The translations under genes and the position numbers were made by a program. The notes under the pieces were generated by a model. That model was given only the letters and a program-made list of their open reading frames with translations, had not been told where the DNA came from and did no database searches. A DNA stretch of 64,000 bases from a virus. Every line of letters begins with the position of its first letter. Position 1 is the stretch's first letter. The DNA lies in the IMG/VR virus record IMGVR_UViG_3300045988_154953; one strand, 5' to 3'. Below are positions 1-64,000 of this stretch, one piece after another.

Positions 1-216
1 AAAGCATTAAAAGAAATCTGTGACAAAAACAATACAACAAAACTTGTAGCAATTCCAAGTTCAATTCATGAGTTTTTGATTCAGCCATATGATGAATCTT
101 TAGGGATAAGCATTGATGAGTTTTCTAAAATGGTAATGGAAGTCAATGCATCAACTGTTGATCCGGTTGATCAGCTTGCATCAAGAGCATTTATTATCAA
201 TAAAGAGGATTTGTAA
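1..216 (+). CDS. hypothetical protein, C-terminal part (5' end outside window)
   Basis: frame 1 open from window edge to TAA 214-216. Confidence 0.5.
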   Translation, partial: KALKEICDKNNTTKLVAIPSSIHEFLIQPYDESLGISIDEFSKMVMEVNASTVDPVDQLASRAFIINKEDL

Positions 217-294
217 TTAATATACACAATTAATGTATAAGCATACATAATGTGGTATTATTCCCACACTGAACTAAAAAGAAGGAGAGCTAGA

Positions 295-975
295 ATGGGC
301 TTAGTTTATAGTTTTAGCGAAACAAAAGAAGAGAAGTTATATGAATCTTACGGTATGGTAGTATACGGAAACGTAAACAAATATACCTGGACAATCTATC
401 CAGATAGACCAGATGAAGAAGTATATACATCCATTAGAATCGAAAAAGATGGAGAAGATATTGTAAATGAAAAGCTTGGCAATAGATGTATCTTTAAAGA
501 AGTTTTTGAAAGAACGATTGATAACTTTTTATGGTGGCTTGATCAAGACAAACCTGATCCATACGATGTAGAGAGGATGATTTTTAAGAGTTTATGTGAA
601 AATAGCTCATTATTCAACTATCGGATAGAAAACCGAAAGCAGAAAATGCTTGAAAAATATAGAGAAAATGAACGTGCCGAAAAGCGAAAAATCCAGATGA
701 AAGAACTGTTTCATCAGTTGCAGTCTATATGTGACAAAAAGAAATGGTTACTCTATCAGCATGGTGATTATCCATATTGTGACTGTTATATTTTTAAAGC
801 CAAACGTGCAAAAGAATATATCTTAGATGCAATTGCGGCAGATAAATCTAATAGAATTAAAAGTTTTGCTGATTTTGCAAAGGAACATCCAGACAATACG
901 GATGTTGAATTAATTGCATCTGGATATATTGAAAATGTTGTAAATATGCTGAAAGAGAGAGGAATAAAATTATGA
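295..975 (+). CDS. hypothetical protein
   Basis: ORF 250..975; start placed at ATG 295 behind AGGAGA RBS; no family recognised. Confidence 0.6.
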   Translation: MGLVYSFSETKEEKLYESYGMVVYGNVNKYTWTIYPDRPDEEVYTSIRIEKDGEDIVNEKLGNRCIFKEVFERTIDNFLWWLDQDKPDPYDVERMIFKSLCENSSLFNYRIENRKQKMLEKYRENERAEKRKIQMKELFHQLQSICDKKKWLLYQHGDYPYCDCYIFKAKRAKEYILDAIAADKSNRIKSFADFAKEHPDNTDVELIASGYIENVVNMLKERGIKL

Positions 976-1592
976 TTGAAATTAGAATTAATAATACTGG
1001 TGATGGCTGCTATTGGTTATATGGAGAAGATAAATTGTGGAAAAATTATATTCATGAAGATTTTGATGAACATGTGGTTTTATATGGTAACAGAAGTTAC
1101 AATGGATGTAAAGAAGCTTCATGGTATGAAAGAACTATGGAAATTCTGAATGATATTGATGATTGGGATGAGTACCCAGAAGATTTACCAGACGAAACAA
1201 ACGCAAAGTTAAAAGAGCTGTACGATGGCTGTCGGAATATTAATAACATTGTGGTAGACGTTATTAAACTTTTATATCCAAATGATAAGTTTAAAAGTGG
1301 TACACTTACAGGATATTCCCAGGGAGATTGGGAGTATTACATTGTAAAGGGAGATGTTGATACAGAACTACTTGAGGCATTATATTTTAATAAAATTTCA
1401 GATGTAACTGTATTCGATGGTAATGATAATATTAGTGGATTCATTACCGATGATGATTTATGGGAAGCAGAAAGAAATGGAACTTTAGGTAAATTGTTAA
1501 GAGAAAGATTTGACATCTCGGATGATGAAGATGTCAAAATCTATAAGGCAGATGGATACAAGGAGATTATTGATTGGCAGGAAGTTTGCTAG
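972..1592 (+). CDS. hypothetical acidic protein
   Basis: ATGA start/stop overlap with upstream gene; no family recognised. Confidence 0.65.
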   Translation: MIEIRINNTGDGCYWLYGEDKLWKNYIHEDFDEHVVLYGNRSYNGCKEASWYERTMEILNDIDDWDEYPEDLPDETNAKLKELYDGCRNINNIVVDVIKLLYPNDKFKSGTLTGYSQGDWEYYIVKGDVDTELLEALYFNKISDVTVFDGNDNISGFITDDDLWEAERNGTLGKLLRERFDISDDEDVKIYKADGYKEIIDWQEVC

Positions 1593-1610
1593 AAAAAAAG
1601 AGAGGAAATT

Positions 1611-1964
1611 ATGAAAGCATATAAGTTATTAAGAGTTTTATCAGATGGAAATCTTTACCCATTGTTTATTCATAAAACATATACCACACCATTGAATGAA
1701 TGGTTGCAGGCAGAATGTTATCCGACAAAGGGATTTGCAATTCGTAAAGGATATCATTGTACATTCACACCATATGCCCCACACCTTTCTATGAGACTTT
1801 CGAATGGAGAGCAGCGGATCTGGTGTGAATGTGAGATTGAAGACTGGAATACATACGACCGGCCAGAATCACAAGGCGGTAAATGGATTCTTGCTCAGAG
1901 AATGAAAATTCTCAGAACACTTACGGAAGAAGAAGTTAAAAATATCTTAAAAGCAGCTGCATAA
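1611..1964 (+). CDS. hypothetical protein
   Basis: tiled + strand ORF with GAGAGGA RBS; no family recognised. Confidence 0.65.
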   Translation: MKAYKLLRVLSDGNLYPLFIHKTYTTPLNEWLQAECYPTKGFAIRKGYHCTFTPYAPHLSMRLSNGEQRIWCECEIEDWNTYDRPESQGGKWILAQRMKILRTLTEEEVKNILKAAA

Positions 1965-1976
1965 GGAAGTGAAATT

Positions 1977-2282
1977 ATGATTAGTACAGTAGATACGACA
2001 TTAAGTGTGATCAATGGATATGCTTGTATAGTTCCTGTTCAATATCCAAATTGGTATGATATTCCTGAAATTGGATTTATCAATCATGGTGAATGGTCAG
2101 ATCCTTACATTGAGTACAAAGGTAAACAGATTAATTCACATATTATTGAAGATGCAATGTATGAAGAATATTGTGAAGAATGTGAGCCTGGTAAAGACAA
2201 CTTGGATGATTTTGCAATTTATATGAAAAACCATACCGAATATGTATACAATTTAATTGATGAAATAAACGTATGCATATAA
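1977..2282 (+). CDS. hypothetical protein
   Basis: tiled + strand ORF; stop TAA merges into 18-nt motif copy. Confidence 0.6.
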   Translation: MISTVDTTLSVINGYACIVPVQYPNWYDIPEIGFINHGEWSDPYIEYKGKQINSHIIEDAMYEEYCEECEPGKDNLDDFAIYMKNHTEYVYNLIDEINVCI

Positions 2283-2298
2283 ACTAATCAATATAATT
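2281..2298 (+). repeat. 18-nt boundary motif copy R1
   Basis: AAACTAATCAATATAATT; overlaps TAA of upstream gene; TTGAAT-17-TATTAT follows. Confidence 0.8.
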
Positions 2299-2340
2299 AT
2301 TTATATTGAATGAATATGATACATATGCTATTATAAGAGT

Positions 2341-2358
2341 AGACTAATCAATATAATT
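2341..2358 (+). repeat. 18-nt boundary motif copy R2
   Basis: AGACTAATCAATATAATT, 60 nt after R1. Confidence 0.8.
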
Positions 2359-2476
2359 ACGATAGGTAAAACAAATGAAATATTATGCGATTAGAGTTAC
2401 AAAAACTAAAGATATGTTTACAATATTTTTGAGTATATACAAAACCTATTAAAACAAATGCGAAAGGAAATACAAA

Positions 2477-2773
2477 ATGTTCAAAACAAGACGAATGCCT
2501 ATTTACAATTATCTGGATTTATCAACAGCTCATATTAAAGAGAAAACGTATAAATGGCTGGAAGAACAGATTGATAAGAAAACTCCATCAGCAATTGTAT
2601 ACAGAAAAGATGCTGGATTGTTTGTATGTGTTCCACCAGATATGACAGAGGAATGGAAAGTACCTGATGATCTTAGATACTGTTTATGGTGTGCATATAA
2701 ATATAACTGTAATTGGATTATCTTCGATGCAGATGCACCGGTGATTGATGACTTAGTTCAGTATGAATGGTAG
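2477..2773 (+). CDS. hypothetical protein
   Basis: tiled + strand ORF, AAGGAAA RBS; no family recognised. Confidence 0.6.
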   Translation: MFKTRRMPIYNYLDLSTAHIKEKTYKWLEEQIDKKTPSAIVYRKDAGLFVCVPPDMTEEWKVPDDLRYCLWCAYKYNCNWIIFDADAPVIDDLVQYEW

Positions 2774-2782
2774 GTGATATAA

Positions 2783-2980
2783 ATGTATACAGATACTACA
2801 AGGATTATTGAAAATGTTACAAATCAGTTTCCAGAAGCGAAAAATAAAAATTTGGAAGTAATGTATGATACTGATTCATTTGAATATCAAGTATCTAATC
2901 AAGAGTATTGTTATGCATTCTATGATGATGATCATGGTAATGGTAGAAGGCAAGTTGAACAGTTCATTAGAGAATATTGA
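2783..2980 (+). CDS. hypothetical protein
   Basis: tiled + strand ORF; no family recognised. Confidence 0.5.
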   Translation: MYTDTTRIIENVTNQFPEAKNKNLEVMYDTDSFEYQVSNQEYCYAFYDDDHGNGRRQVEQFIREY

Positions 2981-2994
2981 AAGGAATGATAATC

Positions 2995-3240
2995 ATGAAA
3001 AGAATATTTGTAAACAATGGTGATAGCATCGTATTAAACGCTGATCCAAATGAAAAAGGGTTAGAAGTTGTTAGTTTAGATTCAAACATTGGAATTAATT
3101 ATAGCTATATAATCCCAGAAGGCGAAATAGTTATGTTACTTAATTATTATAGGAATTGTAAGAGTGGATTAGAGAAATCTGATTATATCTCTAAAGGCAG
3201 AATTATTAATACTAATAGTTTAAAGCTTGAATATTTATAG
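2995..3240 (+). CDS. hypothetical protein
   Basis: ORF 2977..3240; start moved to ATG 2995 behind AAAGGA. Confidence 0.55.
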   Translation: MKRIFVNNGDSIVLNADPNEKGLEVVSLDSNIGINYSYIIPEGEIVMLLNYYRNCKSGLEKSDYISKGRIINTNSLKLEYL

Positions 3241-3283
3241 AAATTAATTTTTAACAGTAGTAAAAATGATTATGGAGGCGAAA

Positions 3284-3472
3284 ATGAAAGATTTATTTTA
3301 TTTAATCATCGGTTTATTTTATTTAATCAGCTGTTTATTTTATTTGTATGTAAGACGTAGATATATAAATAAAGATGTATATACTTTCGCTTATTATGTT
3401 TTTGTCATTGCATCTTTTTTAATGATGTTAACGTCTATTTTTTTTAATATCATCAGGAATGTAACTAGATAA
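3284..3472 (+). CDS. small membrane protein
   Basis: ORF 3266..3472; ATG 3284 follows GGAGG; two hydrophobic segments. Confidence 0.55.
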   Translation: MKDLFYLIIGLFYLISCLFYLYVRRRYINKDVYTFAYYVFVIASFLMMLTSIFFNIIRNVTR

Positions 3473-3488
3473 AAGTAAATGGTGAGTT

Positions 3489-3689
3489 ATGATTAAAATT
3501 TTAAAACAATATGCAAATGAATATGTAGCATGTTTGCCGGTGTCTTGCGAGACTGAAATCATGGATGAAGTGATAAATACAATTCACGAATTACATTTAT
3601 CCGAAGAAAAGAAAGCTGCAGCGATTGAAGATGCAAACAATGAAAAAGTGTGTAATCTAACAGATACAATAGAAATTGAATTTATTTAG
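3489..3689 (+). CDS. hypothetical protein
   Basis: tiled + strand ORF; no family recognised. Confidence 0.5.
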   Translation: MIKILKQYANEYVACLPVSCETEIMDEVINTIHELHLSEEKKAAAIEDANNEKVCNLTDTIEIEFI

Positions 3690-3705
3690 AGAGGATGTAT
3701 GAATT

Positions 3706-4887
3706 ATGATGAAATTTACAATATATGCAAAAGTTTTAAAGGAAATGATTGAAAAAGCCGCTACTACAATTGATAAGAAATCTGTATTAGAGAGTTTAAA
3801 GAGATTATATATGCAAATTGATGAAAATGAAACTTTGAGAATTTGGAGTTCTGATCTCAATCACTATGTAGAAATTAGGAATAATTCTGTATATTTAACA
3901 AGTCCAGGAATTGTAGGGATTGATATTGATGATATTAAAATCATCACGAAAATGACTGGTGAAGTTACAATTGAAGATGTATCAACAGAAAACGAAAGGA
4001 AAATTAATATAATCTGTGGAAAGAAAACAGTTTCAATTCCAGGATATGGAAATACAGATATCTTTTTACCAGATATGGATGATACCGAAATGAAGATTTT
4101 AGGTGTAAAAGAAAATTGGTTACTTGATACAATCACGAAGTTATCTACATTTACTTCTGATGATGGTCGTAATAAGATGCTAATGGTATTCAATTTTAAT
4201 ATAAAAGATAAACGAGTAGAGGCTTTGGATGGTCGAATGATTGGTATGAGATCTCTTGAAAGCCAAACAGTCTATACTGTATCTGATAATCGTTTTGATA
4301 CAGTAAAGCTTCATAGAATGTGTGTTCCGGTATTTAAGAAGTTATTAGGTAAAAAATCTGAAAGAGAAGTTATTATATCTCAGGATAAAAAATATGTGAA
4401 AGTGGAGGGAGATGATTTTACGTATATCATCAGAAGAATTGATGGGGAATATTTCAATGTTGAAAGTGTTTTGAATATTTCAGAACGATTCAGATATATA
4501 GCCAATAGAGAAAACTTTTTGGAAGTAATGAAGTATAATGATGACTTGATTAAAACTTCTAAATGTGACAGAGATTATGTAATTATGCATACAGAAAATA
4601 ATATTATGTATTCATATATAAATACAGGTAAATATGAAGCATTAGATGAATTGGAAGTTAAAGAAAATACTATGAATGATGAATTGTATATAGCATATAA
4701 TCCAAAGTTCTTAGTAGATGTATTTAATATCATTGATTCAGATGAGCCAGTATGTATAGGGAAAGATCGTGTTTCTCCATTGATTATTACAGGCAATGAA
4801 TATAGTTTTTTAATATTACCTGTAAGTATTGGAAATAAAAATTACATTACAAACTTTACAAAGAGAATTAGAGGCGAGGTGGCATAA
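3706..4887 (+). CDS. dnaN: DNA polymerase III beta sliding clamp-like protein
   Basis: 393 aa; N-terminus MKFTI..LKEMIEKAATTIDKKSVLESLKRLYMQIDENETLRIWSSDLNHYVEI follows the DnaN pattern; size fits a three-domain clamp. Confidence 0.65.
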   Translation: MMKFTIYAKVLKEMIEKAATTIDKKSVLESLKRLYMQIDENETLRIWSSDLNHYVEIRNNSVYLTSPGIVGIDIDDIKIITKMTGEVTIEDVSTENERKINIICGKKTVSIPGYGNTDIFLPDMDDTEMKILGVKENWLLDTITKLSTFTSDDGRNKMLMVFNFNIKDKRVEALDGRMIGMRSLESQTVYTVSDNRFDTVKLHRMCVPVFKKLLGKKSEREVIISQDKKYVKVEGDDFTYIIRRIDGEYFNVESVLNISERFRYIANRENFLEVMKYNDDLIKTSKCDRDYVIMHTENNIMYSYINTGKYEALDELEVKENTMNDELYIAYNPKFLVDVFNIIDSDEPVCIGKDRVSPLIITGNEYSFLILPVSIGNKNYITNFTKRIRGEVA

Positions 4888-4967
4888 TCCACATTGCTTT
4901 TGGAAGTGGGAAATGAAATTAAGTTATTCGCTGTTGTTGATAATGATTGTTTAAAGGAGTGATTAAT

Positions 4968-5141
4968 ATGATGACAAAAGAGAGCTTTGAAAAGACAAAT
5001 TATAAAATGAGTTATGAAGAGTACCTGAAATGCTACTGTGGTGAATGTAATAAAACAGATTGTATCCATAGAAATGCATATAGAAGAATACCTAAAATTG
5101 ATGGTGGACTTGGTTTATGTCCTAACCTGAAGGGAGAGTGA
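4968..5141 (+). CDS. small Cys-rich protein
   Basis: ORF 4947..5141; ATG 4968 behind AAGGAG; CYCGECNKTDC motif. Confidence 0.5.
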   Translation: MMTKESFEKTNYKMSYEEYLKCYCGECNKTDCIHRNAYRRIPKIDGGLGLCPNLKGE

Positions 5142-5146
5142 TTTAA

Positions 5147-5332
5147 ATGTACAGAGTATATAAATTAACGGATGAAGAGAAAGATAAAATTGTGCGATGT
5201 CATTGGGATGGAGATACACATTACTATGATGTATTTGAATCACAAGAAGAGTGCGATGAAGAACAGAAAAGACTAGATAAAATTGAAGCAGAATATAAAA
5301 AACAAAAAGATGATTATTTAAAAAAAGTGTAA
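5147..5332 (+). CDS. hypothetical protein
   Basis: tiled + strand ORF; no family recognised. Confidence 0.5.
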   Translation: MYRVYKLTDEEKDKIVRCHWDGDTHYYDVFESQEECDEEQKRLDKIEAEYKKQKDDYLKKV

Positions 5333-5345
5333 AGGAGTGATTAAG

Positions 5346-5553
5346 ATGTTTAAATATATTATCAGTTATGACGGTGGATTTTTAAGAGACAGCTCCGATT
5401 TTGAATGGGGGATTATTTAATTCCTATGATGAAGCAGAAGAAGAAGCTAATAATGCAAAGGAAGAATATATGAGAGATTGGGATATTGAAGGCAGTGAAT
5501 ATGATTCTGATGATTTCTGTATTGAGATTGAGGAGGTGTTATTGATATGGTAG
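5346..5553 (+). pseudogene. small gene interrupted by +1 frame change at a G5 run
   Basis: ATG 5346 behind AAGGAG stops at TAA 5418-5420; the +1 frame stays open from the GGGGG run (5407-5411) to TAG 5551-5553. Confidence 0.45.
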
Positions 5554-5828
5554 ACCAGTGGACGGGCGAATGGACGGAAAAATTAGATGAAGTAACAAAT
5601 AAATACTTTCAGAATGTCATTAAAAATTCATGGACATGGCAGCGTTTGACAGAAGAAGAGAAACAAAGATTTGTCAATCTTGATGTTTTTAATGAAATCA
5701 AAGGAAATAAAGATGCAAGAGAACAGTGGTTATTTACTATCTATGCCGGATTTTTAACTGGAGTGGGTTTTAACGGATCTATTAGATGGAGGGCGACAGA
5801 AGATAAGAAAGAAAAACCATTTTTCTAA
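5547..5828 (+). CDS. hypothetical protein
   Basis: tiled + strand ORF behind GAGGAGG; no family recognised. Confidence 0.6.
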   Translation: MVDQWTGEWTEKLDEVTNKYFQNVIKNSWTWQRLTEEEKQRFVNLDVFNEIKGNKDAREQWLFTIYAGFLTGVGFNGSIRWRATEDKKEKPFF

Positions 5829-5862
5829 AACAAAGAAATAGCAATTTCATGGGAGGAAAATT

Positions 5863-6057
5863 ATGTGGTTTTTTGAAGCAGAATACGTAAATATGGATTG
5901 TGATAGTTCTATTGATTCAGTAAGACGGAGAATAGAATTTGACGGAGATAATTTCTTTGATACTGAAAAAGAATGTTATTTATATGCTATGGAACAGGCA
6001 TTGAAAATGCAAAAGAAAAACGAATGTTTGAGTAAATTGGAATTTATAGCGTGTTAG
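5863..6057 (+). CDS. hypothetical protein
   Basis: tiled + strand ORF behind GGGAGGA. Confidence 0.5.
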   Translation: MWFFEAEYVNMDCDSSIDSVRRRIEFDGDNFFDTEKECYLYAMEQALKMQKKNECLSKLEFIAC

Positions 6058-6074
6058 AGATGGAGTGATGAATT

Positions 6075-6308
6075 ATGACAAAAGTAGAATATGCAAAGTG
6101 TGAAAAACTCATGGAAGAAGCTATTAGAAAAGCAAAAGACGCACAGAAAGATTTTATATATGCATGGAAAGAAGATGATCGATTACAACAGAAAATCTTA
6201 CGTGAAAGAGGTCAGAATCATTTAGGATATGCAAAAGGAATTAATCAAACACTTGTATGTATTGGTTTTAAGCATGAACGGATGGAAGAATTAGGGAATT
6301 TGTTATAG
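6075..6308 (+). CDS. hypothetical protein
   Basis: tiled + strand ORF. Confidence 0.55.
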   Translation: MTKVEYAKCEKLMEEAIRKAKDAQKDFIYAWKEDDRLQQKILRERGQNHLGYAKGINQTLVCIGFKHERMEELGNLL

Positions 6309-6320
6309 AAAGGATAGTTG

Positions 6321-6566
6321 ATGGAAATGAAAAATATAGATTATGCTAAGTTAGCTATGGCAATTATCAATGAGTATGAATCAGATCGTGCAGAATCTGG
6401 CAGGAAAGAAATTAGAAAAGGAATGAAACATGTGTTAGATAAATATAAATCTGAGCACGATAAAGAGATTATTGATGAAATGCTTATAACCTTTACTGGA
6501 TGGAATTTGGAAACACTTATTCAGAAGTCAGAAAAGATAAGTGATAATGAAATAGAAGAGGAATAA
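6321..6566 (+). CDS. hypothetical protein
   Basis: ORF 6318..6566; ATG 6321 preferred over TTG 6318. Confidence 0.55.
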   Translation: MEMKNIDYAKLAMAIINEYESDRAESGRKEIRKGMKHVLDKYKSEHDKEIIDEMLITFTGWNLETLIQKSEKISDNEIEEE

Positions 6567-6569
6567 TTT

Positions 6570-6854
6570 ATGACAGAAGAACAACGGAAATTTAAAGAGA
6601 AAATAAAGTATGATTTAGGTTATGATGTTGATTTTAACACATATTGCATCACAAGAGGACGTGGATGGTCTAAGTCAGATGGATCATGCGGAGCTTGTAT
6701 TAATGCAACTTTTACAGGTGATAACGGAATTACTGGAACTATAACGTTACTACTTTGTCATCCATTAAGAGTATATAACAGAAAGAAATATAAATTGATA
6801 GAAATAGATAATGTACGTACACATGATACATTTATTGAGATTGAGAAGAAATAA
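6570..6854 (+). CDS. hypothetical protein
   Basis: tiled + strand ORF. Confidence 0.55.
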   Translation: MTEEQRKFKEKIKYDLGYDVDFNTYCITRGRGWSKSDGSCGACINATFTGDNGITGTITLLLCHPLRVYNRKKYKLIEIDNVRTHDTFIEIEKK

Positions 6855-6874
6855 AAAATTGGAGATGGTAATTA

Positions 6875-7144
6875 ATGAATGCAACAATACAAAATGGTCA
6901 AGTAACGTATGTCGGTTTTAATCCGAATGATAACAACAAATGTCTTATTGAGACAAGAGGTAGTTATACATACGTGAACTATCAGGAAGATGAATTCACA
7001 CAAGTAATTTTGGGATATGTGATAAAACAGTCCAATGGAAAATATAAAGCGTTTCATGGATTAGATGAAAAGAATGCAAAGTATTTTGATACTGTTGATG
7101 ATGGAATTAAATATGTTAAATCATTCAAAACAGAAATGGAGTGA
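6875..7144 (+). CDS. hypothetical protein
   Basis: tiled + strand ORF behind GGAGATGG. Confidence 0.55.
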   Translation: MNATIQNGQVTYVGFNPNDNNKCLIETRGSYTYVNYQEDEFTQVILGYVIKQSNGKYKAFHGLDEKNAKYFDTVDDGIKYVKSFKTEME

Positions 7145-7150
7145 TAAATT

Positions 7151-7369
7151 ATGACAGTAAGAGAATTAAATAGAGATCAGTTACACGAACTGAAACAAGC
7201 ATATTATTCAGAACTTGTAAATGATGGCACTTTTGCAGAAGTGATGGGAGTTAATATTAATGAGCCGTCATATAAAATGATTACAAGTATTGATGAATAT
7301 GTTAGTGACGAATTTATTTATGAACACTATGATGGATATAGTTTTACAGAAGATGATTTTTTCCTGTAG
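7151..7369 (+). CDS. hypothetical protein
   Basis: tiled + strand ORF. Confidence 0.5.
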   Translation: MTVRELNRDQLHELKQAYYSELVNDGTFAEVMGVNINEPSYKMITSIDEYVSDEFIYEHYDGYSFTEDDFFL

Positions 7370-7390
7370 TGCGGAAAGGAGTGATGATAT

Positions 7391-7693
7391 ATGAAAGGTA
7401 CGATGAAAGTAAATAAATTAAATAAGTCAGGTCTGTATATTTCTGAAGTTGATTGGGATAAGTGTTATAAAAGTGAAAGTAATCCTGATGGAAATTTCGT
7501 AATGATAATTGAGCCATTGGAGGGATGTGATAAAGGAATTGTTTATTATGAAAAAGTAGACGGTGGATATCTTATTAAAGGTGAAGCTTATATTATAGAG
7601 GACAGAATTGATAGAATCGAAGCAGATATACGGAAATGGAAAACAGCATACAAAAAGAAACCATTTGATTATATAAAGGAGAAATTAAGTTAG
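7391..7693 (+). CDS. hypothetical protein
   Basis: tiled + strand ORF behind AAAGGAG. Confidence 0.55.
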   Translation: MKGTMKVNKLNKSGLYISEVDWDKCYKSESNPDGNFVMIIEPLEGCDKGIVYYEKVDGGYLIKGEAYIIEDRIDRIEADIRKWKTAYKKKPFDYIKEKLS

Positions 7694-7726
7694 CATGAAA
7701 CAAGATTTTCAACGGGAGGTATAAAA

Positions 7727-7957
7727 ATGTCAAAATTAAATTGGAATATAGTTCATGAATGTGATGATGAAGATGGAAATCCAACTCAGTGGTCTTCAGA
7801 AATTAATCATCCAAAATACGGAAAATATTGTTGGATTAATGATATGGGTGATTATTTTGGAGTAGAAGTTGATTATGGAGGTTTTACAGAACTAGTTGAA
7901 TGTAAGTCACTTATAAGTGCAAAAAGATGGGTGGCTACACAGTTAATGAAACGATAA
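7727..7957 (+). CDS. hypothetical protein
   Basis: tiled + strand ORF behind GGGAGG. Confidence 0.55.
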   Translation: MSKLNWNIVHECDDEDGNPTQWSSEINHPKYGKYCWINDMGDYFGVEVDYGGFTELVECKSLISAKRWVATQLMKR

Positions 7958-7981
7958 TTTACTGTAAAGATTGGAGGAAAT

Positions 7982-8182
7982 ATGATGAAACGTGATTTAG
8001 TAGATGAATTATATAAAACGGCATATAAACGATATAGAGAAAAATATCCAAACAAAGATTTTGCATCTATTCCAAATTTTTTAAATTCACTTTGGTTTAG
8101 TATTGAAGGTGAACTTAATAGAAATGGATATGATGCTGCAAGAAAATATGCAGAAGAAGCAGAGTTAATTGTATTAAGGTGA
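7982..8182 (+). CDS. hypothetical protein
   Basis: preceded by the conserved junction TTTACTGTAAAGATTGGAGGAAAT. Confidence 0.55.
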   Translation: MMKRDLVDELYKTAYKRYREKYPNKDFASIPNFLNSLWFSIEGELNRNGYDAARKYAEEAELIVLR

Positions 8183-8204
8183 ATGGTAAGATTGGAGGAA
8201 TAAA

Positions 8205-8537
8205 ATGGAATTATTAAAGGAATATTCAGAAAAATATGGATTAAAAGAAGTTGTAAATGACTATAACGATTATAGACAAACAAAAGAAAATAGTATTGTA
8301 TTCTCTAATGGGTGGGTTGCTTCCATTGTAAAAAATGATGGCATTGATGTTTATCATCCAAACGGAAAACATATCAAAGAATATAAATCCGACAAAAAGT
8401 ATTCAGTTGCGATGTGTGATTATAATGGATATTTTGACTGGGTTTTATTGAATCAATATGGAGCAATTGAAGGTTGTATTTATTGCGACACAGAATTAGA
8501 GATTTTGATTGCTTGCGAAACAATTAGGAGACTTTAA
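8205..8537 (+). CDS. hypothetical protein
   Basis: tiled + strand ORF behind TTGGAGGA. Confidence 0.6.
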   Translation: MELLKEYSEKYGLKEVVNDYNDYRQTKENSIVFSNGWVASIVKNDGIDVYHPNGKHIKEYKSDKKYSVAMCDYNGYFDWVLLNQYGAIEGCIYCDTELEILIACETIRRL

Positions 8538-8587
8538 AGAAACCACAATGAAATGAGGATTTACTAGAAAGAATGGAGGTAATAAGG

Positions 8588-8845
8588 ATGCAGAATATTA
8601 CAGAAATTATCAATATTATAGAAAAATCATGGGGAGTGAATTCTATTGGTTGTCCTTTTGGTTCATGTACAGAGGACTTTGCGAATGAAAAGATGATAGA
8701 AATTGCCAATAGACATAATTTCCCTGACGATATAATTGATTTGATTAAAGATAATCCGATTAAGTTTCCTAAATATCAGAAATTTGATAATGGGCGTGGT
8801 ATAGGTAGATACTATGCAAATTTGATAAGACAAAAGAAACGATGA
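8588..8845 (+). CDS. hypothetical protein
   Basis: ORF 8573..8845; ATG 8588 follows GGAGG. Confidence 0.55.
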   Translation: MQNITEIINIIEKSWGVNSIGCPFGSCTEDFANEKMIEIANRHNFPDDIIDLIKDNPIKFPKYQKFDNGRGIGRYYANLIRQKKR

Positions 8846-8872
8846 TTTACTGTGAAGATTGGAGGAAATATT

Positions 8873-9079
8873 ATGGATGACATGCAGTTTTCGAGATACA
8901 GTTGCGACATAAGAGAAATATTAGAAAAGACAGATCAAGAGGGTCTTGAAAATCTTGTGCGTAATGCAGTTGCTTATTCACAGAGTAACAATAATAGCAA
9001 AGTAAATTGGATCGCACAGGAGTTATTTGTAGATGTGATTCCAGATGAAATGATTGCAGAGATTTTTAATAAGGAATAA
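8873..9079 (+). CDS. hypothetical protein
   Basis: ORF 8852..9079; ATG 8873 follows the conserved junction/GGAGG. Confidence 0.55.
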   Translation: MDDMQFSRYSCDIREILEKTDQEGLENLVRNAVAYSQSNNNSKVNWIAQELFVDVIPDEMIAEIFNKE

Positions 9080-9113
9080 ATGGATATTTCACAAGGAAAA
9101 TGGAGGAGCAGAT

Positions 9114-9581
9114 ATGGAATTTAAAGAGATGATTTTTAAAGGCTTATGTGATGGAATAGTAAAGATTATCAGTAATCCAAATGATGATTGTATTGTTTGC
9201 CAGATTGGAGAATTTTGGCTTTACTTTATTGGAAGCAAAGATGAAGATTTAACACCTGATGAAGTGTATGAGTCATGTACCAAGGAACAACTTGCAGAAA
9301 TGATTTATTCAACATTGCAGGATATGAAAAAGAATGAATTTGATGAAGTTGAATATTGTAAAGCATTTTTGGAAGAAAAATATATATGTAATACAGAAAA
9401 ATCCGATAATACGAATATGATTTTATGGAACGAACTAAAGAAACACAGAGGACATAAGGTGAGTATTGTGTCATATGGAGATTGGGATAATCCAGAAGAT
9501 GTATGCTTAGAGTGTGAGGATTGTGGAGAAGTTGTACTTGATGCAGAAATTTATACATTATGTGCAAGAGAAGATATTTAA
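9114..9581 (+). CDS. hypothetical protein with C-terminal CxxC..CxxC
   Basis: ORF 9054..9581; ATG 9114 follows GGAGGAG. Confidence 0.6.
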   Translation: MEFKEMIFKGLCDGIVKIISNPNDDCIVCQIGEFWLYFIGSKDEDLTPDEVYESCTKEQLAEMIYSTLQDMKKNEFDEVEYCKAFLEEKYICNTEKSDNTNMILWNELKKHRGHKVSIVSYGDWDNPEDVCLECEDCGEVVLDAEIYTLCAREDI

Positions 9582-9600
9582 TTGAATGGAGGAAAACAAT

Positions 9601-9801
9601 ATGATGTGGACAAAATTATTTAATGTAGTCAGTATTGATAATTTAGAAGGATTGGTTTTTGCAAGATGTACCACTTATGAAAAAGCTGTTAAGGCAAAAG
9701 AGTGTTTAGAAAATAATGAATTTGAAAATATGATCGATATAGTTCAAGATGAAATTCCAGTAGATGTGATTGAAATTAATTCTCAGTTATTAGAACTGTA
9801 A
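9601..9801 (+). CDS. hypothetical protein
   Basis: ORF 9586..9801; ATG 9601 follows GGAGGA. Confidence 0.5.
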   Translation: MMWTKLFNVVSIDNLEGLVFARCTTYEKAVKAKECLENNEFENMIDIVQDEIPVDVIEINSQLLEL

Positions 9802-9876
9802 CAAGATGAATTGATTGCAGAAATTTTTAATAAGGAGTAAATGCGTGTTTCATTGGATTAGAAAGGTAGGTAAAAT

Positions 9877-10242
9877 ATGGGAAAAGGAATGAGTTTGGAA
9901 GAGTTTAGAACGGCTTTGTCAAGCGATGCGACTATTGAAAATGAAAAATTAAAAGCCGAATTAAAAACACTAAAAGAAAAATCGGAAACTGAAATAGCAG
10001 AACTGAAAGAAAAAAGTGAACAGTATGAACAATGGTGCAAACAATTAGGAAGAAGATGTTTTGTTCAGACTTGCGGAACAATGTGTGTAAGTTGTGGCGT
10101 CGAATGTTGTGATTATGCATTAACATGGGAAGATTGGGAAGCAATTACAAAGTATATGCAGAAAAACAAATTGCCACGAACAACGGAAACATATGAAAAG
10201 GTAATAAAATTCATATGTGATAGAAGAAAAAACAAACATTAA
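9877..10242 (+). CDS. hypothetical protein (coiled-coil N-part, Cys-rich C-part)
   Basis: tiled + strand ORF; KLKAELKTLKEKSE repeats, then CGTMCVSCGVECC. Confidence 0.6.
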   Translation: MGKGMSLEEFRTALSSDATIENEKLKAELKTLKEKSETEIAELKEKSEQYEQWCKQLGRRCFVQTCGTMCVSCGVECCDYALTWEDWEAITKYMQKNKLPRTTETYEKVIKFICDRRKNKH

Positions 10243-10277
10243 AATTCGCATTTCAAAAGTAGATTGGAGGAAATTTT

Positions 10278-10595
10278 ATGGTACAAACAATAAAAATATC
10301 AAGCGAGGAAATGAATTTAATTAATGATTTACTCAATCTTACAGGAAATGAAATTTATCAGAAATATGGATATAAGAGAGATGAAACAATTACGCACACC
10401 GCAAAATTTCCAAACGGAATTGAAGCAGATATTAAGTTAGTACTTTGTGAAGAAGAAGCTCCATATACAGAAGGTGTATTATTCCATAATGGATTTGAAC
10501 TGACATGCACAGAACCAGATTGTATATATGACGGTGAATGGAACTTTGAACATAATGGAATTGAATACACTGTTCTCGTGGAAGTAGAAAATTGA
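10278..10595 (+). CDS. hypothetical protein
   Basis: tiled + strand ORF behind TTGGAGGA. Confidence 0.6.
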   Translation: MVQTIKISSEEMNLINDLLNLTGNEIYQKYGYKRDETITHTAKFPNGIEADIKLVLCEEEAPYTEGVLFHNGFELTCTEPDCIYDGEWNFEHNGIEYTVLVEVEN

Positions 10596-10666
10596 AGAAA
10601 CTAAGATTTCTTTGGAAGGAGTGAAGAGAAATAAATATATTTGGAATCAAAGAAGCAAACGAATAT

Positions 10667-10915
10667 ATGACAAAAATGAGAAGTGCGGTTGGTAGACATC
10701 TTAATGATCCAGATAGTATTTACTATGGAAAGGATGGTCATTTACGGCTTGCAAGGGAATGCGGATATGCCTTGAATGACTTCTGTGAAACAGGACAGAG
10801 AGAAATCTTATCCGGTAGTTATGGAATGATTTATGTAATAGGATGTAATCTCAAACCTATCCTTGATGCAAAAGAATGGATTAATGAAATGGAAAAAGGG
10901 AAAGTGAGGAAATAA
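10667..10915 (+). CDS. hypothetical protein
   Basis: tiled + strand ORF. Confidence 0.55.
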   Translation: MTKMRSAVGRHLNDPDSIYYGKDGHLRLARECGYALNDFCETGQREILSGSYGMIYVIGCNLKPILDAKEWINEMEKGKVRK

Positions 10916-10916
10916 T

Positions 10917-11228
10917 ATGAAAAATAATTATAAAATTATAACACTATGTGGTAGTACAAAATTCAAAGATGAATTTTTAAAAGTACAAAAAGAACTTACA
11001 TTAGCCGGAAATATTGTAATTAGCGTAGGATTGTTTGGACATTCCGGGGATACAGAAGTTTGGGCAGAAGGTACAAAAGAAATGCTCGATGATATGCATA
11101 AGAAAAAAATTGATATGGCAGATGAAATTTTCGTAATCAATGTCGATGGTTATATTGGAAATTCAACAAAATCTGAAATTAAGTATGCTGAAGCACATAA
11201 TAAAAAAGTGAATTATCTTGTACATTAA
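10917..11228 (+). CDS. nucleoside 2-deoxyribosyltransferase-like small Rossmann protein (tentative)
   Basis: KIITLCGSTKF...ADEIFVINVDGYIGNSTKSEIKYA resembles the short phage NDT/DUF4406-like pattern; from memory only. Confidence 0.4.
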   Translation: MKNNYKIITLCGSTKFKDEFLKVQKELTLAGNIVISVGLFGHSGDTEVWAEGTKEMLDDMHKKKIDMADEIFVINVDGYIGNSTKSEIKYAEAHNKKVNYLVH

Positions 11229-11278
11229 GATTAAGAAACGAAAATTTCTAATGGCGATTCAAATAGGAGTGATTTTAT

Positions 11279-11644
11279 ATGAGAAATAGTTATGAAAGAT
11301 TGAAGAGTATACAGACATCCTTGGCTGAATTATCAAATAGTCTTGAGGAACAGTATTGTAAGATGTATCAAGAATGTAGAGATGAAATTATTAATGATAG
11401 AAGAGAATATGAGACAAAGAAAAATGAAATGTATTCGCTTTATGAGAAAATTTCAGATAGTGATTCAATGAGGATGACATGGATTAAGAATAAATTGCCA
11501 TGGTATATTATAAAATTTTGTAAAATTACAAGTACAGAAATATCTTTAAGAGACACAAGTATTTTTATTGGTGTAAACTTCGGTAAATCGTGTATACCAC
11601 ATTGTTATATTGAAATTACACCGAAAGATATTGGGTGGAGATAA
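11279..11644 (+). CDS. hypothetical protein
   Basis: tiled + strand ORF behind TAGGAG. Confidence 0.6.
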   Translation: MRNSYERLKSIQTSLAELSNSLEEQYCKMYQECRDEIINDRREYETKKNEMYSLYEKISDSDSMRMTWIKNKLPWYIIKFCKITSTEISLRDTSIFIGVNFGKSCIPHCYIEITPKDIGWR

Positions 11645-11676
11645 CCGTGAAACGGAAAGTACCAGGAGAAAATAAT

Positions 11677-11898
11677 ATGCTGGAAAAGTTAATAGAACAT
11701 ACATATGGAACTCATATTTACTTGAAAATGAGATTAGACAATAAAAGAATAGAAGAAATAGATGTGTACTTACGAAACGATGGAGAGCATTATGTTACAA
11801 GTGCAGATCACGGAATAGAATTGTACAGTGGTGAAAATCTTAAACAGAGACAAAAGCTGCGACAGGAAATCATTGATGCTTTTAATGAATTGTATTAG
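11677..11898 (+). CDS. hypothetical protein
   Basis: ORF 11635..11898; ATG 11677 follows AGGAGA. Confidence 0.5.
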   Translation: MLEKLIEHTYGTHIYLKMRLDNKRIEEIDVYLRNDGEHYVTSADHGIELYSGENLKQRQKLRQEIIDAFNELY

Positions 11899-11917
11899 AT
11901 AGGATGGAGGGAACAAT

Positions 11918-12100
11918 ATGAAAATAAGAGATTTATTAGAAGTATTAAATACTGACAGCGTTGTTCTTGCAAGAGAAAATGCTATTCTTGTTGATTGTGA
12001 AACACCATATGTAAATCATGTACTTAGAGAATATATGGATGAAGAAATCGAGAGAATAACACCATTAAACAATGCAATAGAAATTATATTGAAAGAATAA
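11918..12100 (+). CDS. hypothetical protein
   Basis: tiled + strand ORF behind GGAGGGA. Confidence 0.5.
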   Translation: MKIRDLLEVLNTDSVVLARENAILVDCETPYVNHVLREYMDEEIERITPLNNAIEIILKE

Positions 12101-12166
12101 AATGGCGGTTTAGAAGGGAGGTGTAGTTAGATTACAGTTGGAGAATTTTGTTTAAAAAGAACTCAA

Positions 12167-12358
12167 GTGCTTGAATTATGCATTATTAGAAAAAATGGTT
12201 GGATTACTGGGGCAGTGTGGATTGATCATGAAGACTTATTCGCAATACATCCAGATTTAAGAGAAGCCGAAGTAAGATCAGATGAATGGGGCACAATTCC
12301 CATTGTTATGAAACACGGAGATACAATTGAAGTACCGTGTCATTATATTGATTGTTAG
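12167..12358 (+). CDS. hypothetical protein
   Basis: GTG start in ORF track. Frame is open upstream to 12131 and the GGGAGG RBS lies well upstream, so the start is uncertain. Confidence 0.4.
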   Translation: MLELCIIRKNGWITGAVWIDHEDLFAIHPDLREAEVRSDEWGTIPIVMKHGDTIEVPCHYIDC

Positions 12359-12371
12359 AAAGGAGATTGTA

Positions 12372-12563
12372 ATGAAAAGAACAATAGCGGAAATTAAAAA
12401 ATCAACGGAAGAATGGTTAGATGAACGATGGATGATTGCCAATATGGAAGATACAAGACCGCAGGATATGAGTTATTACCGGGGCGCTTTAAAGGCAGTT
12501 GAATTTTTAGGTTATGATTGGCAGCGTGATGAAGATGGAAAACATACATTATACAAGAGGTAA
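12372..12563 (+). CDS. hypothetical protein
   Basis: ORF 12327..12563; ATG 12372 follows AAGGAGA. Confidence 0.5.
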   Translation: MKRTIAEIKKSTEEWLDERWMIANMEDTRPQDMSYYRGALKAVEFLGYDWQRDEDGKHTLYKR

Positions 12564-12567
12564 CAAC

Positions 12568-12738
12568 ATGAAAAAGGAAACAATTATTGCAAGTTTTATT
12601 GAAGGAATTGCTTTGAATAGTGTAATGAAATCATTTGGGATTGAATTCTTTTCAAAGAATTGGATTATTATTTTCTTAGTAGTTGGAAGTATTTTAGCAA
12701 TAATCAACGTTACTGTTTTCGGAGAAGGAGATGAGTAA
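12568..12738 (+). CDS. small membrane protein
   Basis: ORF 12514..12738; ATG 12568 follows AGAGG; hydrophobic C-half. Confidence 0.5.
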   Translation: MKKETIIASFIEGIALNSVMKSFGIEFFSKNWIIIFLVVGSILAIINVTVFGEGDE

Positions 12739-12740
12739 AT

Positions 12741-13040
12741 ATGAGATATATAAGTTATTATAAAGAATATCCAATATATGAACCGGCAGAAGGTGGTTAT
12801 TATTATCCAGGTAATTGTCTAGTTTATTCCAAAAGGAAAAGTAAACGTCAATGTCGGAAAGATTTTGAAACCATCTGGAAAGAATGCTTGAAAGAAAACG
12901 AAAGTAATCCAGAACATCCATGGATCAGAGTATACGATAATTATATTTACAAAGATAGTGAATATGTTGGCAGAGGTAAGAGCTATGTAATTGAACGGAA
13001 GCAAGGGAGTATGAGATCTGGATGGGAACCATATTGTTAA
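12741..13040 (+). CDS. hypothetical protein
   Basis: tiled + strand ORF. Confidence 0.55.
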   Translation: MRYISYYKEYPIYEPAEGGYYYPGNCLVYSKRKSKRQCRKDFETIWKECLKENESNPEHPWIRVYDNYIYKDSEYVGRGKSYVIERKQGSMRSGWEPYC

Positions 13041-13078
13041 ATATAATGGAATTTCATTAGAATTGGAGGCAAGGAAAA

Positions 13079-13228
13079 ATGAATAGAATTGATGAAATTA
13101 TTTATAAAGAGACACAGAAGGCAGATTATGAAGAACACTGCGAACAGGAATTTGTTCATCAGGAACAGCCAAACGAAGATTATTTTGAAGGCTTAAATGA
13201 TTATTTTGATGGAACAATGAATATTTGA
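13079..13228 (+). CDS. small hypothetical protein (49 aa)
   Basis: ATG behind TTGGAGGCAAGG; below the ORF-track cut-off. Confidence 0.4.
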   Translation: MNRIDEIIYKETQKADYEEHCEQEFVHQEQPNEDYFEGLNDYFDGTMNI

Positions 13229-13252
13229 AATTAGTATTTACTTTGGAGATGG

Positions 13253-13762
13253 ATGAATATTATGAAATTTGCTGCAATAAAAGCTCAGATGGGTATATGG
13301 AAATATTATGTAACTGCACTAACATATGAGGACATTTCTAATTGTGTATCACCTATTACAAAAGAAATTAGCAACAGTGATAGTTATGCAAATTTACTTC
13401 AAAGATCGATAACAGATAATGTTGAAAATATTAAGGAATATATTTTGAAACAGCCAGAAAGATTTTTTAATTCAATTGTACTGGCAATATATAATGGAAG
13501 TCCGAAATGGTACGAATTAGATATAAACGTTGAAGAATACTCTACATATAGTGTAGGTGTACTTGAAATAACACCTGGGAAGGAGATCATCTTTCCAGTA
13601 GATGGACAGCTTCGAGTAGAAGGAATAAAGAAAGCAATTATTGAAAATCATGATTTGGCAAACGAAAAAATACCTGTAATATTAGTTGGACATCAGAATA
13701 CTTCAGAAGGAAAACAAAGAACTAGACGATTATTTTCAACATTGCATAGAAGATCCTTTTGA
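13253..13762 (+). pseudogene. DGQHR-domain (DndB/ParB-Srx fold) protein, truncated remnant
   Basis: FPVDGQLRVEGI in place of DGQHR; RRLFSTL motif is cut by TGA. A DEDDA-like continuation sits in another frame and ends at TAG by 13790. Confidence 0.5.
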
Positions 13763-13834
13763 CGAAGATGATGCTCTTGATTTTGAATAGCAATAAAACA
13801 ATAAAATGGTGATTAGAAAGGAGAGTAAATAATA

Positions 13835-13999
13835 ATGAGATTTTTAAATGGATTTGCGTGTTTGGCTGGTGGAATGCTTTTGAGAAAAGTGTTAAATGGA
13901 TTTGGAATTGATATTTGTTCTGTAAAAGGATTCTTGATCTGTTTAGTTGCAGCAATAGTATATATTGGGATTATTAATCTTATATTTAAAGAAAGATAA
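13835..13999 (+). CDS. small membrane protein (54 aa)
   Basis: ATG behind AAGGAGAG; two hydrophobic helices. Confidence 0.4.
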   Translation: MRFLNGFACLAGGMLLRKVLNGFGIDICSVKGFLICLVAAIVYIGIINLIFKER

Positions 14000-14029
14000 T
14001 TAAACGGAAAGCATCAGGAGGAAAATGAT

Positions 14030-14224
14030 ATGAAAGTATTTTATTTAGTACAAGAGAATTTCGGATGCGTTATCTATGCAGATAATGAAAACGATGCATT
14101 TGAAAAAATGAAATGTCAAAGGAAAGAATTAATAGAAACTTTAGGATTACCATTAGATATTACACAATGGGGAATTGAGGAATTTACACCGGACTTATAT
14201 GATGGTGTCTTATGTTTTTATTAG
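14030..14224 (+). CDS. hypothetical protein
   Basis: tiled + strand ORF behind CAGGAGGA. Confidence 0.5.
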   Translation: MKVFYLVQENFGCVIYADNENDAFEKMKCQRKELIETLGLPLDITQWGIEEFTPDLYDGVLCFY

Positions 14225-14302
14225 AATGAAATTATAGATGCTTTTAATGAATTGTATTAGATAAGATAAAAATGGTGTTTTAGAAAGAAAGGTATAGAAA
14301 TT

Positions 14303-14602
14303 ATGAAAATACATTGGATTGTAACAAAATCGAATAGTGATAACGCAGAGGTTGAATTCTATAGATTTTATGGCTCATCAGACGAAGTAAAAGAGAAATT
14401 GTTGTTAATGGCACAGAATAGTAACATGGTAAAATTCTCTGAAATTGACGATGATAATTATCCAGTATCAACAGACAGTGTGCAGTATGACATTGATACA
14501 AAAACTTATCTTATTGTAGTAACTGATTATTATGGTGAGACAGACGAAGTATATAGTGCGAAGGCAATAAATGATATTGACGAATTACCAGAAGAATTTT
14601 AA
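14303..14602 (+). CDS. hypothetical protein
   Basis: tiled + strand ORF. Confidence 0.55.
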   Translation: MKIHWIVTKSNSDNAEVEFYRFYGSSDEVKEKLLLMAQNSNMVKFSEIDDDNYPVSTDSVQYDIDTKTYLIVVTDYYGETDEVYSAKAINDIDELPEEF

Positions 14603-14646
14603 GACAATGAAACGGAAATTTCAAAATGGTAAAAGGAGTAAAAAAA

Positions 14647-14889
14647 ATGACATTTCAAGAAGCACATAAAAATGGTAAAGGTGGATTAGTAGCAAGAAGA
14701 GAGTTATCAGAAGAAATGCTAAAAATTCGATTATCCAATTACTTTTCAGACGAAGAGATAAAAGATATTATTTTAGCGTCATCATGTTGTGATTGTTGGA
14801 CAGATGGATGTATCGCAATTGTGCAAATTGATAGCGGAAAATTTATTGCAATTGCTGATGGAAATTATATGAAACTAATCGAACCTTAA
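14647..14889 (+). CDS. hypothetical protein
   Basis: ORF 14626..14889; ATG 14647 follows AAGGAG. Confidence 0.5.
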   Translation: MTFQEAHKNGKGGLVARRELSEEMLKIRLSNYFSDEEIKDIILASSCCDCWTDGCIAIVQIDSGKFIAIADGNYMKLIEP

Positions 14890-15064
14890 AACACAATGAA
14901 AAGTAAAAACTCAAGTCTGAAAGGAGATTGATGATATGGCAATAATTAAGGCAAAATATGGAGGATATGGACACAAAACAGTTAATCGAAAAATTAATCA
15001 GTCCTACAGTCAACAATTCGGCCATTGAATGACCAAAAGTTGCACGGATTAGAAAGGATGAATC

Positions 15065-15430
15065 ATGTTGTTGACTACATTACTTCAAATAGAGCCAATA
15101 CTAGCGAAACAATTGAATAAAGAAACTACTGAAGTTGTTTTAAATTTTTTGAAGAATTATAAGTGTGGTATGTATATTTATCCCGGTGTATTTAAGCGGA
15201 AATTCAATATTTCTATTGAAGAAATATACTCATTACTTAATGAGATGGAAAAAATAGGTGTATTACAAAGTTACTATGAACTTGTATGTAGTAAATGTCA
15301 GAAAGTAATGGAAACCGTACGTCTATTTAATGAGCTTCCAGATTCATTTGTATGTGAATTATGCGGAGAAGAACTTCCAACCTTATCAAATTCAGTTTTA
15401 ATATACAAAGTGATAGCAAAAGATCAATGA
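15065..15430 (+). CDS. hypothetical protein with C4 zinc ribbon
   Basis: CSKCQ...CELCG pair; AAAGGATG RBS. Confidence 0.55.
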   Translation: MLLTTLLQIEPILAKQLNKETTEVVLNFLKNYKCGMYIYPGVFKRKFNISIEEIYSLLNEMEKIGVLQSYYELVCSKCQKVMETVRLFNELPDSFVCELCGEELPTLSNSVLIYKVIAKDQ

Positions 15431-15487
15431 TGTACTATTAACGTCTTAGAATGCACATGGCAAAAATCGGAACAGAAAGGAAACGAT

Positions 15488-15919
15488 ATGGAATACGAAC
15501 TTATTAATCCAAGTGATCCATATACATTCATTGCAGAGGACTTTGAGACAGCTGCCCTTGTAGTATTGGCATTAAGCCCGGCGTACGGAGCAGTATCAAA
15601 GGATGGCAATCAGAAGGTACCTGTGTTTATCTTCTGCCCTTCAAATATGGTGGATGAATGGTACACTGAACAGTTTGGACGAACCGCAACTGAAGGGTTA
15701 GAAGCCAAAAAGCTTCCTCTTGCAGCTAGCCTAGAGTCTATGATGCTGGGCGGATTTGAAGACAGAAAGAGATATTCTGCTGCCCTTGAAGCTATTACGG
15801 ATGAGAAAAAAAAGCAGCGATTCATTGAACAGTGGCAGGACGGGCGCAGTAGTCTCAATGACATAGGCACCCGTGCACATAAAATTGCAGAATGGATAAG
15901 AACAAAGAAAGAAGCGTAA
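15488..15919 (+). CDS. hypothetical protein, compositionally foreign
   Basis: visibly more G+C-rich than its flanks; no family recognised. Confidence 0.6.
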   Translation: MEYELINPSDPYTFIAEDFETAALVVLALSPAYGAVSKDGNQKVPVFIFCPSNMVDEWYTEQFGRTATEGLEAKKLPLAASLESMMLGGFEDRKRYSAALEAITDEKKKQRFIEQWQDGRSSLNDIGTRAHKIAEWIRTKKEA

Positions 15920-16145
15920 AGCAGATTAACGTAAATCTTGAAATTGGATTGAAAGGAAACACTGGAATGATTGATATATTGGAAGCAGCGCGCTATTTGG
16001 TGCAGCCATTGGTTGTACTCAATTATATATGTATGATATCAAAAAGGATTATAAAGAGTGTTTAAAGGATGATATTGTATTGCAACTTGTAAAACATAAA
16101 TAAAATGATCAAATGAAAAGCATATCTTAAAAGGATGGTGAGTAA

Positions 16146-16286
16146 ATGAAAATTTGTTATATATGTGGAAGAAAATCTGTTATACAAGAATTTGTATGGA
16201 AAAATGATAAATGTATATTAGTAGAGAGATGTTGCAATCCATATTGTAAAACATATAATCCATATCTTATGTGGAGATGGAAATAA
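16146..16286 (+). CDS. small Cys-rich protein (46 aa)
   Basis: ATG behind GGATGGTGAG; CYIC...CCNPYC. Confidence 0.35.
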   Translation: MKICYICGRKSVIQEFVWKNDKCILVERCCNPYCKTYNPYLMWRWK

Positions 16287-16323
16287 AAGTGCGATGAAAA
16301 CCGCATTTGATTGGAGGAAAAAT

Positions 16324-16467
16324 ATGAAAAAGTGGTTAAACAAACAAGTAAGCGCATTTGTACTTGGTTTTCTTGACAACTTAAAGGAGCATAGATCAAC
16401 ACCAGACAATGTGCTTGATGCATTAAATATAGTAACTGAATTTATTGTAAATAAATATTGGAGATAA
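16324..16467 (+). CDS. small hypothetical protein (47 aa)
   Basis: ATG behind TTGGAGGA. Confidence 0.4.
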   Translation: MKKWLNKQVSAFVLGFLDNLKEHRSTPDNVLDALNIVTEFIVNKYWR

Positions 16468-16545
16468 AGTAAATGAAGATGGACAAGAATATGCAACAGT
16501 CGATTTATGTTGTGAAATTCCTATTCAGTGTCTTGAGGTGATTTA

Positions 16546-16776
16546 ATGAGTAGAAGAGAAATTTATGTATGTGATTGCTGCGGAAAAGAAATTCCAGTTG
16601 TTAAGAGAAAAGACATTTTTGGAGTAGAAAGAGAATATTTACAGAGTGGACATTTAGAAGCGTTATATTCTGTTGGAAAGAATTTATCAATGCTTGGAGT
16701 TGATTTTTGTAAGGATTGTGCTCACAAAATTGATATAGAAATTATGGAATGGAAAATGAGTGTACTTAGTAAATGA
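16546..16776 (+). CDS. zinc-ribbon protein
   Basis: CDCCG...CKDC; GAGGTG RBS. Confidence 0.55.
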   Translation: MSRREIYVCDCCGKEIPVVKRKDIFGVEREYLQSGHLEALYSVGKNLSMLGVDFCKDCAHKIDIEIMEWKMSVLSK

Positions 16777-16800
16777 GTATATTTCAATGAGGTAGGAATC

Positions 16801-17193
16801 ATGTTAGAAATGAAGAATGGATTTATAGTAACAGATAATGATTGTATGCAGTGTCGGAAAGATTTAGGAGAAAGAAAGTTTCTATTTATTCAAGCAATTC
16901 TTATGGACGGAGATAATAAATATTGTGTAGTAGCCAATGCGGAAGATTTAAAAGAAATGTCATTGAATGATATTGAAATGGCAATTTATGGTTATTACGA
17001 TAGTATAAAAGCAATGGAAGAATCTTACAAGTTGCCACTTGGTCAGTTAGATGATCTTGTTGCAGAATGTTCCTTTGAAAATCATCCATATTATGATTGT
17101 GAGTATAAAAGCGAAATTGTAACATTGGAAAGAGCAGAAGAAATTATTCAGAAGTTTATTGATACAAACGGAGAAGTATTCGAAGAAAAGTAA
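16801..17193 (+). CDS. hypothetical protein
   Basis: tiled + strand ORF behind GAGGTAGG. Confidence 0.6.
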   Translation: MLEMKNGFIVTDNDCMQCRKDLGERKFLFIQAILMDGDNKYCVVANAEDLKEMSLNDIEMAIYGYYDSIKAMEESYKLPLGQLDDLVAECSFENHPYYDCEYKSEIVTLERAEEIIQKFIDTNGEVFEEK

Positions 17194-17207
17194 TGAGAGT
17201 GTAAAGC

Positions 17208-17396
17208 ATGGATAAAATTCAAGAACAGAAAAATGCAGAATGGAGAAGAAAAGCAAGTAAGCAATTAACACCAAATAGAGTTATAAGAAGATGGAAAAAT
17301 GAGTATGCTTGTTGTCCGGTGTGTAGAAGAGGAGTTGTAAGAGAAGATAATTTTTGTTGTAATTGTGGTCAAGCACTGGACTGGTCGTTTGATTAA
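17208..17396 (+). CDS. zinc-ribbon protein
   Basis: CCPVCRRG...CCNCGQ. Confidence 0.5.
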   Translation: MDKIQEQKNAEWRRKASKQLTPNRVIRRWKNEYACCPVCRRGVVREDNFCCNCGQALDWSFD

Positions 17397-17433
17397 AACA
17401 GATAAAAAACGCATTTAATAAGGAGATTATAAA

Positions 17434-17601
17434 ATGAGAAGAAAAAGTATTCTTATAGATATCCCAGTCATAGCATATCAAACCTGGTGCATTTCATGGA
17501 TATATCCAGATGAAGATGAATTTGCTGACAATATGGATTCAGCTTTTGATGATATTAAGAAAAGATATCCATATGATGAAACAAATAAACATATTAAATA
17601 A
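17434..17601 (+). CDS. small hypothetical protein (55 aa)
   Basis: ATG behind AAGGAGA. Confidence 0.4.
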   Translation: MRRKSILIDIPVIAYQTWCISWIYPDEDEFADNMDSAFDDIKKRYPYDETNKHIK

Positions 17602-17668
17602 ATACAATGGAAGAAATTTAAAAAATATCCAGATGAAAGCCTCGTTTCAAAGGAGGGATAATACTTAG

Positions 17669-17887
17669 ATGAATGTAGCAACGTATGAGACAACACCAGA
17701 GGTACATAAGAAAGGTACATTCTTCTTTACAGATTGTGGCCATGAGATGTATTCAATCAGAGGTGATATGGCTTATCATGGTTGTTTATGTCCTGGCTGC
17801 TTCTCAAAAGGAAAAGAGACAGTATTATATATTCGTGGGTCAAAAGAAGCTAACGAATATTGGAATAAAAATAAATATAATCATTAA
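17669..17887 (+). CDS. zinc-ribbon protein
   Basis: AAGGAGGG RBS; CGHE...CLCPGC; preferred over the overlapping ORF 17685..17900. Confidence 0.55.
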   Translation: MNVATYETTPEVHKKGTFFFTDCGHEMYSIRGDMAYHGCLCPGCFSKGKETVLYIRGSKEANEYWNKNKYNH

Positions 17888-18047
17888 AGGAGTTATATAA
17901 AAATGTGTAGTACATTAAAGTAAGTTATGCAATATTAATTTATTACTTGATTATTTTAGATAATATAATACGGAGATGAAAACCTTAATTTAGAAACATG
18001 AGGAAAACTATAAGAATATAAAGACAATAGAAATGAGGTGAAAAATT

Positions 18048-18263
18048 ATGAAGAATAGAAAGAAACAAAAAATTAGGATTTACAATACTAGAGAGGCCAG
18101 GACTGTAGCGGAGAGAAATGGTTGGTATTTAGCTCGTACAGCCGGTGATCATTACATCTACAAACATCCAAATAACAGCAAAATTCTTACCATTTCTCAT
18201 GGATTAAATCGGATTGTATGGCAACGTGTAGTAAGAGAATATAATTTAGATTTGAGTAAGTAA
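18048..18263 (+). CDS. hicA: HicA-like mRNA interferase toxin
   Basis: 71 aa; ERNGWYLARTAGDHYIYKHPNNSKILTISHG matches the HicA (YcfA) GSH-H..H pattern with G-D-H. Confidence 0.55.
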   Translation: MKNRKKQKIRIYNTREARTVAERNGWYLARTAGDHYIYKHPNNSKILTISHGLNRIVWQRVVREYNLDLSK

Positions 18264-18376
18264 ATACATATTAATTTGTACATTGAAAACTAAACATGGG
18301 CATTTTATAGGACAGCTAAAGTGATATAATATAACCATAAACAAAGAAAACGTGAAGAAACACAGGAGGTAGAATT

Positions 18377-19000
18377 ATGTTAGCAGCATTACTTTTTGGA
18401 GCAGCGATTGTAGTTAGTGGAGTTTGTGCATTTAAAGATGATGTAAGTACAAAAGCCAGTTCGAGGAGAATTGATGAAAAAGGGAATGTTCATTATTATG
18501 ATCGAAAAGGTCAAGATTACATTAACGGCGAAAAGGTTATTGATACATGGTTTTATGACAAAGATCATAACTTTCATCCTGTAAAAAAAGGCGCTAACAC
18601 AGGTAAGATTTATCAGGACAAGTATCAGGATAATATGGACAGACTTGCTAGGGAGAGCTTAGAGAATAAAAAGAGAGCTATAAAAGGGGGATATTTGGGA
18701 TATGTAAAATATATTCCACAAACAAAATGTTGGGGATTTGCAGAAGTGTCTACAGATAAGATCATTGCATGTTTATTCGGAGTTGGCAAGGTATATAGAA
18801 AGTTTTATTGGAGTGGAATAGGTACATGTGAGGCTGATATTGTCCATTTTGCTAAAGGTGACTATGGTGTTCCGATAAGCAAAGAAGAGTATGAAAATTT
18901 GAAGAAAAATTTCGGAGATACGTATACAGCTTCTTGGCCATTTTCTGATGATGAAGTTTCAGACTATTATATGTGTTATGATCATGAAGCAGATAAGTAA
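18377..19000 (+). CDS. membrane-anchored hypothetical protein
   Basis: N-terminal hydrophobic helix; AGGAGG RBS. Confidence 0.65.
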   Translation: MLAALLFGAAIVVSGVCAFKDDVSTKASSRRIDEKGNVHYYDRKGQDYINGEKVIDTWFYDKDHNFHPVKKGANTGKIYQDKYQDNMDRLARESLENKKRAIKGGYLGYVKYIPQTKCWGFAEVSTDKIIACLFGVGKVYRKFYWSGIGTCEADIVHFAKGDYGVPISKEEYENLKKNFGDTYTASWPFSDDEVSDYYMCYDHEADK

Positions 19001-19110
19001 ATAACTATGACGTTGGAAATGGAAACTGGTTTAAGCGAAAGAATGTAAATAGTTTTGAATATGCATTAAAAGAATTAGAGTGAAAATAATTAGATAAATG
19101 AGGCGATAAT

Positions 19111-19410
19111 ATGACATATACAATAGAATTTAATTCAACTCAACTTACGATGGATATCTGCAAGAAAGCAGATGATATTATATCGTCTGGTATGATTGAA
19201 GAAGTATTACCGGGCCTTGTCTCGTTTCATGATTTAGATGAAGGGGATGTAGAAGAGGCAATGCGCTTTATTCTGAAGCGTTTCAAAAATCCGGTATGTG
19301 ATATTGCAAGAGAACAGTATAAGGGGTGCTTTTGTTCTCTTGAATATATTCAATTTGGAATTAAAAATATCGAGCAATTAAGTAAGATATTTAAACCAGA
19401 GATTTTATAG
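19111..19410 (+). CDS. hypothetical protein
   Basis: tiled + strand ORF. Confidence 0.55.
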   Translation: MTYTIEFNSTQLTMDICKKADDIISSGMIEEVLPGLVSFHDLDEGDVEEAMRFILKRFKNPVCDIAREQYKGCFCSLEYIQFGIKNIEQLSKIFKPEIL

Positions 19411-19456
19411 GGCGTAACGATAAATCAAAAGTTTCATAGAAAATGGGATGAAATAA

Positions 19457-19732
19457 ATGCTTAATGCGACTAATTGGAAAGAATTAAAGAAACAATTGAA
19501 ACAGATACAGGGTAAGGCTATATTTAAGTTGGAACGTGTTAATAGTATGAATGACGGAACGTTCTATAGAGTATTACACCAGGTAAAACCACATGAATTA
19601 GTTTTCTTTGATGGAAAGCAACAAGTATATTTACAAGTAAATACAGAAACAGAAAATAAAATTGTATACTTTGAAAATGGTTTTAGAATTGGAAACTGCA
19701 CTTATATATTAGATAGAATTATGGAGGTATAA
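19457..19732 (+). CDS. hypothetical protein
   Basis: tiled + strand ORF. Confidence 0.55.
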   Translation: MLNATNWKELKKQLKQIQGKAIFKLERVNSMNDGTFYRVLHQVKPHELVFFDGKQQVYLQVNTETENKIVYFENGFRIGNCTYILDRIMEV

Positions 19733-19734
19733 TC

Positions 19735-19959
19735 ATGAATGCTGTCCAAGAAGAATGGGAGAAAATGAGAATTGCATATCAAAATAGGTACGCAAAAATG
19801 TGTAAAAAGATAAAGGAAAATGAATTTAATACCGATAATCACGGAGCTTTACTTGAAATGAGCTATGTTTTGATTACTGTGTTTGGATTGACGAATAAAC
19901 AGGTACAAGAAATTGAAAGAAATGACGGATTTACAAATGCAGATGTGAAAAATACGTAG
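19735..19959 (+). CDS. hypothetical protein
   Basis: tiled + strand ORF behind GGAGGT. Confidence 0.55.
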   Translation: MNAVQEEWEKMRIAYQNRYAKMCKKIKENEFNTDNHGALLEMSYVLITVFGLTNKQVQEIERNDGFTNADVKNT

Positions 19960-19987
19960 AGCTGCCAATTGGTAGCTCTTTTATTTT
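19958..19987 (+). terminator. rho-independent terminator
   Basis: AGAGCTGCCAA/TTGGTAGCTCT inverted repeat followed by TTTTATTTT. Confidence 0.65.
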
Positions 19988-20008
19988 AGTTAAGGATAGA
20001 GGTGTGCT

Positions 20009-20569
20009 ATGAAACAAAAACAATTCAAATGGACAGAAAGCGAAATTAGATACCTTGAAAGGAATTATATTAAGCAACCAGTAACAATTACAGCTAAACA
20101 TCTTGGAAGAACCAAAAATTCCGTGAAGCATAAAGCTAGTAAATTAGGTATCTGTAATTATAGATATGAATATATAAACGCAACAGAAGCAGCCAAATGT
20201 TTTGGTATTTCTACTTGTCATTTTATAAAACTTGTTGATAAGGGATTGCCATATGAATTTTCTGTTATGTATGAACATCAAAATATGTTATTGTTTTCAG
20301 CGGAAAATATATGGAAATGGATGGAAGAAAATAAGCACATTATTAATTGGGCTAAATATAAGAAAGGGAGTCTTCTTCCAGAACCGCAATGGTTAAATGA
20401 TGCTATTTCTGAATACACAACTCCGAATAAACATAAAAGAATTTCTGAATCAGAGATAAACAATATAAAAATAATGCAAAAGCGTGGAATGACAAATAGA
20501 GAAATTGCTACAATACTTGGAAGAACTTATTATTCAGTTAAAACTATTTCTAAAACTTTATGGAAATAA
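20009..20569 (+). CDS. DNA-binding protein with two HTH/Myb-sigma4-like segments
   Basis: WTESEIRYLERNY...GRTKNSVKHKASKLG and RGMTNREIATILGRTYYSVKTISK. Confidence 0.5.
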   Translation: MKQKQFKWTESEIRYLERNYIKQPVTITAKHLGRTKNSVKHKASKLGICNYRYEYINATEAAKCFGISTCHFIKLVDKGLPYEFSVMYEHQNMLLFSAENIWKWMEENKHIINWAKYKKGSLLPEPQWLNDAISEYTTPNKHKRISESEINNIKIMQKRGMTNREIATILGRTYYSVKTISKTLWK

Positions 20570-20627
20570 AACAAATGTTCTGATATAATAGTATATAGAA
20601 TAATTTATTTAATATTGGAGGATTAAT

Positions 20628-21023
20628 ATGAATACAATGAAAATAACCGATGTTTATGGTAAAGAAAGTATTGTCGATGTAAGCCAAAAAAAACTTTATT
20701 TATATTCCAACAAAAACAATAGATCTGAATGGCAAGCTCCCATTGTAAAAGATGGAATTCATGTAACGAATGTGTGGGTAAATTATATTGTACCAGAGCG
20801 AATTGATGATATTGAAAGAAGATGTGAATCAAGTGAAAGTGTTGTACAAATTGGTTATCATATTGAATTAAATAATTGTAGAGATAGTGATAGCGATAAA
20901 AGGATTTGGAATAAGCTGATTGACTACGTTACAATACACCAGGAAGATTTCTTCGATGAATATGGTGATTGGCTGCCAGGGCTAGAAGTTACAGACGATA
21001 TGATACGGAAATGGATCAAATGA
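20628..21023 (+). CDS. hypothetical protein
   Basis: tiled + strand ORF behind TTGGAGGA. Confidence 0.6.
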   Translation: MNTMKITDVYGKESIVDVSQKKLYLYSNKNNRSEWQAPIVKDGIHVTNVWVNYIVPERIDDIERRCESSESVVQIGYHIELNNCRDSDSDKRIWNKLIDYVTIHQEDFFDEYGDWLPGLEVTDDMIRKWIK

Positions 21024-21035
21024 TTGATTTGACAT

Positions 21036-21067
21036 GGAGGTATAGTTAATTCTATATCTCCTTTTTT
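21036..21067 (+). terminator. rho-independent terminator
   Basis: GGAGGTATAG-ttaatt-CTATATCTCC then TTTTTT. Confidence 0.75.
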
Positions 21068-21074
21068 AATAATA

Positions 21075-21103
21075 TTGACAGCTGTACGCTATTAGCGTAT
21101 AAT
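21075..21103 (+). promoter_or_regulatory. sigma70/sigmaA-type promoter
   Basis: TTGACA, 17 nt, TATAAT (consensus hexamers). Confidence 0.7.
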
Positions 21104-21133
21104 AGATGTATAAATTGAAGGGAGATTTTGATA

Positions 21134-21628
21134 ATGAGTAGAGATTTTTTAATTGTTGATACAGCGTATAATACTAATGAATATCCAGGAAATGTCATTG
21201 TAAAAGTCAATGATGAATATTATTTAATTCCAACATTAAACAGAAATTCTAATGATTTGACTTCATTTAAGAAAATTGAACATGAAGTTATTAAGAATAA
21301 AAACTTAACTGAAATTCCTCGTTACAGATATACAACGCTAGAACTGGAAAAGCGTGAAGGTCATAATATTCCAATAGGGAGAGCAATCACAGAAAAGGAA
21401 CTTGATGAATTAAAAGAAGAGTTACATTTAACGGATGATGATATTTCTGAATCGTTTGAAGAAACAATCGGTGCTATTTACGGAGAAAAATCTGAGAAGA
21501 AATTTAGATGTATTCAGATTAGTGTAGAAGAAGTATACGCTGTTCAGATCGAGGAAAAACTTAAAAAGAAGGGAATTCAGGCAGCGAATGTAACTGCTGG
21601 TAAAATTAATATTAGAATTCCAGTATGA
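21134..21628 (+). CDS. hypothetical protein; frame continues across TGA into an HTH domain
   Basis: ATG 21134 behind AGGGAG; TGA 21626-21628 is followed in the same frame by TLREFRKHTRMSQ... Confidence 0.55.
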   Translation: MSRDFLIVDTAYNTNEYPGNVIVKVNDEYYLIPTLNRNSNDLTSFKKIEHEVIKNKNLTEIPRYRYTTLELEKREGHNIPIGRAITEKELDELKEELHLTDDDISESFEETIGAIYGEKSEKKFRCIQISVEEVYAVQIEEKLKKKGIQAANVTAGKINIRIPV

Positions 21629-21658
21629 ACTTTAAGAGAATTTCGAAAACATACAAGA

Positions 21659-21796
21659 ATGTCTCAATCTGTTTTTGCTTTTTACTTTGGATTATCTGTT
21701 AGAAATGTACAAGAGTGGGAACAGGGAAATAAAGCAATGCCTCCATATTTGCTTAATTTATTAGAACGCATATGGGAATTAGAAGGACATGATTAA
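21659..21796 (+). CDS. XRE-type HTH segment (antitoxin/COG2944-like), N-terminally incomplete as a stand-alone ORF
   Basis: MSQSVFAFYFGLSVRNVQEWEQGNKAMPPYLLNLL; helix 1 (LREFRKHT) lies upstream of the first ATG, in frame with 21134..21628. Confidence 0.45.
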   Translation: MSQSVFAFYFGLSVRNVQEWEQGNKAMPPYLLNLLERIWELEGHD

Positions 21797-21808
21797 GGGA
21801 ACGAAGAC

Positions 21809-22015
21809 ATGAACGAAGTATTGGAACGGCGTTTAGCTGCAAAGAAACAAGATTTAAAAAATGAACAAGAATATTTTAAAATCGACATGCAGCATATTGA
21901 GCAGGCTAGTTATGAAGATAATGCAATTAACGCGTTACTCAGCATGAAGAAATTAAAAACAGAAATTTCAGAGTTGGAACTTGTATTACAAATGTTAAAA
22001 ACAGAGAAAAAATAG
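21809..22015 (+). CDS. hypothetical coiled-coil protein
   Basis: tiled + strand ORF. Confidence 0.5.
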   Translation: MNEVLERRLAAKKQDLKNEQEYFKIDMQHIEQASYEDNAINALLSMKKLKTEISELELVLQMLKTEKK

Positions 22016-22037
22016 AGTTTGCATTGGAGAGTATGTT

Positions 22038-22385
22038 ATGAAAAACAAGTTGGAAAACTTAAATAATATTAAATCTGTAAGCTTCTGTGATTATACAAGC
22101 TATGATTCGGATAAGTGCCACGATGGTGGTAGCTACGCATTCTATAAGGACTATAAACGGGATGATAATGGAAAGTGGTATGCTGTATATAGAACAACTG
22201 CTGATTTTGATTATTGCCCTTGCTGCGGAAGTTTCAATAATCATTATGAAGATTATGAATCAGGTTATAGCTGTGGTGAATTTGAGACAGTAACGGATGA
22301 GGAGCTGTTAGATATTATCAACAGCTTCGAAGAAACAGAAGATGAGTATATTGAGTTTAGATATAAAGAGGGGAGTGTGAAGTAA
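22038..22385 (+). CDS. hypothetical protein
   Basis: tiled + strand ORF behind TTGGAGAG. Confidence 0.6.
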   Translation: MKNKLENLNNIKSVSFCDYTSYDSDKCHDGGSYAFYKDYKRDDNGKWYAVYRTTADFDYCPCCGSFNNHYEDYESGYSCGEFETVTDEELLDIINSFEETEDEYIEFRYKEGSVK

Positions 22386-22387
22386 TT

Positions 22388-23089
22388 ATGCAATATAAAG
22401 GTGTATACGCCTGCGGTCATGAAGGAACAGTCAGAATTAGCGGAGGTAAAGCTGCTGATAGAGAATGGAAAGCTAGTAAAGCTTTTGAACATGATTGCCC
22501 AGATTGCCAGAAAAAAGCAAGAGAAGAGGAAATAAGAGTAATAAATGAAGAATCCGCCTCTGATTCCAAAAAATTGAGGTTTCCAGAGCTTGAAGGCTCG
22601 CCTAAGCAAATTGCTTGGGCAAATACAATTAGGCTTAAATTCTATGATTTCTGTGTAGAACGTGGGATTTCTCCTGATGAAGTTATCGATAACGAAACAT
22701 CTGCAAGTTGGTGGATTGATACTCATACTTGTGATGAACAGTTTGTTGCAGAATACGGAAAAGAACCGGAGCAAGAGCCATGTCGAGAGATAACTTATGA
22801 TGCAGATGATGACATTTTTACTTTAAAACTCTTAGACGGTGATAAACAGAATGAGAAATTTATGAAATCACTTGAAAAGATTGAAAATGTAAATTGGGTA
22901 TCTGATACAGGAATCACTATACAGACAAAAAAAGTATTGAAAGTTAAACGTTTAGTATATAGATATTGCTTTGAGATTGATAAGAATACTGCTGATAGAT
23001 TAGAGATTGATAAATCAGAGTATGATGAAGGACTTAAACGAGCAATTGAAGACCAAAAAATATTAAAACGCATTGAGGGAGGAAATTAA
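22388..23089 (+). CDS. hypothetical protein with N-terminal Cys/His cluster
   Basis: YACGHEG...HDCPDCQKK; tiled ORF. Confidence 0.65.
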   Translation: MQYKGVYACGHEGTVRISGGKAADREWKASKAFEHDCPDCQKKAREEEIRVINEESASDSKKLRFPELEGSPKQIAWANTIRLKFYDFCVERGISPDEVIDNETSASWWIDTHTCDEQFVAEYGKEPEQEPCREITYDADDDIFTLKLLDGDKQNEKFMKSLEKIENVNWVSDTGITIQTKKVLKVKRLVYRYCFEIDKNTADRLEIDKSEYDEGLKRAIEDQKILKRIEGGN

Positions 23090-23092
23090 AAA

Positions 23093-23431
23093 ATGGCACG
23101 AATACCAGATAATATTGAATTGAATGGAACATCTTTTAAGTTAGATATATTTAGAGAAAAAACATATACAGACATTCTTGAGAGATATAACATTCCTTAT
23201 ACTATATTAAAAGAATCAGAACAGGTAGCATACGGATTTGGAATTGGAGTATATTGTGAAGTTTACAAATATGTCAGTCCAAAGACAGATCGTGATTGTT
23301 ACGTATATGAATACGTGGAAAATCATGGGCCAGATGGATTTGGTAGCTATGTGGCAGTTACCTATTCTGATGAAGAAATTAATATTGTTGAGCTGTACGA
23401 TGTTATTATGGCTTCTTTGAGACCGGAATGA
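23093..23431 (+). CDS. hypothetical protein
   Basis: tiled + strand ORF behind GAGGGAGG. Confidence 0.6.
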   Translation: MARIPDNIELNGTSFKLDIFREKTYTDILERYNIPYTILKESEQVAYGFGIGVYCEVYKYVSPKTDRDCYVYEYVENHGPDGFGSYVAVTYSDEEINIVELYDVIMASLRPE

Positions 23432-23466
23432 TATAAATGAAATATAAATAATATGGAGGAGAAAGA

Positions 23467-23874
23467 ATGCATGTGAATATATTCGAAACAAAATCAGATG
23501 ATGAATTATCTGTACTGTATGAGCAATTCCTTGAAGCAGAAAAGATAGGTAGTTTTTCAGACGATAATGAATTAGGAAAAATTAAAAAAGAATATCAAGA
23601 GGATTTTGGAGCGAATACGATGTTAATGCTCCAGATCGAATTAACACATACCATAGCAGATAGATGGTATAAAAACAAGAAGAATCCAGTTAGAAAATAT
23701 AAATATAAAGTTGACTTATCAGCCGATGATGCAACAGTTGGATATATTCAACTCACTTCAGAAGAAGCAAAGATTGTAGAATATGCAACGAATGAAGAAA
23801 ATTGGGATATTGTTAAGCAAGGTGAATATAGTGGTTTGTTTGAAATTGATGTGAATAATCCAATTGAAATCTAG
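23467..23874 (+). CDS. hypothetical protein
   Basis: tiled + strand ORF behind GGAGGAGA. Confidence 0.6.
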   Translation: MHVNIFETKSDDELSVLYEQFLEAEKIGSFSDDNELGKIKKEYQEDFGANTMLMLQIELTHTIADRWYKNKKNPVRKYKYKVDLSADDATVGYIQLTSEEAKIVEYATNEENWDIVKQGEYSGLFEIDVNNPIEI

Positions 23875-23897
23875 GTTCATAATGGAGGTATATAGAT

Positions 23898-24137
23898 ATG
23901 AAAGACATGAATATTACAGGAAATGCAATTGAAAATTTGTTAATATCATATGCGGATCATAAAGCACAGGAAAAATTATTTATAGAAGAAACAAATTTTG
24001 ATATAGATAAATTAGAAGCAAATTCAGAATTTATGTATCATAAAGGGTTTTGTGAATGTGCAGAAAGATGGATTAGATGTATCGGTATAAGTCCAAATAG
24101 TCCTATAATTGAGCAGATGATTAAGGATAATATGTAA
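23898..24137 (+). CDS. hypothetical protein
   Basis: tiled + strand ORF behind TGGAGG. Confidence 0.55.
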   Translation: MKDMNITGNAIENLLISYADHKAQEKLFIEETNFDIDKLEANSEFMYHKGFCECAERWIRCIGISPNSPIIEQMIKDNM

Positions 24138-24176
24138 ATTTAGGAATCCAAGTTTTAAATGAAAATGAGGAATGAT

Positions 24177-24440
24177 ATGATAAAAGAAATTTATGATTTT
24201 TGTGATTGTTTAAATTTGTACGCAATTGAATATAGTGGAAGAGGTATGTTTGGTGAGAAATGTATTGGCATTATTTGCAATGATCCTTTGAATATATTAA
24301 TGGAATTGATTGTGTATATCATGGATAATTATGATTATACAGGTGAGCAAATTAAAGAAAATCTTGGTAAACCTGAATGGGATGATATGGGGTTAGAAAA
24401 AATCTTATATTTCCCATTTATAAAATTAGACAAAATCTAA
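24177..24440 (+). CDS. hypothetical protein
   Basis: ORF 24159..24440; ATG 24177 follows GAGGA. Confidence 0.55.
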   Translation: MIKEIYDFCDCLNLYAIEYSGRGMFGEKCIGIICNDPLNILMELIVYIMDNYDYTGEQIKENLGKPEWDDMGLEKILYFPFIKLDKI

Positions 24441-24458
24441 GTTTCAGGAGGTGATTTT

Positions 24459-24674
24459 ATGAATAAATGTGACTGGTGTAATACAGATCTATATAAAGCA
24501 ACTTACTATGGAGATGCTGATTTTGATATGGAACATACTATAGAAGGTGATAATTTGGTGTGCTTGTCTATACTGTGGAATTCAAAGTCAAAAAAGTTTG
24601 GATTATATGCCGGTGGTGAAAGTGAGGCTTTCGTAAATATTAATTATTGTCCTAAATGTGGAAGAAAATTATAA
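24459..24674 (+). CDS. zinc-ribbon protein
   Basis: CDWC...CPKCGRKL; AGGAGGTG RBS. Confidence 0.55.
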   Translation: MNKCDWCNTDLYKATYYGDADFDMEHTIEGDNLVCLSILWNSKSKKFGLYAGGESEAFVNINYCPKCGRKL

Positions 24675-24725
24675 TTAAAAAACCAATGAATAAATGATTT
24701 CATAAAATGGAGATGAATTTATACT

Positions 24726-25202
24726 ATGGAATTTGCAAAATATTATAATGTGTCAAAAATTGTAGAAAAAATGCAGAAAACAGGAGAGATTGACTGCTAT
24801 CCTACAGATGATGATAAGTTTGAAGGTGTATACGTTTGTATGGATACTAATGATTTTTGGATAAGCAGAATCAACAAAGGATATAACGGAAAATACGAAA
24901 GAGAAGATGGGAAATATCTTGTAGAACGTAACAAGATCAGTATCTATGATGTTATGGATAAATTGCATGAATGGTATGGAAAGAAGTTACCGGAATTCAA
25001 TGAAAAAGATTTGGGTTATGAACAGAAAAATAAAGTTCATGATTATCTGAAGAAATTTAAATCAAAAGATATTTGCAGAGCAGTTATTTTCTTGGATGAT
25101 TTTGACGGATTATCAAATTGGGATAATTATGAGGCGAATTCTTTAGAAGAGGCTATAGATATTATTGATGGTGGATACGGAATTCTTTCATTAGTAGAAT
25201 AA
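24726..25202 (+). CDS. hypothetical protein
   Basis: tiled + strand ORF behind TGGAGATG. Confidence 0.6.
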   Translation: MEFAKYYNVSKIVEKMQKTGEIDCYPTDDDKFEGVYVCMDTNDFWISRINKGYNGKYEREDGKYLVERNKISIYDVMDKLHEWYGKKLPEFNEKDLGYEQKNKVHDYLKKFKSKDICRAVIFLDDFDGLSNWDNYEANSLEEAIDIIDGGYGILSLVE

Positions 25203-25228
25203 AAACTATTACGAAAGGAATGGATGTC

Positions 25229-25465
25229 ATGTTTAAATGGAAAGATTATGAAGAAATCACAGCATTGTTTATTGATGGAATAAACGAAAACATAGCAATT
25301 TTAAGATATAAAGATTTTCAGTTGATAGATGTAGCTACAGGATTAAAAGTGAAAATGAAATCGTCTAATATTGATGAAGCTAAAATTGATGCAGAAAATT
25401 ATTTGAAAGAATTGTGGTACAGAGTAGAACGTAATTACAAGAGAAATCTTGATGCATTGAAATAA
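25229..25465 (+). CDS. hypothetical protein
   Basis: ORF 25220..25465; ATG 25229 follows AAAGGA. Confidence 0.5.
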   Translation: MFKWKDYEEITALFIDGINENIAILRYKDFQLIDVATGLKVKMKSSNIDEAKIDAENYLKELWYRVERNYKRNLDALK

Positions 25466-25612
25466 GAGGTATATTTTATGAAAAAAAGGAAATGGATTTA
25501 CGACTATGTAACAGTGGGGAATAAAACATATCAGTTTAAAAATGGAAAATTAAAATGGACTATTAGATGGGAATAGATCCAAGTTTTCATGAAATGAAAT
25601 GGAGGATAAATT

Positions 25613-25834
25613 ATGAAAAACGAAAGGTATGCAGTTGCTTATAATGATAAAATCGGAAATGGATTTACGGAAACGGAACCTTGGATTCTTGATGACTTTG
25701 ATGATATAAGACAAAGTAGAATAAAGGCAAATGGATTGATCAGATCGGGGTATAAGAATGTAACAATGTTTAAAATCTGTGGTCAACCGCCAGAATGTAT
25801 TACATGGTCATATGTAAAGAAACATGAAATTTAA
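25613..25834 (+). CDS. hypothetical protein
   Basis: tiled + strand ORF behind TGGAGGA. Confidence 0.55.
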   Translation: MKNERYAVAYNDKIGNGFTETEPWILDDFDDIRQSRIKANGLIRSGYKNVTMFKICGQPPECITWSYVKKHEI

Positions 25835-25866
25835 CTTTCATTAAAAAAGAAAGAAGGAATAATAAT

Positions 25867-26025
25867 ATGGAAAAGAAAATATTTACTTTAGAATTAACAG
25901 AAGAACAGGCTAAATGGGTTAGAATTGCACTTGATACAAATGGAGATAAACAAGATGAGGCAGGTCATAAAAATAGGGCTGAATTTCTGTATGGACTTGC
26001 AGAAAAATTAAGAATGAAAGAATGA
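25867..26025 (+). CDS. small hypothetical protein (52 aa)
   Basis: ATG behind GAAGGAA; its stop lies inside the conserved junction sequence. Confidence 0.45.
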   Translation: MEKKIFTLELTEEQAKWVRIALDTNGDKQDEAGHKNRAEFLYGLAEKLRMKE

Positions 26026-26057
26026 TTTACTCTGAAGATTGGAGGAGATGATATAAA

Positions 26058-26237
26058 ATGTATGAATGGTCAAAAGAGATTATGGAAAAGATTGCTGCTG
26101 CAAAATGTCTTACAGAATCAGAATTGCGTGAGACGGAAATAGCGTTGAGAATGCATGACATCAATACAGACATATTAGATGAAGCTATAGGTTTGTCAAA
26201 TGACGGAAAATATGAATTAAAATATAAAATATTATAA
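26058..26237 (+). CDS. small hypothetical protein (59 aa)
   Basis: ATG behind TTGGAGGAG of the conserved junction. Confidence 0.45.
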   Translation: MYEWSKEIMEKIAAAKCLTESELRETEIALRMHDINTDILDEAIGLSNDGKYELKYKIL

Positions 26238-26283
26238 GTGCTGAAATGACGATTCCATGATTATGGAAAGCAGGTGATATAAA

Positions 26284-26823
26284 GTGAAAATAACAAGATT
26301 TAAAGATATTCCTCAATTGACAAGAGCTGGAACGTACAATATTAATGTTCCATTAACTCATATTTTAAAAACGCTTTCAGAATGGGAAGAAGATGAATAT
26401 TATCGTTTACAATTAAATCCTAATTTTCAACGTGGGCATGTATGGACAGAAAATCAACAAATTGCATATGTTGAATTTCTACTACGTGGAGGAAAATCAG
26501 CAAAGGTAATTTATTTTAATAAACCAAGTTGGCAGACGGTTGAACCTATTAATGGATATGATGATTTTGTATGTGTTGATGGTTTGCAAAGAATTACAGC
26601 GGTAACTAAATTTTTAAAAAATGAAATTAAAGTTTTTGGTAGTTACTATAAAGATTTTGAGGACAAAATACCTCTCAGTGTAGACCTAATCTTTAATGTA
26701 AACGATCTTAAAAATGAAAAAGAAGTTCTTCAATGGTATGTTGATATGAACGCTGGTGGAACGCCACATAAAAACGAAGAGATTGAACGAGTAAAACAGA
26801 TGATTGAAGAGTTAGAGAAGTAA
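26284..26823 (+). CDS. DUF262-type ParB/Srx-fold protein
   Basis: FQRGHVW and VCVDGLQRITAV (DGQQR-like) motifs; GTG start behind CAGGTGA. Confidence 0.6.
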   Translation: MKITRFKDIPQLTRAGTYNINVPLTHILKTLSEWEEDEYYRLQLNPNFQRGHVWTENQQIAYVEFLLRGGKSAKVIYFNKPSWQTVEPINGYDDFVCVDGLQRITAVTKFLKNEIKVFGSYYKDFEDKIPLSVDLIFNVNDLKNEKEVLQWYVDMNAGGTPHKNEEIERVKQMIEELEK

Positions 26824-26997
26824 ATGGATAGATGGAGATATGCAGTTCATTATTGTGAACACCATGAATGTAAAGACTGTTATATTTACAAAAACAATTT
26901 AGATACTCGAACAAAAGATGAATATTTTGATACTCCATGTTGTGAGAACATTCACGATTACTTAAAAAGAAAAGATCTGAATGAATTGCCATGGTGA
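26824..26997 (+). CDS. small Cys/His-rich protein (57 aa)
   Basis: HYCEHHECKDC...TPCCENIH; ATG overlaps the upstream stop (TAAATG). Confidence 0.4.
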   Translation: MDRWRYAVHYCEHHECKDCYIYKNNLDTRTKDEYFDTPCCENIHDYLKRKDLNELPW

Positions 26998-27007
26998 TGT
27001 GATATAA

Positions 27008-27214
27008 ATGGAATGGTCGTGTCCTGTTTGTGGTGCAAAACATGATAGAGACATTAACGCTGCAAAAAATATACTGGCGGAGGGATTACGACAAATAGCA
27101 TAAGAAGAATAACTATATAGGGCAGGGACTGCCCAAATTTACGCCTGTGGAGATAGTAGGTCACGAGGTCTGTGAAGCAGGAAGCCCATTGGCTTTAGAC
27201 AATGGGTAGTTCAC
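27008..27214 (+). mobile_element. tnpB: IS200/IS605-family remnant: last ~30 codons of tnpB plus right-end/omega-RNA-like structured tail
   Basis: [31 protein letters not shown] is the Zn-finger/RuvC-III end of TnpB. It is followed by a G+C-rich tail with GGGACTGCCC and GAAGCCCATTGGCTTTAGACAATGGGTAGTTCAC hairpins. Confidence 0.6.
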
Positions 27215-27295
27215 TTTGAGGCGAAAAGATATGTATGGATTCTCAAGCATTGCTTCAATAAGAAATGATTTGACTTTTAAATATGGGGTAATATA

Positions 27296-27736
27296 ATGGC
27301 GTATTTTATATTAGATCAATGTGCAGAAGATGCAGCTGAAGTGATTTGGGGTAGAAAGAAAATTGTAGGGAATAGAATCGTTGACTGTGATCCAGAGATT
27401 GATGAACAGAAACAAGAAAATACAGATTATGGATGGCTTGCTCCAAATGGGAAATTTCATCTTGTTAAGTTTGGAAATCATCAGGTATGGGCTTCACAAT
27501 ATCTTTTAGATGAATATCGAAAAGGAAATATTGAATCAAAATACAATGAAGATCCGTCTGACAAATTATGTGAAATGGGATTTATATTGATTCATAATCC
27601 ACATGGGTACAATTTCTCTGTTACAAGAAATTGTAATAAAAGGATAACAACTAGACAAGAAAATTTTCTTATTGAATATTTTGAGCAACGCAATATGAAG
27701 GAATGGTTATATAAAATATACAGAGGTGAAATTTAA
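27296..27736 (+). CDS. hypothetical protein
   Basis: tiled + strand ORF. Confidence 0.6.
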   Translation: MAYFILDQCAEDAAEVIWGRKKIVGNRIVDCDPEIDEQKQENTDYGWLAPNGKFHLVKFGNHQVWASQYLLDEYRKGNIESKYNEDPSDKLCEMGFILIHNPHGYNFSVTRNCNKRITTRQENFLIEYFEQRNMKEWLYKIYRGEI

Positions 27737-27755
27737 TTTAAACGGAGGTAATGTA

Positions 27756-27914
27756 ATGGAAAAATTAGTTCAGAAAGTAAAATGGGCTTTACCTGGTTCA
27801 CCAGTACAAGAAATGTTTATGTATTGTGATGCTAGTGTTGAGGCAAATCAAGAGATGCAGGAAGTGTTAGAGAAATTATATCAATACGAGAATAATAAAC
27901 TGGAGGATGATTAG
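27756..27914 (+). CDS. small hypothetical protein
   Basis: ORF 27726..27914; ATG 27756 follows GGAGGT. Confidence 0.45.
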   Translation: MEKLVQKVKWALPGSPVQEMFMYCDASVEANQEMQEVLEKLYQYENNKLEDD

Positions 27915-27915
27915 C

Positions 27916-28107
27916 ATGAGCTATATACGTTGCCCGAATTGTTGGAAAAGTGATGGAAACGATGATATTATTTTGAGTAAGAAAATCATATGCATGGATA
28001 CTTCCGATTGTCAGATATCAGTTAAGAAACAGTGTGATATATGTGGAAAGATATACGAAGTGATAGCAGAGTATAAATTTTCACACGAAATGTTAGGAGA
28101 ATATTAA
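27916..28107 (+). CDS. zinc-ribbon protein
   Basis: ORF 27907..28107; CPNC...CDICG; ATG 27916 follows GGAGGA. Confidence 0.5.
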   Translation: MSYIRCPNCWKSDGNDDIILSKKIICMDTSDCQISVKKQCDICGKIYEVIAEYKFSHEMLGEY

Positions 28108-28277
28108 TGACAGAGCAAGATATTAAATGCTGCCAGTGTGGAAAGTTTATTTTAACAGAGCAGCTCACAGATGATAATAAGATCAGATGTATAAAGGGAA
28201 GTTATGATGATGGATATTATACAAACGATGATAAGTTCTATTGCCTGGAATGCGCTGAAAAGTTGGGATTGGAGTGA
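28107..28277 (+). CDS. small zinc-ribbon protein (56 aa)
   Basis: CCQCG...CLEC; TAATG overlap with the upstream stop. Confidence 0.45.
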   Translation: MTEQDIKCCQCGKFILTEQLTDDNKIRCIKGSYDDGYYTNDDKFYCLECAEKLGLE

Positions 28278-28282
28278 TATGA

Positions 28283-28741
28283 ATGGATACAGAGAAATAT
28301 AACGGAGATATCATTAGAATTGATCGATTGATTGAGTTTTTGCCAACTGAACATTGGTCATGGGATAAAACAGGAGAAATAAACTTAGACGATATTTCAG
28401 TTGCGATGCATGATACCATTCCAGAAATTTCTGAACCGTATGGTGACAGTTGGAAACATCCGATTTTGGAACAGAAATCAAGGGAATGGCATATAGGGAG
28501 AATTATTTATTTTATCAATCACCCAACGGAAATAAGAGATATTGAGATTGATAATGAATGCAGTGGTAATTTTATTCTTCCACAACCAATTATTGTAGAT
28601 GGTTGGCATAGATATGCAGCCGCTAGATGGTTATATGATCAAGGCAAATTATCTAAAATCCATTGCAGATATGGTGGAAGAATGGATGTTTTAGAATATC
28701 TGCAAGGGAAACTGGATGATTTATCGCTGGAAGCCGTATAG
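28283..28741 (+). CDS. ParB-like nuclease (Srx-fold) domain protein
   Basis: PIIVDGWHRYAAARW (DGxHR motif). Confidence 0.45.
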   Translation: MDTEKYNGDIIRIDRLIEFLPTEHWSWDKTGEINLDDISVAMHDTIPEISEPYGDSWKHPILEQKSREWHIGRIIYFINHPTEIRDIEIDNECSGNFILPQPIIVDGWHRYAAARWLYDQGKLSKIHCRYGGRMDVLEYLQGKLDDLSLEAV

Positions 28742-28776
28742 CAAATAAACGATGATTTCTTATAAAGGAGAAAAAT

Positions 28777-29001
28777 ATGTATAGAAAATCAATCAAATCA
28801 TTTAACAATTTGGAACATGGAGATTTAATTATAAGTCCCATTGACAATGAAATTACACAATTTTATATTGATAAAGATGGTAATAAATATCTTGCTGGTA
28901 AAAAATCGTTATTTGATTTATTCCAATTTGATGAAAAAGATTTTTATTTTTATGATGGGAATAAACAAATAGGAGAAGTTGATAAAGATTATTTCAAATG
29001 A
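28777..29001 (+). CDS. hypothetical protein
   Basis: tiled + strand ORF behind AAGGAGA. Confidence 0.5.
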   Translation: MYRKSIKSFNNLEHGDLIISPIDNEITQFYIDKDGNKYLAGKKSLFDLFQFDEKDFYFYDGNKQIGEVDKDYFK

Positions 29002-29035
29002 AAAATTGCTTTCAATGGTAGATGGAGATGATTAT

Positions 29036-29299
29036 ATGAAAAGAATTAAAATGAAAAATAATACAACAAAATTTGTGTGGGACGGAGATAACTGTGTTGG
29101 TAAATACACAGAACTTATAGAACAGTACCATTATGATTTAGAAGAAGAAAAGATGGAACACAAAATAGAAATGGAATTAAATGGATGGAATGATTCTGGG
29201 CAGGTCAAGGAAATGGTAAGTGGTTCTTTAATGCCGGGAGCGAAAAATCCTCCCGTACATGTTTGGTTTGGAAGTTATTATAAAACAATTAGAGAGTAG
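29036..29299 (+). CDS. hypothetical protein
   Basis: ORF 28979..29299; ATG 29036 follows GGAGATG. Confidence 0.5.
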   Translation: MKRIKMKNNTTKFVWDGDNCVGKYTELIEQYHYDLEEEKMEHKIEMELNGWNDSGQVKEMVSGSLMPGAKNPPVHVWFGSYYKTIRE

Positions 29300-29501
29300 A
29301 TGAAAGATTGTTTTCATGTATTTTTTATACTTGTAATTCTATAGAACGTTATCACCATAAAATTTATGAAAAGGAGATTGATATAATATAAAGGTACAGA
29401 GAACGGAGCAACAGAATATAAGAAAAGGACATCCGATATTTGAAATTGTTGATAGATATTGCTTTTATTCTAAAAATGTATATAATGAAGCGAATTATCT
29501 C

Positions 29502-30596
29502 ATGCGACAGGAATTTATAAACAATGGAAATAAGCTTAATGCTAATGACATTCAGAAACATATGCAGGATATGGATTGCTATAAAGAATGTGGATCACAG
29601 GCAGCACAGAAAACAATTCAAATGTTGGATAAAATGTGGAAGTCATTTCTTGTGTCAATAAAGGACTATTACAAAAATCCTGCTAAATATTTGGGCAAAC
29701 CAAAAATTCCAAAGTATTTGAAAAAAGATGGGAGACAAGTGTTTTCGTTGAAGAATATTCAATGTTCATTAAAAAATGGGTTGTTTAGAATCTCTTTTAA
29801 ACCGTTCAAAGGATATACAGTGAGAACACATGCGGATGGGAAACTAATACAATGTAGATTTATACCGAAAGGTTTATATTATGTAATGGAAATCGTCTAT
29901 GAAATTGAAGTACCAAATATTTCAGAAACTTCTAACAGAGTGGCTGCTATTGATATTGGAGTTGATAATTTCATAACTATGGTAAACAACATTGGTGAGA
30001 ATCCAATAGCTGTTAAAGGTGGAATTATTAAGTCGATCAATCGGTTTTTTAATAAACAGAAAGCAAATATTCAATCAGAGTTGAAAAAAGTTAATGGGAA
30101 AGATTGGTCAAAGAAGTTACAAAAACTTACAGACAAGCGATACGAAATGATTAAATACCAAATGCATTGTATAAGTAAGTATGCAGTTGATTGGTGCGTC
30201 TTGTATGGAATTGATACATTAATTGTAGGACATAACGATGAATGGAAACAAAAGAAACAAGGTATGCAGAACTTTACTTACATTCCTTATGAACTGTTTA
30301 TTCAGATGCTTGCATATAAATGTGAAAATAACGGAATCAGGTTCGTAGAGAATGAAGAGACATATACTTCTGGAACATCATTTTTTGACAATGAAGATCC
30401 TGTAAAAGAGAATTATAATAAGGAACGCAGAGTTTATAGAGGATTATTTATTGCAGATTGTGGAAAGAAGATAAATGCAGATGTAAATGGGGCATATCAG
30501 ATATTAAAGAAGGTAATTCCTGATGCGTTTAGCAATGGAATAGAGGGTGCAGGTTCACATCCAACAATTATTAACTTGGCTATGCTGATATCGTAA
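29502..30596 (+). CDS. tnpB: TnpB-like RNA-guided endonuclease (IS200/IS605 accessory protein, clostridial Zn-finger-less type)
   Basis: RuvC triad candidates AIDIGVDNF / ENEETYTSG / NADVNGAYQI. The TnpB-like N-terminus (IKVQRTEQQNIRKGHPIFEIVDRYCFYSKNVYNEANYL) continues in frame upstream to 29382 with no ATG/GTG/TTG. Confidence 0.7.
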   Translation: MRQEFINNGNKLNANDIQKHMQDMDCYKECGSQAAQKTIQMLDKMWKSFLVSIKDYYKNPAKYLGKPKIPKYLKKDGRQVFSLKNIQCSLKNGLFRISFKPFKGYTVRTHADGKLIQCRFIPKGLYYVMEIVYEIEVPNISETSNRVAAIDIGVDNFITMVNNIGENPIAVKGGIIKSINRFFNKQKANIQSELKKVNGKDWSKKLQKLTDKRYEMIKYQMHCISKYAVDWCVLYGIDTLIVGHNDEWKQKKQGMQNFTYIPYELFIQMLAYKCENNGIRFVENEETYTSGTSFFDNEDPVKENYNKERRVYRGLFIADCGKKINADVNGAYQILKKVIPDAFSNGIEGAGSHPTIINLAMLIS

Positions 30597-30656
30597 TGTA
30601 AATGGGTTGATAAATCCCGATGAATCAGACATTTCAACAGACAATGAGGTGATGTT

Positions 30657-30881
30657 ATGACAGTACAGGATTTTATCTATAAAGGAAATGTGAGAATTAT
30701 TTCTATTCCAAAAAGAGAACTATTACCGGCGAGTATATATCCTGAGCTTATAGGTAGGATAGGGAGAGTGATTAGGATATCTGGTAATAATGTTGGTATT
30801 ATGATAGATAATAAACATAACAATTGGAGTCAATATGGCTGCTTCTGGTTTGATCCAGAATGTTTAGAATTTGTGAGGTAA
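30657..30881 (+). CDS. hypothetical protein
   Basis: tiled + strand ORF behind GAGGTGA. Confidence 0.55.
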   Translation: MTVQDFIYKGNVRIISIPKRELLPASIYPELIGRIGRVIRISGNNVGIMIDNKHNNWSQYGCFWFDPECLEFVR

Positions 30882-30886
30882 ATATA

Positions 30887-31045
30887 ATGGATAATTTCAT
30901 GAATGAACCGGAAGAAAAAGAATGGACAGCTACGGACATTGTAAGAGAATATGAACAGTACCAGGACAAGAAGGTTGTAGCTAAGATATTTTGTATTACG
31001 ATTGGAGAAGTGAATAAGATACTAAAAGATACACAAAGGGTATGA
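30887..31045 (+). CDS. small hypothetical protein
   Basis: ORF 30860..31045; ATG 30887 follows GAGGTAA. Confidence 0.45.
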   Translation: MDNFMNEPEEKEWTATDIVREYEQYQDKKVVAKIFCITIGEVNKILKDTQRV

Positions 31046-31105
31046 AAAGGTGTTAAAAGGTATATAAAGGTGTGCAAAGGTATCAAAAGTGATAAGGTGA
31101 TAACA

Positions 31106-31285
31106 ATGAACAGAGTTGTGGAGATTTTGGTGCGTAGAGATGGAATTACAGAAGCCGAGGCAAAATCAATACTCAATGATGTAAGGCAAATGTTCAAAGA
31201 ATGTAATTATGATTCAGACGAATGTGAAGATATTATGGCTTGTGAACTTGGTTTAGAATTAGATTATCTTTTGGATGTTTTATAG
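31106..31285 (+). CDS. small hypothetical protein
   Basis: ORF 31070..31285; ATG 31106 follows AAGGTGA. Confidence 0.45.
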   Translation: MNRVVEILVRRDGITEAEAKSILNDVRQMFKECNYDSDECEDIMACELGLELDYLLDVL

Positions 31286-31304
31286 AATTAATATTCCACA
31301 AATT

Positions 31305-31322
31305 AAACTAATCAATTTAATT
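31305..31322 (+). repeat. 18-nt boundary motif copy R3
   Basis: AAACTAATCAATTTAATT. Confidence 0.8.
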
Positions 31323-31339
31323 ATAAATGATTAAATGTA

Positions 31340-31367
31340 TTGAAATTTCCATAATTTATTGTATAAT
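31340..31367 (+). promoter_or_regulatory. sigmaA-type promoter of the rep cassette
   Basis: TTGAAA, 16 nt, TATAAT; 17 nt downstream of R3. Confidence 0.55.
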
Positions 31368-31401
31368 GGAAATTACTAAAATAAGAACGGGGGAAGATTG
31401 A

Positions 31402-32460
31402 ATGAATGGGTTTGATTATTATTATGGAATGGAAGCCGAACAGTTCTCATTCTATCGTGTTCCACGCCTGCTGATAAAGGATGAAAGATTTAAGAAATTG
31501 TCCAGTGACGCAAAATTATTGTATGGACTTATGCTTGATCGTATGTCACTGTCTATAAAAAATGAATGGTTTGACGATGAAAATCGTGCATATATCATTT
31601 ACACCATAGATAGCATAATGGAGGATTTGGGATGCGCTAAAGAAAAGGCTATAAAGGTATTGGCAGAGCTTGATTCTGTAAAAGGAATTGGTCTGGTAGA
31701 AAAGGTTCGCAGAGGACTTGGAAAACCGGATATAATTTATGTGAAAAATTTTGCTTCTATTACTGAGCAGATGGACGAAAAAGAGCCAGCAAATGCTGAT
31801 AAAATCACAGAAGTCAGAAAATCGAACTTCAAGAAGTCAGAAAATCGAACTTCAAGAAGTCAGAAAATCGAACTTCTGGAAGTTCGGAAATCAAACCTCA
31901 AGAAGTCGGAGAATCGAACTTCTGGAAGTTCGGAAATCAAACCTCAAGAAGTCGGAGAATCGAACCCTAATTATACTAACTATAATCAGACTTATATGAA
32001 TCAGACTAATTATAACCAGACTGAGTTGAGTTATTCCAATCCTATCAATCAATCTAGAATAACATGGCATAAAGAGGATGCGATAGATACGATGGATAAT
32101 GCACAGTCCTACATAAATTTGATTAAAGACAATATCGACTATGACCATCATATGAAATATGATGATTATGGAAAATGTGAGCTTTATGAGGAATTGTTTC
32201 AGGTGATCTGTGAGGTTGTATGTGTAAATCATAAAACCGTGAGAATTGCAGGGGAAGATTATCCGTATGAGCTTGTGAAGTCAAGATTTTTGAAACTGAA
32301 CGGTAGTCATTTGGAGTATGTGATTGATCGCATGAAGAATGTGAATGCAAAGATAAAAAACATAAAAGCATATATGATCACAGCGTTATATAATGCTCCA
32401 AATACAATGAATCATTTTTATCAGCAGGAAGTGCGGTGCGATTTATATGGAATTCCATAA
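31402..32460 (+). CDS. RepA_N-type replication initiator
   Basis: N-terminal FYRVPRLLIKDERFKKLSSDAKLLYGLMLDRMSLS...IIYTIDSIMEDLGC winged-helix pattern of Firmicute RepA_N initiators; central 23-bp iteron array inside the ORF. Confidence 0.65.
   Translation: MNGFDYYYGMEAEQFSFYRVPRLLIKDERFKKLSSDAKLLYGLMLDRMSLSIKNEWFDDENRAYIIYTIDSIMEDLGCAKEKAIKVLAELDSVKGIGLVEKVRRGLGKPDIIYVKNFASITEQMDEKEPANADKITEVRKSNFKKSENRTSRSQKIELLEVRKSNLKKSENRTSGSSEIKPQEVGESNPNYTNYNQTYMNQTNYNQTELSYSNPINQSRITWHKEDAIDTMDNAQSYINLIKDNIDYDHHMKYDDYGKCELYEELFQVICEVVCVNHKTVRIAGEDYPYELVKSRFLKLNGSHLEYVIDRMKNVNAKIKNIKAYMITALYNAPNTMNHFYQQEVRCDLYGIP
31809..31969 (+). repeat. 7 x 23-bp tandem direct repeats (putative iterons/origin) inside rep
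   Basis: units AGAAGTCAGAAAATCGAACTTCA (x3) then alternating GGAAGTTCGGAAATCAAACCTCA / AGAAGTCGGAGAATCGAACTTCT. A 23-nt period makes successive units read in all three frames. Confidence 0.85.
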
Positions 32461-32476
32461 ACTAATCAATATAATT
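32459..32476 (+). repeat. 18-nt boundary motif copy R4
   Basis: AAACTAATCAATATAATT; overlaps the rep TAA. Confidence 0.8.
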
Positions 32477-32507
32477 TAGAGGATTATAAAAAAGCGGAGG
32501 GTAAAAT

Positions 32508-33506
32508 ATGAATGGAATTACAGAATATGAGATGACGTTTCAACGAAAAATAAATAAAATTCTTGAAGAAAACAAAAATTTATATGGATTTTATGGGTTT
32601 ATGACGAATATTTCAATTTCTTCTGCATATAACTATTTAAGACATATCGAAAGATTCTTGTTGTATCTTGATGGAAAACCTTTAAACGAATTGACGATTG
32701 ATGATTTTACCGGATACATGATTAAAATCCAGAGGAAAGATAACGGAGAGAAAGTTACATCATCGTATAAAATTACTGTGTATTCAGCCTTAAAAAAATA
32801 CGGAAAATACTTAGTAGGATCACATCAGTTAGAAAGTAATCCTATGGACTTTGTAGATCGACCAAAGGCAACAGAGAGTCAAGAAACTATTTCAAAACGA
32901 GAAAATGGATATTTGACAACAGGTGAAATTAAGTCTTATATATCCGCAGTTAAACATGGGAGTGGCAATGATAAAAGTATAGCAATGCAAATGGAATGGA
33001 AAGAAAGAGATATGGCGATTATAATGATTTTCTTAAACACTGGTATAAGATGTTCAGCCCTAATGAAGCTTGATGTGAAAGATATAAATTTTCAACAGAA
33101 GACATTATCTGTTATTGACAAAGAGTCAAAATATAACGTATATAATTTATCTGATGAGATATTAAATATCATTAAAGATTGGCTAGATAAGAGGCGTTTA
33201 TTACTTTTTGGCACAGAAAATGATGCTTTGTTTATTTCTAATCGAAGAACACGTATGACACAAAACGCAATTTCTTATGTTGTCCAAAAATATGCATCCG
33301 ACATAAAAGGCAAACATATAACACCGCATAAATTAAGAGCAACATATGGTACACAGTTATACAACGCCACAAAAGATATTTATTTTGTGCAGCAGTGCTT
33401 AAAACATAATAGTCCAAAAACATCCGAATTATACATCAGAGGAAATGATAATAGCAATCAAACTGGCAAAGCTTCTGACATCATGAAGTATATAACACTA
33501 AACTAA
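32508..33506 (+). CDS. tyrosine recombinase/integrase
   Basis: SAM-like N-domain; catalytic candidates NTGIRCSAL (R), HKLRATYGT (H-x-x-R), LKHNSPKTSELYIR (H...Y). Confidence 0.75.
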   Translation: MNGITEYEMTFQRKINKILEENKNLYGFYGFMTNISISSAYNYLRHIERFLLYLDGKPLNELTIDDFTGYMIKIQRKDNGEKVTSSYKITVYSALKKYGKYLVGSHQLESNPMDFVDRPKATESQETISKRENGYLTTGEIKSYISAVKHGSGNDKSIAMQMEWKERDMAIIMIFLNTGIRCSALMKLDVKDINFQQKTLSVIDKESKYNVYNLSDEILNIIKDWLDKRRLLLFGTENDALFISNRRTRMTQNAISYVVQKYASDIKGKHITPHKLRATYGTQLYNATKDIYFVQQCLKHNSPKTSELYIRGNDNSNQTGKASDIMKYITLN

Positions 33507-33517
33507 TCATTTTAACA
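33500..33517 (+). repeat. 18-nt boundary motif copy R5
   Basis: AAACTAATCATTTTAACA; contains the integrase TAA; TTGATA-17-TATTAT follows. Confidence 0.7.
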
Positions 33518-33604
33518 TTTGAAACTTGATAAAATCCCAAATATAGTGTATTATAAAGGTAAATATCTATATAATTCATTGTTTGGATTTTTAAGGAGGG
33601 AAAT

Positions 33605-34876
33605 ATGTTAAAAGATAGGAGGACACTTGAATTATATTTAGAAAATTGTAATTTTGATATAGCCATAGATAATGAGAAATGTAAAGAAATATACGATTAT
33701 GCAAATCTAATTTATAATATTCCAAAGTCTTTAGTTTTAGATTATATGACTCAAAGAAAGTCTTTGGCTGAAGCATCTGAATTTGAATTGTTTATATTAT
33801 TAGATTCAATTCTCAAATTCACAAAAAATGAAAGTAAACTTACGACATATTTTACAGAAAAGGAGTTAAATTTTTATTCCACAGAAAAATTTCAAAACGA
33901 AAATATAAAATTTCCATTGGAATTTAAAGCTATACAAATAACAAATGATCAATGGATCGGAAAAATTAATGTTAAAACTTTAATGAAATTTCGTAAAGCG
34001 CAGCTTATCAATTACGATGCAAATACTCAACGTGTAATGACGAGGATTGTTCGTAATGAAAAAGTTGAATGGAAGATAACAACCAATAAAAAATCTGTAA
34101 ACGAAATTGCTAGAGAATATGAGAACAATACGTTTATTCCGAATACCATTACATTAAATATTCCTACAGATAGTGACGCAGACTTTTATTATGACGAAGA
34201 AACATGTACACTTATTATAAATAAACTTGAGCACTTTAATATAACAGATGGGTATCACAGATACTTAGCAGAAGCAGAAACGAGTGATAAAATTCCTGAT
34301 TTCGATTATCCGATGGAATTAAGAATCATTAATTTTACGGACGATAAAGCTAAAAGGTTTATATCCCAGGAAGAACATAAAAACCATATGAAAAAACTAG
34401 ATAGCAAATCAATGGATATGAATAATATGGCGAATATTACCGTAGAGAGATTGAATGACAATGTGAATTTTAATTTAAAAGGATTGATATCTCGAAATAG
34501 AGGAATCGTAAATTTTCCAATTCTTGCTGATTTAGTTGAGTATTTTTATTTTAAAAATACCCCTAAAAGTAAATCCAGGATAACAATGATACAAACAGTT
34601 AAGGAATTGACAGATAAAATCAATGAATTTACAGAATGTTATCCTGAATATCTTGAAAAAGAAATAGATTATAGTACAATATTATCTATGATGTTTTGTT
34701 TCAATTACTACAAAGATACAAACAAACCAAATATAAATGAAATAATCATTCGGCTTGCAGATAGAATAAGAAATACAAAAAATCCAACACTTCGTGATAA
34801 AAGATCTACTCCTAAAAAGATGAGGTTAGTTGAACAGGAATTATTAGAAGTTTTAAATGAGATGGAGGGAAAATAA
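33605..34876 (+). CDS. DGQHR/DndB-like ParB-Srx fold protein
   Basis: 423 aa; HFNITDGYHRYLAEAE core motif with the upstream Q/R-rich strand pattern typical of DndB-like proteins. Confidence 0.45.
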   Translation: MLKDRRTLELYLENCNFDIAIDNEKCKEIYDYANLIYNIPKSLVLDYMTQRKSLAEASEFELFILLDSILKFTKNESKLTTYFTEKELNFYSTEKFQNENIKFPLEFKAIQITNDQWIGKINVKTLMKFRKAQLINYDANTQRVMTRIVRNEKVEWKITTNKKSVNEIAREYENNTFIPNTITLNIPTDSDADFYYDEETCTLIINKLEHFNITDGYHRYLAEAETSDKIPDFDYPMELRIINFTDDKAKRFISQEEHKNHMKKLDSKSMDMNNMANITVERLNDNVNFNLKGLISRNRGIVNFPILADLVEYFYFKNTPKSKSRITMIQTVKELTDKINEFTECYPEYLEKEIDYSTILSMMFCFNYYKDTNKPNINEIIIRLADRIRNTKNPTLRDKRSTPKKMRLVEQELLEVLNEMEGK

Positions 34877-34877
34877 T

Positions 34878-35636
34878 ATGCATGATACAAGTTGTTTTTA
34901 TAATGAGGAGTTAAAAAATAGATTTATTAATGATAAATCAGAAGAAATTATAAGCGTAACATCCATGTATTATATGTTCAAGAAAGTTGCAAAGATAGAA
35001 ACGGAATTGAATAAAGATTTATGTGATTGGAATTATTACGAAATAATGGAGTATTATAAATTACTTAATTGTTCTTCAATACAACCATTAATCATTATAA
35101 ATGCAATATTTTCACAGTATACACAATTTTGTTTGATGAACAATATTGTAAAAGACAGCCAGAATCATTATACAGAAGTTAAAAGAGAAATATTAATCAA
35201 ATGTATCAATAAATTAATATTGGATAAAAAATGCGTGGATCGAGAACAAGTTTTAACATGGATAGATGAATTGCCGAATCCGAAAGATCAATTTATTATG
35301 CTTGGTGTATTCGAATTTGGAAAGAGAAGAAATTACTATGATATTGCAAATGCTAAACCTGAAGATGTAGATTTACGAAATTGTACATTGAAACTGGAAA
35401 ATAGAACAGTAAAAATTTCAGAAAAATTAGTAGAGATAATAAAAGATTGCATGAGTACAAATTACTACTTTTCAGTTTCTGGTTCATTCTTAAAGAGAAT
35501 GCCGTTAATTTACGATGGACACATTGTTAAAAAGTATCCAAACGAGGAAATTAAATCAACCGATTATGCAAAGGAAGAAACATTTATCAAAGTCTTACAA
35601 GAAGTTTTAAATATCTTGGTGTTGAAAAATGGATGA
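34878..35636 (+). CDS. integrase-like (SAM-like N-domain) protein without a clear catalytic set
   Basis: ORF 34857..35636; ATG 34878 follows GGAGGGA. The layout resembles the recombinase core-binding domain, but no R-H-R-Y set is seen. Confidence 0.4.
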   Translation: MHDTSCFYNEELKNRFINDKSEEIISVTSMYYMFKKVAKIETELNKDLCDWNYYEIMEYYKLLNCSSIQPLIIINAIFSQYTQFCLMNNIVKDSQNHYTEVKREILIKCINKLILDKKCVDREQVLTWIDELPNPKDQFIMLGVFEFGKRRNYYDIANAKPEDVDLRNCTLKLENRTVKISEKLVEIIKDCMSTNYYFSVSGSFLKRMPLIYDGHIVKKYPNEEIKSTDYAKEETFIKVLQEVLNILVLKNG

Positions 35637-35821
35637 ACGGAGTGGCATTGGTAAATTCTGGCAAAATATATTCGATCAATCAAAAAGCGAAAGAATTAAA
35701 TATTTCTGGTAGAGATGTAATAAATAGCGATCATATAAAAGAAATAAATAATCAATATGATTCTAATATTGAAATAAATGCGCGTACATTTATTTTACAA
35801 TATGAAGATTACCTGGCCTAA
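35633..35821 (+). CDS. small hypothetical protein
   Basis: ATGA overlap with the upstream gene. Confidence 0.45.
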   Translation: MNGVALVNSGKIYSINQKAKELNISGRDVINSDHIKEINNQYDSNIEINARTFILQYEDYLA

Positions 35822-35846
35822 CCGGCTAGGTAATTTTATAAAATTT

Positions 35847-35864
35847 AAACTAATCAGTTTAATT
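35847..35864 (+). repeat. 18-nt boundary motif copy R6
   Basis: AAACTAATCAGTTTAATT. Confidence 0.75.
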
Positions 35865-36019
35865 ATTCTATATTAATAGGAGGTGAGGATTTATGATTGC
35901 GATATGTACAAAATTTCAAAAAGAACACTTGTTCTCAGACGAATAGTATGATATACTATTACCAGAACATATGTACACCATTTAATTAAATGTAATTTTA
36001 AACAGGAGGAAACGCGATA

Positions 36020-36355
36020 ATGAAGGAACACACTTTTTCAAATGTAAATAATAGAGTTGATAGATCTGCAATTATAGAAAAGTTAGAATATATATTGAAT
36101 GCTGCAAAAAATGCTGCTGATACATTTATGATATATATTTCTAACGATAACTTTGAATGCAGAAATAATGTTGATGCAAATGATTTTGAATTAGACGAAA
36201 AAGATTTTCATTTATCATATGGATCTTATGAGTTACATATTAATTTAAACGAAACTGATATAAAATATTTAGCAGCGGAGGAAAATAATTATGAAGGAGA
36301 ATTATTTATTTTTTCGTTAGTTAAATATAATACAGAAATCAGCATGGTCTTCTAA
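36020..36355 (+). CDS. hypothetical protein
   Basis: tiled + strand ORF behind CAGGAGGA. Confidence 0.6.
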   Translation: MKEHTFSNVNNRVDRSAIIEKLEYILNAAKNAADTFMIYISNDNFECRNNVDANDFELDEKDFHLSYGSYELHINLNETDIKYLAAEENNYEGELFIFSLVKYNTEISMVF

Positions 36356-36380
36356 TATTGGAAGTCCATCGAAAATATAT

Positions 36381-36398
36381 AGACTAATCAATATAATA
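36381..36398 (+). repeat. 18-nt boundary motif copy R7
   Basis: AGACTAATCAATATAATA. Confidence 0.7.
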
Positions 36399-36516
36399 TT
36401 TATTGATTGATGATACATATACATATATGTATATGATAGTTGATATATTTTATTTTTTATTTGACGTAGCTGCTCAAATGCAGCTACGGACATAAAATAA
36501 ATCGAAAGGAAGATTA

Positions 36517-36666
36517 ATGATAAATGCAATTGTGTGGATTGTCATTGGAATTGTTATGTTCTTGTATTTATTTGCATGTTGTAAAGTTGGTTCAGATGCA
36601 GATGATTGGATGGATGAAAAATTCAATGAAGAAAATAAAAATAAAAAAGATGACACGCATTATTAA
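36517..36666 (+). CDS. small membrane protein (49 aa)
   Basis: ATG behind AAAGGAAG; MINAIVWIVIGIVMFLYLFACC TM helix; preferred over the overlapping ORF 36524..36706. Confidence 0.45.
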   Translation: MINAIVWIVIGIVMFLYLFACCKVGSDADDWMDEKFNEENKNKKDDTHY

Positions 36667-36732
36667 TAATATTAACAATGAAGATAACTTTGATACAAAA
36701 TATTAAGATTACTTAGAAGGAAAAATAATCAA

Positions 36733-36843
36733 ATGACAAATCAGGAATTTTTAGAATTATGTGTAGAAAAGGTAAAGAGTTATACAAATAAACATTTGGA
36801 TAAGACAGACATGATAGAAATTACAAATGAAGATGTGTTTATA
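36733..36843 (+). pseudogene. 5' part of a gene split by IS insertion (paralog of 57303..57608)
   Basis: ...ITNEDVFI ends exactly at the IS left end; the paralog reads ...LSNVFIVWSCKTLQNYK. Confidence 0.65.
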
Positions 36844-36922
36844 AAGAAGGCGAGAACACTCGCCACTTTAGTGGTGAGATGAATCGCCGACAAAGAGAGA
36901 ATATACATATGAGGTGATAATC

Positions 36923-36991
36923 ATGAAAGTAACGCATGGTCATGGATATGTGTATTCAATTCAATATCATATTGTTTGGTGTGTTAAAGCT
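36923..36991 (+). pseudogene. tnpA: tnpA (IS200 Y1 transposase) N-terminal stub
   Basis: MKVTHGHGYVYSIQYHIVWCVK, then loss of similarity; runs on into tnpB. Confidence 0.5.
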
Positions 36992-37027
36992 ATATTAAAA
37001 ATCAAAAACGAAAGTGAGGTGAAGACG

Positions 37028-38128
37028 GTGGAAAAGGCATATAAATATAGAATATATCCAAATAAAAAGCAAAAAGAACTTATTCATAAAACTTTTGGAT
37101 GTACTAGATTCGTATATAATACATATCTTGCAAAAAGAATTGAGAAATATGAAAAAGATAAAATCACATTTACTTATATACAATGTGCAAATGATATGAA
37201 AAATCTTAAAACTGAATTAGGATGACTTAAAGAAGTTGATTCTACTGCTCTTCAATCATCCCTTAAAGATTTAGATGTTGCTTATCAAAAATTTTTTAAA
37301 GAGCATGCTGGTTATCCAAAGTTTAAATCAAAGAAAACACATAAATATTCTTACAAGTCAAAATGTACTAATGAAAATATCCAGTATTGTGACAAGCATA
37401 TAAAATTACCTAAGCTTGGAATGGTAAAAACAAGAAACAAATTAATACCACAAGGAAGAATACTTAATGCAACTGTGTCACAAGAATCTAGTGGTAAATA
37501 TTATGTATCACTCTGCTGTACTGATGTAGATATAAAACCATTGGAAAAGACTGGAAATTCAATTGGAATTGATTTAGGAATTAAAGAATTTTGTATTACA
37601 TCAGATGGTGAAATGATAGAAAATCCAAAATATCTCAAGAAGTCTTTAGACAAACTTGCAAAGTTACAAAGAGAGTTGTCTCGAAAATCAAAAGGTGGTT
37701 CAAATTGTAATAAAGCAAGAATTAAGGTTGCAAGACAACACGAGAAAATTACAAATCAGAGAAAAGATTTTTTGCAGAAATTATCTACTAAAATTATTAA
37801 ATACAACGACATTATTTGTATTGAAGATTTACAAGTTAAAAACATGATTAAAAATCATAAACTTGCAAGAAGTATTGCAGATGTATCATGGTCTGAGTTC
37901 GTTAGACAGTTAGAGTACAAAGCTAATTGGTATGGTAAACAGATTGTAAAAGTAGATAAGTTCTTTGCAAGCTCACAGACTTGCAGTGTTTGTGGGTATG
38001 TTAATAAAGAAACAAAGAATCTTGGTATTCGTGAATGGGATTGCCCGCAATGCGGGACACATCATGATCGAGATATAAATGCTGCTATAAATATCTTAAA
38101 TGAAGGATTAAGAGTTTTGGCAGCATAA
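37028..38128 (+). pseudogene. tnpB: tnpB with a single in-frame TGA
   Basis: VEKAYKYRIYPNKKQ start; [42 protein letters not shown] 37223-37225 sits where homologs have Trp (ELG*LKEVDS); ORFs 36914..37225 and 37421..38128 share one frame. Confidence 0.7.
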
Positions 38129-38230
38129 TCATTTAAGAACGGTTGGAACAGGCGGGATAGCTTGGTAGATATTCTTGCAATGGTAAGAAGTTCCCAAGAA
38201 TCATGCCACTTTAGTGGTGTGAGGTTCAAA

Positions 38231-38383
38231 GTATGGTCATGTAAAACATTACAGAACAATAAGGCGCTGCTTAGTACAACGGTGACTGATGGTATGTATT
38301 ATGAGCTGACTTATAACGGAGATAAAAAAGAATTGTATTTCGATGCATATAAAAAATGGGAAAACATTAAGTATAGTTTGTAG
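38231..38383 (+). pseudogene. 3' part of the IS-split gene
   Basis: VWSCKTLQNNKALLSTTVTDGMYYELTYNGDKKELYFDAYKK aligns with the C-terminus of 57303..57608. Confidence 0.65.
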
Positions 38384-38394
38384 GAGGAACAAAA

Positions 38395-40368
38395 TTGAGT
38401 AAATTAGATGAAATAAAAACACTTATTGCAAAATTAAACGAAGCCGCTTACTATTACTATCAAAAAGATGACCCAATTATAAGTGATAAACGGTATGATG
38501 AGTGGTATGATCAACTTGTGCAGCTTGAAAAAGAAACAGGAATTATATTAGCCAGTTCACCAACTCAAACTGTGCAGGGTTTCTTATTGAAGGATTTGAA
38601 AAAAGTTAAGCATATGCGACCTATGCTTTCTGCAAACAAGTCTAAAGATGTAAATGATATTAAAAAGTTCCTTAGTAATAAAAGGGGAATTGTTAGTTGG
38701 AAGATGGATGGTCTGACAATTGTATTAACGTATAAAGCAGGAAAGTTTATACAGGCTGTTACCAGAGGTACTGGAGAGATTGGTGAGGATGTAACCCATA
38801 CAATGAGAATGTGCGAAAATATTCCTTTGACTATCCCATATCCAATTGATATGACTGTACGTGGTGAATGTGTTATCTCATGGAACGAGTTTACAAGAAT
38901 AAATGATAAACTTATTGATAAATATAAACATCCTCGCAATTTAGCTGCAGGTACTGTTAGACAGCTCGATTCTAACATTGTTAAAGATAGAAAGATTATA
39001 TTTAAAGCTTTCGAGCTTGTGCAGGATGATAATTATAATCATCCAAAAGTCGCTGAGAAAATATATGATATTGGTGAATCATTTAATTTCTTATCTGAAT
39101 GTGGCTTTGATGTAGTTGAACACAATATTGTCACAAGAGATACTGTAGACACAATGATCGAAAAGTTTGACCCAGATCAATATGCATATCCTGTGGATGG
39201 ATTGATTTTTACATATGATGACTACGTATACGGAAAGCAACTTGGAACAACCTCTAAGTTTCCTCTGAATATGATAGCTCTTAAGTGGGAAGACGAGTTG
39301 TACGAAACTGTTTTAAGAGATATTGAATGGAATACAACTCGTACAGGTGTTATTAATCCTGTAGCCATATTTGATGAGATTGACTTGGATGGTGCTTTAA
39401 CAACTAGAGCAACGCTTCATAATGTATCTATCATTGAGTCGTTAAAATTAGGGATTGGTGATATTATTCAAGTGTACCGTTCAAATAAGGTTATCCCTAA
39501 AGTACATGACAACTTAACCAGAAGTAATACATATATTATTCCAAGCAGATGTCCTTGTTGTGGCGGTCACGCAATTGTAAAGAATGAAAATAATTCTAAG
39601 ATTTTATATTGTATAAATCCAGATTGTTCAGCAAAATTTACTTCTAAACTCGAAAATTTTGTAAGCAGAAATGGAATGAATATTGTTGGATTAAGCGGAC
39701 AAACGATTGAACAAATAGTTAATAAGGGATACGTGAATACATTTACAGATATTTATCACTTGTTAGAATATAAAAAAGAATTATCTACAATTCCTAAGAT
39801 GGGTGCTAAGTCAGTATCAAAATTATTAAATGCAATTGAAGATAGCAGAAAAACAGATTTAACTCATTTGATTACAGCTTTATCTATACCACTTATTGGA
39901 AAATCAACAGCGAAAGATATTGCAAAATATTGTCATGATGATGTTGATAAATTTGTATTTATTATGAATAACACATCTCTTGAATTAGCTGCAATTGATG
40001 GGGTTGGTGTGGCCGCTACAAAATCATTAGATGATTGGTGGAGTGAAAACGCAGATTTATTTTATGAATTATTGAAAGAATTAGATGTTGAGAAACCAGA
40101 AGATGCTTCTTTATCGACATCGGATGGAATTGATTTAACAGGTAAGACATTTGTTATTACTGGATCTCTAAATCATTTTATTAATAGAGATGCTTTAAAA
40201 GATAAGTTAGAAAACATGGGTGCGAAAGTTTCTGGTTCTGTAAGTAAAAATACATTTGCACTTATTTGTAATGACAAGGATAGTAATAGCGGCAAATCTA
40301 AGAAAGCAAAAGACATTGGAGTAAATGTTTGGAGCGAAGAAGATTTATTGATATTTATTGGAGAATAG
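38395..40368 (+). CDS. ligA: NAD-dependent DNA ligase
   Basis: 657 aa; adenylation motif WKMDGLTIV (KxDG), C4 Zn finger CPCCG...CINPDC, HhH region, C-terminal BRCT (GKTFVITGSL); TTG start behind TAGGAGGA. Confidence 0.9.
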   Translation: MSKLDEIKTLIAKLNEAAYYYYQKDDPIISDKRYDEWYDQLVQLEKETGIILASSPTQTVQGFLLKDLKKVKHMRPMLSANKSKDVNDIKKFLSNKRGIVSWKMDGLTIVLTYKAGKFIQAVTRGTGEIGEDVTHTMRMCENIPLTIPYPIDMTVRGECVISWNEFTRINDKLIDKYKHPRNLAAGTVRQLDSNIVKDRKIIFKAFELVQDDNYNHPKVAEKIYDIGESFNFLSECGFDVVEHNIVTRDTVDTMIEKFDPDQYAYPVDGLIFTYDDYVYGKQLGTTSKFPLNMIALKWEDELYETVLRDIEWNTTRTGVINPVAIFDEIDLDGALTTRATLHNVSIIESLKLGIGDIIQVYRSNKVIPKVHDNLTRSNTYIIPSRCPCCGGHAIVKNENNSKILYCINPDCSAKFTSKLENFVSRNGMNIVGLSGQTIEQIVNKGYVNTFTDIYHLLEYKKELSTIPKMGAKSVSKLLNAIEDSRKTDLTHLITALSIPLIGKSTAKDIAKYCHDDVDKFVFIMNNTSLELAAIDGVGVAATKSLDDWWSENADLFYELLKELDVEKPEDASLSTSDGIDLTGKTFVITGSLNHFINRDALKDKLENMGAKVSGSVSKNTFALICNDKDSNSGKSKKAKDIGVNVWSEEDLLIFIGE

Positions 40369-40373
40369 GTGGA

Positions 40374-40967
40374 ATGACGGAAGAAACAATATTAGAATAT
40401 AAAATTAGTGATCATGCTCAGAAAAGATATGCTGAACGTATCATTGGAAAAGATAATCAGGTTGAAATAAATCGTTTTGTAACTGAAAATAAAGACAAAA
40501 TTAAAACTGATATTAATAAAATGATTCAGTATGGAGAAATGATTTACGCCGGTATTCAATCTCAGAAAGATAACAAAGGAAAAGTAATAAATGTTTTCCT
40601 AAAGGATTGTTGGGTTGTTTTAGTGAATATACAAACACATATTGTTGTGACACTTTACAAGATTGATCTTGGATGTGGAGATGAATTCAATCAGATATAT
40701 GTTTCGAAAATGTTAAACAAGTTGAATGAGAAAAAGAAATTATTAGCGGAAACAAAATTTAATGTCGCTAAAGAATCTGAAGAATATAAAAATTTAATTT
40801 CTGATGCACAATCCCAAATCAACGAATATAAGAGTATGGTTAAAAATCTCGAATCAATGTGTATTGGATATCAAACTATCATTGATAATAACACTGTTAA
40901 AATAAAACAGGCAGATAGAGAAGTTGCTGACATTGTAAATACACTTATTAACAAAAAAGAATTTTAA
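40374..40967 (+). CDS. hypothetical coiled-coil protein
   Basis: ORF 40329..40967; ATG 40374 follows TAGGTGGA. Confidence 0.55.
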   Translation: MTEETILEYKISDHAQKRYAERIIGKDNQVEINRFVTENKDKIKTDINKMIQYGEMIYAGIQSQKDNKGKVINVFLKDCWVVLVNIQTHIVVTLYKIDLGCGDEFNQIYVSKMLNKLNEKKKLLAETKFNVAKESEEYKNLISDAQSQINEYKSMVKNLESMCIGYQTIIDNNTVKIKQADREVADIVNTLINKKEF

Positions 40968-40983
40968 ACTAGTCAATTTAATT
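40966..40983 (+). repeat. 18-nt boundary motif copy R8
   Basis: AAACTAGTCAATTTAATT; overlaps the upstream TAA; TTGACA at 40991 follows. Confidence 0.75.
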
Positions 40984-41020
40984 ATTAATATTGACAGATA
41001 TATATAATTGTGATATCTTT

Positions 41021-41038
41021 AAACTATTCAATATAATT
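41021..41038 (+). repeat. 18-nt boundary motif copy R9 (degenerate)
   Basis: AAACTATTCAATATAATT. Confidence 0.6.
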
Positions 41039-41064
41039 TTACTTTTTTGAAAGGAGAATAAAGC

Positions 41065-41454
41065 ATGAGTAAATTATTCAAATGTAGTATTTGCGGTAGA
41101 GAATATGATAATGTTAATGATTTTCTTAAATGCGTTACAAATTGTGCTGCGGATGTAAAGAGAAAAGAAAAAGAAGAAAGCGAACAAAGATTGGCGGAAA
41201 TCAATGCAGCTATCAATGGTGTTAAGCAAGCGAAGGCGTATTATGATCAGAAATTGAAAGAATTTAAAGAAAAGTATCCAAAAGAATATGAATTGAATTT
41301 TAGAAATGACTCTGGTTGTTTTTGTAATTGTTGTGATGATATTGCAAAAACTGTTCCAAAAAGTAAAAAAGACACAAATAATTCAAGTATAAAAACAACA
41401 TATGATTTTCAGGATACTGTAAATGAGATGTTAAATCTACTTAAATTACAATAG
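41065..41454 (+). CDS. hypothetical protein with N-terminal zinc ribbon
   Basis: CSICGREY...CVTNC; AAAGGAGA RBS. Confidence 0.6.
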   Translation: MSKLFKCSICGREYDNVNDFLKCVTNCAADVKRKEKEESEQRLAEINAAINGVKQAKAYYDQKLKEFKEKYPKEYELNFRNDSGCFCNCCDDIAKTVPKSKKDTNNSSIKTTYDFQDTVNEMLNLLKLQ

Positions 41455-41463
41455 GTGAGTTGT

Positions 41464-42222
41464 ATGAAGTATAAAGTTGGAGATAGAGTTAAGATTAGAG
41501 AAGATTTGATAGTTGGTAAGAAGTATGGAGGTAAAATTCTAACAGAAGTTTTTGCAAGATATCGTGGTAGAATTAGCATAATTGATTTTTGTTATACTAA
41601 TTCTAATACTTATGAAATCAAGGATAGTCTTTTAAGTTTTCCAGAAGAAATGATTGAAGGATTTGCAGAAAATAAAACAAAGGAGAATGTTGAAATGCAT
41701 TATAGTAATATCAAAGGAGAAACTGAGAAATTTCATAAATTAGAAGAATGTGTCTCACTATTTGTAAAAATTAAAGATTATGTGATTATTGTACCAAATA
41801 AAGTTGTTGAAGTATTATTCGAAGATAGTAAAACTGAGAAAATGGTATGCCAGGAAAAGGATGATTTTGATATCAGAAGATGCTTATTCATTGCATTAGC
41901 AAAACATATGTACAAACAAGAATATACATTCGAAGGAATTGAGTATAAAGCAAATGAAATGATGTATATGAAAAAATATGTTAAGATGGTAGACAATGTA
42001 ATCAAAAAACATATCAAAGGTGAATTGGTTGTACAGAAGAAGAAACAACAAGAGCAGGAAGAAAAGGAGCGTATTGCTAGAAGACGAGCTAAAAGATATG
42101 CTTATAAAGAACGTCGTAAACAGAAAGAAGAAGCTCGTCAGATTGAAATGCAGAAAGAAGCTTATCTTAAAGCAATGAAAGAGTATGACTTAGAGAAAGC
42201 TGAAAAGAAAAAGAGTAAATAA
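41464..42222 (+). CDS. hypothetical protein with Lys/Glu-rich tail
   Basis: ORF 41455..42222; ATG 41464 follows AGGTGAG. Confidence 0.6.
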   Translation: MKYKVGDRVKIREDLIVGKKYGGKILTEVFARYRGRISIIDFCYTNSNTYEIKDSLLSFPEEMIEGFAENKTKENVEMHYSNIKGETEKFHKLEECVSLFVKIKDYVIIVPNKVVEVLFEDSKTEKMVCQEKDDFDIRRCLFIALAKHMYKQEYTFEGIEYKANEMMYMKKYVKMVDNVIKKHIKGELVVQKKKQQEQEEKERIARRRAKRYAYKERRKQKEEARQIEMQKEAYLKAMKEYDLEKAEKKKSK

Positions 42223-42227
42223 CGCAG

Positions 42228-42245
42228 AAACTAATCAATTTAATT
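42228..42245 (+). repeat. 18-nt boundary motif copy R10
   Basis: AAACTAATCAATTTAATT; lies directly before the RBS of the ATPase gene. Confidence 0.8.
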
Positions 42246-42266
42246 TTACAGTTTGAGGAAATATAA

Positions 42267-44867
42267 ATGAATGGATTAAACAAAAATGAGGTTCTTGAAA
42301 GTAGAAGAACTTATGGAAGTAATAAGCTTCCAGAACCTAAAATGAAGAAATGGTATGATTTTGCTATACAAGCATTAACAGAAAAAATTACATTAATTTT
42401 AATCGCAATTGCAGTTTTACAGTTAGTTCTTGGAATAATTGGAGTTTCGGAAATTTCAACTCCAATTATGATTATTATCGTACTTGCAATCGTAACAATA
42501 CTTGGTATAAAAACAAATCTTGGAGTACAAAGATCAGCTGCCGAATTACGAGCGAGAACAGCAACCAGATATTGTGATGTAATTCGTAATGGAGAACTTC
42601 AAACAATAAATAAAGATGAACTAGTAGTTGGTGATCTTGTATGTGTGAGAATGGGACAAGAAATATTTGCAGATGGTTATTTGATTGAAGGTAAAATTTC
42701 AGTAAATAACGCTGCTATTAATGGTGAAACAAAAGAATGTAAGAAAACACCAATTGAAGGATACAAACATATAAAAACAACATCTACAGATGCTTATACA
42801 AATCAAAACTGTTTATTCGCAGGAACTACAGTTATGGCCGGTGAAGGTAAAATGATTGTTACAGATGTTGGTGTTAATACTATAAATGGTGATACACTTG
42901 TTAAAATGCAGACTCTTGAAGCACCTAAAACAGCTCTTGATATTGCACTTGATAATTTATGTGATTTTATCTCAAAATGGGGTACAATTGCAGCATTTGT
43001 AGCATTTGTTATTCTCATGATAACTAGTGTCATGCAAGTTGGTTTTGTGGAATATTTTAGTGGTGATATTCTTGATATTATTCATAAAATTGCATTGAAT
43101 TTTTCTGTAGCAGTAACAATTATTGTAGCTGCTGTACCAGAGGGTCTTCCAATGATTGTCAAGCTTGTTACAAAACAGAATGTTAATACAATGGAAAAAT
43201 TTAATATTCTTGCAAAAAATCCTGGAAAGATTCCAGAACTTGCTTATGTTGATATCATTTGCACAGATAAAACTGGTACATTAACAACAGGAATTATGAC
43301 ACCAAAGAAAATCATTGATGGATATGGAAATGAAGTTGATCAGAAATCAATTCTTTGGAGTAATATTAAAGATAATATTTGTTTAAATAATAGTGCTGCG
43401 TTTGATTCAGATGATAATATTACAGGCGGGAATTCAATTGACAGAGCACTTCTTGGACTGGTTTCTTCGGAACAATATAATGAAATCATTAACAGATATT
43501 CTGTTAAATTAAAACAGGTATTTAGTAGTGAAAATAAGTATTCTGCATTTACATGTTCTGATGGAGTTACATATTATAAAGGTGCTCCAGAAAAACTTAT
43601 TGACTCATGTACATCAGTTTTAAATTCTGGAGTAGAAATATTTTCTGATAACAACAAAAAGAAATTATATGAACATATTAAGGAAATGACAGAAAAGTCA
43701 ATGAGATGTATTGCTTTAACAATGAGTAATGAAGATTTGGTTGAAAATCAGCTTCCAAATAATATGACGTTTCTTGGTGTTATTGGAGTAGTAGATCCTG
43801 TAAGAGATGAAGTACCTGATGCTGTTAAAACAGCTCATGAAGCGGGTATACAGGTAATTGAAATTACAGGTGATTGTCTTGAAACAGCGAAAGCAGTTGC
43901 TGCGGAATGTGGAATTTACAAAAACGGTGATCTTGCCATTACAAATGATGAGTTTGAAAAAATGTCTGATGATGAAGTTAAATTAATCATTCCTAGATTG
44001 AGAGTTATTTCAAGATGTTCACCAAATACAAAATTAAGACTTGTAACTATTGCTCAAGAAGTAGGAAAATCAGTTGCCATGACAGGTGATGGAGTTAATG
44101 ATTCACCAGCATTAAAGAAAGCAGACGTTGGTTTTGGAATGCAAAGCGGATCTGATGTAGCAAAAGAAGCATCAGACATTATATTGACAGATGATAATTT
44201 TGCAAGTGTTGTAAAAGCAGTCGAACTTGGCAGAACATTCATGCACAATATTATGATGTTCCTTGAGTTTCAGCTCCCTATTAATATTTCACTTTTAATT
44301 TTGAGCGTAATTTATCCTATCATTGCGACAGGTGCATTACTTGCTTCTGTTCAAATTCTGATAATTAATATTATCATGGATTCTTTGAATTCATTATCAT
44401 TTGGTGGTGAGCCACCGAAAGAAGAATATATGCTAGAGAAACCTATTAAAAAAGGATCTGGACTTTTTATTAGAGGAGCAAAGAAACGAATTGCTGTTAG
44501 TACGATCACGTTTATTGTTTTATATGCGATTATTACATTTACTCCAATTAAGAATATGTTTTCGTCAGAAACAGAAGCTATGACCGCAAGATTTGCATTA
44601 CTTTGTTTTATGGCTGTGTTCAATGGGTTTAATATCCGTACAGAACATATGAATTTATTTAAAGGAATCGGAAAGAATAAGTTGTTTTTATATATTGCAA
44701 TTGGAATTTTTGTAATGACGATTGTTTTATGTAATGTTGTAGGATCATTCATTAAAGTGACTCAGTTGGATTCAATACATTGGTTAACAATTATTGCATT
44801 ATCATTTATTGTTATTCCAGTTGATCTTATCAGAAAGGTAATCGACCGTAAAACTAAGGAGGCATAA
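42267..44867 (+). CDS. P-type cation-transporting ATPase (type II, Ca2+-ATPase-like)
   Basis: ICTDKTGTLTTG phosphorylation site, ITGD, MTGDGVNDSPALKKADVG hinge, N- and C-terminal TM bundles. Confidence 0.85.
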   Translation: MNGLNKNEVLESRRTYGSNKLPEPKMKKWYDFAIQALTEKITLILIAIAVLQLVLGIIGVSEISTPIMIIIVLAIVTILGIKTNLGVQRSAAELRARTATRYCDVIRNGELQTINKDELVVGDLVCVRMGQEIFADGYLIEGKISVNNAAINGETKECKKTPIEGYKHIKTTSTDAYTNQNCLFAGTTVMAGEGKMIVTDVGVNTINGDTLVKMQTLEAPKTALDIALDNLCDFISKWGTIAAFVAFVILMITSVMQVGFVEYFSGDILDIIHKIALNFSVAVTIIVAAVPEGLPMIVKLVTKQNVNTMEKFNILAKNPGKIPELAYVDIICTDKTGTLTTGIMTPKKIIDGYGNEVDQKSILWSNIKDNICLNNSAAFDSDDNITGGNSIDRALLGLVSSEQYNEIINRYSVKLKQVFSSENKYSAFTCSDGVTYYKGAPEKLIDSCTSVLNSGVEIFSDNNKKKLYEHIKEMTEKSMRCIALTMSNEDLVENQLPNNMTFLGVIGVVDPVRDEVPDAVKTAHEAGIQVIEITGDCLETAKAVAAECGIYKNGDLAITNDEFEKMSDDEVKLIIPRLRVISRCSPNTKLRLVTIAQEVGKSVAMTGDGVNDSPALKKADVGFGMQSGSDVAKEASDIILTDDNFASVVKAVELGRTFMHNIMMFLEFQLPINISLLILSVIYPIIATGALLASVQILIINIIMDSLNSLSFGGEPPKEEYMLEKPIKKGSGLFIRGAKKRIAVSTITFIVLYAIITFTPIKNMFSSETEAMTARFALLCFMAVFNGFNIRTEHMNLFKGIGKNKLFLYIAIGIFVMTIVLCNVVGSFIKVTQLDSIHWLTIIALSFIVIPVDLIRKVIDRKTKEA

Positions 44868-44868
44868 A

Positions 44869-45645
44869 ATGGGATTATTTGGTAAATTATTCAAAGGGAA
44901 CAAAGTTGATACGAAAGAAAATGAAGCTATACTAAAAAATAGCACAGTTAGTCAAAACGTGATTGACATGTCTAAGTCATCAGAAAACTTAAATAAAGTT
45001 CTGATCAATATGTCTAAAACCGGAAAAATTGATATGACAAAACATGTTGCACGAGTTGCACTTGCTATGGATTATTCTGGCAGTATGTATAATTTGTATG
45101 ACAATGGATCTGTACAGAATGTTATCACAAGACTTCTTCCTATCGCATTGAAATTCGATGATAATGGTGAACTTGAAGCTTGGTTGTTTTCTAATGGTAA
45201 AGAAAGACTTGCTGCAGTAACAACTGAAAATTATAAAAACTATGTAAAAAAAGTAATGATGAAGTCAGGAATGAGAATGGGCGGTACAAATTATGCGCCT
45301 GTATTGGAAGATATGGTGATGTATTATAAAGATATTGAACCAAGCACTGTTCCAGCATTTATCATTTTTATTACAGACGGAGAAAATTTCGACACCGATG
45401 AAACGAATAGAATTATAAAAGAGTTATCAAACTATAATATTTTTATTCAATTTATTGGTATTGGTAATGAAGATTTTAAATACCTTAAATCCTTAGATAA
45501 CATGAAAGGTAGAAAACATGATAATACAGGGTTTACAGCTGTAGAGGATATGAACAAAATGACAGACGAAGAGTTGTACACAGAAATACTTAGACAGTAT
45601 AGTGCTTGGTATGAACGTAGTAAAGGAGTAAATAAATATGAGTAA
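44869..45645 (+). CDS. vWA domain protein of the TerF-C-terminal/TerY type
   Basis: MIDAS LAMDYSGSM, FITDGE; directly upstream of the TerD gene. Confidence 0.6.
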   Translation: MGLFGKLFKGNKVDTKENEAILKNSTVSQNVIDMSKSSENLNKVLINMSKTGKIDMTKHVARVALAMDYSGSMYNLYDNGSVQNVITRLLPIALKFDDNGELEAWLFSNGKERLAAVTTENYKNYVKKVMMKSGMRMGGTNYAPVLEDMVMYYKDIEPSTVPAFIIFITDGENFDTDETNRIIKELSNYNIFIQFIGIGNEDFKYLKSLDNMKGRKHDNTGFTAVEDMNKMTDEELYTEILRQYSAWYERSKGVNKYE

Positions 45646-46276
45646 TGTAATTAATATGAGTAAGAATCAGAAAATTAATATGACTAAAGATAATGGTGAG
45701 GCAATTAAGAATTTCTTCATTGGTGTAAATTGGGATCAAAATAGATATGCTGGAGAAGCAGATATTGATTTTGATATCAATGGTTTCTTAACAAATTCTG
45801 ACAGAAAAGTAATATACCCAAAAGATATTGTTAATTATAATACATATAATAGCAACGATTATCCATGGGTTGAATATTCCGGTGATAATTTAACAGGTGA
45901 TAATTCTATAGGTATTACATTTGATGGAAAGCATTATGATGAGTATTTTATTGTACACGCTGATTTATTTCCAAATGATAGAACAGATTTTACTATTTGC
46001 TTAACAATTTATAGAGCGGTTCAAAGATTGCAGAATTTTGGTATGATAAGCAATGCTTCAATGATGATTTGTGATTATGATGATCCAAGTGATAAAAAAT
46101 GGGAGTTTAACCTTTCTGAAGATGAAAAATTTGAAAATTTAAATGCTGTAGAAATAGGAAGACTTTATCGTTACGGTAACGGATTTAAATTTCAAGCACT
46201 TGGATCAGGATATGTCGGTGGAATGACAGAGCTGTTCAAAAACTTTGGATTAGATATTGATGAAGGTAGGGATTGA
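45638..46276 (+). CDS. terD: TerD-family (Ca-binding stress) protein
   Basis: INMSKNQKINMTKD...FIGVNWD...ADIDFDINGFL follows the TerD beta-sandwich pattern; overlaps the upstream gene by 8 nt. Confidence 0.6.
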   Translation: MSNVINMSKNQKINMTKDNGEAIKNFFIGVNWDQNRYAGEADIDFDINGFLTNSDRKVIYPKDIVNYNTYNSNDYPWVEYSGDNLTGDNSIGITFDGKHYDEYFIVHADLFPNDRTDFTICLTIYRAVQRLQNFGMISNASMMICDYDDPSDKKWEFNLSEDEKFENLNAVEIGRLYRYGNGFKFQALGSGYVGGMTELFKNFGLDIDEGRD

Positions 46277-46279
46277 TAG

Positions 46280-47011
46280 GTGGCTGCAATTATAATTGTT
46301 ATTACCATTATTATAGTTGGTGTATTATTTTTCACAAAGACAGGCAAAAGATTGAGACTTAGAGCGTCAGGCACAGCAGAAGAAATGATAACAAAAGATG
46401 CTGCAACACCAAATGGAGCTAAAGCACACTATAATGCCGTTATTTCAAAAAAAGAAGAAGAATATCAGAACGTAAACAAATTTTATACTGAAACGCTTGG
46501 AAACATTAAATTCTATGAAACACAATTGCGTTCATTGCAAAAAGAAAATATGCAGTTAAACCTTAATATTAATAATTGTGTTGAGAAAAACGATGATAAT
46601 GGTGCTAAAGTATATTTAGGTCGTCAACAAGAAGTAAATGATAAGATTGATATTATCAAAAATACTTTAGTTGAATTACGAAGAAATTCTGAGCTTCAAA
46701 AGGAAAATTTAGATACATTATATGAAAATATTAATAATTTAAAGTCCGAAAAGGAAACTTCAGTTTTGACTCTTGAAGCAGCTGAGATAACAAAATCATT
46801 AAAATCCGCTCCTGGTGTTTATTCGCAAGAAGAAGATAAAATGCTTGAAAAAGTACGCGATGGAGTAAAGAAAGCTAAGAAAGAAGCAGATGGCGTTAGT
46901 ATCGCTTATGAAAATTCAATGGATGTTCAACAGAAACGTCTTGATAAGAAAATGAAAGATGACGAAGTTAATAGAAAGCTTAAACAACTAAAAGATGCTA
47001 AGAAAAAATAA
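46280..47011 (+). CDS. membrane-anchored PspA/IM30-like coiled-coil protein
   Basis: N-terminal TM helix, then long heptad-rich region with a VEKNDDNGAKVYLGRQQE segment like PspA 'AL..G.EDLAR.AL'; GTG start. Confidence 0.45.
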   Translation: MAAIIIVITIIIVGVLFFTKTGKRLRLRASGTAEEMITKDAATPNGAKAHYNAVISKKEEEYQNVNKFYTETLGNIKFYETQLRSLQKENMQLNLNINNCVEKNDDNGAKVYLGRQQEVNDKIDIIKNTLVELRRNSELQKENLDTLYENINNLKSEKETSVLTLEAAEITKSLKSAPGVYSQEEDKMLEKVRDGVKKAKKEADGVSIAYENSMDVQQKRLDKKMKDDEVNRKLKQLKDAKKK

Positions 47012-47027
47012 ACTAATCAATTTAACA
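47010..47027 (+). repeat. 18-nt boundary motif copy R11
   Basis: AAACTAATCAATTTAACA; overlaps the upstream TAA. Confidence 0.75.
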
Positions 47028-47034
47028 AAAAATA

Positions 47035-47066
47035 TTGACAGAAAATAATATATATGATATTATAAT
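47035..47066 (+). promoter_or_regulatory. strong sigmaA-type promoter of the RNA array
   Basis: TTGACA (47035-47040), 17 nt, TATTAT (47058-47063); an overlapping TATAAT at 47061-47066. Confidence 0.65.
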
Positions 47067-47096
47067 CATGTCAGCAAGGATAGTTTTTGTAAAATT

Positions 47097-47114
47097 AAAC
47101 TAATCAATATAATT
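47097..47114 (+). repeat. 18-nt boundary motif copy R12
   Basis: AAACTAATCAATATAATT; followed by the hairpin CAAATGG/CCATTTG. Confidence 0.8.
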
Positions 47115-47144
47115 TCCAAATGGTTTAAAATTTCCATTTGTTGA

Positions 47145-47232
47145 AAGAATCTGGTGTACGGAGCACGATAAATTGTTTTATTTAATTATAAAATAATTTG
47201 TAAGAAATAAGTTCAATTCTTATTGATTCTTC
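47145..47232 (+). ncRNA. tRNA-like RNA T0 (long 12-bp hairpin in place of the anticodon arm)
   Basis: acceptor AAGAATC/GATTCTT, D arm TG-GTGT-ACGGA-GCAC, T arm ATAAG-TTCAATT-CTTAT, central AAATTGTTTTAT-TTAATT-ATAAAATAATTT. Confidence 0.45.
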
Positions 47233-47354
47233 TTTGGCTTGCTGAAGCCAATCTCATACTTTTCATTCCATATCTTCTTTATAAGCTCTGATCCAGTTTT
47301 GAAGAATACATTGGAAGATGTTCACTTACTCATCTATAAAAAAGTAAGTAATAT

Positions 47355-47437
47355 AGGAGTGTGGTGAAATTGGATAGACACCCCAGATTTTGATTCTGGT
47401 GTCGCAAGACGTGTGGGTTCGAGTCCCACCACTCCCG
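47355..47437 (+). tRNA. class II (long variable arm) tRNA, apparent anticodon UUG
   Basis: acceptor AGGAGTG/CACTCCC (A1:C72 mismatch), 3-bp D stem GTG/CAC with GG loop, AC arm CCAGA-TTTTGAT-TCTGG, variable arm TGTCGCAAGACGT, T arm GTGGG-TTCGAGT-CCCAC, G73; no encoded CCA. Confidence 0.7.
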
Positions 47438-47636
47438 CTATGAACAAACTCCGAAGTACAAGGATAGTAGTTCAGAATGGATCCATAAAACAATTAAAAC
47501 ATCAAAAATACGCTGTTTTATTTCTTTATATTTAAATCTCGGTTTGGAGTTTGTAAGAAACAGTCTTTAGGTTACGTTAATATCTAGAAAACTTACCGGA
47601 GTTCGGCACTCTGGAGTGGATGTCTACCACTCAAGT

Positions 47637-47706
47637 TGCACTGCTAATGGATTAGCTGCTAAGTAGTCATTGGCCATGCAGAAAGGTTCGATTCCTTTCA
47701 GTGCAA
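47637..47706 (+). ncRNA. tRNA-like RNA T2 (irregular D/anticodon region)
   Basis: acceptor TGCACTG/CAGTGCA and T arm AAAGG-TTCGATT-CCTTT are perfect. The best anticodon arm is GCTAA-GTAGTCA-TTGGC (AGU, C37), which is non-standard. Confidence 0.4.
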
Positions 47707-47963
47707 TTAAATTCTTTATTTCAGAGAAGTGAATAATCAGCATTAGGCTTAACACAAATGATAAGCATAAACTTGTTGCCAAGTGATTCTTGTAAAAAGA
47801 TTATAGAGTAAACTATTAAAAATCCTGCAAATAATCTCGTAGATCAGAGATTATCAGATATCTAGTCAATAAAAGGCGTTCACGACATCTGACAGAGAAT
47901 ATTAATTATTATGAAATGTATAAAATTAATGCGGATCATTTGCTTAGAATCATGATTCAGGTT

Positions 47964-48026
47964 TGTTCATTGGTGTAAAGGTGCATATCAGAAATGATGG
48001 TTCTGGTTCGACTCCAGAATGAACAA
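47964..48026 (+). ncRNA. tRNA-like RNA T3, only 63 nt, no pairable anticodon stem
   Basis: acceptor TGTTCAT/ATGAACA, D arm TG-GTGT-AAAGGT-GCAT, T arm TCTGG-TTCGACT-CCAGA; only 15 nt between the D and T arms. Confidence 0.45.
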
Positions 48027-48126
48027 TTATCTCATAAGTAGAAATGAGATGTGAGGACGCTATCCAAAATATAAGAAATAGTAAGCTTATGGATTGCTTG
48101 TACAAATATGCTGAAAATCCACACTT

Positions 48127-48200
48127 AGGAAATTAGCTCAGTTGGTGAGAGCGGCGGCCTTATAAGCCGTGTGTGCTGGGTTCAAGTCCCAGATTTCCTA
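48127..48200 (+). tRNA. tRNA-Ile (anticodon UAU)
   Basis: AGGAAAT-TA-GCTC-AGTTGGTGA-GAGC-G-GCGGC-CTTATAA-GCCGT-GTGTG-CTGGG-TTCAAGT-CCCAG-ATTTCCT-A; anticodon 48161-48163; no encoded CCA. Confidence 0.85.
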
Positions 48201-48387
48201 TTCAATATAAAATAAGTATAAATGAACCATATAAAATATTCATATGTCATTCACTCCTGTTTTTACATACAATCTTTTTGGTTCATTAAATTCTATTTTG
48301 TATTTAGGCGATTTCTGCAATTCAAAGAAATTATAAAGTTATAATTAGACTTAAAATCTAATCGATAAAATTATATCGTCTAGTAAT

Positions 48388-48456
48388 GGCTTCATGGCGT
48401 AAAGGTTAGCGCAATAATCTAGTAATGAGGATCTGGTTCGAATCCAGATGAAGCCA
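48388..48456 (+). ncRNA. tRNA-like RNA T5, 69 nt, no pairable anticodon stem
   Basis: acceptor GGCTTCA/TGAAGCC, D arm TG-GCGT-AAAGGTTA-GCGC, T arm TCTGG-TTCGAAT-CCAGA. The centre AATAATCTAGTAATGAGGA cannot form a 5-bp stem; paralog of T3. Confidence 0.45.
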
Positions 48457-48504
48457 GCAGTATTTATTACTGTAATTCTTTTATATACCCTCCAATACAA
48501 CAGA

Positions 48505-48558
48505 TAGACACTAACAGCAATTTTTACATATGGTATTAAAAATATTTATGGTGTCTAG
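48505..48558 (+). ncRNA. ACAGCAA-module RNA S1 (stand-alone)
   Basis: TAGACAC-TA-ACAGCAA-[TTTTTACATA tgg TATTAAAAA hairpin]-TATTTATG-GTGTCTA-G. Confidence 0.6.
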
Positions 48559-48564
48559 AATATG

Positions 48565-48682
48565 GAAGACGTAGGGAAGTGGCCAAACCCAACAAAGAAT
48601 AGTGGTTAGCTACTTAATCGCTTACAGCAAAGTTAATTGTAAAACAGGCAAGTTTTCGTGAGTTCGAATCTCACCGTCTTCC
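48565..48682 (+). ncRNA. tRNA body T6 (class II-like) with the ACAGCAA module in the anticodon position
   Basis: acceptor GAAGACG/CGTCTTC, D GGG-AAGTGGCCAAA-CCC, ACAA...TTGT flanks 41 nt containing CTT-ACAGCAA, variable arm AAAAC-AGGCAA-GTTTT, T arm GTGAG-TTCGAAT-CTCAC. Confidence 0.55.
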
Positions 48683-48688
48683 AAACCT

Positions 48689-48811
48689 CGTCAGATAGTT
48701 TCAATTGGTAAAACACTGCTTAAATCAAATGTGATTAGTTAATTAATCACTAACAGCAATATTCTTATGATGGGCCTGGCAGAACTATAGGTTCGAATCC
48801 TATTCTGGCGA
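48689..48811 (+). ncRNA. tRNA body T7 with a 57-nt insert replacing the anticodon loop
   Basis: CGTCAGA-TA-GTTT-CAATTGGTA-AAAC-A-CTGCT[57 nt: ...GTGATTA-gttaat-TAATCAC-TA-ACAGCAA...]GGCAG-AACT-ATAGG-TTCGAAT-CCTAT-TCTGGCG-A. Confidence 0.6.
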
Positions 48812-48813
48812 TT

Positions 48814-48871
48814 TAGACGGATACAGCAATTTAATGGATAAGACTTTTAATCTTAATACCAAGCCGTCTAG
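48814..48871 (+). ncRNA. ACAGCAA-module RNA S2 (stand-alone)
   Basis: TAGACGG-AT-ACAGCAA-[34 nt with a TAAGA/TCTTA hairpin]-CCGTCTA-G; starts 2 nt after T7. Confidence 0.6.
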
Positions 48872-48877
48872 TATATG

Positions 48878-48992
48878 AGGAATATAGCTCAGTTGGTAGA
48901 GCATCGGACAATACAAAAAAGAGTCTAGTTATAGACTTGAACAGCAAATTATAAAACTCTGACTGTCGTTGGTTCGAATCCAACTATTCCTC
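48878..48992 (+). ncRNA. tRNA body T8 with a 49-nt insert replacing the anticodon loop
   Basis: AGGAATA-TA-GCTC-AGTTGGTA-GAGC-A-TCGGA[49 nt: ...GAGTCTA-gtta-TAGACTT-GA-ACAGCAA...]TCTGA-CTGTC-GTTGG-TTCGAAT-CCAAC-TATTCCT-C. Confidence 0.6.
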
Positions 48993-48994
48993 AT

Positions 48995-49060
48995 TAGGTG
49001 CAATTACAGCAAAAAGAAAAGCGTATAATTTGGGATTATAATAGCAAAAACTGCACCTAG
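48995..49060 (+). ncRNA. ACAGCAA-module RNA S3 (stand-alone)
   Basis: TAGGTGCA-ATT-ACAGCAA-[TATAAT ttggg ATTATA hairpin]-TGCACCTA-G; starts 2 nt after T8. Confidence 0.6.
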
Positions 49061-49066
49061 TTTGTC

Positions 49067-49193
49067 AAGTGGGTAGCTCAGTGGTAGAGCACGATAATAA
49101 GATAATGTGTCGAGTACTTTAGTGACACTTACAGCAATTTTTCTTTTTTGCATTTTAAGCACGATGTCGTAGGTTCGAGTCCTGCCCCACTTG
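49067..49193 (+). ncRNA. tRNA body T9 with the ACAGCAA module inserted between the D arm and the variable loop
   Basis: AAGTGGG-TA-GCTC-AGTGGTA-GAGC...GTGTC-(12)-GACAC-TT-ACAGCAA...ATGTC-GTAGG-TTCGAGT-CCTGC-CCCACTT-G. 8-nt direct repeat AGCACGAT at 49088 and 49158; a possible weak UUU arm TTTGC-ATTTTAA-GCACG. Confidence 0.55.
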
Positions 49194-49196
49194 TTT

Positions 49197-49269
49197 TAGA
49201 TGATAACAGCAATTCACGAAAATATAAACACATTTATTAAACAAGTATAAAAGTTATAAAATCATCTAG
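49197..49269 (+). ncRNA. ACAGCAA-module RNA S4 (stand-alone)
   Basis: TAGATGA-TA-ACAGCAA-[49 nt]-TCATCTA-G; starts 3 nt after T9. Confidence 0.6.
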
Positions 49270-49276
49270 CGATTAT

Positions 49277-49335
49277 AAGACAGTTACAGCAACACTATTA
49301 TATAAAAGACTTAAAATTTAAAACAAAACTGTCTT
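49277..49335 (+). ncRNA. ACAGCAA-module RNA S5 (stand-alone)
   Basis: AAGACAGTT-ACAGCAA-[34 nt]-AACTGTCTT (9-bp perfect closing helix). Confidence 0.55.
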
Positions 49336-49341
49336 GGAATC

Positions 49342-49359
49342 AAAGTAACTTTACAACAA
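49342..49359 (+). promoter_or_regulatory. module-like leader element of the vWA gene
   Basis: AAAG-TAA-CTTT mini-hairpin followed directly by ACAACAA; about 10 nt upstream of the AAAGGAGA RBS. Confidence 0.35.
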
Positions 49360-49384
49360 TTTTGGTTCAAAGGAGAATAAATTT

Positions 49385-50938
49385 ATGTTTATGAACGATT
49401 TAAAAGAAACGTTAAATGAAGATTTTAATGAATCTATCACCGAAAATAATGCCAATGGTTATAGAACAACAGGAAAAGAACTGTTGGATATGAACTTTAT
49501 GGTATCTTCGATGAGAAAAATGAGTGATAAACAAATTATTGATAAATTTGTAAAAGCTTTCTATGAAAATAAAATGTATGCAATTAAATGGTTGTATTAC
49601 GTAAGGGATGCTCGTGAGGGAGTTGGCGAGAGAAGATTGTTCAGAGTTTGTATGGAATATCTTGCAAAGAATCATACAGACATTGCAAAAGCCATGATCC
49701 CTTTGACAGCTGAATATGGTCGTTGGGATGACTTATTATCTTTACTTGATACAGAATTAGCTGACAATGTTATTAAATTATTTGGTGATCAGCTTACTGA
49801 AGATATGAAAAACTTGAAATCAAATAAACCTATTTCATTATTAGGTAAATGGATGCCTAGCTGCAATGCATCATCTAGAAAAACTAGAAAACTGGGTGTA
49901 GAGATTGCGGAAAAGCTTGGTATTTCTGAAAGGAAGTATAGAAAGATGCTTTCTGCCATCAGAAAATATCTTGACGTTGTAGAAGTTAAAATGGCTGCAG
50001 GACAATGGGATCAGATTGATTATTCAAAAGTTTCCTCAAGAGCTAATTTAATTTATAATAACGCTTTTCTGAGACATGATGAAGAACGTAGACGTAAATA
50101 CCTTGAAAGCTTGCAAAAAGGCGAAACAAAGATTAATGCCGGTGTATTATTTCCACATGATATTGTACATAAGTATTATAACTTAGATTATTGGCGTATC
50201 AATATTAAAAATTATGATACAGCACTTGAAGAAATGTGGAAGGCATTACCAGATTATGTGAATGGTGCTGGTAATACAATTTGTGTTGCTGATGGGTCTG
50301 GAAGTATGTACACAAGAGTAGGTGGCACAAATGTAATGGCGATTGAAGTAGCAAATGCTTTAGCAATTTATTTTTCCGAAAGATGCTCTGGACAGTTTAA
50401 GGATAATTATATAACCTTTAGTATGAATCCGAAACTTGTTAGTTTTAGTAGAGCTAAATCTTTAAAAGAGAAAATAGAAATTGCTTTAAAACACACCGAA
50501 TGTGCTAATACGAATATTGAAGCCGTATTTGATTTGATTCTTAAAACAGCAATTAGAAAAAATATGAAACAGGATGAATTACCGCAGAATATATTGATTT
50601 TATCGGACATGGAGTTCGATAGTTGTGTTGAATACAATAGAAGTAGCAGATGTAATCTCAATAGACCTACCAAAAGATTATTTAAAGTATTTGAAGAAAG
50701 ATATGCTGAACATGGCTATAAACTTCCAAGATTAGTATTTTGGAATATTTGTAGTAGAACTGGTACAATTCCTGTAAAAGAAAATGATTTAGGTGTAGCA
50801 CTTGTAAGTGGTTTCAGTCCGGCAGTTGTTAAGATGGTACTTAGTAATAGTACAGATCCACTTGAATGTTTACTTGAACAGTTGAATTCAGAAAGATATC
50901 AGCCGGTAGAAGATGCAATCAAGGATTTAGTTGCTTAA
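49385..50938 (+). CDS. large helical N-domain + C-terminal vWA/MIDAS protein (DUF2828-like; Ro60/TROVE-like layout)
   Basis: 517 aa; about 290 aa of predicted helical repeats (YGRWDDLLSLL, GKWMPS, LFPHDIV), then MIDAS CVADGSGSM and LILSDMEFD. Family name is from memory, not searched. Confidence 0.6.
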   Translation: MFMNDLKETLNEDFNESITENNANGYRTTGKELLDMNFMVSSMRKMSDKQIIDKFVKAFYENKMYAIKWLYYVRDAREGVGERRLFRVCMEYLAKNHTDIAKAMIPLTAEYGRWDDLLSLLDTELADNVIKLFGDQLTEDMKNLKSNKPISLLGKWMPSCNASSRKTRKLGVEIAEKLGISERKYRKMLSAIRKYLDVVEVKMAAGQWDQIDYSKVSSRANLIYNNAFLRHDEERRRKYLESLQKGETKINAGVLFPHDIVHKYYNLDYWRINIKNYDTALEEMWKALPDYVNGAGNTICVADGSGSMYTRVGGTNVMAIEVANALAIYFSERCSGQFKDNYITFSMNPKLVSFSRAKSLKEKIEIALKHTECANTNIEAVFDLILKTAIRKNMKQDELPQNILILSDMEFDSCVEYNRSSRCNLNRPTKRLFKVFEERYAEHGYKLPRLVFWNICSRTGTIPVKENDLGVALVSGFSPAVVKMVLSNSTDPLECLLEQLNSERYQPVEDAIKDLVA

Positions 50939-50944
50939 AAAGAA

Positions 50945-51010
50945 TAGATACGCACAGCAATTAAGAAGTTTGGTTTAGGTTCACATCCTTTTTCAAATAT
51001 TTGTATCTAG
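50945..51010 (+). ncRNA. ACAGCAA-module RNA S7 (stand-alone, 3' of the vWA gene)
   Basis: TAGATAC-GC-ACAGCAA-[42 nt incl. T-loop-like AGG-TTCACAT-CCT]-GTATCTA-G. Confidence 0.55.
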
Positions 51011-51035
51011 ATAAAAAATAGAAACGTTAAAAGTT

Positions 51036-51064
51036 ATGCGTCAGTAAAGTTGCTGACGCATTTT
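51036..51064 (+). terminator. rho-independent terminator closing the RNA/vWA operon
   Basis: ATGCGTCAG-taaagttg-CTGACGCAT followed by TTT. Confidence 0.7.
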
Positions 51065-51081
51065 ACAAATAGGAGAAGTAA

Positions 51082-51372
51082 ATGGTTTTTTGTAGTGATG
51101 ATAGAAAAGAATTAATTGTGACATGTAAATGTGGATGCCAGGATTCAATTCATGTGAAAATAGATAAAGAAAGTCCAGACTATTATTGTTTGGTTACTTA
51201 TATGAATGGTAATTGGAGTAGAGATCAAGGAGATAAGATTCATAGAACAATTGGAAGAAAACTTAAGAAAATCTGGAGTATTATTCGCAATAAAGATTAC
51301 TATTATTCAGATATTATTATGAGAAAGTCAGATTTCAAGATATTAAAAAATTATATTAATGAGATTGAGTAG
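51082..51372 (+). CDS. hypothetical Cys-rich protein
   Basis: TAGGAGAAG RBS; CKCGC motif. Confidence 0.55.
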   Translation: MVFCSDDRKELIVTCKCGCQDSIHVKIDKESPDYYCLVTYMNGNWSRDQGDKIHRTIGRKLKKIWSIIRNKDYYYSDIIMRKSDFKILKNYINEIE

Positions 51373-52377
51373 ATGCACATGTTACAAATTTTAGAATTGT
51401 TTGGTGGTATTGGAAGTCCAAGAGTAGCACTTCGCAATTTAGGTATTCCAGTAAAAGCCATTGACTATGTTGAAATTGATGCAAAGGCTGTAAGAAGTTA
51501 TAATGCAATGTTCGCATCGGAACTTCCTTATAAAACACAATCAGTTATTGGTTATAATTTACAACCAGATATCCTTATACATGGGAGTCCATGTCAGACC
51601 TTCAGTATAGCTGGTCATCAAGGTGGATTAACAAAAGAAAACGGTCGTATAAATAGAGGTGCCGGGGCTGATGAAGGATCTGGTTCGCAGTCATCTCTTA
51701 TGTGGGAAACAGTTAATATTATAAAACAAATGGGTGAATGGAAACCTAAAATTGTCATTTGGGAAAATGTAAAGAATATAACAAGCAAATATATGATACA
51801 TAATTTTGTTAAGTATCTTAACGTAATGGAAGAAATGGGATATACAAATTCATATGAATGTCTAGATGCAAGAGATTTTGGAATACCACAAGCGAGAGAA
51901 AGGGTATTTACAATTTCCTGTTTAAATGGCACAAAATTTAATTTTAAAACTTTGAAACATACTAAAATGAGACCTTTACAGAATTTTTTAGAAGATAATG
52001 TTTCTGAAAGATATTTAGTAACGCAGCCAAGTATTCTTTCTACCATCGGCAATACAAAAACGATCAAGAGAGCAACCGTAATTAAAGATTATGTATATAC
52101 AATTACAGAACGTCAAGATAGATGCCCGGCACAAATTATTGATGTTGGAAATGGCAAGTATAGATTTTTAACAGAATTAGAATGTTGGAGATTATTTGGA
52201 TATTCAGATGATGACTATTATGCTGCGGAAGCTGCTAATCCAAAACGTAAGAATGCGATTGTGAATAGAACTTTGTATCGACAAGCTGGTAATAGCATAG
52301 TGGTTCCAATATTTGAATCTATATTTGAACAGTGTTTAGATATATTAAATTATAATAAAGCAACAGTAGAGGAATAA
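51373..52377 (+). CDS. DNA (cytosine-5)-methyltransferase
   Basis: motif I LFGGIGS, IV GSPCQTFS, VI WENVKN, VIII QARERVF, X GNSIVVP. Confidence 0.85.
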   Translation: MHMLQILELFGGIGSPRVALRNLGIPVKAIDYVEIDAKAVRSYNAMFASELPYKTQSVIGYNLQPDILIHGSPCQTFSIAGHQGGLTKENGRINRGAGADEGSGSQSSLMWETVNIIKQMGEWKPKIVIWENVKNITSKYMIHNFVKYLNVMEEMGYTNSYECLDARDFGIPQARERVFTISCLNGTKFNFKTLKHTKMRPLQNFLEDNVSERYLVTQPSILSTIGNTKTIKRATVIKDYVYTITERQDRCPAQIIDVGNGKYRFLTELECWRLFGYSDDDYYAAEAANPKRKNAIVNRTLYRQAGNSIVVPIFESIFEQCLDILNYNKATVEE

Positions 52378-52457
52378 TAATTAAATGAAGATTTTCAATT
52401 TTGGATTACATCTATTATCCATTGGAAATTTAGATGTTGTTAAAGTAGGAGGAAAAA

Positions 52458-52670
52458 ATGGATTGGATTAAATGTAGCGATAAACTTCCAGAAAATGACG
52501 AAAGATTTACAAATAGGAAAGCAATAGATGTATTAGTTACTACTAAATACAAAAGAGTAAGAAAAGTGCAACGAATATACGATAAATATTCAGGTATGTG
52601 GCATTGGAGTGGAAAAGCTAATTTACCAATTGCTTGGATGTATATGCCGGAACCTTATAAAGGAGATTAG
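52458..52670 (+). CDS. DUF551-like phage protein
   Basis: MDWIKCSDKLPEND...WHW...PIAWMYMPEPYKG matches the remembered DUF551 pattern. Confidence 0.5.
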   Translation: MDWIKCSDKLPENDERFTNRKAIDVLVTTKYKRVRKVQRIYDKYSGMWHWSGKANLPIAWMYMPEPYKGD

Positions 52671-52672
52671 AG

Positions 52673-53320
52673 ATGAGTAGCTGGACTTACATAAACGGTA
52701 CTATTACAGCAGAACCATTAGGACGAACGCAAGCTGAAAAAAGATATATTCTCGAAACAGTTTTAAATCATTTACCCATTGTCACAGGATCTGAAGGAAA
52801 TATGGATGTATATATCATTCAAAAAAATGGTTATAACAGTTCATTATCGCACGATGAGTTTGGAGAAAGAACCAATAATTTAGTAGATAGATATGGCAAT
52901 AAATCTTTTGATAGAGGGTGGATGAGAGTTCAGGATGAATATATCTTAGTCGTCAATGCTGCATTACGAGACAGAGAATTTGGTCAGACGTATAGAGAAT
53001 TCATAAAGTGGCTTGTAAGGCTCTGCAAACGAGTGATGTGTGAAGATGTCCTTGTTGAGATAAAGGGTTATAACAAGTCAACAGTAATCAAAGATAGAAA
53101 TATTCAAAATAAAGCGTATTCCTGGAAGAGTGTATTCGATAGTTTGTTTGAGGATCCAAGTTGGTGTAATAAAACCGAAGAACCTAATTGGACAGAATAT
53201 CTTATGTGGGACAGAGCTAAAGATTCATATTATCCAATGAAGCTGGCATATAAGTATTTTAATGATGAAGAAAATGACAAAGAAGTCGAGAGAAGAAAAA
53301 CATGGAGAAAGCATGAGTAA
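52673..53320 (+). CDS. hypothetical protein
   Basis: tiled + strand ORF. Confidence 0.65.
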   Translation: MSSWTYINGTITAEPLGRTQAEKRYILETVLNHLPIVTGSEGNMDVYIIQKNGYNSSLSHDEFGERTNNLVDRYGNKSFDRGWMRVQDEYILVVNAALRDREFGQTYREFIKWLVRLCKRVMCEDVLVEIKGYNKSTVIKDRNIQNKAYSWKSVFDSLFEDPSWCNKTEEPNWTEYLMWDRAKDSYYPMKLAYKYFNDEENDKEVERRKTWRKHE

Positions 53321-53558
53321 TAAAATTGATAGGGTGTTGTCGATAGATATAAATTGTATATATACTCCAGACAATGAAAATTTATATCCAATAACGTTAC
53401 ATATGGAACAGCTTTCTAATTGCACAATTAGATTTTCAGATAATGGGAAAACATCAAATGATTTTAAAATAGATGAATCACAAGTCCTTAGTAATTTAAA
53501 AATAAAAACAGATTCGGCCTCATGTAAGTTTAAAGAAACAGTTTGCGCAGGTATATAA
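53313..53558 (+). CDS. hypothetical protein
   Basis: ORF 53262..53558; ATG 53313 follows GGAGAAAG and overlaps the upstream stop. Confidence 0.5.
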   Translation: MSNKIDRVLSIDINCIYTPDNENLYPITLHMEQLSNCTIRFSDNGKTSNDFKIDESQVLSNLKIKTDSASCKFKETVCAGI

Positions 53559-53864
53559 ATGAAATTTAAAGAAAAGTTATATATATTTTTAGAACGATCT
53601 AAGTTGTCAAATTCAGAATATTTGACAATGAAAGAAAAAGCAAAAAAATTTGATGAGATGTTAGCTGCAATTAGTATGGAAACAAACGCAGAATACTTAC
53701 CTGTTGAACGCCCAAATGGATGTGTCATTGCAAAAGTACTGATATCAAAAAGTTTGACTATTTCTGTTAATATACCAGACTTAATGAAAGGTGCAGGTAT
53801 TGTATATGATAGACAGCTTACGAATATAAAGGTTATCGAAGAAGAAAAGAATGGAGACAAATGA
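53559..53864 (+). CDS. hypothetical protein
   Basis: TAAATG junction with the upstream gene. Confidence 0.55.
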   Translation: MKFKEKLYIFLERSKLSNSEYLTMKEKAKKFDEMLAAISMETNAEYLPVERPNGCVIAKVLISKSLTISVNIPDLMKGAGIVYDRQLTNIKVIEEEKNGDK

Positions 53865-53868
53865 ATAA

Positions 53869-54432
53869 ATGAGTTCAACAAAAGATAATACATATACTGA
53901 CACAGATGAAAGAACATTTTATTTATCAGATGATGTTGATAATGAATCTGTTGGTAAATTAGTATGGAATATTTTATATCAGATTCGAAAAGATGATGAA
54001 AAAGACGAAAAGGAAAAAGAATATAAACGTGATCCAATTAGGTTATATATTAATTCCTATGGCGGAAATGTCTATGATATGTGGGGACTGATTGATATTA
54101 TTCTTAATAGTAAAACACCAATTTACACATACTGCACTGGATATGCCATGAGTGGAGCCTTTAAAATTTTCTTAGCAGGACATAAAAGATATTGTTATAA
54201 ACATTCAACATTTATGTATCATCAGATGAATTGTTGGCGAAGTGGCAAATATCAGGATTTAGTAGAAAACAGAGAAGAAATGGATTGGTTAAATAAAAAA
54301 ATCGAAGAGTATGTAATTAATAGAACTAATCTTACTGAATGTGATATTAAGGATATTCGTGAAAAGAAAAAAGATTTCTATATTCATTCTGACAAAGCAA
54401 TCAATTTTGGAATTGTAGACGAGGTTTTATAA
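53869..54432 (+). CDS. clpP: ClpP-family serine protease
   Basis: INSYGGNVYDMWGLIDII, nucleophile context TGYAMSGAF, His context FMYHQ. Confidence 0.7.
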   Translation: MSSTKDNTYTDTDERTFYLSDDVDNESVGKLVWNILYQIRKDDEKDEKEKEYKRDPIRLYINSYGGNVYDMWGLIDIILNSKTPIYTYCTGYAMSGAFKIFLAGHKRYCYKHSTFMYHQMNCWRSGKYQDLVENREEMDWLNKKIEEYVINRTNLTECDIKDIREKKKDFYIHSDKAINFGIVDEVL

Positions 54433-54449
54433 AACAAGGAGGTTTCACT

Positions 54450-54623
54450 ATGAGTAGCATTTCTGCTGGCGAATTAAAATATATCCTCAGTAGGTATCCA
54501 GATGATTATGAAGTTATCATGGAAATCACCACAAAGTACGATGTTGAAGCAGGAACGACTATTTCCTTCATCAATGGAATGAAAGTAAATCATGAAACCA
54601 AAGAAATTAGATTGATGAATTAG
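54450..54623 (+). CDS. small hypothetical protein (57 aa)
   Basis: ATG behind AAGGAGG. Confidence 0.45.
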   Translation: MSSISAGELKYILSRYPDDYEVIMEITTKYDVEAGTTISFINGMKVNHETKEIRLMN

Positions 54624-54634
54624 GAGATTGAATT

Positions 54635-55213
54635 TTGAAAATAGATAAAAATAATCCAAATAGAGATTTTTTCTTACACAATTTGAAAAATATTATAAAA
54701 ACCGACAATGGATATATTCTTCAGAAGTGTTACAAAGAATTAGATAATGAAGAAATTATTGCGATAGGTGATGCTTCTTTAATGGACTATTCAAAGCACA
54801 ATTGCGATATATGTATCCATCATACTTCACTGGATTCTTGTTTAATCAGAAATCAATTAGAAAAACTACCACCAAATCATTTTAGATATTGTAATACCAT
54901 AAACAAGTGTGATGCCTATGAACCGATTCAGGAGCTTACCATTATAAAATCTAAAGAAGAAATGGTTCAGTTTATTGAAAAGACAGAGAATTTCTTTGGA
55001 TGTCCAGAGGATTATGAAAGCTATTATGGTTTTGAACGAATCTGGGACGAAGAAGGAGATGGCAGCATTCTTGAGACAACTAGAGAATATTACGATAGAG
55101 GTGGCGATTTTACAAACATTCCTGATAAGTTCCCGTGCGTAATATATTTTGGAATAATCGATGATGATTGTGTAAGAAGTGATCATTTAAAATGGATTTA
55201 CATTGGAAAATAA
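54635..55213 (+). CDS. hypothetical protein
   Basis: TTG start behind TAGGAGA. Confidence 0.6.
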   Translation: MKIDKNNPNRDFFLHNLKNIIKTDNGYILQKCYKELDNEEIIAIGDASLMDYSKHNCDICIHHTSLDSCLIRNQLEKLPPNHFRYCNTINKCDAYEPIQELTIIKSKEEMVQFIEKTENFFGCPEDYESYYGFERIWDEEGDGSILETTREYYDRGGDFTNIPDKFPCVIYFGIIDDDCVRSDHLKWIYIGK

Positions 55214-55217
55214 GATT

Positions 55218-55595
55218 ATGGATAGATTAAGAGAAATTGGAACTATATCTGGAAAATATAGAGATTTAGAACATGAGATCAGAAGACTATTAAAAAATGA
55301 ATATGATGCATATATTCAAGAAAAACAAAATTTTACAATAAATCCATATCATTGGAGTAATAATAAGCGAAGAATGTATGGTCTCTGTACATTAAGGGGA
55401 AATGCAAATAAATTTCGTTCAAAAAAATTTCAATCGTTTAGAATAAATGATTGTATTTTCGATTTTATTACAGATGTAATGGATGAGTGTATTAAAAATG
55501 AAATTTTAGAATCATTAAACTATTTTGTTGAAATAAATGATATCACTTTAGGAGATAAAGATTTTGTTTGGAATTACAAACAGGAGGAAGTTTAA
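55218..55595 (+). CDS. hypothetical protein
   Basis: ORF 55203..55595; first ATG after the upstream stop. Confidence 0.55.
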   Translation: MDRLREIGTISGKYRDLEHEIRRLLKNEYDAYIQEKQNFTINPYHWSNNKRRMYGLCTLRGNANKFRSKKFQSFRINDCIFDFITDVMDECIKNEILESLNYFVEINDITLGDKDFVWNYKQEEV

Positions 55596-55598
55596 ATT

Positions 55599-55943
55599 AT
55601 GGATAGATTGTTACGAGAAAGTGATGTAATAAAAGTGATAAATGAACATACGAATGATGGAAAAATTGATAAGGATATTAGATACATTCTTGAAAATATC
55701 GAGACAGCATCTATAGATATTCCACCTTTAATGCTGAATGCAGAAAGGTCAGAAGCGTGTGATGAAAGTCCAAGGCCAAGGAAAGAAAAACGAGTGCAGT
55801 TATTCGAAAATAATAATCTTATCTTGGATCATCGTGGAAACAAATATTACTTATCATTCTTTGATGATGATGGTAAATTTCGTAGAGAAGTTACAATTAT
55901 ATTAAAGGATGACTATAAAGTTGTACTTTCTAATGGACAATAG
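55599..55943 (+). CDS. hypothetical protein
   Basis: tiled + strand ORF behind CAGGAGGA. Confidence 0.6.
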   Translation: MDRLLRESDVIKVINEHTNDGKIDKDIRYILENIETASIDIPPLMLNAERSEACDESPRPRKEKRVQLFENNNLILDHRGNKYYLSFFDDDGKFRREVTIILKDDYKVVLSNGQ

Positions 55944-55953
55944 GTAATTAATA

Positions 55954-56157
55954 ATGGAAAAGTTATTGATAGATAGTATAGAGTATCAACAAAAAGTTTT
56001 GGATTGTATAGGCTCTGGAGAAATTGATAAATTTTTTGGAGTAACCTATTTTAAAAATCTTCCAGAGTCCGATGTGTGCAAACAAGCTATGATTTATGGA
56101 ATGACTATTGCATCTATGATAACAAGTAGATGTGATCGAATCGTCATTAAGGTATGA
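55954..56157 (+). CDS. hypothetical protein
   Basis: tiled + strand ORF. Confidence 0.5.
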   Translation: MEKLLIDSIEYQQKVLDCIGSGEIDKFFGVTYFKNLPESDVCKQAMIYGMTIASMITSRCDRIVIKV

Positions 56158-56272
56158 TCAATGGTAAGAATAAAATTCAAAAATGGTAGTTATAATGATG
56201 GAATGGATTCATTTAATGCTGCATTAGGTAGTTTTTCAATGTTTAAAGATTTAGTGGAGTTAAAAGATTGAT

Positions 56273-56560
56273 ATGAAAGTAATTGAATTAATCAATAGAC
56301 TAAACGAAATTGGTTATGATGAAAATACTGAATTGACGTTTAGTTGTATAGATGGCGATTCTGGAGAATATTATGATATTCCATTTGAAGAAATTTCTTG
56401 TGGAGAAGACCTCACAGGTGAACCTTATTGTAATGATGTGATTGATATTGAAGTAAATGTCGATGCAGCGGAAGACTATATAAAAGACAAATCGAATAAC
56501 CGCGTATATGATATAGTTAATCATTTAATAGAAGTTTTAAAAGGATATGATCTGTATTAA
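56273..56560 (+). CDS. hypothetical acidic protein
   Basis: tiled + strand ORF. Confidence 0.55.
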   Translation: MKVIELINRLNEIGYDENTELTFSCIDGDSGEYYDIPFEEISCGEDLTGEPYCNDVIDIEVNVDAAEDYIKDKSNNRVYDIVNHLIEVLKGYDLY

Positions 56561-56670
56561 ACAAAATCGAAAATCATAACAACTATATATAGTGTACATA
56601 TGATATATACAGACTATATATAGATATAAAAAGCTATTGAAATTCCGATTTCAATTGGAGGTGGAGAAAA

Positions 56671-57204
56671 ATGAATTTAAAATCAAAAAACGAGCAATCA
56701 AATAAAAAAACAAAAGTAACAAGTCTCGATATTATAGTAACTATGTATGGAGATAAACCATATTATGAAATTAAATACAAAAAATTGGGAGATGATTCTT
56801 ATTATATCGGTTACAGTTCTTTTAGTTTGAATCTTGTTCTTGATTGGAAGAGGGAACATTTCGAATTAGTTGAATGTAGAGATAGTGATAATTACGAAAC
56901 GATTATTGAACGATTAGAGCGTTTTGTAGATGCTCTTGATGAGGGGATTGATTCTATCTATGAACATCCCATGACAAATAAAGAAATTATTGATTATTTG
57001 GTATCGACTGGATTATACGAAAACACTGAAGGTGATATGTTCTATGAAAAGAAAATGCTTGATGAAAATAAAACAGTTCCAATTAGAGATTTGGTAGAAA
57101 GATTTGTTGATGTAGATAAGGAATTTAATGGAGAACCTTGGAACATCATGCAAATTCTAAAGAATATAGACATGGTTATTCCAGTAGAGGATAGAAAATG
57201 TTGA
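56671..57204 (+). CDS. hypothetical protein
   Basis: TTGGAGGTGGAG RBS. Confidence 0.65.
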   Translation: MNLKSKNEQSNKKTKVTSLDIIVTMYGDKPYYEIKYKKLGDDSYYIGYSSFSLNLVLDWKREHFELVECRDSDNYETIIERLERFVDALDEGIDSIYEHPMTNKEIIDYLVSTGLYENTEGDMFYEKKMLDENKTVPIRDLVERFVDVDKEFNGEPWNIMQILKNIDMVIPVEDRKC

Positions 57205-57302
57205 AATTGTAGCAGAAGAAAATTTTACCAAAGAGGATGTAAAATTGAGCATGATGCTGCGGTTGCTTATGATTTGGATATTATTTATGAGGAGGATTAA
57301 TT

Positions 57303-57608
57303 ATGATTATTACAGGAATGGATCACTTTCAGAGTGTATGTAAAAAGAAACTTGTTGAGTGGTACAACAATAGTGTTAAATGGCGCAACAATAATAGACG
57401 AGTAGATGCTCCCCAGATACCACAGATTGATTTAAGTAATGTATTTATTGTTTGGTCATGTAAGACTTTGCAGAATTACAAGTGCCTTGCATCAACTACC
57501 GTCAGTGGAGATGGAATCTATGCTGAATATACATACAATGGTGACAAACAGGAGCTGTATGAAGATGTGTACAAGAAGCTGACGAATACTTGTCATACAA
57601 AGGAATAG
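57303..57608 (+). CDS. hypothetical protein; intact paralog of the IS-split gene
   Basis: C-terminal FIVWSCKTLQNYKCLASTTVSGDGIYAEYTYNGDKQELYEDVYKK matches 38231..38383. Confidence 0.65.
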   Translation: MIITGMDHFQSVCKKKLVEWYNNSVKWRNNNRRVDAPQIPQIDLSNVFIVWSCKTLQNYKCLASTTVSGDGIYAEYTYNGDKQELYEDVYKKLTNTCHTKE

Positions 57609-57720
57609 ATGAAATTTTATAAAATTGGTATCTCCTAAAACCATTAGAAAATAAGGGATTTAGAAATCAAAAAAGTGAACAAATCATATTATACGATTAG
57701 TTGGAAAGAGGTAAAATAAT

Positions 57721-57981
57721 ATGCCAGAGAAATTTTCAGTACAAGTCAAGAAAATAAATATTCAAGAATTTAATACTCAAATACAGAATTTTGAAAAATA
57801 TAATGATTTCAAACCATATATTTTTGTAAATCACGAAACAATAAAAGAATTAGATTCTATTATTGGAAGTGGAAGTGAACTTTGTACCTTTAAGGAATCT
57901 AATTGTTTTGTAGGAAAATTCACAGGACATAAAGTATATCAGGATAACACGTTAGGATATGGCGAGGTTGAATTGAGGTGA
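57721..57981 (+). CDS. hypothetical protein
   Basis: tiled + strand ORF behind AAGAGGT. Confidence 0.55.
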   Translation: MPEKFSVQVKKINIQEFNTQIQNFEKYNDFKPYIFVNHETIKELDSIIGSGSELCTFKESNCFVGKFTGHKVYQDNTLGYGEVELR

Positions 57982-57985
57982 GAAT

Positions 57986-58354
57986 TTGAGTTGTAAGTAT
58001 CCAGAAAATAGTAGAAGTTATATGTTTTGTATTGGATGTAAAGAAGCAGATTCTTGTTCAAGTTCAACATTCAACATTCCAATGCCAGATAATGTAAAGC
58101 CACCAAAAAATTCTATTCCAACAGCTGCTGAAGCAAAAAATGTAACTGAGTTGGCTATAGAGAATTCTATCACCAAACAATTAGAAGAATTATCATTTAA
58201 AATAAATACAGCAATTCATAAAGGAAAATATGACATTACAAACGATGGTATTTTGGATCTAGAAGTAAAAAGAAGATTAGAAGATCTCGGTTATAATATT
58301 ACAATTGGGAATCAATATAACGAATCATATTATACGATTAGTTGGAAAGGATGA
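57986..58354 (+). CDS. hypothetical protein
   Basis: TTG start behind GAGGTGAG. Confidence 0.55.
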   Translation: MSCKYPENSRSYMFCIGCKEADSCSSSTFNIPMPDNVKPPKNSIPTAAEAKNVTELAIENSITKQLEELSFKINTAIHKGKYDITNDGILDLEVKRRLEDLGYNITIGNQYNESYYTISWKG

Positions 58355-58359
58355 AAATA

Positions 58360-58593
58360 ATGAAGCCATTAATTTATTTCGATTTTGAAGAATGTAGTGA
58401 TAAAGATAGCGTAATAATCAAAAAATGTAGATTAGAGGAAATTTTAGATGAAGTATATCAGGCTGGATGTGAAGATGGGATGAGAGGATATCCGATTTCT
58501 AAATATACTTATACCACAACAAATAATAAATTAAAAATCAATAGTGATGCTCTTGGTAAAAGGTCTGATATTGAATTTACATGTAATGGATAA
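58360..58593 (+). CDS. hypothetical protein
   Basis: ORF 58342..58593; ATG 58360 has the best spacing from GGAAAGG. Confidence 0.5.
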   Translation: MKPLIYFDFEECSDKDSVIIKKCRLEEILDEVYQAGCEDGMRGYPISKYTYTTTNNKLKINSDALGKRSDIEFTCNG

Positions 58594-58632
58594 TATTTTA
58601 GATGAAAGCGTTGTTTCAACTGGTGCATTTTT

Positions 58633-58806
58633 ATGGAAAAAGTTATAAATGGACGAAAAATCATTGAAATTGCTTTAAATCCTATGTATACGACAAATGA
58701 TGATTATAAAAGCCTGGAAAATCAAGGATTTAGAGTACGTTGGATGGAAGAGAATGAAGGTAATGATAAAAATATTTTTCAACTTATAGTTGATGAAAAC
58801 CAATGA
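58633..58806 (+). CDS. small hypothetical protein (57 aa)
   Basis: open frame between neighbours; weak RBS. Confidence 0.35.
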   Translation: MEKVINGRKIIEIALNPMYTTNDDYKSLENQGFRVRWMEENEGNDKNIFQLIVDENQ

Positions 58807-58820
58807 AAGGTTGATTTCAA

Positions 58821-59009
58821 ATGAAAAGGTTAATTAATTATATACGAAGTTGCTTTTGCAAACATGACTGGGAATTAATTTTTGATACTTATGCATATGG
58901 AGAACATTTAGATGGAACACCTTATAAATATCCATTATATCGTATGAAAACTTATCGTTGTAAAAAATGTGGAATAGAGAAGAAATATAAAAGCTGTGAT
59001 AACAGTTGA
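58821..59009 (+). CDS. zinc-ribbon protein
   Basis: CFCKH...CKKCG. Confidence 0.5.
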   Translation: MKRLINYIRSCFCKHDWELIFDTYAYGEHLDGTPYKYPLYRMKTYRCKKCGIEKKYKSCDNS

Positions 59010-59054
59010 AAGAAATCTTTCATGGGATGTGTGAAAGAATGGTGGTAAATTAAA

Positions 59055-60386
59055 ATGGAGGCTATGAACTGGAACCCGGTATTAAGCAAGTTTGTAGAAA
59101 TTAAAAATGAATTCAAAAAGAAACTTGGATATATAACTTACTATTATACTGAAGGTTACACAAACGAATCTCAAACTTGTTTAGAAAGATGGGTAGAATA
59201 TTTAAATGGTATTAAGCCGTTTAATCAATATCAAGAGTATGCAGATTTGCTTTCATGTCTTGAATTAAATCAATATGGAGATTTTCTTCTTTTAAGATAT
59301 GGAAGATATAGTAACATTTATGATGGTGAAATTGAAAAGTCTGGTGAGGATTTTTGGGATAGATATGAGGGTTTTTACAGAGAATGTAGAAGTATAGTAA
59401 TTGATGTAAAAAATGATTGTATTGTACTTTGCCCATTTCGCAAATTTTTTAATCTAAATGAGTTAGAAGAAACTAGTGAAGAAAACATTAATAAAAGAAT
59501 TGAGAACGCATCACTTATAGAATTTTCAAATAAATTAGATGGATCGATGCAAACAGCTACATGGTACGATGGTAAAATTATTATGGCTGGAAGTCAAGCA
59601 ATAAATCCAGAAAAATCGTGGAGATTACAGGATGGATACAGAATGATTCAAGCGTTGCCTGGATATGAGCAAATGCTTAAAATGCATCCTAACTTTACAT
59701 TTATATTTGAATATATCTCTTTGGCCGATGCTCATGTAGTAAAATATAAAAAAGAGCAAGAAGGTCTATATCTTATTGGTATTAGAGATAATTTAACAGG
59801 ACATGAACTTAGTTATCGTAAGGTGATAGATATTGCTAATCATTTTAATATTCCAACAACGGTATTATTTGATAAAACACTTGGACAAATCTTAAATGAA
59901 TTAGATAACAAAAGTTCAGAAGAAGCAGAAGGCTTTGTTATTAACATTGATGAATATAAAGTTAAAGTGAAATATAATGATTATGTACATATTCATAAAG
60001 CACTGTCTAAACTCTCTTCAATAAATCTTATTATTCGTTCTATTGCAGATGATCAGTACGATGATCTCTTATCTAAACTTCCAGCAGCTTATCATGATAG
60101 TGTAAAAAAAGTAGCTGCTATCGTATTCAGATATATAAAAGATACAGAACGAACTTCTAACGAATATTTTCAGCAAGCTCCAAAAACTAGTCAAAAAGAA
60201 TTCATGATCTGGATTGATAGAAATGTTCCTAAAAAGTTCCGTGGATTTTGTAGGGAATTGTATTTTGGAAACGAAATTAATGTAATTAAATTCAATCAAT
60301 CTGGAGATCCAAAATATTTAAAATTAAATCAAATGGGAGTAAATGATTACTCTACATTATTCACACAGGAGGAAGAAAATGAGTAA
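59055..60386 (+). CDS. ATP-dependent RNA ligase (Rnl1/T4 RnlA-like nucleotidyltransferase)
   Basis: motif I FSNKLDGSM (KxDG), motif IV EGFVINI, motif V KVKVKYNDY; 443 aa. Confidence 0.65.
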   Translation: MEAMNWNPVLSKFVEIKNEFKKKLGYITYYYTEGYTNESQTCLERWVEYLNGIKPFNQYQEYADLLSCLELNQYGDFLLLRYGRYSNIYDGEIEKSGEDFWDRYEGFYRECRSIVIDVKNDCIVLCPFRKFFNLNELEETSEENINKRIENASLIEFSNKLDGSMQTATWYDGKIIMAGSQAINPEKSWRLQDGYRMIQALPGYEQMLKMHPNFTFIFEYISLADAHVVKYKKEQEGLYLIGIRDNLTGHELSYRKVIDIANHFNIPTTVLFDKTLGQILNELDNKSSEEAEGFVINIDEYKVKVKYNDYVHIHKALSKLSSINLIIRSIADDQYDDLLSKLPAAYHDSVKKVAAIVFRYIKDTERTSNEYFQQAPKTSQKEFMIWIDRNVPKKFRGFCRELYFGNEINVIKFNQSGDPKYLKLNQMGVNDYSTLFTQEEENE

Positions 60387-61269
60387 ACCTATACTTTGGG
60401 TTATGGTAGGACTTTCGGGAAGCGGTAAGTCAACGATTGCTAAAAAAATTGCTGCTGATAATCCTAATACACTAATAATATCGTCAGATAATATTCGTGA
60501 AGAAATAACCGGTGATTATGAAGACCAGGAACATAACGCAGAAGTATTTAATATTTTTCATGATAGAATTCTCAAGAATCTTGAAAATAAACAGAACGTC
60601 GTAGCCGATGCTACAAATCTTACAATAAAATCCCGTAGATCAATTTTGAATAAAGTGAATGGATTAGATATTGAGAAAATATGTGTTATTATTCCAAAAC
60701 CATTTGAAAAGTGTAAAGAAGATAATTTACATAGAGAGCATCCTGTACCAGAAGATGTATTAAATAAACAGCTCAGAAGATTTCAAGTACCATTTAAAGA
60801 AGAAGGGTGGAATGAAATTAAAATCCATTATTTACAAAAAGATGGATATGAACCAAATGAGATTCGTTTCTTAGATATGGAAAGTTTTGATCAGAAGAAC
60901 CCGCATCATACTATGGATTTACTTGAGCATTGTACACATGCAACAGACATGTTTATCGAAAAACACAAATATTCGCCAGAATTTATAATTGGTGCTTTAT
61001 ATCATGATATTGGTAAGCTGTACACACAAACATTTGATGAAAACGGTATAGCTCATTACTACCAGCATCATGCGGTCGGTTCATATTTGTATTTTACTAG
61101 TATGTATCCAATAGGGAATCCTGTATTAGATACATGTTTTCTTATCAACTATCATATGATGCCATTTAGTTGGGAAAGCGATAAGTCAAAGAAAAAGTGG
61201 AAAAAGATATTTGGTAATTATAAATATCAAATGCTTTTAGATTTTAATGAATGTGACAAGGCGAGATAG
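60379..61269 (+). CDS. P-loop polynucleotide kinase fused to an HD phosphohydrolase domain
   Basis: ATG 60379 overlaps the ligase stop; Walker A GLSGSGKST; C-terminal H...HDIGK (ALYHDIGKL) and YQHH. Confidence 0.65.
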   Translation: MSKPILWVMVGLSGSGKSTIAKKIAADNPNTLIISSDNIREEITGDYEDQEHNAEVFNIFHDRILKNLENKQNVVADATNLTIKSRRSILNKVNGLDIEKICVIIPKPFEKCKEDNLHREHPVPEDVLNKQLRRFQVPFKEEGWNEIKIHYLQKDGYEPNEIRFLDMESFDQKNPHHTMDLLEHCTHATDMFIEKHKYSPEFIIGALYHDIGKLYTQTFDENGIAHYYQHHAVGSYLYFTSMYPIGNPVLDTCFLINYHMMPFSWESDKSKKKWKKIFGNYKYQMLLDFNECDKAR

Positions 61270-61350
61270 GGATAATAGAACAGTAAAGGATATGATCTAT
61301 GAACTTATTAAGACATGTAGTGGTTCACAAGTGAGTAGGAGTGAAGCGAA

Positions 61351-61737
61351 TTGACGTTTGAAGAAAAAATACATGAATGTTGTCTACGATCAGATATAGC
61401 ATATGAAAAAATTCTTTTTTCTCCATGTGAAAAAGATTTGTATATCTTATATCCATCAGAATTAGCAAATGAACAGATTATTAAAGACAACATTCCAAAG
61501 ATGCTAAAAGTAATTAGAGAATATATAAAAGAGTCTGAGTTATATAATGGATACATGAATAGAGTTGATAAGTTTCATTTTGATTCACAGAAAACAGCAA
61601 TGATAAATGAAACGCATAGGCATCAAGAAAAAGCAGATGAACTGGCAGAAATTATGAATGAAGGAATTAGTCCTTATGCTTGGTATTATTATGATGTCAT
61701 GCAATATGGATATATTGTGTATTTAGATAATATTTAA
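61351..61737 (+). CDS. hypothetical protein
   Basis: TTG start behind TAGGAGTG. Confidence 0.55.
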   Translation: MTFEEKIHECCLRSDIAYEKILFSPCEKDLYILYPSELANEQIIKDNIPKMLKVIREYIKESELYNGYMNRVDKFHFDSQKTAMINETHRHQEKADELAEIMNEGISPYAWYYYDVMQYGYIVYLDNI

Positions 61738-61751
61738 GGAGGGAACTAACA

Positions 61752-61934
61752 ATGGCAGAAGCAACAAGATTATGTCCAGTTTGTAGGACAATCATGAAAT
61801 CAGCAGCTTACAAGGTTGGAAAACAAGATGGAGTTGAAAGATTGGAAAATAATATTTTTACACCTGATGGTGTTGGTATTATCGGAAAACTTTTAGTATG
61901 TCCGAAATGTGGGAATGTAGCAGTGGTGAAATAA
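61752..61934 (+). CDS. zinc-ribbon protein
   Basis: CPVCRT...CPKCG; AAGGAGGG RBS. Confidence 0.55.
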   Translation: MAEATRLCPVCRTIMKSAAYKVGKQDGVERLENNIFTPDGVGIIGKLLVCPKCGNVAVVK

Positions 61935-61937
61935 AGT

Positions 61938-62357
61938 ATGGAGAAAATAATTAGATATATGTGCGATTACTGCGGTGAATTGTTTAGCTCAGAAGATCGG
62001 TGTTTGGAACATGAAGAGTCACACGGGAAATCAGAAAAAGCCAATGAGATGCTTGATGCCGGTAATACGCTTGAAGAGATAAATACAGAATGCCATTTGT
62101 GGTCTGAAATACCTGATTATTTAAAGAATGTGACAAAAGATAATTGTTTCGTTATTAGTTATTGGCAATGTTGTGAAAAACCAGCTTACAGAATAGTTTC
62201 TATCACTCATAAAGGAAAATTGAGATTATTTGGTTGTGGTTCTTGGTCAGGTTATTACGGTAGTGAGTTAAATATCAGTGATAATAATTTAAAAAATCCA
62301 AGACTAAAAGAAGAGTTATTTGTTGATCCAAGATACGAAGAATTGTATGGATATTAG
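61938..62357 (+). CDS. protein with N-terminal C2H2-type zinc finger
   Basis: YMCDYCGELFSSEDRCLEHEESH. Confidence 0.6.
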   Translation: MEKIIRYMCDYCGELFSSEDRCLEHEESHGKSEKANEMLDAGNTLEEINTECHLWSEIPDYLKNVTKDNCFVISYWQCCEKPAYRIVSITHKGKLRLFGCGSWSGYYGSELNISDNNLKNPRLKEELFVDPRYEELYGY

Positions 62358-62366
62358 GAGTTTATT

Positions 62367-62663
62367 ATGAAAATTAAATCAGATGGTTATTTTGGAGAAA
62401 ACATAACATTTACATGCGATCATTGTGCATGTATGTATGAAGTTGAATCAAAAGATGATTGGAAAATAAATCAAATTTCAACTCTAGCAGATTATGGTTT
62501 CAAAAAGATTCCAGAATACAATGTTGTTTGTCCAAAATGTAAGTGTGAAAAATATTTAGGTTTTCAGACAACAGATGTGCCATTCATGATTAATGGAATT
62601 ATTGACATTTTATCAGAGCGAAAAGATTGGGAAACAAGATTTCAAGTAAAATTAGAGGGTTAA
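62367..62663 (+). CDS. zinc-ribbon protein
   Basis: CDHCAC...CPKCKC; TAGGAG RBS. Confidence 0.55.
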   Translation: MKIKSDGYFGENITFTCDHCACMYEVESKDDWKINQISTLADYGFKKIPEYNVVCPKCKCEKYLGFQTTDVPFMINGIIDILSERKDWETRFQVKLEG

Positions 62664-62668
62664 TGAAT

Positions 62669-63106
62669 ATGGAATTAGTTAATATAAATTTATTCGCTGA
62701 AGGATTTTATTCAGGAAGTATATATGAAGATAATATTTGGATCAAAAAATCTTCATATGAAAAATTAACAGATAATTTTCCAACTGAAATTTACATCGGT
62801 GATTTAGATGGGAAATATAGTGAAGTAGAAGGTAATATTAAAATTCAAAATTATTGGCACACAGATGAAGAATATGCGAAAAGCCTGTCAGACCATGAAA
62901 ATGACGGTGATTACCTTAAAGATTCTTTGATCAATTTATACGAAGAAAATGGTCTTGACTGGGAAGCGGAGCAACAAGAAATCAAAGAATATTTTGATGG
63001 TATTGATGTTTGGAAAACCATAGAAGTTTTTATCCTATCCAGCAAAGTCGATAAATTAAATAAATTCGTTAAAACTTTAATAAATCAAGGTAATAATAAT
63101 GATTGA
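62669..63106 (+). CDS. hypothetical protein
   Basis: ORF 62627..63106; ATG 62669 (or 62663) after the upstream stop. Confidence 0.55.
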   Translation: MELVNINLFAEGFYSGSIYEDNIWIKKSSYEKLTDNFPTEIYIGDLDGKYSEVEGNIKIQNYWHTDEEYAKSLSDHENDGDYLKDSLINLYEENGLDWEAEQQEIKEYFDGIDVWKTIEVFILSSKVDKLNKFVKTLINQGNNND

Positions 63107-63299
63107 TACAGAAATTAAATTAAGAGGATCTGCCGCAAAAGAATTTCATAAGATGATGACTTCCGTGGATATTGATTCACTGAATGCAAGAGATAAATTC
63201 ATTTCAAATTTGAATTATGATGTTGATGAAAATGGCATACTATCAATTGATATCTATGATTTAGATATTGATTTAAGTGTTATGCAAAATGAGTTTTAG
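63099..63299 (+). CDS. hypothetical protein
   Basis: 8-nt overlap with the upstream gene. Confidence 0.5.
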   Translation: MIDTEIKLRGSAAKEFHKMMTSVDIDSLNARDKFISNLNYDVDENGILSIDIYDLDIDLSVMQNEF

Positions 63300-63320
63300 T
63301 AGAGTAAACGAGGTAAATAT

Positions 63321-63542
63321 ATGGTAGGTACATTAAAAGAAATCACAGAAAATTATGAAAAACTACATAGACTTGAGATGATAAATACTATTCTTAGAAG
63401 GACATCAGAATATGTCAGCGATATAGTAGGAAGAGTATGTGATGATTTCGATGATTGCGAAGAATTTGAGGATTATATCACAGAGAGTGTGATTAAACAT
63501 GTCAAAGAAAATTTTGAAGTTTTAGAAAAATATATTAAATAA
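63321..63542 (+). CDS. hypothetical protein
   Basis: tiled + strand ORF behind CGAGGTAA. Confidence 0.5.
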   Translation: MVGTLKEITENYEKLHRLEMINTILRRTSEYVSDIVGRVCDDFDDCEEFEDYITESVIKHVKENFEVLEKYIK

Positions 63543-63561
63543 ATACAAATGGAGAAAAATT

Positions 63562-63828
63562 ATGGAAATGATTTGTGTTGCCAAATGTACAGCGATTCAT
63601 AAAGAATCTAAGGCTCAGGGATTCTCCACTTTAAAAGTTGGAGATGTTGTTTACTTTTCAGCTGAACTTGCTGCCACTGGAAGAAGTAACAATGGAACAT
63701 ATGCAGCGTATGTTTGTATCGAAAATGAAAGAACATCAGAAATAGGGTATAAATCTTTTAATGAGCTTGGACGTTTACTTAGTAACTTCGAATTCGAACA
63801 GCTAAATGATAAAGAGGTAACTATATGA
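63562..63828 (+). CDS. hypothetical protein
   Basis: tiled + strand ORF behind TGGAGAAA. Confidence 0.55.
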   Translation: MEMICVAKCTAIHKESKAQGFSTLKVGDVVYFSAELAATGRSNNGTYAAYVCIENERTSEIGYKSFNELGRLLSNFEFEQLNDKEVTI

Positions 63829-64000
63829 AAATTCTAACAAGATTATTTACGAAGAATTTCACAAAACTTCCTCTGTTTTGGGTTACATTCAACTGGCAGC
63901 TATTCAAAACGAATGGCTCCAGAGGTTCTTGTATGTGTCATACCCATCCATGTTTAAAAAATGATGAACACATTATAAAAACTTTGAACGGATTATGTGA
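63825..64000 (+). CDS. hypothetical protein, N-terminal part (3' end outside window)
   Basis: ATGA overlap with the upstream stop; frame open to the window edge. Confidence 0.45.
   Translation, partial: MKILTRLFTKNFTKLPLFWVTFNWQLFKTNGSRGSCMCHTHPCLKNDEHIIKTLNGLC

Follow-up and report, generated by a model that had tools for sequence, protein, structure and literature searches.

A short motif recurs between the genes of this viral DNA, and the locus raises the question of what reads it. In the window (the whole 64,000-nucleotide stretch analyzed here), we postulate that its 18- to 20-nt copies are probably operator boxes of the element's own MrpR/SroF (YopR)-type master repressor, the counterpart of SPBRE/Phi3TRE, a reading that draws on sequence and on analogy with characterized phages. 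This type of regulatory system is already known from Bacillus phage SPbeta; the present case would be a further member, in an element of ~215 kb (a phage or phage-plasmid from gut Clostridia), of which ~74 kb was read.

Distribution and layout of the boxes

The preliminary description listed 12 copies of the motif, all on the + strand and all intergenic, and every one was present at its position. Set against chance, their frequency is far above that in shuffled sequence: the pattern ARACTAATCAATWTAATT has 6 exact matches versus 0 expected (100 shuffles) and, with ≤3 mismatches allowed, 15 matches versus 2.66 ± 1.66 expected (shuffle maximum, 7), 14 of the 15 being on the + strand. Six of the 12 listed copies are exact; one mismatch is found in those at 35847, 36381, 40966, and 41021, two in that at 47010, and three in that at 33500. 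Weak extra matches at 35745 and 48355 are probably not members, and a 13th copy, also exact, lies on the same contig ~8.5 kb beyond the window end (L052:18912). The box holds ~23 bits of information across positions -1 to +18, and its flanks hold none. It is asymmetric, without inverted arms, and essentially all genes of the window share the + strand with the 12 boxes. A role as a replication iteron was considered and rejected.

In four ORFs (ends at 2282, 32460, 40967, and 47011), the TAA stop codon is made up of the T before the motif and the motif's first two A's, and the stop of a fifth, ending at 33506, is internal to the motif, as had been described. The -35-like hexamers reported after the copies are also there, 7 nt past the motif in three cases (TTGAAT at 2306 and TTGACA at 40991 and 47035) and at other spacings in two (17 nt to TTGAAA at 31340; 8 nt to TTGATA at 33526), while copies 32459 and 42228 lead straight into an RBS. 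The word "cassette" in that description is an interpretation rather than an observation.

Three layouts were recognized. The box can lie immediately 5' of a sigma-A-type -35 hexamer, with an ACT-to-TTGACA spacing of 23 to 27 nt in the window and five relatives; it can be placed between a promoter and the RBS or first tRNA, at a variable distance of 1 to 37 nt past the promoter; or it can separate two genes within one operon. The copies at 2341, 41021, and 47097 are second copies 3' of the same promoters, which gives box-promoter-box units. A start codon or tRNA follows 21 to 31 nt after the box in 7 of 13 copies. The boxes, with orthologous positions in relatives (L numbers), are as follows.

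2281..2298, + strand: upstream-type box overlapping the stop of ORF 1977-2282; followed by TTGAAT (2306-2311), a 17-nt spacer, and TATTAT (2329-2334)
2341..2358, + strand: downstream-type box whose start, 6 nt past the -10 of the 2306 promoter, is near +1; precedes a long run of small genes starting at 2477
31305..31322, + strand: box 5' of the rep promoter (TTGAAA at 31340, 16-nt spacer, TATAAT ending at 31367); L048:440, L049:645, L051:647
32459..32476, + strand: box between rep and the tyrosine recombinase gene, overlapping the rep stop; no promoter after it, RBS and ATG 31 nt on; L048:1508, L049:1730, L051:1721
33500..33517, + strand: degenerate box containing the recombinase stop; precedes the promoter of the yopQ-like and mrpR-like genes (TTGATA at 33526, 17-nt spacer, TATTAT); L048:2592, L049:2784
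35847..35864, + strand: box after the mrpR terminator, with a TTGACA promoter next in relatives; L048:5032, L049:5130, L051:5131
36381..36398, + strand: box after the 111-aa gene, then TTGATT; L049:5650, L051:5662, L047:1956
40966..40983, + strand: upstream-type box overlapping the stop of ORF 40329-40967; TTGACA (40991), 17-nt spacer, TATCTT; L048:9510, L049:9519, L051:9537, L047:5831, L046:12223
41021..41038, + strand: downstream-type box beginning 1 nt past the -10 of the 40991 promoter; ATG of the 129-aa gene 26 nt on; L048:9568, L049:9579, L051:9598, L047:5892, L046:12292
42228..42245, + strand: box separating the 255-aa gene from the cargo operon (P-type ATPase, TerF-vWA, TerD, PspA-like); no promoter after it; L048:10779, L049:10756
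47010..47027, + strand: upstream-type box overlapping the stop of ORF 46280-47011; TTGACA (47035), 17-nt spacer, TATTAT; L048:15061, L049:15117, L051:10735, L047:7039
47097..47114, + strand: downstream-type box 33 nt past the -10 of the 47035 promoter and 31 nt before the array's first tRNA-like gene; L048:15153, L049:15201, L051:10816, L047:7120

A MrpR/SroF-family gene among the boxes

The motif-rich region contains the following module.

32508..33506, + strand: tyrosine recombinase gene (Phage_integrase domain, 1e-30), in the place of yopP/sroD in the SPbeta module
33605..34876, + strand: YopQ homologue, 423 aa (BLASTP against SPbeta YopQ, 3e-18; phrog_5732, 3.6e-67; weak DndB-like match)
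34857..35821, + strand: MrpR/SroF (YopR)-family gene, the proposed box binder (Pfam MrpR_N_CB, 2.5e-13; phrog_5830, 2.8e-42)
35810..35831, + strand: terminator-like hairpin and T-run directly 3' of the mrpR-like gene, read from the sequence and kept in relatives

The order recombinase, YopQ homologue, MrpR-like protein is that of SPbeta yopP-yopQ-yopR, and Clostridium phage c-st has the same order of YopQ, YopR, small ORF, NAD ligase, and Dcm as the window. Similarity of the window recombinase to YopP itself is weak, and the MrpR-like protein is only 22 to 24% identical to SPbeta MrpR. Its intact orthologs match Pfam MrpR_C_cat, and a profile of five orthologs gave full-length matches to PDB entries 9rd5 (1.1e-17) and 8a0a, "SPbeta master regulator MrpR" (1.3e-6); MrpR/SroF chains were the only ones with an E value of <0.1. 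With tblastn, the protein recovered YopR homologues of phi3T and SPbeta-like phages (3e-8) as well as the c-st homologue. The window showed no arbitrium genes.

In the window, the mrpR-like gene has lost 1 nt from a run of A's near 35570 and is split into ORFs 34857-35636 and 35633-35821. The gene is intact in the near-identical contig L034 (314 aa; L034:13477-14421), and in L048 it is interrupted by a stop. The broken genes of the window and L048 could reflect repressor-defective genomes, assembly errors, or a split-tolerant protein.

In SPbeta and phi3T, a recombinase-fold, noncatalytic repressor binds SPBRE or Phi3TRE, boxes that are spread through intergenic regions in the direction of transcription (PMC10516654; bioRxiv 10.1101/2025.11.27.690993). 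ChAP-seq peaks of SPbeta MrpR sit on SPBRE in ten promoter regions, and binding in EMSA and reporter repression have been reported for the protein, which is without recombinase activity (PMC10516654). SroF binds as a monomer, its target being an asymmetric, AT-rich box of 26 bp, and boxes and repressors of this type are phage specific (bioRxiv 10.1101/2025.11.27.690993). The preliminary description, in linking the motif to the adjacent tyrosine recombinase, had the right neighborhood and the wrong mechanism, the relevant neighbor being a recombinase-fold protein of this repressor family (PMC10516654; bioRxiv 10.1101/2025.11.27.690993).

From the SPbeta genome (NC_001884) we recovered 11 strong SPBRE copies, each co-oriented with the downstream gene. 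At aimR, TTGACT follows the copy after 7 nt; the arrangement is copy-promoter-copy-RBS at yonX, promoter-copy-RBS at yopV, and copy-RBS at yopM, yorE, and yonP. The window has the same layouts, with the box followed by a -35, box-promoter-box-RBS, and the box followed by an RBS, although the SPBRE sequence is unrelated to that of the window box. Several SPBRE copies lie inside the promoter spacer (TAGACA-17-TATAAT), whereas the window boxes flank the core promoter.

Conserved positions and concerted divergence in relatives

Relatives L046, L047/L051, L048, L049, and L056 carry boxes at the same ten positions, each with its own sequence, and five sequence variants occur among the six distinct relatives and the window. 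Box identity is 0.78 to 0.90 within a genome and 0.39 to 0.71 between genomes, except for L047 and L051, which have one common box type and MrpR proteins that are 91% identical. Box similarity correlates with MrpR identity at a Spearman coefficient of 0.78 across 6 genomes (15 nonindependent pairs, in which MrpR is inseparable from the co-inherited YopQ-like and recombinase genes), compared with 0.22 for the ligase, 0.28 for the 255-aa protein, and 0.46 for the 129-aa protein. L046 is an outlier in its backbone (ligase, 67%), yet it has ACTAATCA in common with the window, and its MrpR is the second closest. In these sequence comparisons, box type tracks the repressor and not the backbone.

Boxes that diverge in concert require a specificity factor encoded by the element, which the divergence itself does not name. 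The boxes could be operators of a different regulator of the element (the YopQ-like protein of ParB/DndB fold, the HTH protein at 20009-20569, or one encoded beyond the window), with the MrpR-like protein doing something else. We consider this unlikely. The YopQ-like and recombinase genes covary with the boxes just as MrpR does, the window MrpR gene is broken, and the protein at 20009 combines HTH domains with a match to a phage transcriptional-regulator PHROG. However, the box binder is a MrpR/SroF homologue in both characterized systems, asymmetric boxes of 18 to 26 bp fit a monomeric clamp rather than a dimeric HTH protein, and box type does not follow the 129-aa or the 255-aa protein. The operator function offered in the preliminary description is favored, but its choice of the double-HTH protein at 20009 is without support, and the MrpR/SroF-type gene at 34857-35821, inside the motif-rich region, is the better candidate.

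Other readings of the motif

An action on RNA, as a signal for processing, stability, or translation that an element-encoded RNA-binding protein or small RNA would recognize in 5' leaders and at cistron 3' ends, is quite improbable. All copies are on the transcribed strand, many abut stop codons, and just over half precede a start codon or tRNA closely, as given above; yet the constrained distance from upstream-type boxes to the -35 is meaningful on DNA and not on RNA, complementary sequence is absent from either strand of the window, and SPBRE boxes of the same layouts are bound as DNA.

Very improbable, too, is a recombination substrate, whether as sites for the adjacent tyrosine recombinase(s) that would yield excisable cassettes or as short direct repeats for module gain and loss. 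Two recombinase-fold genes do lie amid the box cluster, and the 4.8-kb cargo operon sits exactly between boxes 42228 and 47010, a slot that is empty in L047 and L051, with a single box, and holds different cargo in L048 and L049. The backbone genes between boxes keep one order in all relatives sampled. For this slot only, the proposed role of the motif as a linker for modular exchange survives as a minor possibility. The integron-like array is not supported: core sites of tyrosine recombinases have inverted arms that the boxes lack, recombination among twelve direct sites would remove rep along with the repressor, and SPbeta MrpR showed no recombinase activity (PMC10516654). The only clear recent exchange, of rep alleles with an ICE, has its junctions within the coding sequence (31414 and 32451), not at boxes, and other indels between the window and L034 (TnpB insertions and a swap at 27 to 30 kb) are not box bounded.

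That the motif is itself a promoter or UP-like element for host RNA polymerase, a phage sigma factor, or a phage RNA polymerase is the least probable reading, even though the window variant includes TATAAT or TTTAAT and upstream-type copies, at about -60 to -43, fill the UP-element zone of the region's strongest promoters. The -10-like part is not conserved in the relatives' variants, copies also lie downstream of ordinary promoters and within operons, and an element read by the host would not be expected to diverge in concert from one phage to another when the hosts are related. Neither a sigma factor gene nor an RNA polymerase gene was detected in the window, which is part of the element.

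Proposed control by the MrpR-like repressor

Under the MrpR/SroF-type operator reading, a single repressor monomer, with its tyrosine-recombinase fold, would clamp around each box, which is long, asymmetric, and AT rich, as the characterized homologues do, which would explain why the boxes are nonpalindromic and all point with transcription. In the quiescent state (lysogenic or plasmid), bound repressor may shut promoters and block read-through. The units under its control would be rep; the repressor operon, for which the box at 33500, preceding the promoter of the yopQ-like and mrpR-like genes, is presumed to be the autoregulatory site; the SOS-controlled 111-aa gene; the 129/255-aa pair with the cargo operon; the tRNA array; and the promoter that opens the long small-gene block at 2.3 kb.

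We speculate that release from repression proceeds via the LexA-controlled small protein encoded just past the repressor gene, analogous to Sar.

35923..35976, + strand: SOS-regulated promoter, with LexA (Cheo) box GAACACTTGTTC (35923-35934) over the -35, TGnTATACT (35949-35957), and near-box GAACATATGTAC (35965-35976)
36020..36355, + strand: gene for a 111-aa acidic protein, under the LexA boxes and one gene past the repressor; no other gene of the module evolves as fast

In the SroF system, the gene for an antirepressor under LexA control lies one ORF downstream of the repressor gene (bioRxiv 10.1101/2025.11.27.690993); in phi3T, Sar follows the repressor gene, and in the window a LexA box and a small acidic gene occupy that place. 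By this analogy, the 111-aa protein is a candidate Sar-like antirepressor, with no detectable similarity to Sar and neither sequence nor fold confirmation. GAACN4GTTC has a single occurrence in the 64 kb, over the promoter of this small gene, and the LexA box is conserved at the same place in L046, L047, L048, L049, and L051.

Oriented boxes at promoters and between genes

The 18-nt box that recurs in the window is best read as the putative operator of a regulon controlled by an MrpR/SroF-type repressor; we infer binding, repression and antirepression from homology and from layout. Every one of the twelve copies listed in the preliminary description was found, each on the + strand, and the stop codons it had placed within the motif (overlaps at 2280, 32458, 40965 and 47009 and an internal stop at 33504) lie where it put them. 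Whether the motif is more frequent than chance had been left to a later check. The exact pattern, ARACTAATCAATWTAATT, occurs six times in the 64-kb window and never in shuffled sequence, and 15 window matches with up to three mismatches compare with 2.66 ± 1.66 expected, so both counts are well above those of the shuffles.

Conservation extends from the preceding T to about position 20 (~23 bits) and drops sharply at both ends. The window box lacks symmetry: 8 of its 18 positions are self-complementary, as AT-rich DNA would give; palindromy is confined to the box variant of two relatives (L047 and L051) and is not conserved. All genes of appreciable size are on the + strand too, and the copies are thus co-oriented with transcription. 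The next 10 kb of the same contig hold one further exact box, in the order promoter, hairpin, box and ribosome-binding site (RBS), so that 74 kb contain 13 copies, every one of them on the + strand and either intergenic or overlapping a stop codon. Three layouts recur in the window.

Layouts of box copies in the window
2281, 31305, 33500, 36381, 40966 and 47010; + strand; upstream of a promoter, with a sigma-A-type -35/-10 pair 7 nt later (once 17 nt, once 8 nt)
2341, 41021 and 47097; + strand; downstream of a promoter, between it and the RBS or the first tRNA
32459 and 42228; + strand; within an operon, between two genes, with no promoter

Three promoters have a box on either side, and the best two promoter matches between 31 and 48 kb (31340 and 47035, each with 11 of 12 positions) both have a box upstream.

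The element and its relatives

The window corresponds to positions 135,728 to 199,727 of a 215,456-bp metagenomic contig (ENA ERZ27262592 k119_156924), of which L034 is a near-identical counterpart of 207 kb. With a G+C content of 31% and a strong GC skew, the window codes for many small ORFs, a RepA_N initiator, a tyrosine recombinase, a DndB-like protein, an MrpR-like protein, two TnpB elements, an NAD-dependent ligase, a P-type ATPase with TerF-vWA, TerD and PspA-like genes, a tRNA array, a TROVE/vWA RNA-binding protein, a Dcm methylase, an RNA ligase and a sliding clamp. Homologues of SPbeta YorF and YoqJ/YpsA are encoded in the 10 kb beyond it. On the left side, a look-up of the window's first ORF gave no record.

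The true relatives were reached via the ligase, a family-specific 255-aa protein and an IMG/VR search with the MrpR alignment. No close relative came from IMG/VR or from the GenBank phages. Scanning IMG/VR for the exact motif produced 32 hits, each a single match in an unrelated contig, and no relatives; a megablast comparison of the region with GenBank phages retrieved a 5-kb rep fragment and a transposase but nothing else. IMG/VR locus searches yielded nothing with the ligase and one distant match with the DUF2828 protein, and the MrpR alignment had no MrpR-like match among GTDB representative genomes.

Relatives of the element and their box variants
Window; box ARACTAATCAATWTAATT
L046, contig of 188 kb; RRACTAATCATAAATAWATA-like box
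L047, Coprococcus catus assembly GCA_027676955.1 (JAQENQ010000001.1, 420905-428875, on a 931-kb contig); box RAACTTRATTATTAAATAC
L048, 73 kb; box RACTTMGTAATTWTRTAAA
L049, on one 288-kb contig with L050; box ARACTRWCCAWRTTTATTAWA
L051, 88 kb; box RAACTTRATTATTAAATAC
L056, 161 kb; RRACTAATCATAAATAWATA-like box

The location of L047 suggests a host that is C. catus or one of its Lachnospiraceae relatives, and either an integrated state or a chimeric assembly. Backbone gene order is the same in L034, L046 to L051 and L056. Where the loci cover it, rep is followed by the recombinase, YopQ-like, MrpR-like and small acidic genes, a variable stretch and the ligase, and then by genes for proteins of 196, ~125 and ~250 aa, a cargo slot, the tRNA array, and the TROVE-like and Dcm genes.

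Box sequence changes in concert while box position is kept

The motif of the window is absent from every relative. Each relative has its own motif at the same conserved positions, giving five box variants across the window and six relatives. Ten orthologous sites are retained in most genomes.

Orthologous box sites
Site 1, before the rep promoter
Site 2, at the rep stop codon
Site 3, at the recombinase stop codon
Site 4, after the MrpR terminator
Site 5, after the small acidic gene
Sites 6 and 7, on both sides of the promoter of the ~125-aa gene
Site 8, after the ~250-aa gene
Sites 9 and 10, on both sides of the tRNA promoter

The distance from the ACT of the box to the -35 hexamer is 23 to 27 nt, and the downstream copy starts 1 to 37 nt after the -10. 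Boxes are 78 to 90% identical within a genome and 39 to 71% identical between genomes. That the boxes change together while their positions stay fixed implies that the element encodes a specificity factor, and argues against a promoter or UP element read by the host; the TATAAT-like part of the motif is not kept across variants, which argues against a -10 function. The suggestion that the motif is an RNA-level signal is likewise argued against by its constrained spacing to the -35 hexamer and by the DNA-level precedent in Bacillus phages. The L051 variant resembles the T7 epsilon translational enhancer, a likeness put down to chance.

We compared the similarity of boxes with that of candidate proteins over 15 genome pairs; as the pairs are not independent, the values are descriptive only.

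Spearman correlation of protein similarity with box similarity
MrpR, 0.78
129-aa protein, 0.46
255-aa protein, 0.28
Ligase, 0.22

The 129-aa and 255-aa proteins, which had been considered since they evolve fast and are encoded behind a box-flanked promoter, were rejected as the specificity factor because their divergence tracks the backbone and not the box type. L047 and L051 have one box type in common and MrpR proteins that are 91% identical. L046 is the most distant genome by its ligase (67%), yet it has ACTAATCA in common with the window and the second-closest MrpR (53%). Since the YopQ-like and recombinase genes are inherited together with MrpR, the covariation supports the module rather than MrpR alone.

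Among the alternatives, the likeliest, though improbable, is that the boxes are sites of another regulator, since the sequence read covers 74 of 215 kb of the element, with Pfam scans of ORFs from the 64-kb window. When 112 small ORFs of the window were scanned with Pfam as concatemers, few families were matched (the SG linkers also produced spurious Serglycin matches), none of them pointing to a sigma factor, an RNA polymerase or a clear repressor.

A probable recombinase-fold repressor gene in a yop-like block

The candidate reader of the box is the ORF at 34857-35821, which matches Pfam MrpR_N_CB (2.5e-13) and whose intact orthologs also match MrpR_C_cat. The MrpR family is defined by a recombinase fold with CB and CAT domains (PF22822/PF22823). 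Against the PDB, a profile of five orthologs had E values below 0.1 only for MrpR/SroF chains: 9rd5 at 1.1e-17 and 8a0a, the "SPbeta master regulator MrpR," at 1.3e-6, both over the full length. With tblastn, the protein found YopR homologues of phi3T, SPbeta-like phages and Clostridium phage c-st, and its PHROG match was phrog_5830 (2.8e-42). No Phage_integrase Pfam match was obtained for it at E ≤ 0.01, while the neighboring 332-aa recombinase has one at 1e-30. In an alignment to YopR, both catalytic arginine positions are occupied by G and N/E/Y, at 22% identity, where the alignment is unreliable.

The 423-aa protein encoded upstream is a YopQ homologue (3e-18 against YopQ; phrog_5732, 3.6e-67), and it is preceded by the tyrosine recombinase, itself weakly similar to YopP (0.064). 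The block of three genes thus mirrors yopP-yopQ-yopR (sroD-E-F) of SPbeta; no yopM, yopN or yopO counterparts were identified.

Relative to L034, where the gene is intact (L034:13477-14421, 314 aa), the MrpR-like gene of the window is frameshifted by the loss of one A from an A-run near 35570. In its counterpart in L048 (L048:3997-4962), the codon equivalent to residue 253 is TAA, and an ATG follows immediately. In both of these independent genomes the C-terminal piece remains as an ORF of ~62 to 68 aa. These disruptions may be assembly errors, repressor-defective (virulent) variants present in metagenomes, or a tolerated or functional split.

A putatively LexA-controlled gene downstream of the candidate repressor gene

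GAACN4GTTC occurs once in the window, at 35923-35934, where it overlaps the -35 hexamer of a promoter with an extended -10 (TGnTATACT), and a second, near-LexA box lies at 35965-35976. Both directly precede a gene for a 111-aa acidic protein (36020-36355), the next gene after that of the repressor, and this arrangement is kept in all relatives. The 111-aa gene is the fastest-evolving one of the block (25 to 49% identity). No sequence similarity of its product to Sar, the phi3T antirepressor, or to YopT was detected, and a single-sequence AlphaFold model, built without an alignment, was unusable at a pLDDT of 53. On the basis of its position, regulation and pair-specific divergence, we regard this gene as a candidate for an SOS-induced, Sar-like antirepressor.

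Comparison with known repressor-operator systems

MrpR has a tyrosine-recombinase fold without the catalytic residues or recombinase activity; its ChAP-seq peaks fall on SPBRE, the repressor box of SPbeta, in ten promoter regions, and it binds and represses SPBRE promoters (Kohm et al. 2023, PMC10516654). SroF of phi3T clamps as a monomer onto a 26-bp asymmetric AT-rich box, of which 24 bp are read; boxes and repressors of this type are phage specific, and Sar is a small LexA-controlled antirepressor encoded one ORF downstream of SroF (bioRxiv 10.1101/2025.11.27.690993).

From the SPbeta genome (NC_001884) we extracted eleven strong SPBRE copies, each co-oriented with the downstream gene. At aimR, TTGACT lies 7 nt beyond a copy; at yonX the order is copy, TTGATT-17-TATAAT, copy and RBS; at yopV it is promoter, copy and RBS; and at yopM, yorE and yonP a copy is followed by the RBS. 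The window element thus has in common with SPbeta the repressor family by Pfam, PDB and PHROG, a yopQ homologue and a recombinase gene nearby, about a dozen asymmetric AT-rich intergenic boxes co-oriented with the downstream gene, and the layouts box then -35, box-promoter-box-RBS and box-RBS. To our knowledge, a recombinase-fold repressor with a long monomer box was characterized (2021-2025) only in SPbeta-like Bacillus phages.

The differences from SPbeta are also considerable. The SPbeta box, about CAAATACAAAWAATATGTATATA, is unrelated to ARACTAATCAATWTAATT, the repressors are only 22 to 24% identical, and several SPBREs sit inside the spacer of a TAGACA-17-TATAAT promoter, a layout not seen in the window. 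The host is Bacillus for SPbeta and belongs to the Clostridia for the window element, which is ~215 kb long, carries a RepA_N replicon and has almost no other SPbeta genes. Arbitrium genes were likewise not seen in the window: Pfam scans of its ORFs (64 of 215 kb, with small peptides expected to escape) gave no match to an AimR-like protein, and association with arbitrium may not be defining for this repressor-box pair.

The likeness to phi3T lies in the protein, SroF (PDB 9rd5/9rgl) being the best PDB match of the window repressor at 1.1e-17, in the phage-specific pairing of box and repressor, and in the small gene that comes directly after the repressor gene and has a LexA box before it. An SroF monomer reads a long box without symmetry, and this mode of recognition would explain why the motif is oriented and not palindromic. 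The two systems differ in that the 111-aa candidate resembles neither Sar nor YopT in sequence and has a low-confidence fold model, and in that the conserved core is 19 to 20 nt in the window as against 26 bp.

Phage c-st of Clostridium botulinum (NC_007581), a 186-kb plasmid prophage, is likewise a large element of Clostridia. It has YopQ and YopR homologues, a small ORF, an NAD-dependent ligase and, later, a Dcm or DNA methyltransferase gene, as in the window, but the proteins have little similarity (26% over half of MrpR). Words resembling AATTAAATTAAA recur in the intergenic regions around YopQ/YopR of c-st (L058, 14074-38568), one of them directly before a TTGACA. These words may be the c-st repressor box, in sequence too AT-rich to judge; we know of no repressor box described for this phage.

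The stoperators of mycobacteriophage L5 and Cluster A phages are an analogy of mechanism and not a case of common membership. They are reportedly short asymmetric sites, many per genome, in one orientation to transcription and in short intergenic gaps with frequent overlap of stop or start codons, and their sequence is said to coevolve with the repressor and to define immunity. Unlike the window system, they are 13 bp long and are read by gp71, an HTH protein without the recombinase fold.

The system we describe is therefore of a recently described kind, and what is new is its occurrence in another group of hosts and in an element that carries rep and is far larger. The parts held in common with the Bacillus systems (repressor family, YopQ neighbor, oriented boxes and a downstream gene with an SOS box) suggest that the same logic operates in large gut Lachnospiraceae elements and so would not be peculiar to Bacillus. 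On a near-identical backbone, each of five box variants is paired with its own repressor variant, a natural specificity series that could be used to learn how a recombinase-fold repressor reads DNA. When a conserved intergenic word of fixed orientation lies beside an "integrase" without an integrase Pfam match, annotation should favor a regulon over att sites or cassettes.

The rep gene and the cargo slot

The preliminary description had also considered the boxes as recombination sites of an integron-like array. The one point in favor of integron-like or tyrosine-recombinase sites is the cargo slot, which lies after the ~250-aa gene and before the tRNA array and is the only box-bounded variable unit.

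Contents of the cargo slot
Window, 42267-47011 (4.8 kb, between the boxes at 42228 and 47010); P-type cation ATPase, TerF-vWA, TerD and PspA-like genes
L048:10798-15053 and L049:10792-15027; ABC transporter, PspA-like and NMT1/OmpA genes
L047 and L051; no cargo, a single box

Whether cassette content varies between motif copies had been posed as a check; backbone gene order was the same in all relatives. The asymmetric box has neither inverted arms nor attC-type imperfect palindromes, recombination between direct sites would delete rep, and none of the other indels that separate the window from L034 is bounded by boxes. Exchange at rep, moreover, took place at junctions inside the gene and not at the boxes. 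We therefore do not read the boxes as recombination sites in the first place, but because variable cargo is flanked by boxes, box-box recombination may occasionally have led to gain or loss of cargo as a side effect of an operator array. The "mobile regulatory cassettes" (PeSLs) of T4-type phages are comparable to the slot at 42228-47010 in that repeated promoter-associated sequences bound variable genes, and recombination between these sequences can lead to gain or loss of modules. PeSLs differ in being units of a host promoter and a stem-loop that are homogenized by recombination, whereas in the window the box alone, and not the promoter, is conserved between copies and backbone order is stable.

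The search for RepA homologues led to integrative and conjugative elements (ICEs) of Clostridia and not to relatives of the element. The rep gene (RepA_N, 31402-32460) has an interior (31414-32451) that is 90% identical in DNA to rep of these ICEs, where it lies in a ParA-ParB-RepA-DUF6050 context beside lysS. Its first and last codons are of the type of the element's own relatives. Family-type ends around an ICE-type interior imply a recent intragenic allele replacement and a mosaic gene, not a box-bounded capture. The box is absent from the ICE rep loci, and the boxes adjoining the ICE-type interior are nevertheless of the window type. Capture of rep as a cassette bounded by boxes was rejected since the N and C termini are family type and the junctions intragenic. 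RepA was also set aside as the box-binding protein, as the interior of its gene is ICE derived with intragenic junctions and rep has iterons of its own. These are 23-bp tandem repeats at 31809-31965, unrelated to the box, so that the boxes were not taken to be RepA_N iterons. The 23-bp repeats number 6.8 copies; tandem repeats inside rep are expected of a RepA_N origin. Upstream of rep, at 31035-31089, there is a separate 10-bp periodic AAAAGGTATT array of 5.5 copies, with a similar AAAGGT-type array at the same place in L049. The AAAAGGTATT array may serve in partition or initiator binding.

We tentatively raise a broader hypothesis, which we consider rather doubtful: in Clostridial elements of ~160 to 290 kb, the SroF/MrpR-type repressor might be more than a lysis-lysogeny switch. 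It would be a global silencer, with a monomer box on either side of a promoter, and its targets would also include a plasmid-type rep, the tRNA array and exchangeable cargo operons. The trio of box, repressor and SOS-controlled antirepressor would in that case diversify as an immunity cassette while the rest of the backbone is 85 to 95% identical, with the boxes serving secondarily as direct repeats for gain and loss of cargo.

Additional features of the window and relatives

A small HicA-toxin-like ORF was found at 18048-18263, and a 45-aa XRE-type HTH fragment (21659-21796) lies downstream of a boxless, perfect TTGACA-17-TATAAT promoter (21075). Two IS605-family TnpB insertions, at 29502-30596 and at 36914-38128 (the latter split or degenerate), are both missing from the near-identical L034, and the one at 36914-38128 interrupts a DUF6275 gene. 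Conserved GCCACTTTAGTGGTG-type RNA ends occur near the insertions, at about 36860 and 38200.

The tRNA array (47146-48992) has unusual members. ARAGORN reported an 87-nt tRNA of undetermined anticodon at 47146-47232, and Rfam gave a 115-nt, possibly intron-containing tRNA at 48878-48992 as well as one at 48388-48456 that escaped ARAGORN. After the tRNAs of L046 (L046:16050-18860), a repeat containing CTTCCTTCTA recurs six times or more at intervals of ~85 to 100 nt in noncoding sequence, a pattern suggestive of small structured RNAs or of repeats in an array.

What the first reader, a model, noticed from the sequence alone, without database searches (positions are those of the whole stretch)
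47012..51064. One-promoter RNA operon: a tRNA-punctuated array of an apparently new 'helix + ACAGCAA' RNA module
Seen directly:
- 47012-49384 is a 2.37-kb stretch with no credible ORF in a genome that otherwise wastes almost no space.
- It starts at a consensus-like promoter (TTGACA-17-TATTAT, 47035). The first convincing terminator is at 51036-51064.
- The heptamer ACAGCAA occurs at 48514, 48624, 48753, 48823, 48941, 49006, 49131, 49206, 49286 and 50954, with a variant ACAACAA at 49353. It is always 0-3 nt 3' of one strand of a helix.
- Six stand-alone copies have a helix strand (TAGACAC, TAGACGG, TAGGTGCA, TAGATGA, AAGACAGTT, TAGATAC) that pairs perfectly with a complement 30-50 nt downstream. 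Five of the six end in ...CTAG. Helix sequences differ between copies but remain complementary. Interiors are unique and each holds its own small hairpin.
- Spacing is regular. A stand-alone unit starts 2-3 nt after the discriminator base of the preceding tRNA body, and the next tRNA body starts 6 nt after its terminal G.
- Related stem-closed units without the heptamer lie upstream: 47444-47554, 48222-48286 (shares TTTTTACATA with S1) and 48346-48383 (TAGAC...GTCTAG).

Inference: RNase P/Z processing of the flanking tRNA bodies would release a set of about 55-75-nt structured RNAs that share a protein- or nuclease-recognition platform. I do not recognise the module as any named RNA family.
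Basis: partly seen in the sequence, partly recalled or inferred. Interest (0 to 1): 0.92.

Follow-up and report, generated by a model that had tools for sequence, protein, structure and literature searches.

The report
Partner RNAs of phage Ro60-like protein
This gut phage's 2.4-kb non-coding operon encodes ten copies of a small RNA module (a helix followed by ACAGCAA, often carrying a tRNA anticodon-arm look-alike) that sits beside a Ro60-like RNA-binding protein gene in phages of many bacterial phyla and matches no described RNA family I could find.

Summary
One strong promoter (47035) heads 2.37 kb without credible ORFs. The stretch holds ten tRNA-like bodies and ten 'helix + ACAGCAA' modules: six stand-alone, four inside tRNA bodies.

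The module is a real, widespread RNA. A sequence-only model found 106 copies in related loci, all on the gene strand. Their closing helix covaries strongly (84.8% paired against 65% shuffled).

The interior usually mimics a tRNA anticodon stem-loop (Lys, Asn, Ser, Cys, Pro and others). The tRNA-embedded copies are circular permutations of the same unit.

The downstream gene (49385-50938, DUF2828 plus vWA) models as a Ro60/TROVE ring. In 160 homologous loci the kilobase upstream holds 429 sense and 6 antisense heptamers. Nine of ten cultured phages checked also carry the module next to this gene, including FelixO1-like, Listeria P100, mycobacteriophage, Campylobacter CP81 and KVP40-like phages. 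Phage T5, which shows no DUF2828 in the 86 kb checked, has none.

Rfam 15 has no matching family.

Best reading: these are Y-RNA-like ligands of a divergent Ro60 protein, released from a tRNA-array transcript. They probably act in conflicts over tRNA damage. Binding and function are inferred, not shown.

The parts
47035..47063 (+). Sigma-70-type promoter of the RNA operon (TTGACA-17-TATTAT, with TG before the -10)
   Evidence: Best site in the scan, 11 of 12 matches. The same sequence is present in relative L003.
47146..47232 (+). tRNA-like body without a module (undetermined anticodon)
   Evidence: ARAGORN calls it tRNA-???. T-loop motif at 47211.
47355..47438 (+). tRNA with a long variable arm (anticodon UUG)
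   Evidence: ARAGORN and Rfam tRNA, 46.6 bits.
47634..47707 (+). tRNA-like body with a non-canonical anticodon region (approximate ends)
   Evidence: T-loop motif at 47686. Acceptor pairing TGCACTG/CAGTGCA read. Not called by Rfam tRNA.
47951..48022 (+). tRNA-like body (approximate ends)
   Evidence: T-loop motif at 48006. Acceptor pairing TGTTCAT/ATGAACA read.
48126..48201 (+). Canonical tRNA-Ile(UAU)
   Evidence: ARAGORN and Rfam tRNA, 68 bits.
48388..48456 (+). tRNA-like body with a degenerate anticodon arm. Its L003 counterpart has ACAGCAA directly after the D stem.
   Evidence: Rfam tRNA 44.8 bits with unpaired anticodon stem. L003 4994.
48503..48559 (+). Stand-alone module S1 (TAGACAC..ACAGCAA..GTGTCTAG)
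   Evidence: Model R1 E 3.5e-7. Helix. MFE fold.
48564..48683 (+). tRNA body A. Its anticodon loop is replaced by hairpin 48601-48622 plus ACAGCAA 48624-48630. It has a long variable arm.
   Evidence: Hairpin. T-loop at 48662. Fold z-score -4.1. By my reading, the anticodon-stem pairing ACAA/TTGT corresponds to ACAAA/TTTGT in L003.
48688..48812 (+). tRNA body B, with hairpin 48731-48750 plus ACAGCAA 48753-48759 in the anticodon-loop position
48812..48872 (+). Stand-alone module S2. Interior 48839-48855 is a perfect anticodon arm, UAAGA-CUUUUAA-UCUUA (Lys UUU look-alike).
   Evidence: Model R1 59.7 bits, E 2e-12. Sequence-only model R2 E 6e-8. MFE fold.
48877..48993 (+). tRNA body C. Its anticodon loop is replaced by hairpin 48921-48938 plus ACAGCAA 48941-48947.
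   Evidence: Rfam tRNA 51.8 bits with a 48-nt insert. The L003 counterpart has a wholly different but still paired hairpin (GGATATT/AATATCC) and, by my reading, a changed but paired anticodon stem.
48995..49059 (+). Stand-alone module S3. Interior 49024-49040 is UAUAA-UUUGGGA-UUAUA (Pro UGG look-alike).
   Evidence: Model R1 E 4.5e-8. Compensatory helix changes against L003 5622.
49067..49194 (+). tRNA body D. Hairpin 49107-49128 plus ACAGCAA 49131-49137 is inserted in the 5' strand of the anticodon stem. The inner stem-loop UGC-AUUUUAA-GCA (49149-49161) is kept.
   Evidence: Rfam tRNA 43 bits with a 68-nt insert. The same layout recurs in many loci.
49195..49270 (+). Stand-alone module S4
   Evidence: Model R1 E 1e-3. 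Helix TTAGATGAT/ATCATCTAG.
49275..49337 (+). Stand-alone module S5, the last unit before the gene's ribosome-binding site
   Evidence: Model R1 E 4e-9. Model R2 E 5e-7.
49385..50938 (+). Gene for a DUF2828 + DUF7788/vWA protein with a Ro60/TROVE-like fold. Proposed protein partner of the modules.
   Evidence: Pfam. AlphaFold model pLDDT 86, pTM 0.84. The top ten Foldseek PDB hits are all Ro60/TROVE, full length.
50943..51011 (+). Stand-alone module S6 in the 3' UTR. Its interior hairpin is T-arm-like (AGG-UUCACAU-CCU).
   Evidence: Model R1 E 3e-4. A counterpart lies after the stop codon in L003 and in other loci.
51036..51064 (+). Hairpin followed by a short T run, the probable end of the operon
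   Evidence: Read. Not called by the terminator scan.

Best explanation
The modules are the cognate small RNAs of the Ro60-like protein encoded at the end of the operon. They are a Y-RNA analogue for a divergent branch of the Ro60 family.

Proposed steps:
- One promoter drives a polycistronic precursor.
- Host RNase P and 3'-end enzymes cut at the tRNA bodies and so free the stand-alone units (inferred).
- The protein ring binds the 7-9-bp helix (consensus AAGRCRC/GYGYCUU) plus the single-stranded ACAGCAA that leaves it (inferred).
- The variable part is displayed. It may be an anticodon stem-loop look-alike, a T-arm, or a whole tRNA body joined at its anticodon arm.
- The copy nearest the start codon may also let the protein regulate its own mRNA.

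The complex most likely works in the phage-host contest over tRNA. It could act as a decoy or tether for enzymes that recognise anticodon arms, or as a platform for tRNA repair. This last step is the most speculative.
For: RNA level:
- The closing helix covaries in an alignment made by a sequence-only model. 84.8% of cells pair against 65% shuffled (0 of 500 shuffles reach it) and 28-51% when partners are slid. Core pairs show 0-2 unpaired cells in about 85, with AU/GC/UA swaps.
- All 106 hits are on the gene strand.

Link to the protein:
- In 160 DUF2828 loci the upstream kilobase holds 429 sense and 6 antisense ACAGCAA (2.84 against 0.04 per kb).
- 137 of 151 loci have a copy within 500 nt upstream or 400 nt downstream.
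- Single-copy loci have only promoter, module, then gene: Fnu1, L002, Vibrio V09, phiN3.
- Nine of ten cultured phages from six host phyla keep the exact heptamer beside the gene.
- T5 has 25 tRNAs and 8 stable RNAs but no DUF2828 in the 86 kb checked, and it has no module.

Protein:
- Its fold matches Ro60 over the full length: TM 0.43-0.61, E 6e-8 to 2.5e-5.
- The MIDAS residues D303, S305 and S307 are invariant.

Parallel with Y RNAs:
- Y RNAs lie beside Ro60 genes on the same strand. They have a terminal stem with a short motif on the 5' strand and a tRNA-like domain (PMC4201824).
- A phage Ro60 binds Y-like RNAs encoded upstream of its gene (PMC12135203).

tRNA mimicry:
- Anticodon-arm-like hairpins follow 39% of heptamers against 6% in shuffles.
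- Their loops copy real tRNA loops, such as CUUUUAA, CUGUUAA, CUGUCAC and UUUGGGA.

Context:
- A T4-type RNA ligase and a PNK-like kinase lie 8 kb downstream.
- RtcB lies near the gene in Listeria P100plus.
- A Ro-like protein, PNK and RNA ligase occur together in mycobacteriophage LeBron (PMC13148394).
Against: - No binding or expression data exist.
- The protein does not match Pfam TROVE, and the RNA lacks the known Ro-binding motif (GGUCCGA / GNCGAA).
- Modules also lie scattered in large canonical tRNA arrays with no DUF2828 within several kb (L235, L284, L215). Adjacency is therefore not obligatory, and I could not check whole genomes.
- Synechococcus phage B3 has the gene but no obvious adjacent module.
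- The decoy or repair role rests only on loop identity and gene neighbourhood.
Confidence: 0.62

Rival explanations
1. The module is only a cis-regulatory leader of the DUF2828 mRNA, such as an autoregulatory operator or a sensor. It is not a free small RNA.
For: - The nearest copy is within 250 nt upstream in 115 of 151 loci.
- In L002 the 3' strand abuts the Shine-Dalgarno sequence.
- In Vibrio V09 the 3' strand contains the start codon.
Against: - Arrays reach 11 copies over 2 kb.
- Some copies lie after the stop codon (window S6; the Staphylococcus phage; Aegeus; heid).
- Some copies are embedded in tRNA bodies.
- Some copies sit in tRNA arrays kilobases from any DUF2828 gene.
Confidence: 0.1
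2. The modules are processing punctuation for a host or phage ribonuclease that matures tRNA-array transcripts, independent of DUF2828.
For: - Units fill gaps between tRNAs, starting 1-3 nt after tRNA 3' ends.
- They occur in canonical arrays without an adjacent DUF2828 gene.
Against: - The same heptamer is kept in phages whose hosts range from Mycobacterium and Listeria to E. coli and Campylobacter. From my own knowledge, these hosts use different endoribonucleases (RNase E versus RNase Y).
- Single copies sit between a promoter and the DUF2828 gene with no tRNA nearby.
- T5's large array lacks them.
Confidence: 0.1
3. The tRNA-embedded copies are a new kind of small intron. An endonuclease would cut them out, and the phage RNA ligase and kinase would rejoin the tRNA. 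The stand-alone copies would be relics.
For: - Four window copies interrupt anticodon arms.
- In tRNA body D, removing the insert would restore a 5-bp stem, CGUGC/GCACG.
- Rnl1 and PNK genes are present.
Against: - No endonuclease candidate was found.
- In three of the four window copies no anticodon loop would remain after removal.
- Only 68 of 182 embedded copies keep an in-register anticodon arm.
- Stand-alone copies are as conserved as embedded ones.
Confidence: 0.07
4. The units are small self-cleaving ribozymes that trim neighbouring tRNA ends, like the HDV-like theta ribozymes of gut phages.
For: They lie right after tRNA 3' ends, they are small, and they have a strictly conserved single-stranded stretch.
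Against: - No ribozyme family matches, even at E <= 10.
- Covariation supports a 5'-3' terminal helix, not the HDV-type nested pseudoknot.
- The interior ranges from 12 nt to a whole T-arm, which is too variable for a catalytic core.
Confidence: 0.04

Closest known systems
Bacterial and phage Y RNAs (YrlA/YrlB, Yrn1, phiLo Yrl1/2) bound by Ro60/Rsr
   Same: - They are small RNAs encoded beside, and on the same strand as, a ring-shaped HEAT-repeat plus vWA protein.
- The 5' and 3' ends form a stem, with a short conserved motif on the 5' side.
- They carry a tRNA-like part.
- They are linked to RNA-repair genes (PMC4201824, PMC12135203).
   Different: - The motif is ACAGCAA rather than GNCGAA/GGUCCGA, and it lies just outside the helix.
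- No Rfam Y RNA model matches.
- The protein belongs to Pfam DUF2828, not TROVE.
- Copies come in arrays of up to 11.
- The tRNA-like part is an anticodon arm, or a whole tRNA joined at the anticodon arm. In YrlA it is a D/T-arm domain with a closed acceptor stem.
Stable RNAs of unknown function in phage T5 and T4 tRNA clusters
   Same: They are non-tRNA small RNAs interspersed with tRNA genes. Some are tRNA-like, and they are co-transcribed and processed with the tRNAs (T5 annotation; T4 from my own knowledge).
   Different: The T5 RNAs contain no ACAGCAA module, and T5 shows no DUF2828 gene in the 86 kb examined.
HDV-like theta ribozymes next to gut-phage tRNAs (my own knowledge: Kienbeck et al. 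2024)
   Same: Small structured RNAs placed directly at the ends of phage tRNAs.
   Different: The fold topology differs and there is no evidence of catalysis. The module also occurs without any tRNA nearby.
Armless mitochondrial tRNAs (my own knowledge)
   Same: An acceptor-like helix plus an anticodon arm, with the D and T arms replaced by short connectors. The distance from the helix to the anticodon arm (about 19 nt) equals that in a tRNA.
   Different: The helix sequence and the connector (ACAGCAA) are conserved regardless of anticodon. That pattern fits a shared protein handle, not amino-acid identity. Nothing suggests aminoacylation.

Membership tests
Y RNA (Ro60-associated ncRNA, including YrlA) | Encoded close to, and on the same strand as, a Ro60-family gene | tested here: met
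   429 sense against 6 antisense copies in the kilobase upstream of 160 loci. The protein is Ro60-like by fold.
Y RNA (Ro60-associated ncRNA, including YrlA) | Stem formed by the 5' and 3' ends | tested here: met
   A 7-9-bp terminal helix with strong covariation.
Y RNA (Ro60-associated ncRNA, including YrlA) | Conserved Ro-binding motif GGUCCGA / GNCGAA(N)G, and a match to a Y RNA covariance model | tested here: not met
   The conserved motif is ACAGCAA. No Y RNA or YrlA family matches at E <= 10 or E <= 1 in four other phages.
Y RNA (Ro60-associated ncRNA, including YrlA) | tRNA-like domain (D and T arms, closed acceptor-like stem) | tested here: inconclusive
   tRNA mimicry is present but built differently: anticodon arms, T-arms, or whole tRNAs with open acceptor stems.
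Y RNA (Ro60-associated ncRNA, including YrlA) | Physical binding to the Ro60 protein | not testable with these tools
   Needs EMSA, RIP or a structure.
Ro60 / TROVE protein | HEAT-repeat ring followed by a vWA domain with a MIDAS motif | tested here: met
   The top ten PDB matches are Ro60, full length. D303-x-S305-x-S307 is invariant in 45 sequences. The VWA_2 match is weak.
Ro60 / TROVE protein | Sequence match to Pfam TROVE or to solved Ro60 chains | tested here: not met
   Pfam reports DUF2828 + DUF7788 only. Sequence and profile searches of the PDB find no Ro60.
Canonical tRNA | Cloverleaf scoring above the Rfam tRNA threshold | tested here: met
   This holds for the bodies at 48878-48992 (51.8 bits) and 49067-49193 (43 bits), but only with 48- and 68-nt inserts skipped. 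Stand-alone units do not match.
Canonical tRNA | Continuous 5-bp anticodon stem with a 7-nt loop | tested here: not met
   In bodies A-C the loop is replaced by the module. In D the stem's 5' strand is split.
tRNA introns (group I, or archaeal bulge-helix-bulge) | Group I catalytic core, or a bulge-helix-bulge motif at the exon junctions | tested here: inconclusive
   No intron family matches, and the inserts are only 48-68 nt. The bulge-helix-bulge geometry was not examined.
HDV-like / theta ribozyme | Nested double pseudoknot in which the 5' end pairs internally (P1) | tested here: not met
   Covariation supports 5'-3' terminal pairing. No HDV-type Rfam match. Cleavage itself is not testable here.

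The most novel reading that the evidence does not exclude
Phages from many lineages deploy arrays of anticodon-stem-loop decoys, each carrying a common handle held by a Ro60-like ring. These decoys would soak up, tether or redirect host enzymes that attack or modify tRNA anticodon loops, such as PrrC/RloC-type, PARIS-type or toxin nucleases. Alternatively they would template repair by phage RNA ligase and kinase. That would be an RNA-based counter-defence sitting inside tRNA gene clusters.
Probability: 0.2. Interest if true: 0.92.

Novelty: new variant of a known kind. Interest (0 to 1): 0.8.

Why it matters
- It gives a candidate RNA partner to a large protein family of unknown function. DUF2828, annotated 'Ro-like RNA-binding protein', matched thousands of metagenomic homologues and 710 cultured phage genomes.
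- It adds a second RNA-recognition solution to the Ro60/Y RNA field.
- It explains part of the non-tRNA sequence in phage tRNA clusters, whose purpose has long been debated.
- The module occurs in tractable phages (FelixO1-like coliphages, Listeria P100/A511 types, mycobacteriophages, Fusobacterium Fnu1), so the hypothesis can be tested directly.
- Several annotated small 'hypothetical protein' ORFs overlap modules and are probably not genes.

Tried and rejected
- Rfam at the curated threshold and at E <= 10 returned only tRNA hits, with nothing at the module sites.
- A literature search for the heptamer returned only primer noise. Searches for DUF2828, Ro-like plus phage, YrlA plus tRNA array, and anticodon decoys found no description of this RNA.
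- Sequence and profile searches of the protein against the PDB found nothing. Only the fold comparison showed Ro60.
- I tested a possible second helix between the U-rich tract after ACAGCAA and the A-rich tract before the 3' strand. Pairing equals the shuffled level, so I rejected it.
- ACAACAA at 49353 as an eleventh module: rejected.
- The heptamer-less 'related units' at 47444-47554, 48222-48286 and 48346-48383: they fold, but the model does not support them and I saw no matching helices in L003.
- A weak model hit at 58197-58256 (E 0.035) lies inside a plausible ORF, so I treat it as chance.
- My first helix-finding control, with a minimum of 6 bp, was too permissive in this AT-rich DNA. 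I replaced it with the covariation test.
- The reverse search from the RNA pattern is diluted by chance matches. It could not settle whether genomes with modules always encode DUF2828.

Full report
**Observation**

The region is as described.
- From 47012 to 49384 there are only five minus-strand ORFs of 50-55 aa.
- The best promoter-like site in 46500-51500 is TTGACA-17-TATTAT at 47035-47063, matching 11 of 12 positions with an upstream TG.
- ACAGCAA occurs 16 times in the 64-kb window against 8.4 expected, and no shuffle of 100 reached 16. Ten copies lie on the + strand at the listed positions.
- Each of the ten follows a helix strand by 0-3 nt. Six have the partner strand 30-60 nt downstream, and four have it just upstream as a hairpin.
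- Ten T-loop motifs (GTTCRANYC) on the + strand between 47211 and 49181 mark ten tRNA-like bodies. Only three to five are called as tRNAs.
- Two of the called tRNAs match only if inserts of 48 and 68 nt in the anticodon arm are skipped.
- Rfam 15 gives nothing else at the curated threshold or at E <= 10.

**The module is a real, conserved RNA**

The gene after the array (49385-50938) has thousands of homologues. I fetched 160 loci from viral contigs and from bacterial genomes, mostly Lachnospiraceae and other Clostridia. I also fetched a 79%-identical relative carrying the same array, L003.

A covariance model built from 39 diverse stand-alone units recovered exactly the six stand-alone units of the window at E <= 1e-3. 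Only one of the six was in the seed.

To avoid circularity I built a second model from sequence alone. It found 106 copies in 100 sources, all on the gene strand. On that alignment:
- The proposed pairs form in 84.8% of cells, against 65.0% after shuffling (0 of 500 shuffles reach it) and 28-51% when partners are slid.
- The seven core pairs of the closing helix have 0-2 unpaired cells out of about 85.
- These pairs switch freely among types, for example 47 AU, 36 GC and 3 UA at one pair.

Counterpart units in the window and L003 also show compensatory changes. One example is GTGCA/TGCAC against GTACATT/AATGTAC.

**Anatomy**

The consensus is 5'-(A)AAGRCRC-NN-ACAGCAA-(U-rich; 8-13 nt)-[5-bp stem, 7-nt loop]-(5-13 nt, A-rich)-GYGYCUU(G)-3'.
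- The inner hairpin has the signature of an anticodon arm (Y32, U33, NNN, R37).
- Its loops copy those of real tRNAs: CUUUUAA (Lys), CUGUUAA (Asn), CUGCUAA (Ser), CUGCAAA (Cys), UUUGGGA (Pro), CUGUCAC (Asp) and CUGAUAA (Ile).
- Such hairpins follow 39% of heptamers, against 6% in shuffled sequence. That count includes T-arm-like loops.
- The helix end and the inner stem are about 19 nt apart, the same as between the acceptor stem and the anticodon stem of a tRNA.
- In some units the interior is a T-arm, or a D-arm, anticodon arm and T-arm together. In minimal versions it is only 12-19 nt.
- The U-rich and A-rich connectors do not covary.
- Minimum-energy folds of the six window units keep ACAGCAA unpaired.

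**The copies inside tRNAs are the same module, circularly permuted**

I defined the embedded class only by a T-loop 22-50 nt downstream of the heptamer.
- The eight bases before the heptamer have the same consensus as in stand-alone units, with C at -5 in 89% and C at -3 in 81%.
- A perfect 7-bp hairpin is present in 89 of 170 sites, against 2 of 170 in shuffles.
- The hairpin reads GYRUCUUG-(four-base loop)-AAAGAYRC. This is the stand-alone 3' strand joined to the 5' strand.
- In window bodies A, B and C the module replaces the anticodon loop.
- In body D, and in the other loci I inspected, it sits in the 5' strand of the anticodon stem between positions 28 and 29. A 3-bp inner stem with a normal 7-nt loop remains. 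I infer this from inspecting individual examples.
- Overall, 68 of 182 embedded copies keep an anticodon arm in the exact tRNA register, against 0-5 in shifted registers.

**The protein**

- Pfam reports DUF2828 plus DUF7788, with a weak vWA match.
- An AlphaFold model built from 45 sequences is confident (pLDDT 86, pTM 0.84).
- Its ten best PDB matches are all Ro60/TROVE proteins from frog, human and Thermus phage phiLo. They align over the full length, with TM 0.43-0.61 and E from 6e-8 to 2.5e-5. After them come only isolated vWA domains.
- The MIDAS residues DxSxS are invariant.
- Annotators already call members 'Ro-like RNA binding protein' or 'RNA-binding protein'.

**Association and breadth**

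- In the 160 loci, the kilobase upstream of the gene holds 429 sense and 6 antisense heptamers (2.84 against 0.04 per kb; background is about 0.1).
- 137 of 151 loci have a copy within 500 nt upstream or 400 nt downstream.
- Loci with one copy show promoter, module, ribosome-binding site, then gene, with no tRNA nearby (Fnu1; L002).
- The protein occurs in 710 cultured phage genomes, usually in or beside the tRNA cluster.
- Nine of ten cultured phages I checked carry helix + ACAGCAA units beside the gene:
  - FelixO1-like coliphage heid
  - Mycobacterium phage Aegeus
  - Listeria phage P100plus
  - Enterococcus phage VRE9_2
  - Campylobacter phage CP81
  - Vibrio phage V09
  - Sinorhizobium phage phiN3
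  - Staphylococcus phage S-CoN_Ph1
  - Fusobacterium phage Fnu1
- Synechococcus phage B3 has the gene but no obvious adjacent unit.
- Negative control: T5, with 25 tRNAs and eight annotated stable RNAs, has no model hit and no heptamer in its RNA genes. It has no DUF2828 in the 86 kb examined.
- Reverse search: looking for AAGACACNNACAGCAA in viral contigs gave 120 stretches. 21 carry DUF2828, always on the same strand. About 25 others carry true modules scattered through large canonical tRNA arrays, with no DUF2828 in the stretch. Adjacency is therefore common but not obligatory, and I could not test co-occurrence across whole genomes.

**Mechanism**

Shown:
- A structured, strand-specific RNA unit with an invariant heptamer.
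- Its persistent placement beside a Ro60-fold protein gene across phyla.
- Its tRNA mimicry.

Inferred:
- The protein binds the helix plus ACAGCAA.
- tRNA-processing enzymes free the units.
- The copy next to the start codon may give autoregulation.

Speculative: a role as a decoy, tether or repair platform for enzymes that act on anticodon loops. Three things favour a tRNA-damage setting:
- Lys UUU and Asn GUU loops are the commonest among module interiors and embedded arms.
- A T4-type RNA ligase and a PNK-like kinase lie at 59055-61269.
- RtcB lies near the gene in P100plus, and a Ro-like protein, PNK and RNA ligase occur together in LeBron.

**Comparison with what is known**

The system works like Ro60 with Y RNAs, including the tRNA-like YrlA class and the phage phiLo Ro60-Yrl pair. 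It is not a member of the described Y RNA families:
- The motif differs.
- The motif is placed differently.
- The topology of the tRNA-like part differs.
- No model matches.

It is not a ribozyme of a known class, nor a known intron type. I therefore rate it a new variant of a known kind. The searchable literature holds no description of it, but subscription journals are not covered.

**Caveats**

- E-values from my models are rough because of the short calibration.
- The loci are biased towards gut Firmicutes phages.
- Many copies are related by descent, so cell counts overstate independent events.
- No expression or binding data are available.

Noticed in passing
window 59055-61269: A T4 Rnl1-type RNA ligase (59055-60386) overlaps a PNK-like AAA_33 kinase (60343-61269). 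This is the classic tRNA anticodon-loop repair pair, 8 kb downstream of the array.
   Followed up: partly
L287 1974-2525 (Listeria phage P100plus): A ROOL-like large RNA (86 bits, E 4e-16, below the Rfam threshold of 99.1) lies in the same tRNA cluster, about 1 kb upstream of the DUF2828 gene.
   Followed up: no
L286 4972-5115; L288 3356-3472; L293 4019-4108: Small annotated 'hypothetical protein' CDSs in Mycobacterium phage Aegeus, Enterococcus phage VRE9_2 and Staphylococcus phage S-CoN_Ph1 overlap ACAGCAA modules. They are probably not protein genes.
   Followed up: partly
window 47071-47077: TCAGCAA lies 8 nt after the -10 element, near the expected transcript start. It is conserved in L003. 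It may be a variant heptamer at the 5' end of the precursor.
   Followed up: no
window 50546-50552: ACAGCAA lies inside the DUF2828 gene and recurs at the same relative position (+1131 to +1181) in about a dozen homologues. It encodes part of a conserved peptide (..KTAI..), so it is probably a coding coincidence.
   Followed up: partly
window 48388-48456 and L003 4970-5045: A tRNA-like body has no anticodon arm. In L003 ACAGCAA follows the D stem directly, and the window copy has lost the heptamer.
   Followed up: partly
window 29502-30596 and 37421-38128: Two TnpB-like genes (OrfB_IS605 + Cas12f1-like TNB), plus RepA_N, two tyrosine recombinases and a DndB-like gene at 31402-35636. The element may be a phage-plasmid. 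The source contig is 207 kb from a human gut metagenome.
   Followed up: no
window 42267-47011: A P-type cation ATPase, a vWA-TerF-like protein, a TerD protein and a weak PspA/IM30 match lie directly upstream of the RNA operon.
   Followed up: no
L295 30284-41566 (phage T5): T5's record annotates eight stable RNAs of unknown function, some tRNA-like, among its tRNA genes. None contains the module.
   Followed up: yes
window 58197-58256: A weak model hit (E 0.035) with ACAGCAA at 58208 lies about 800 nt upstream of the RNA ligase gene but inside ORF 57986-58354. It is probably chance.
   Followed up: yes
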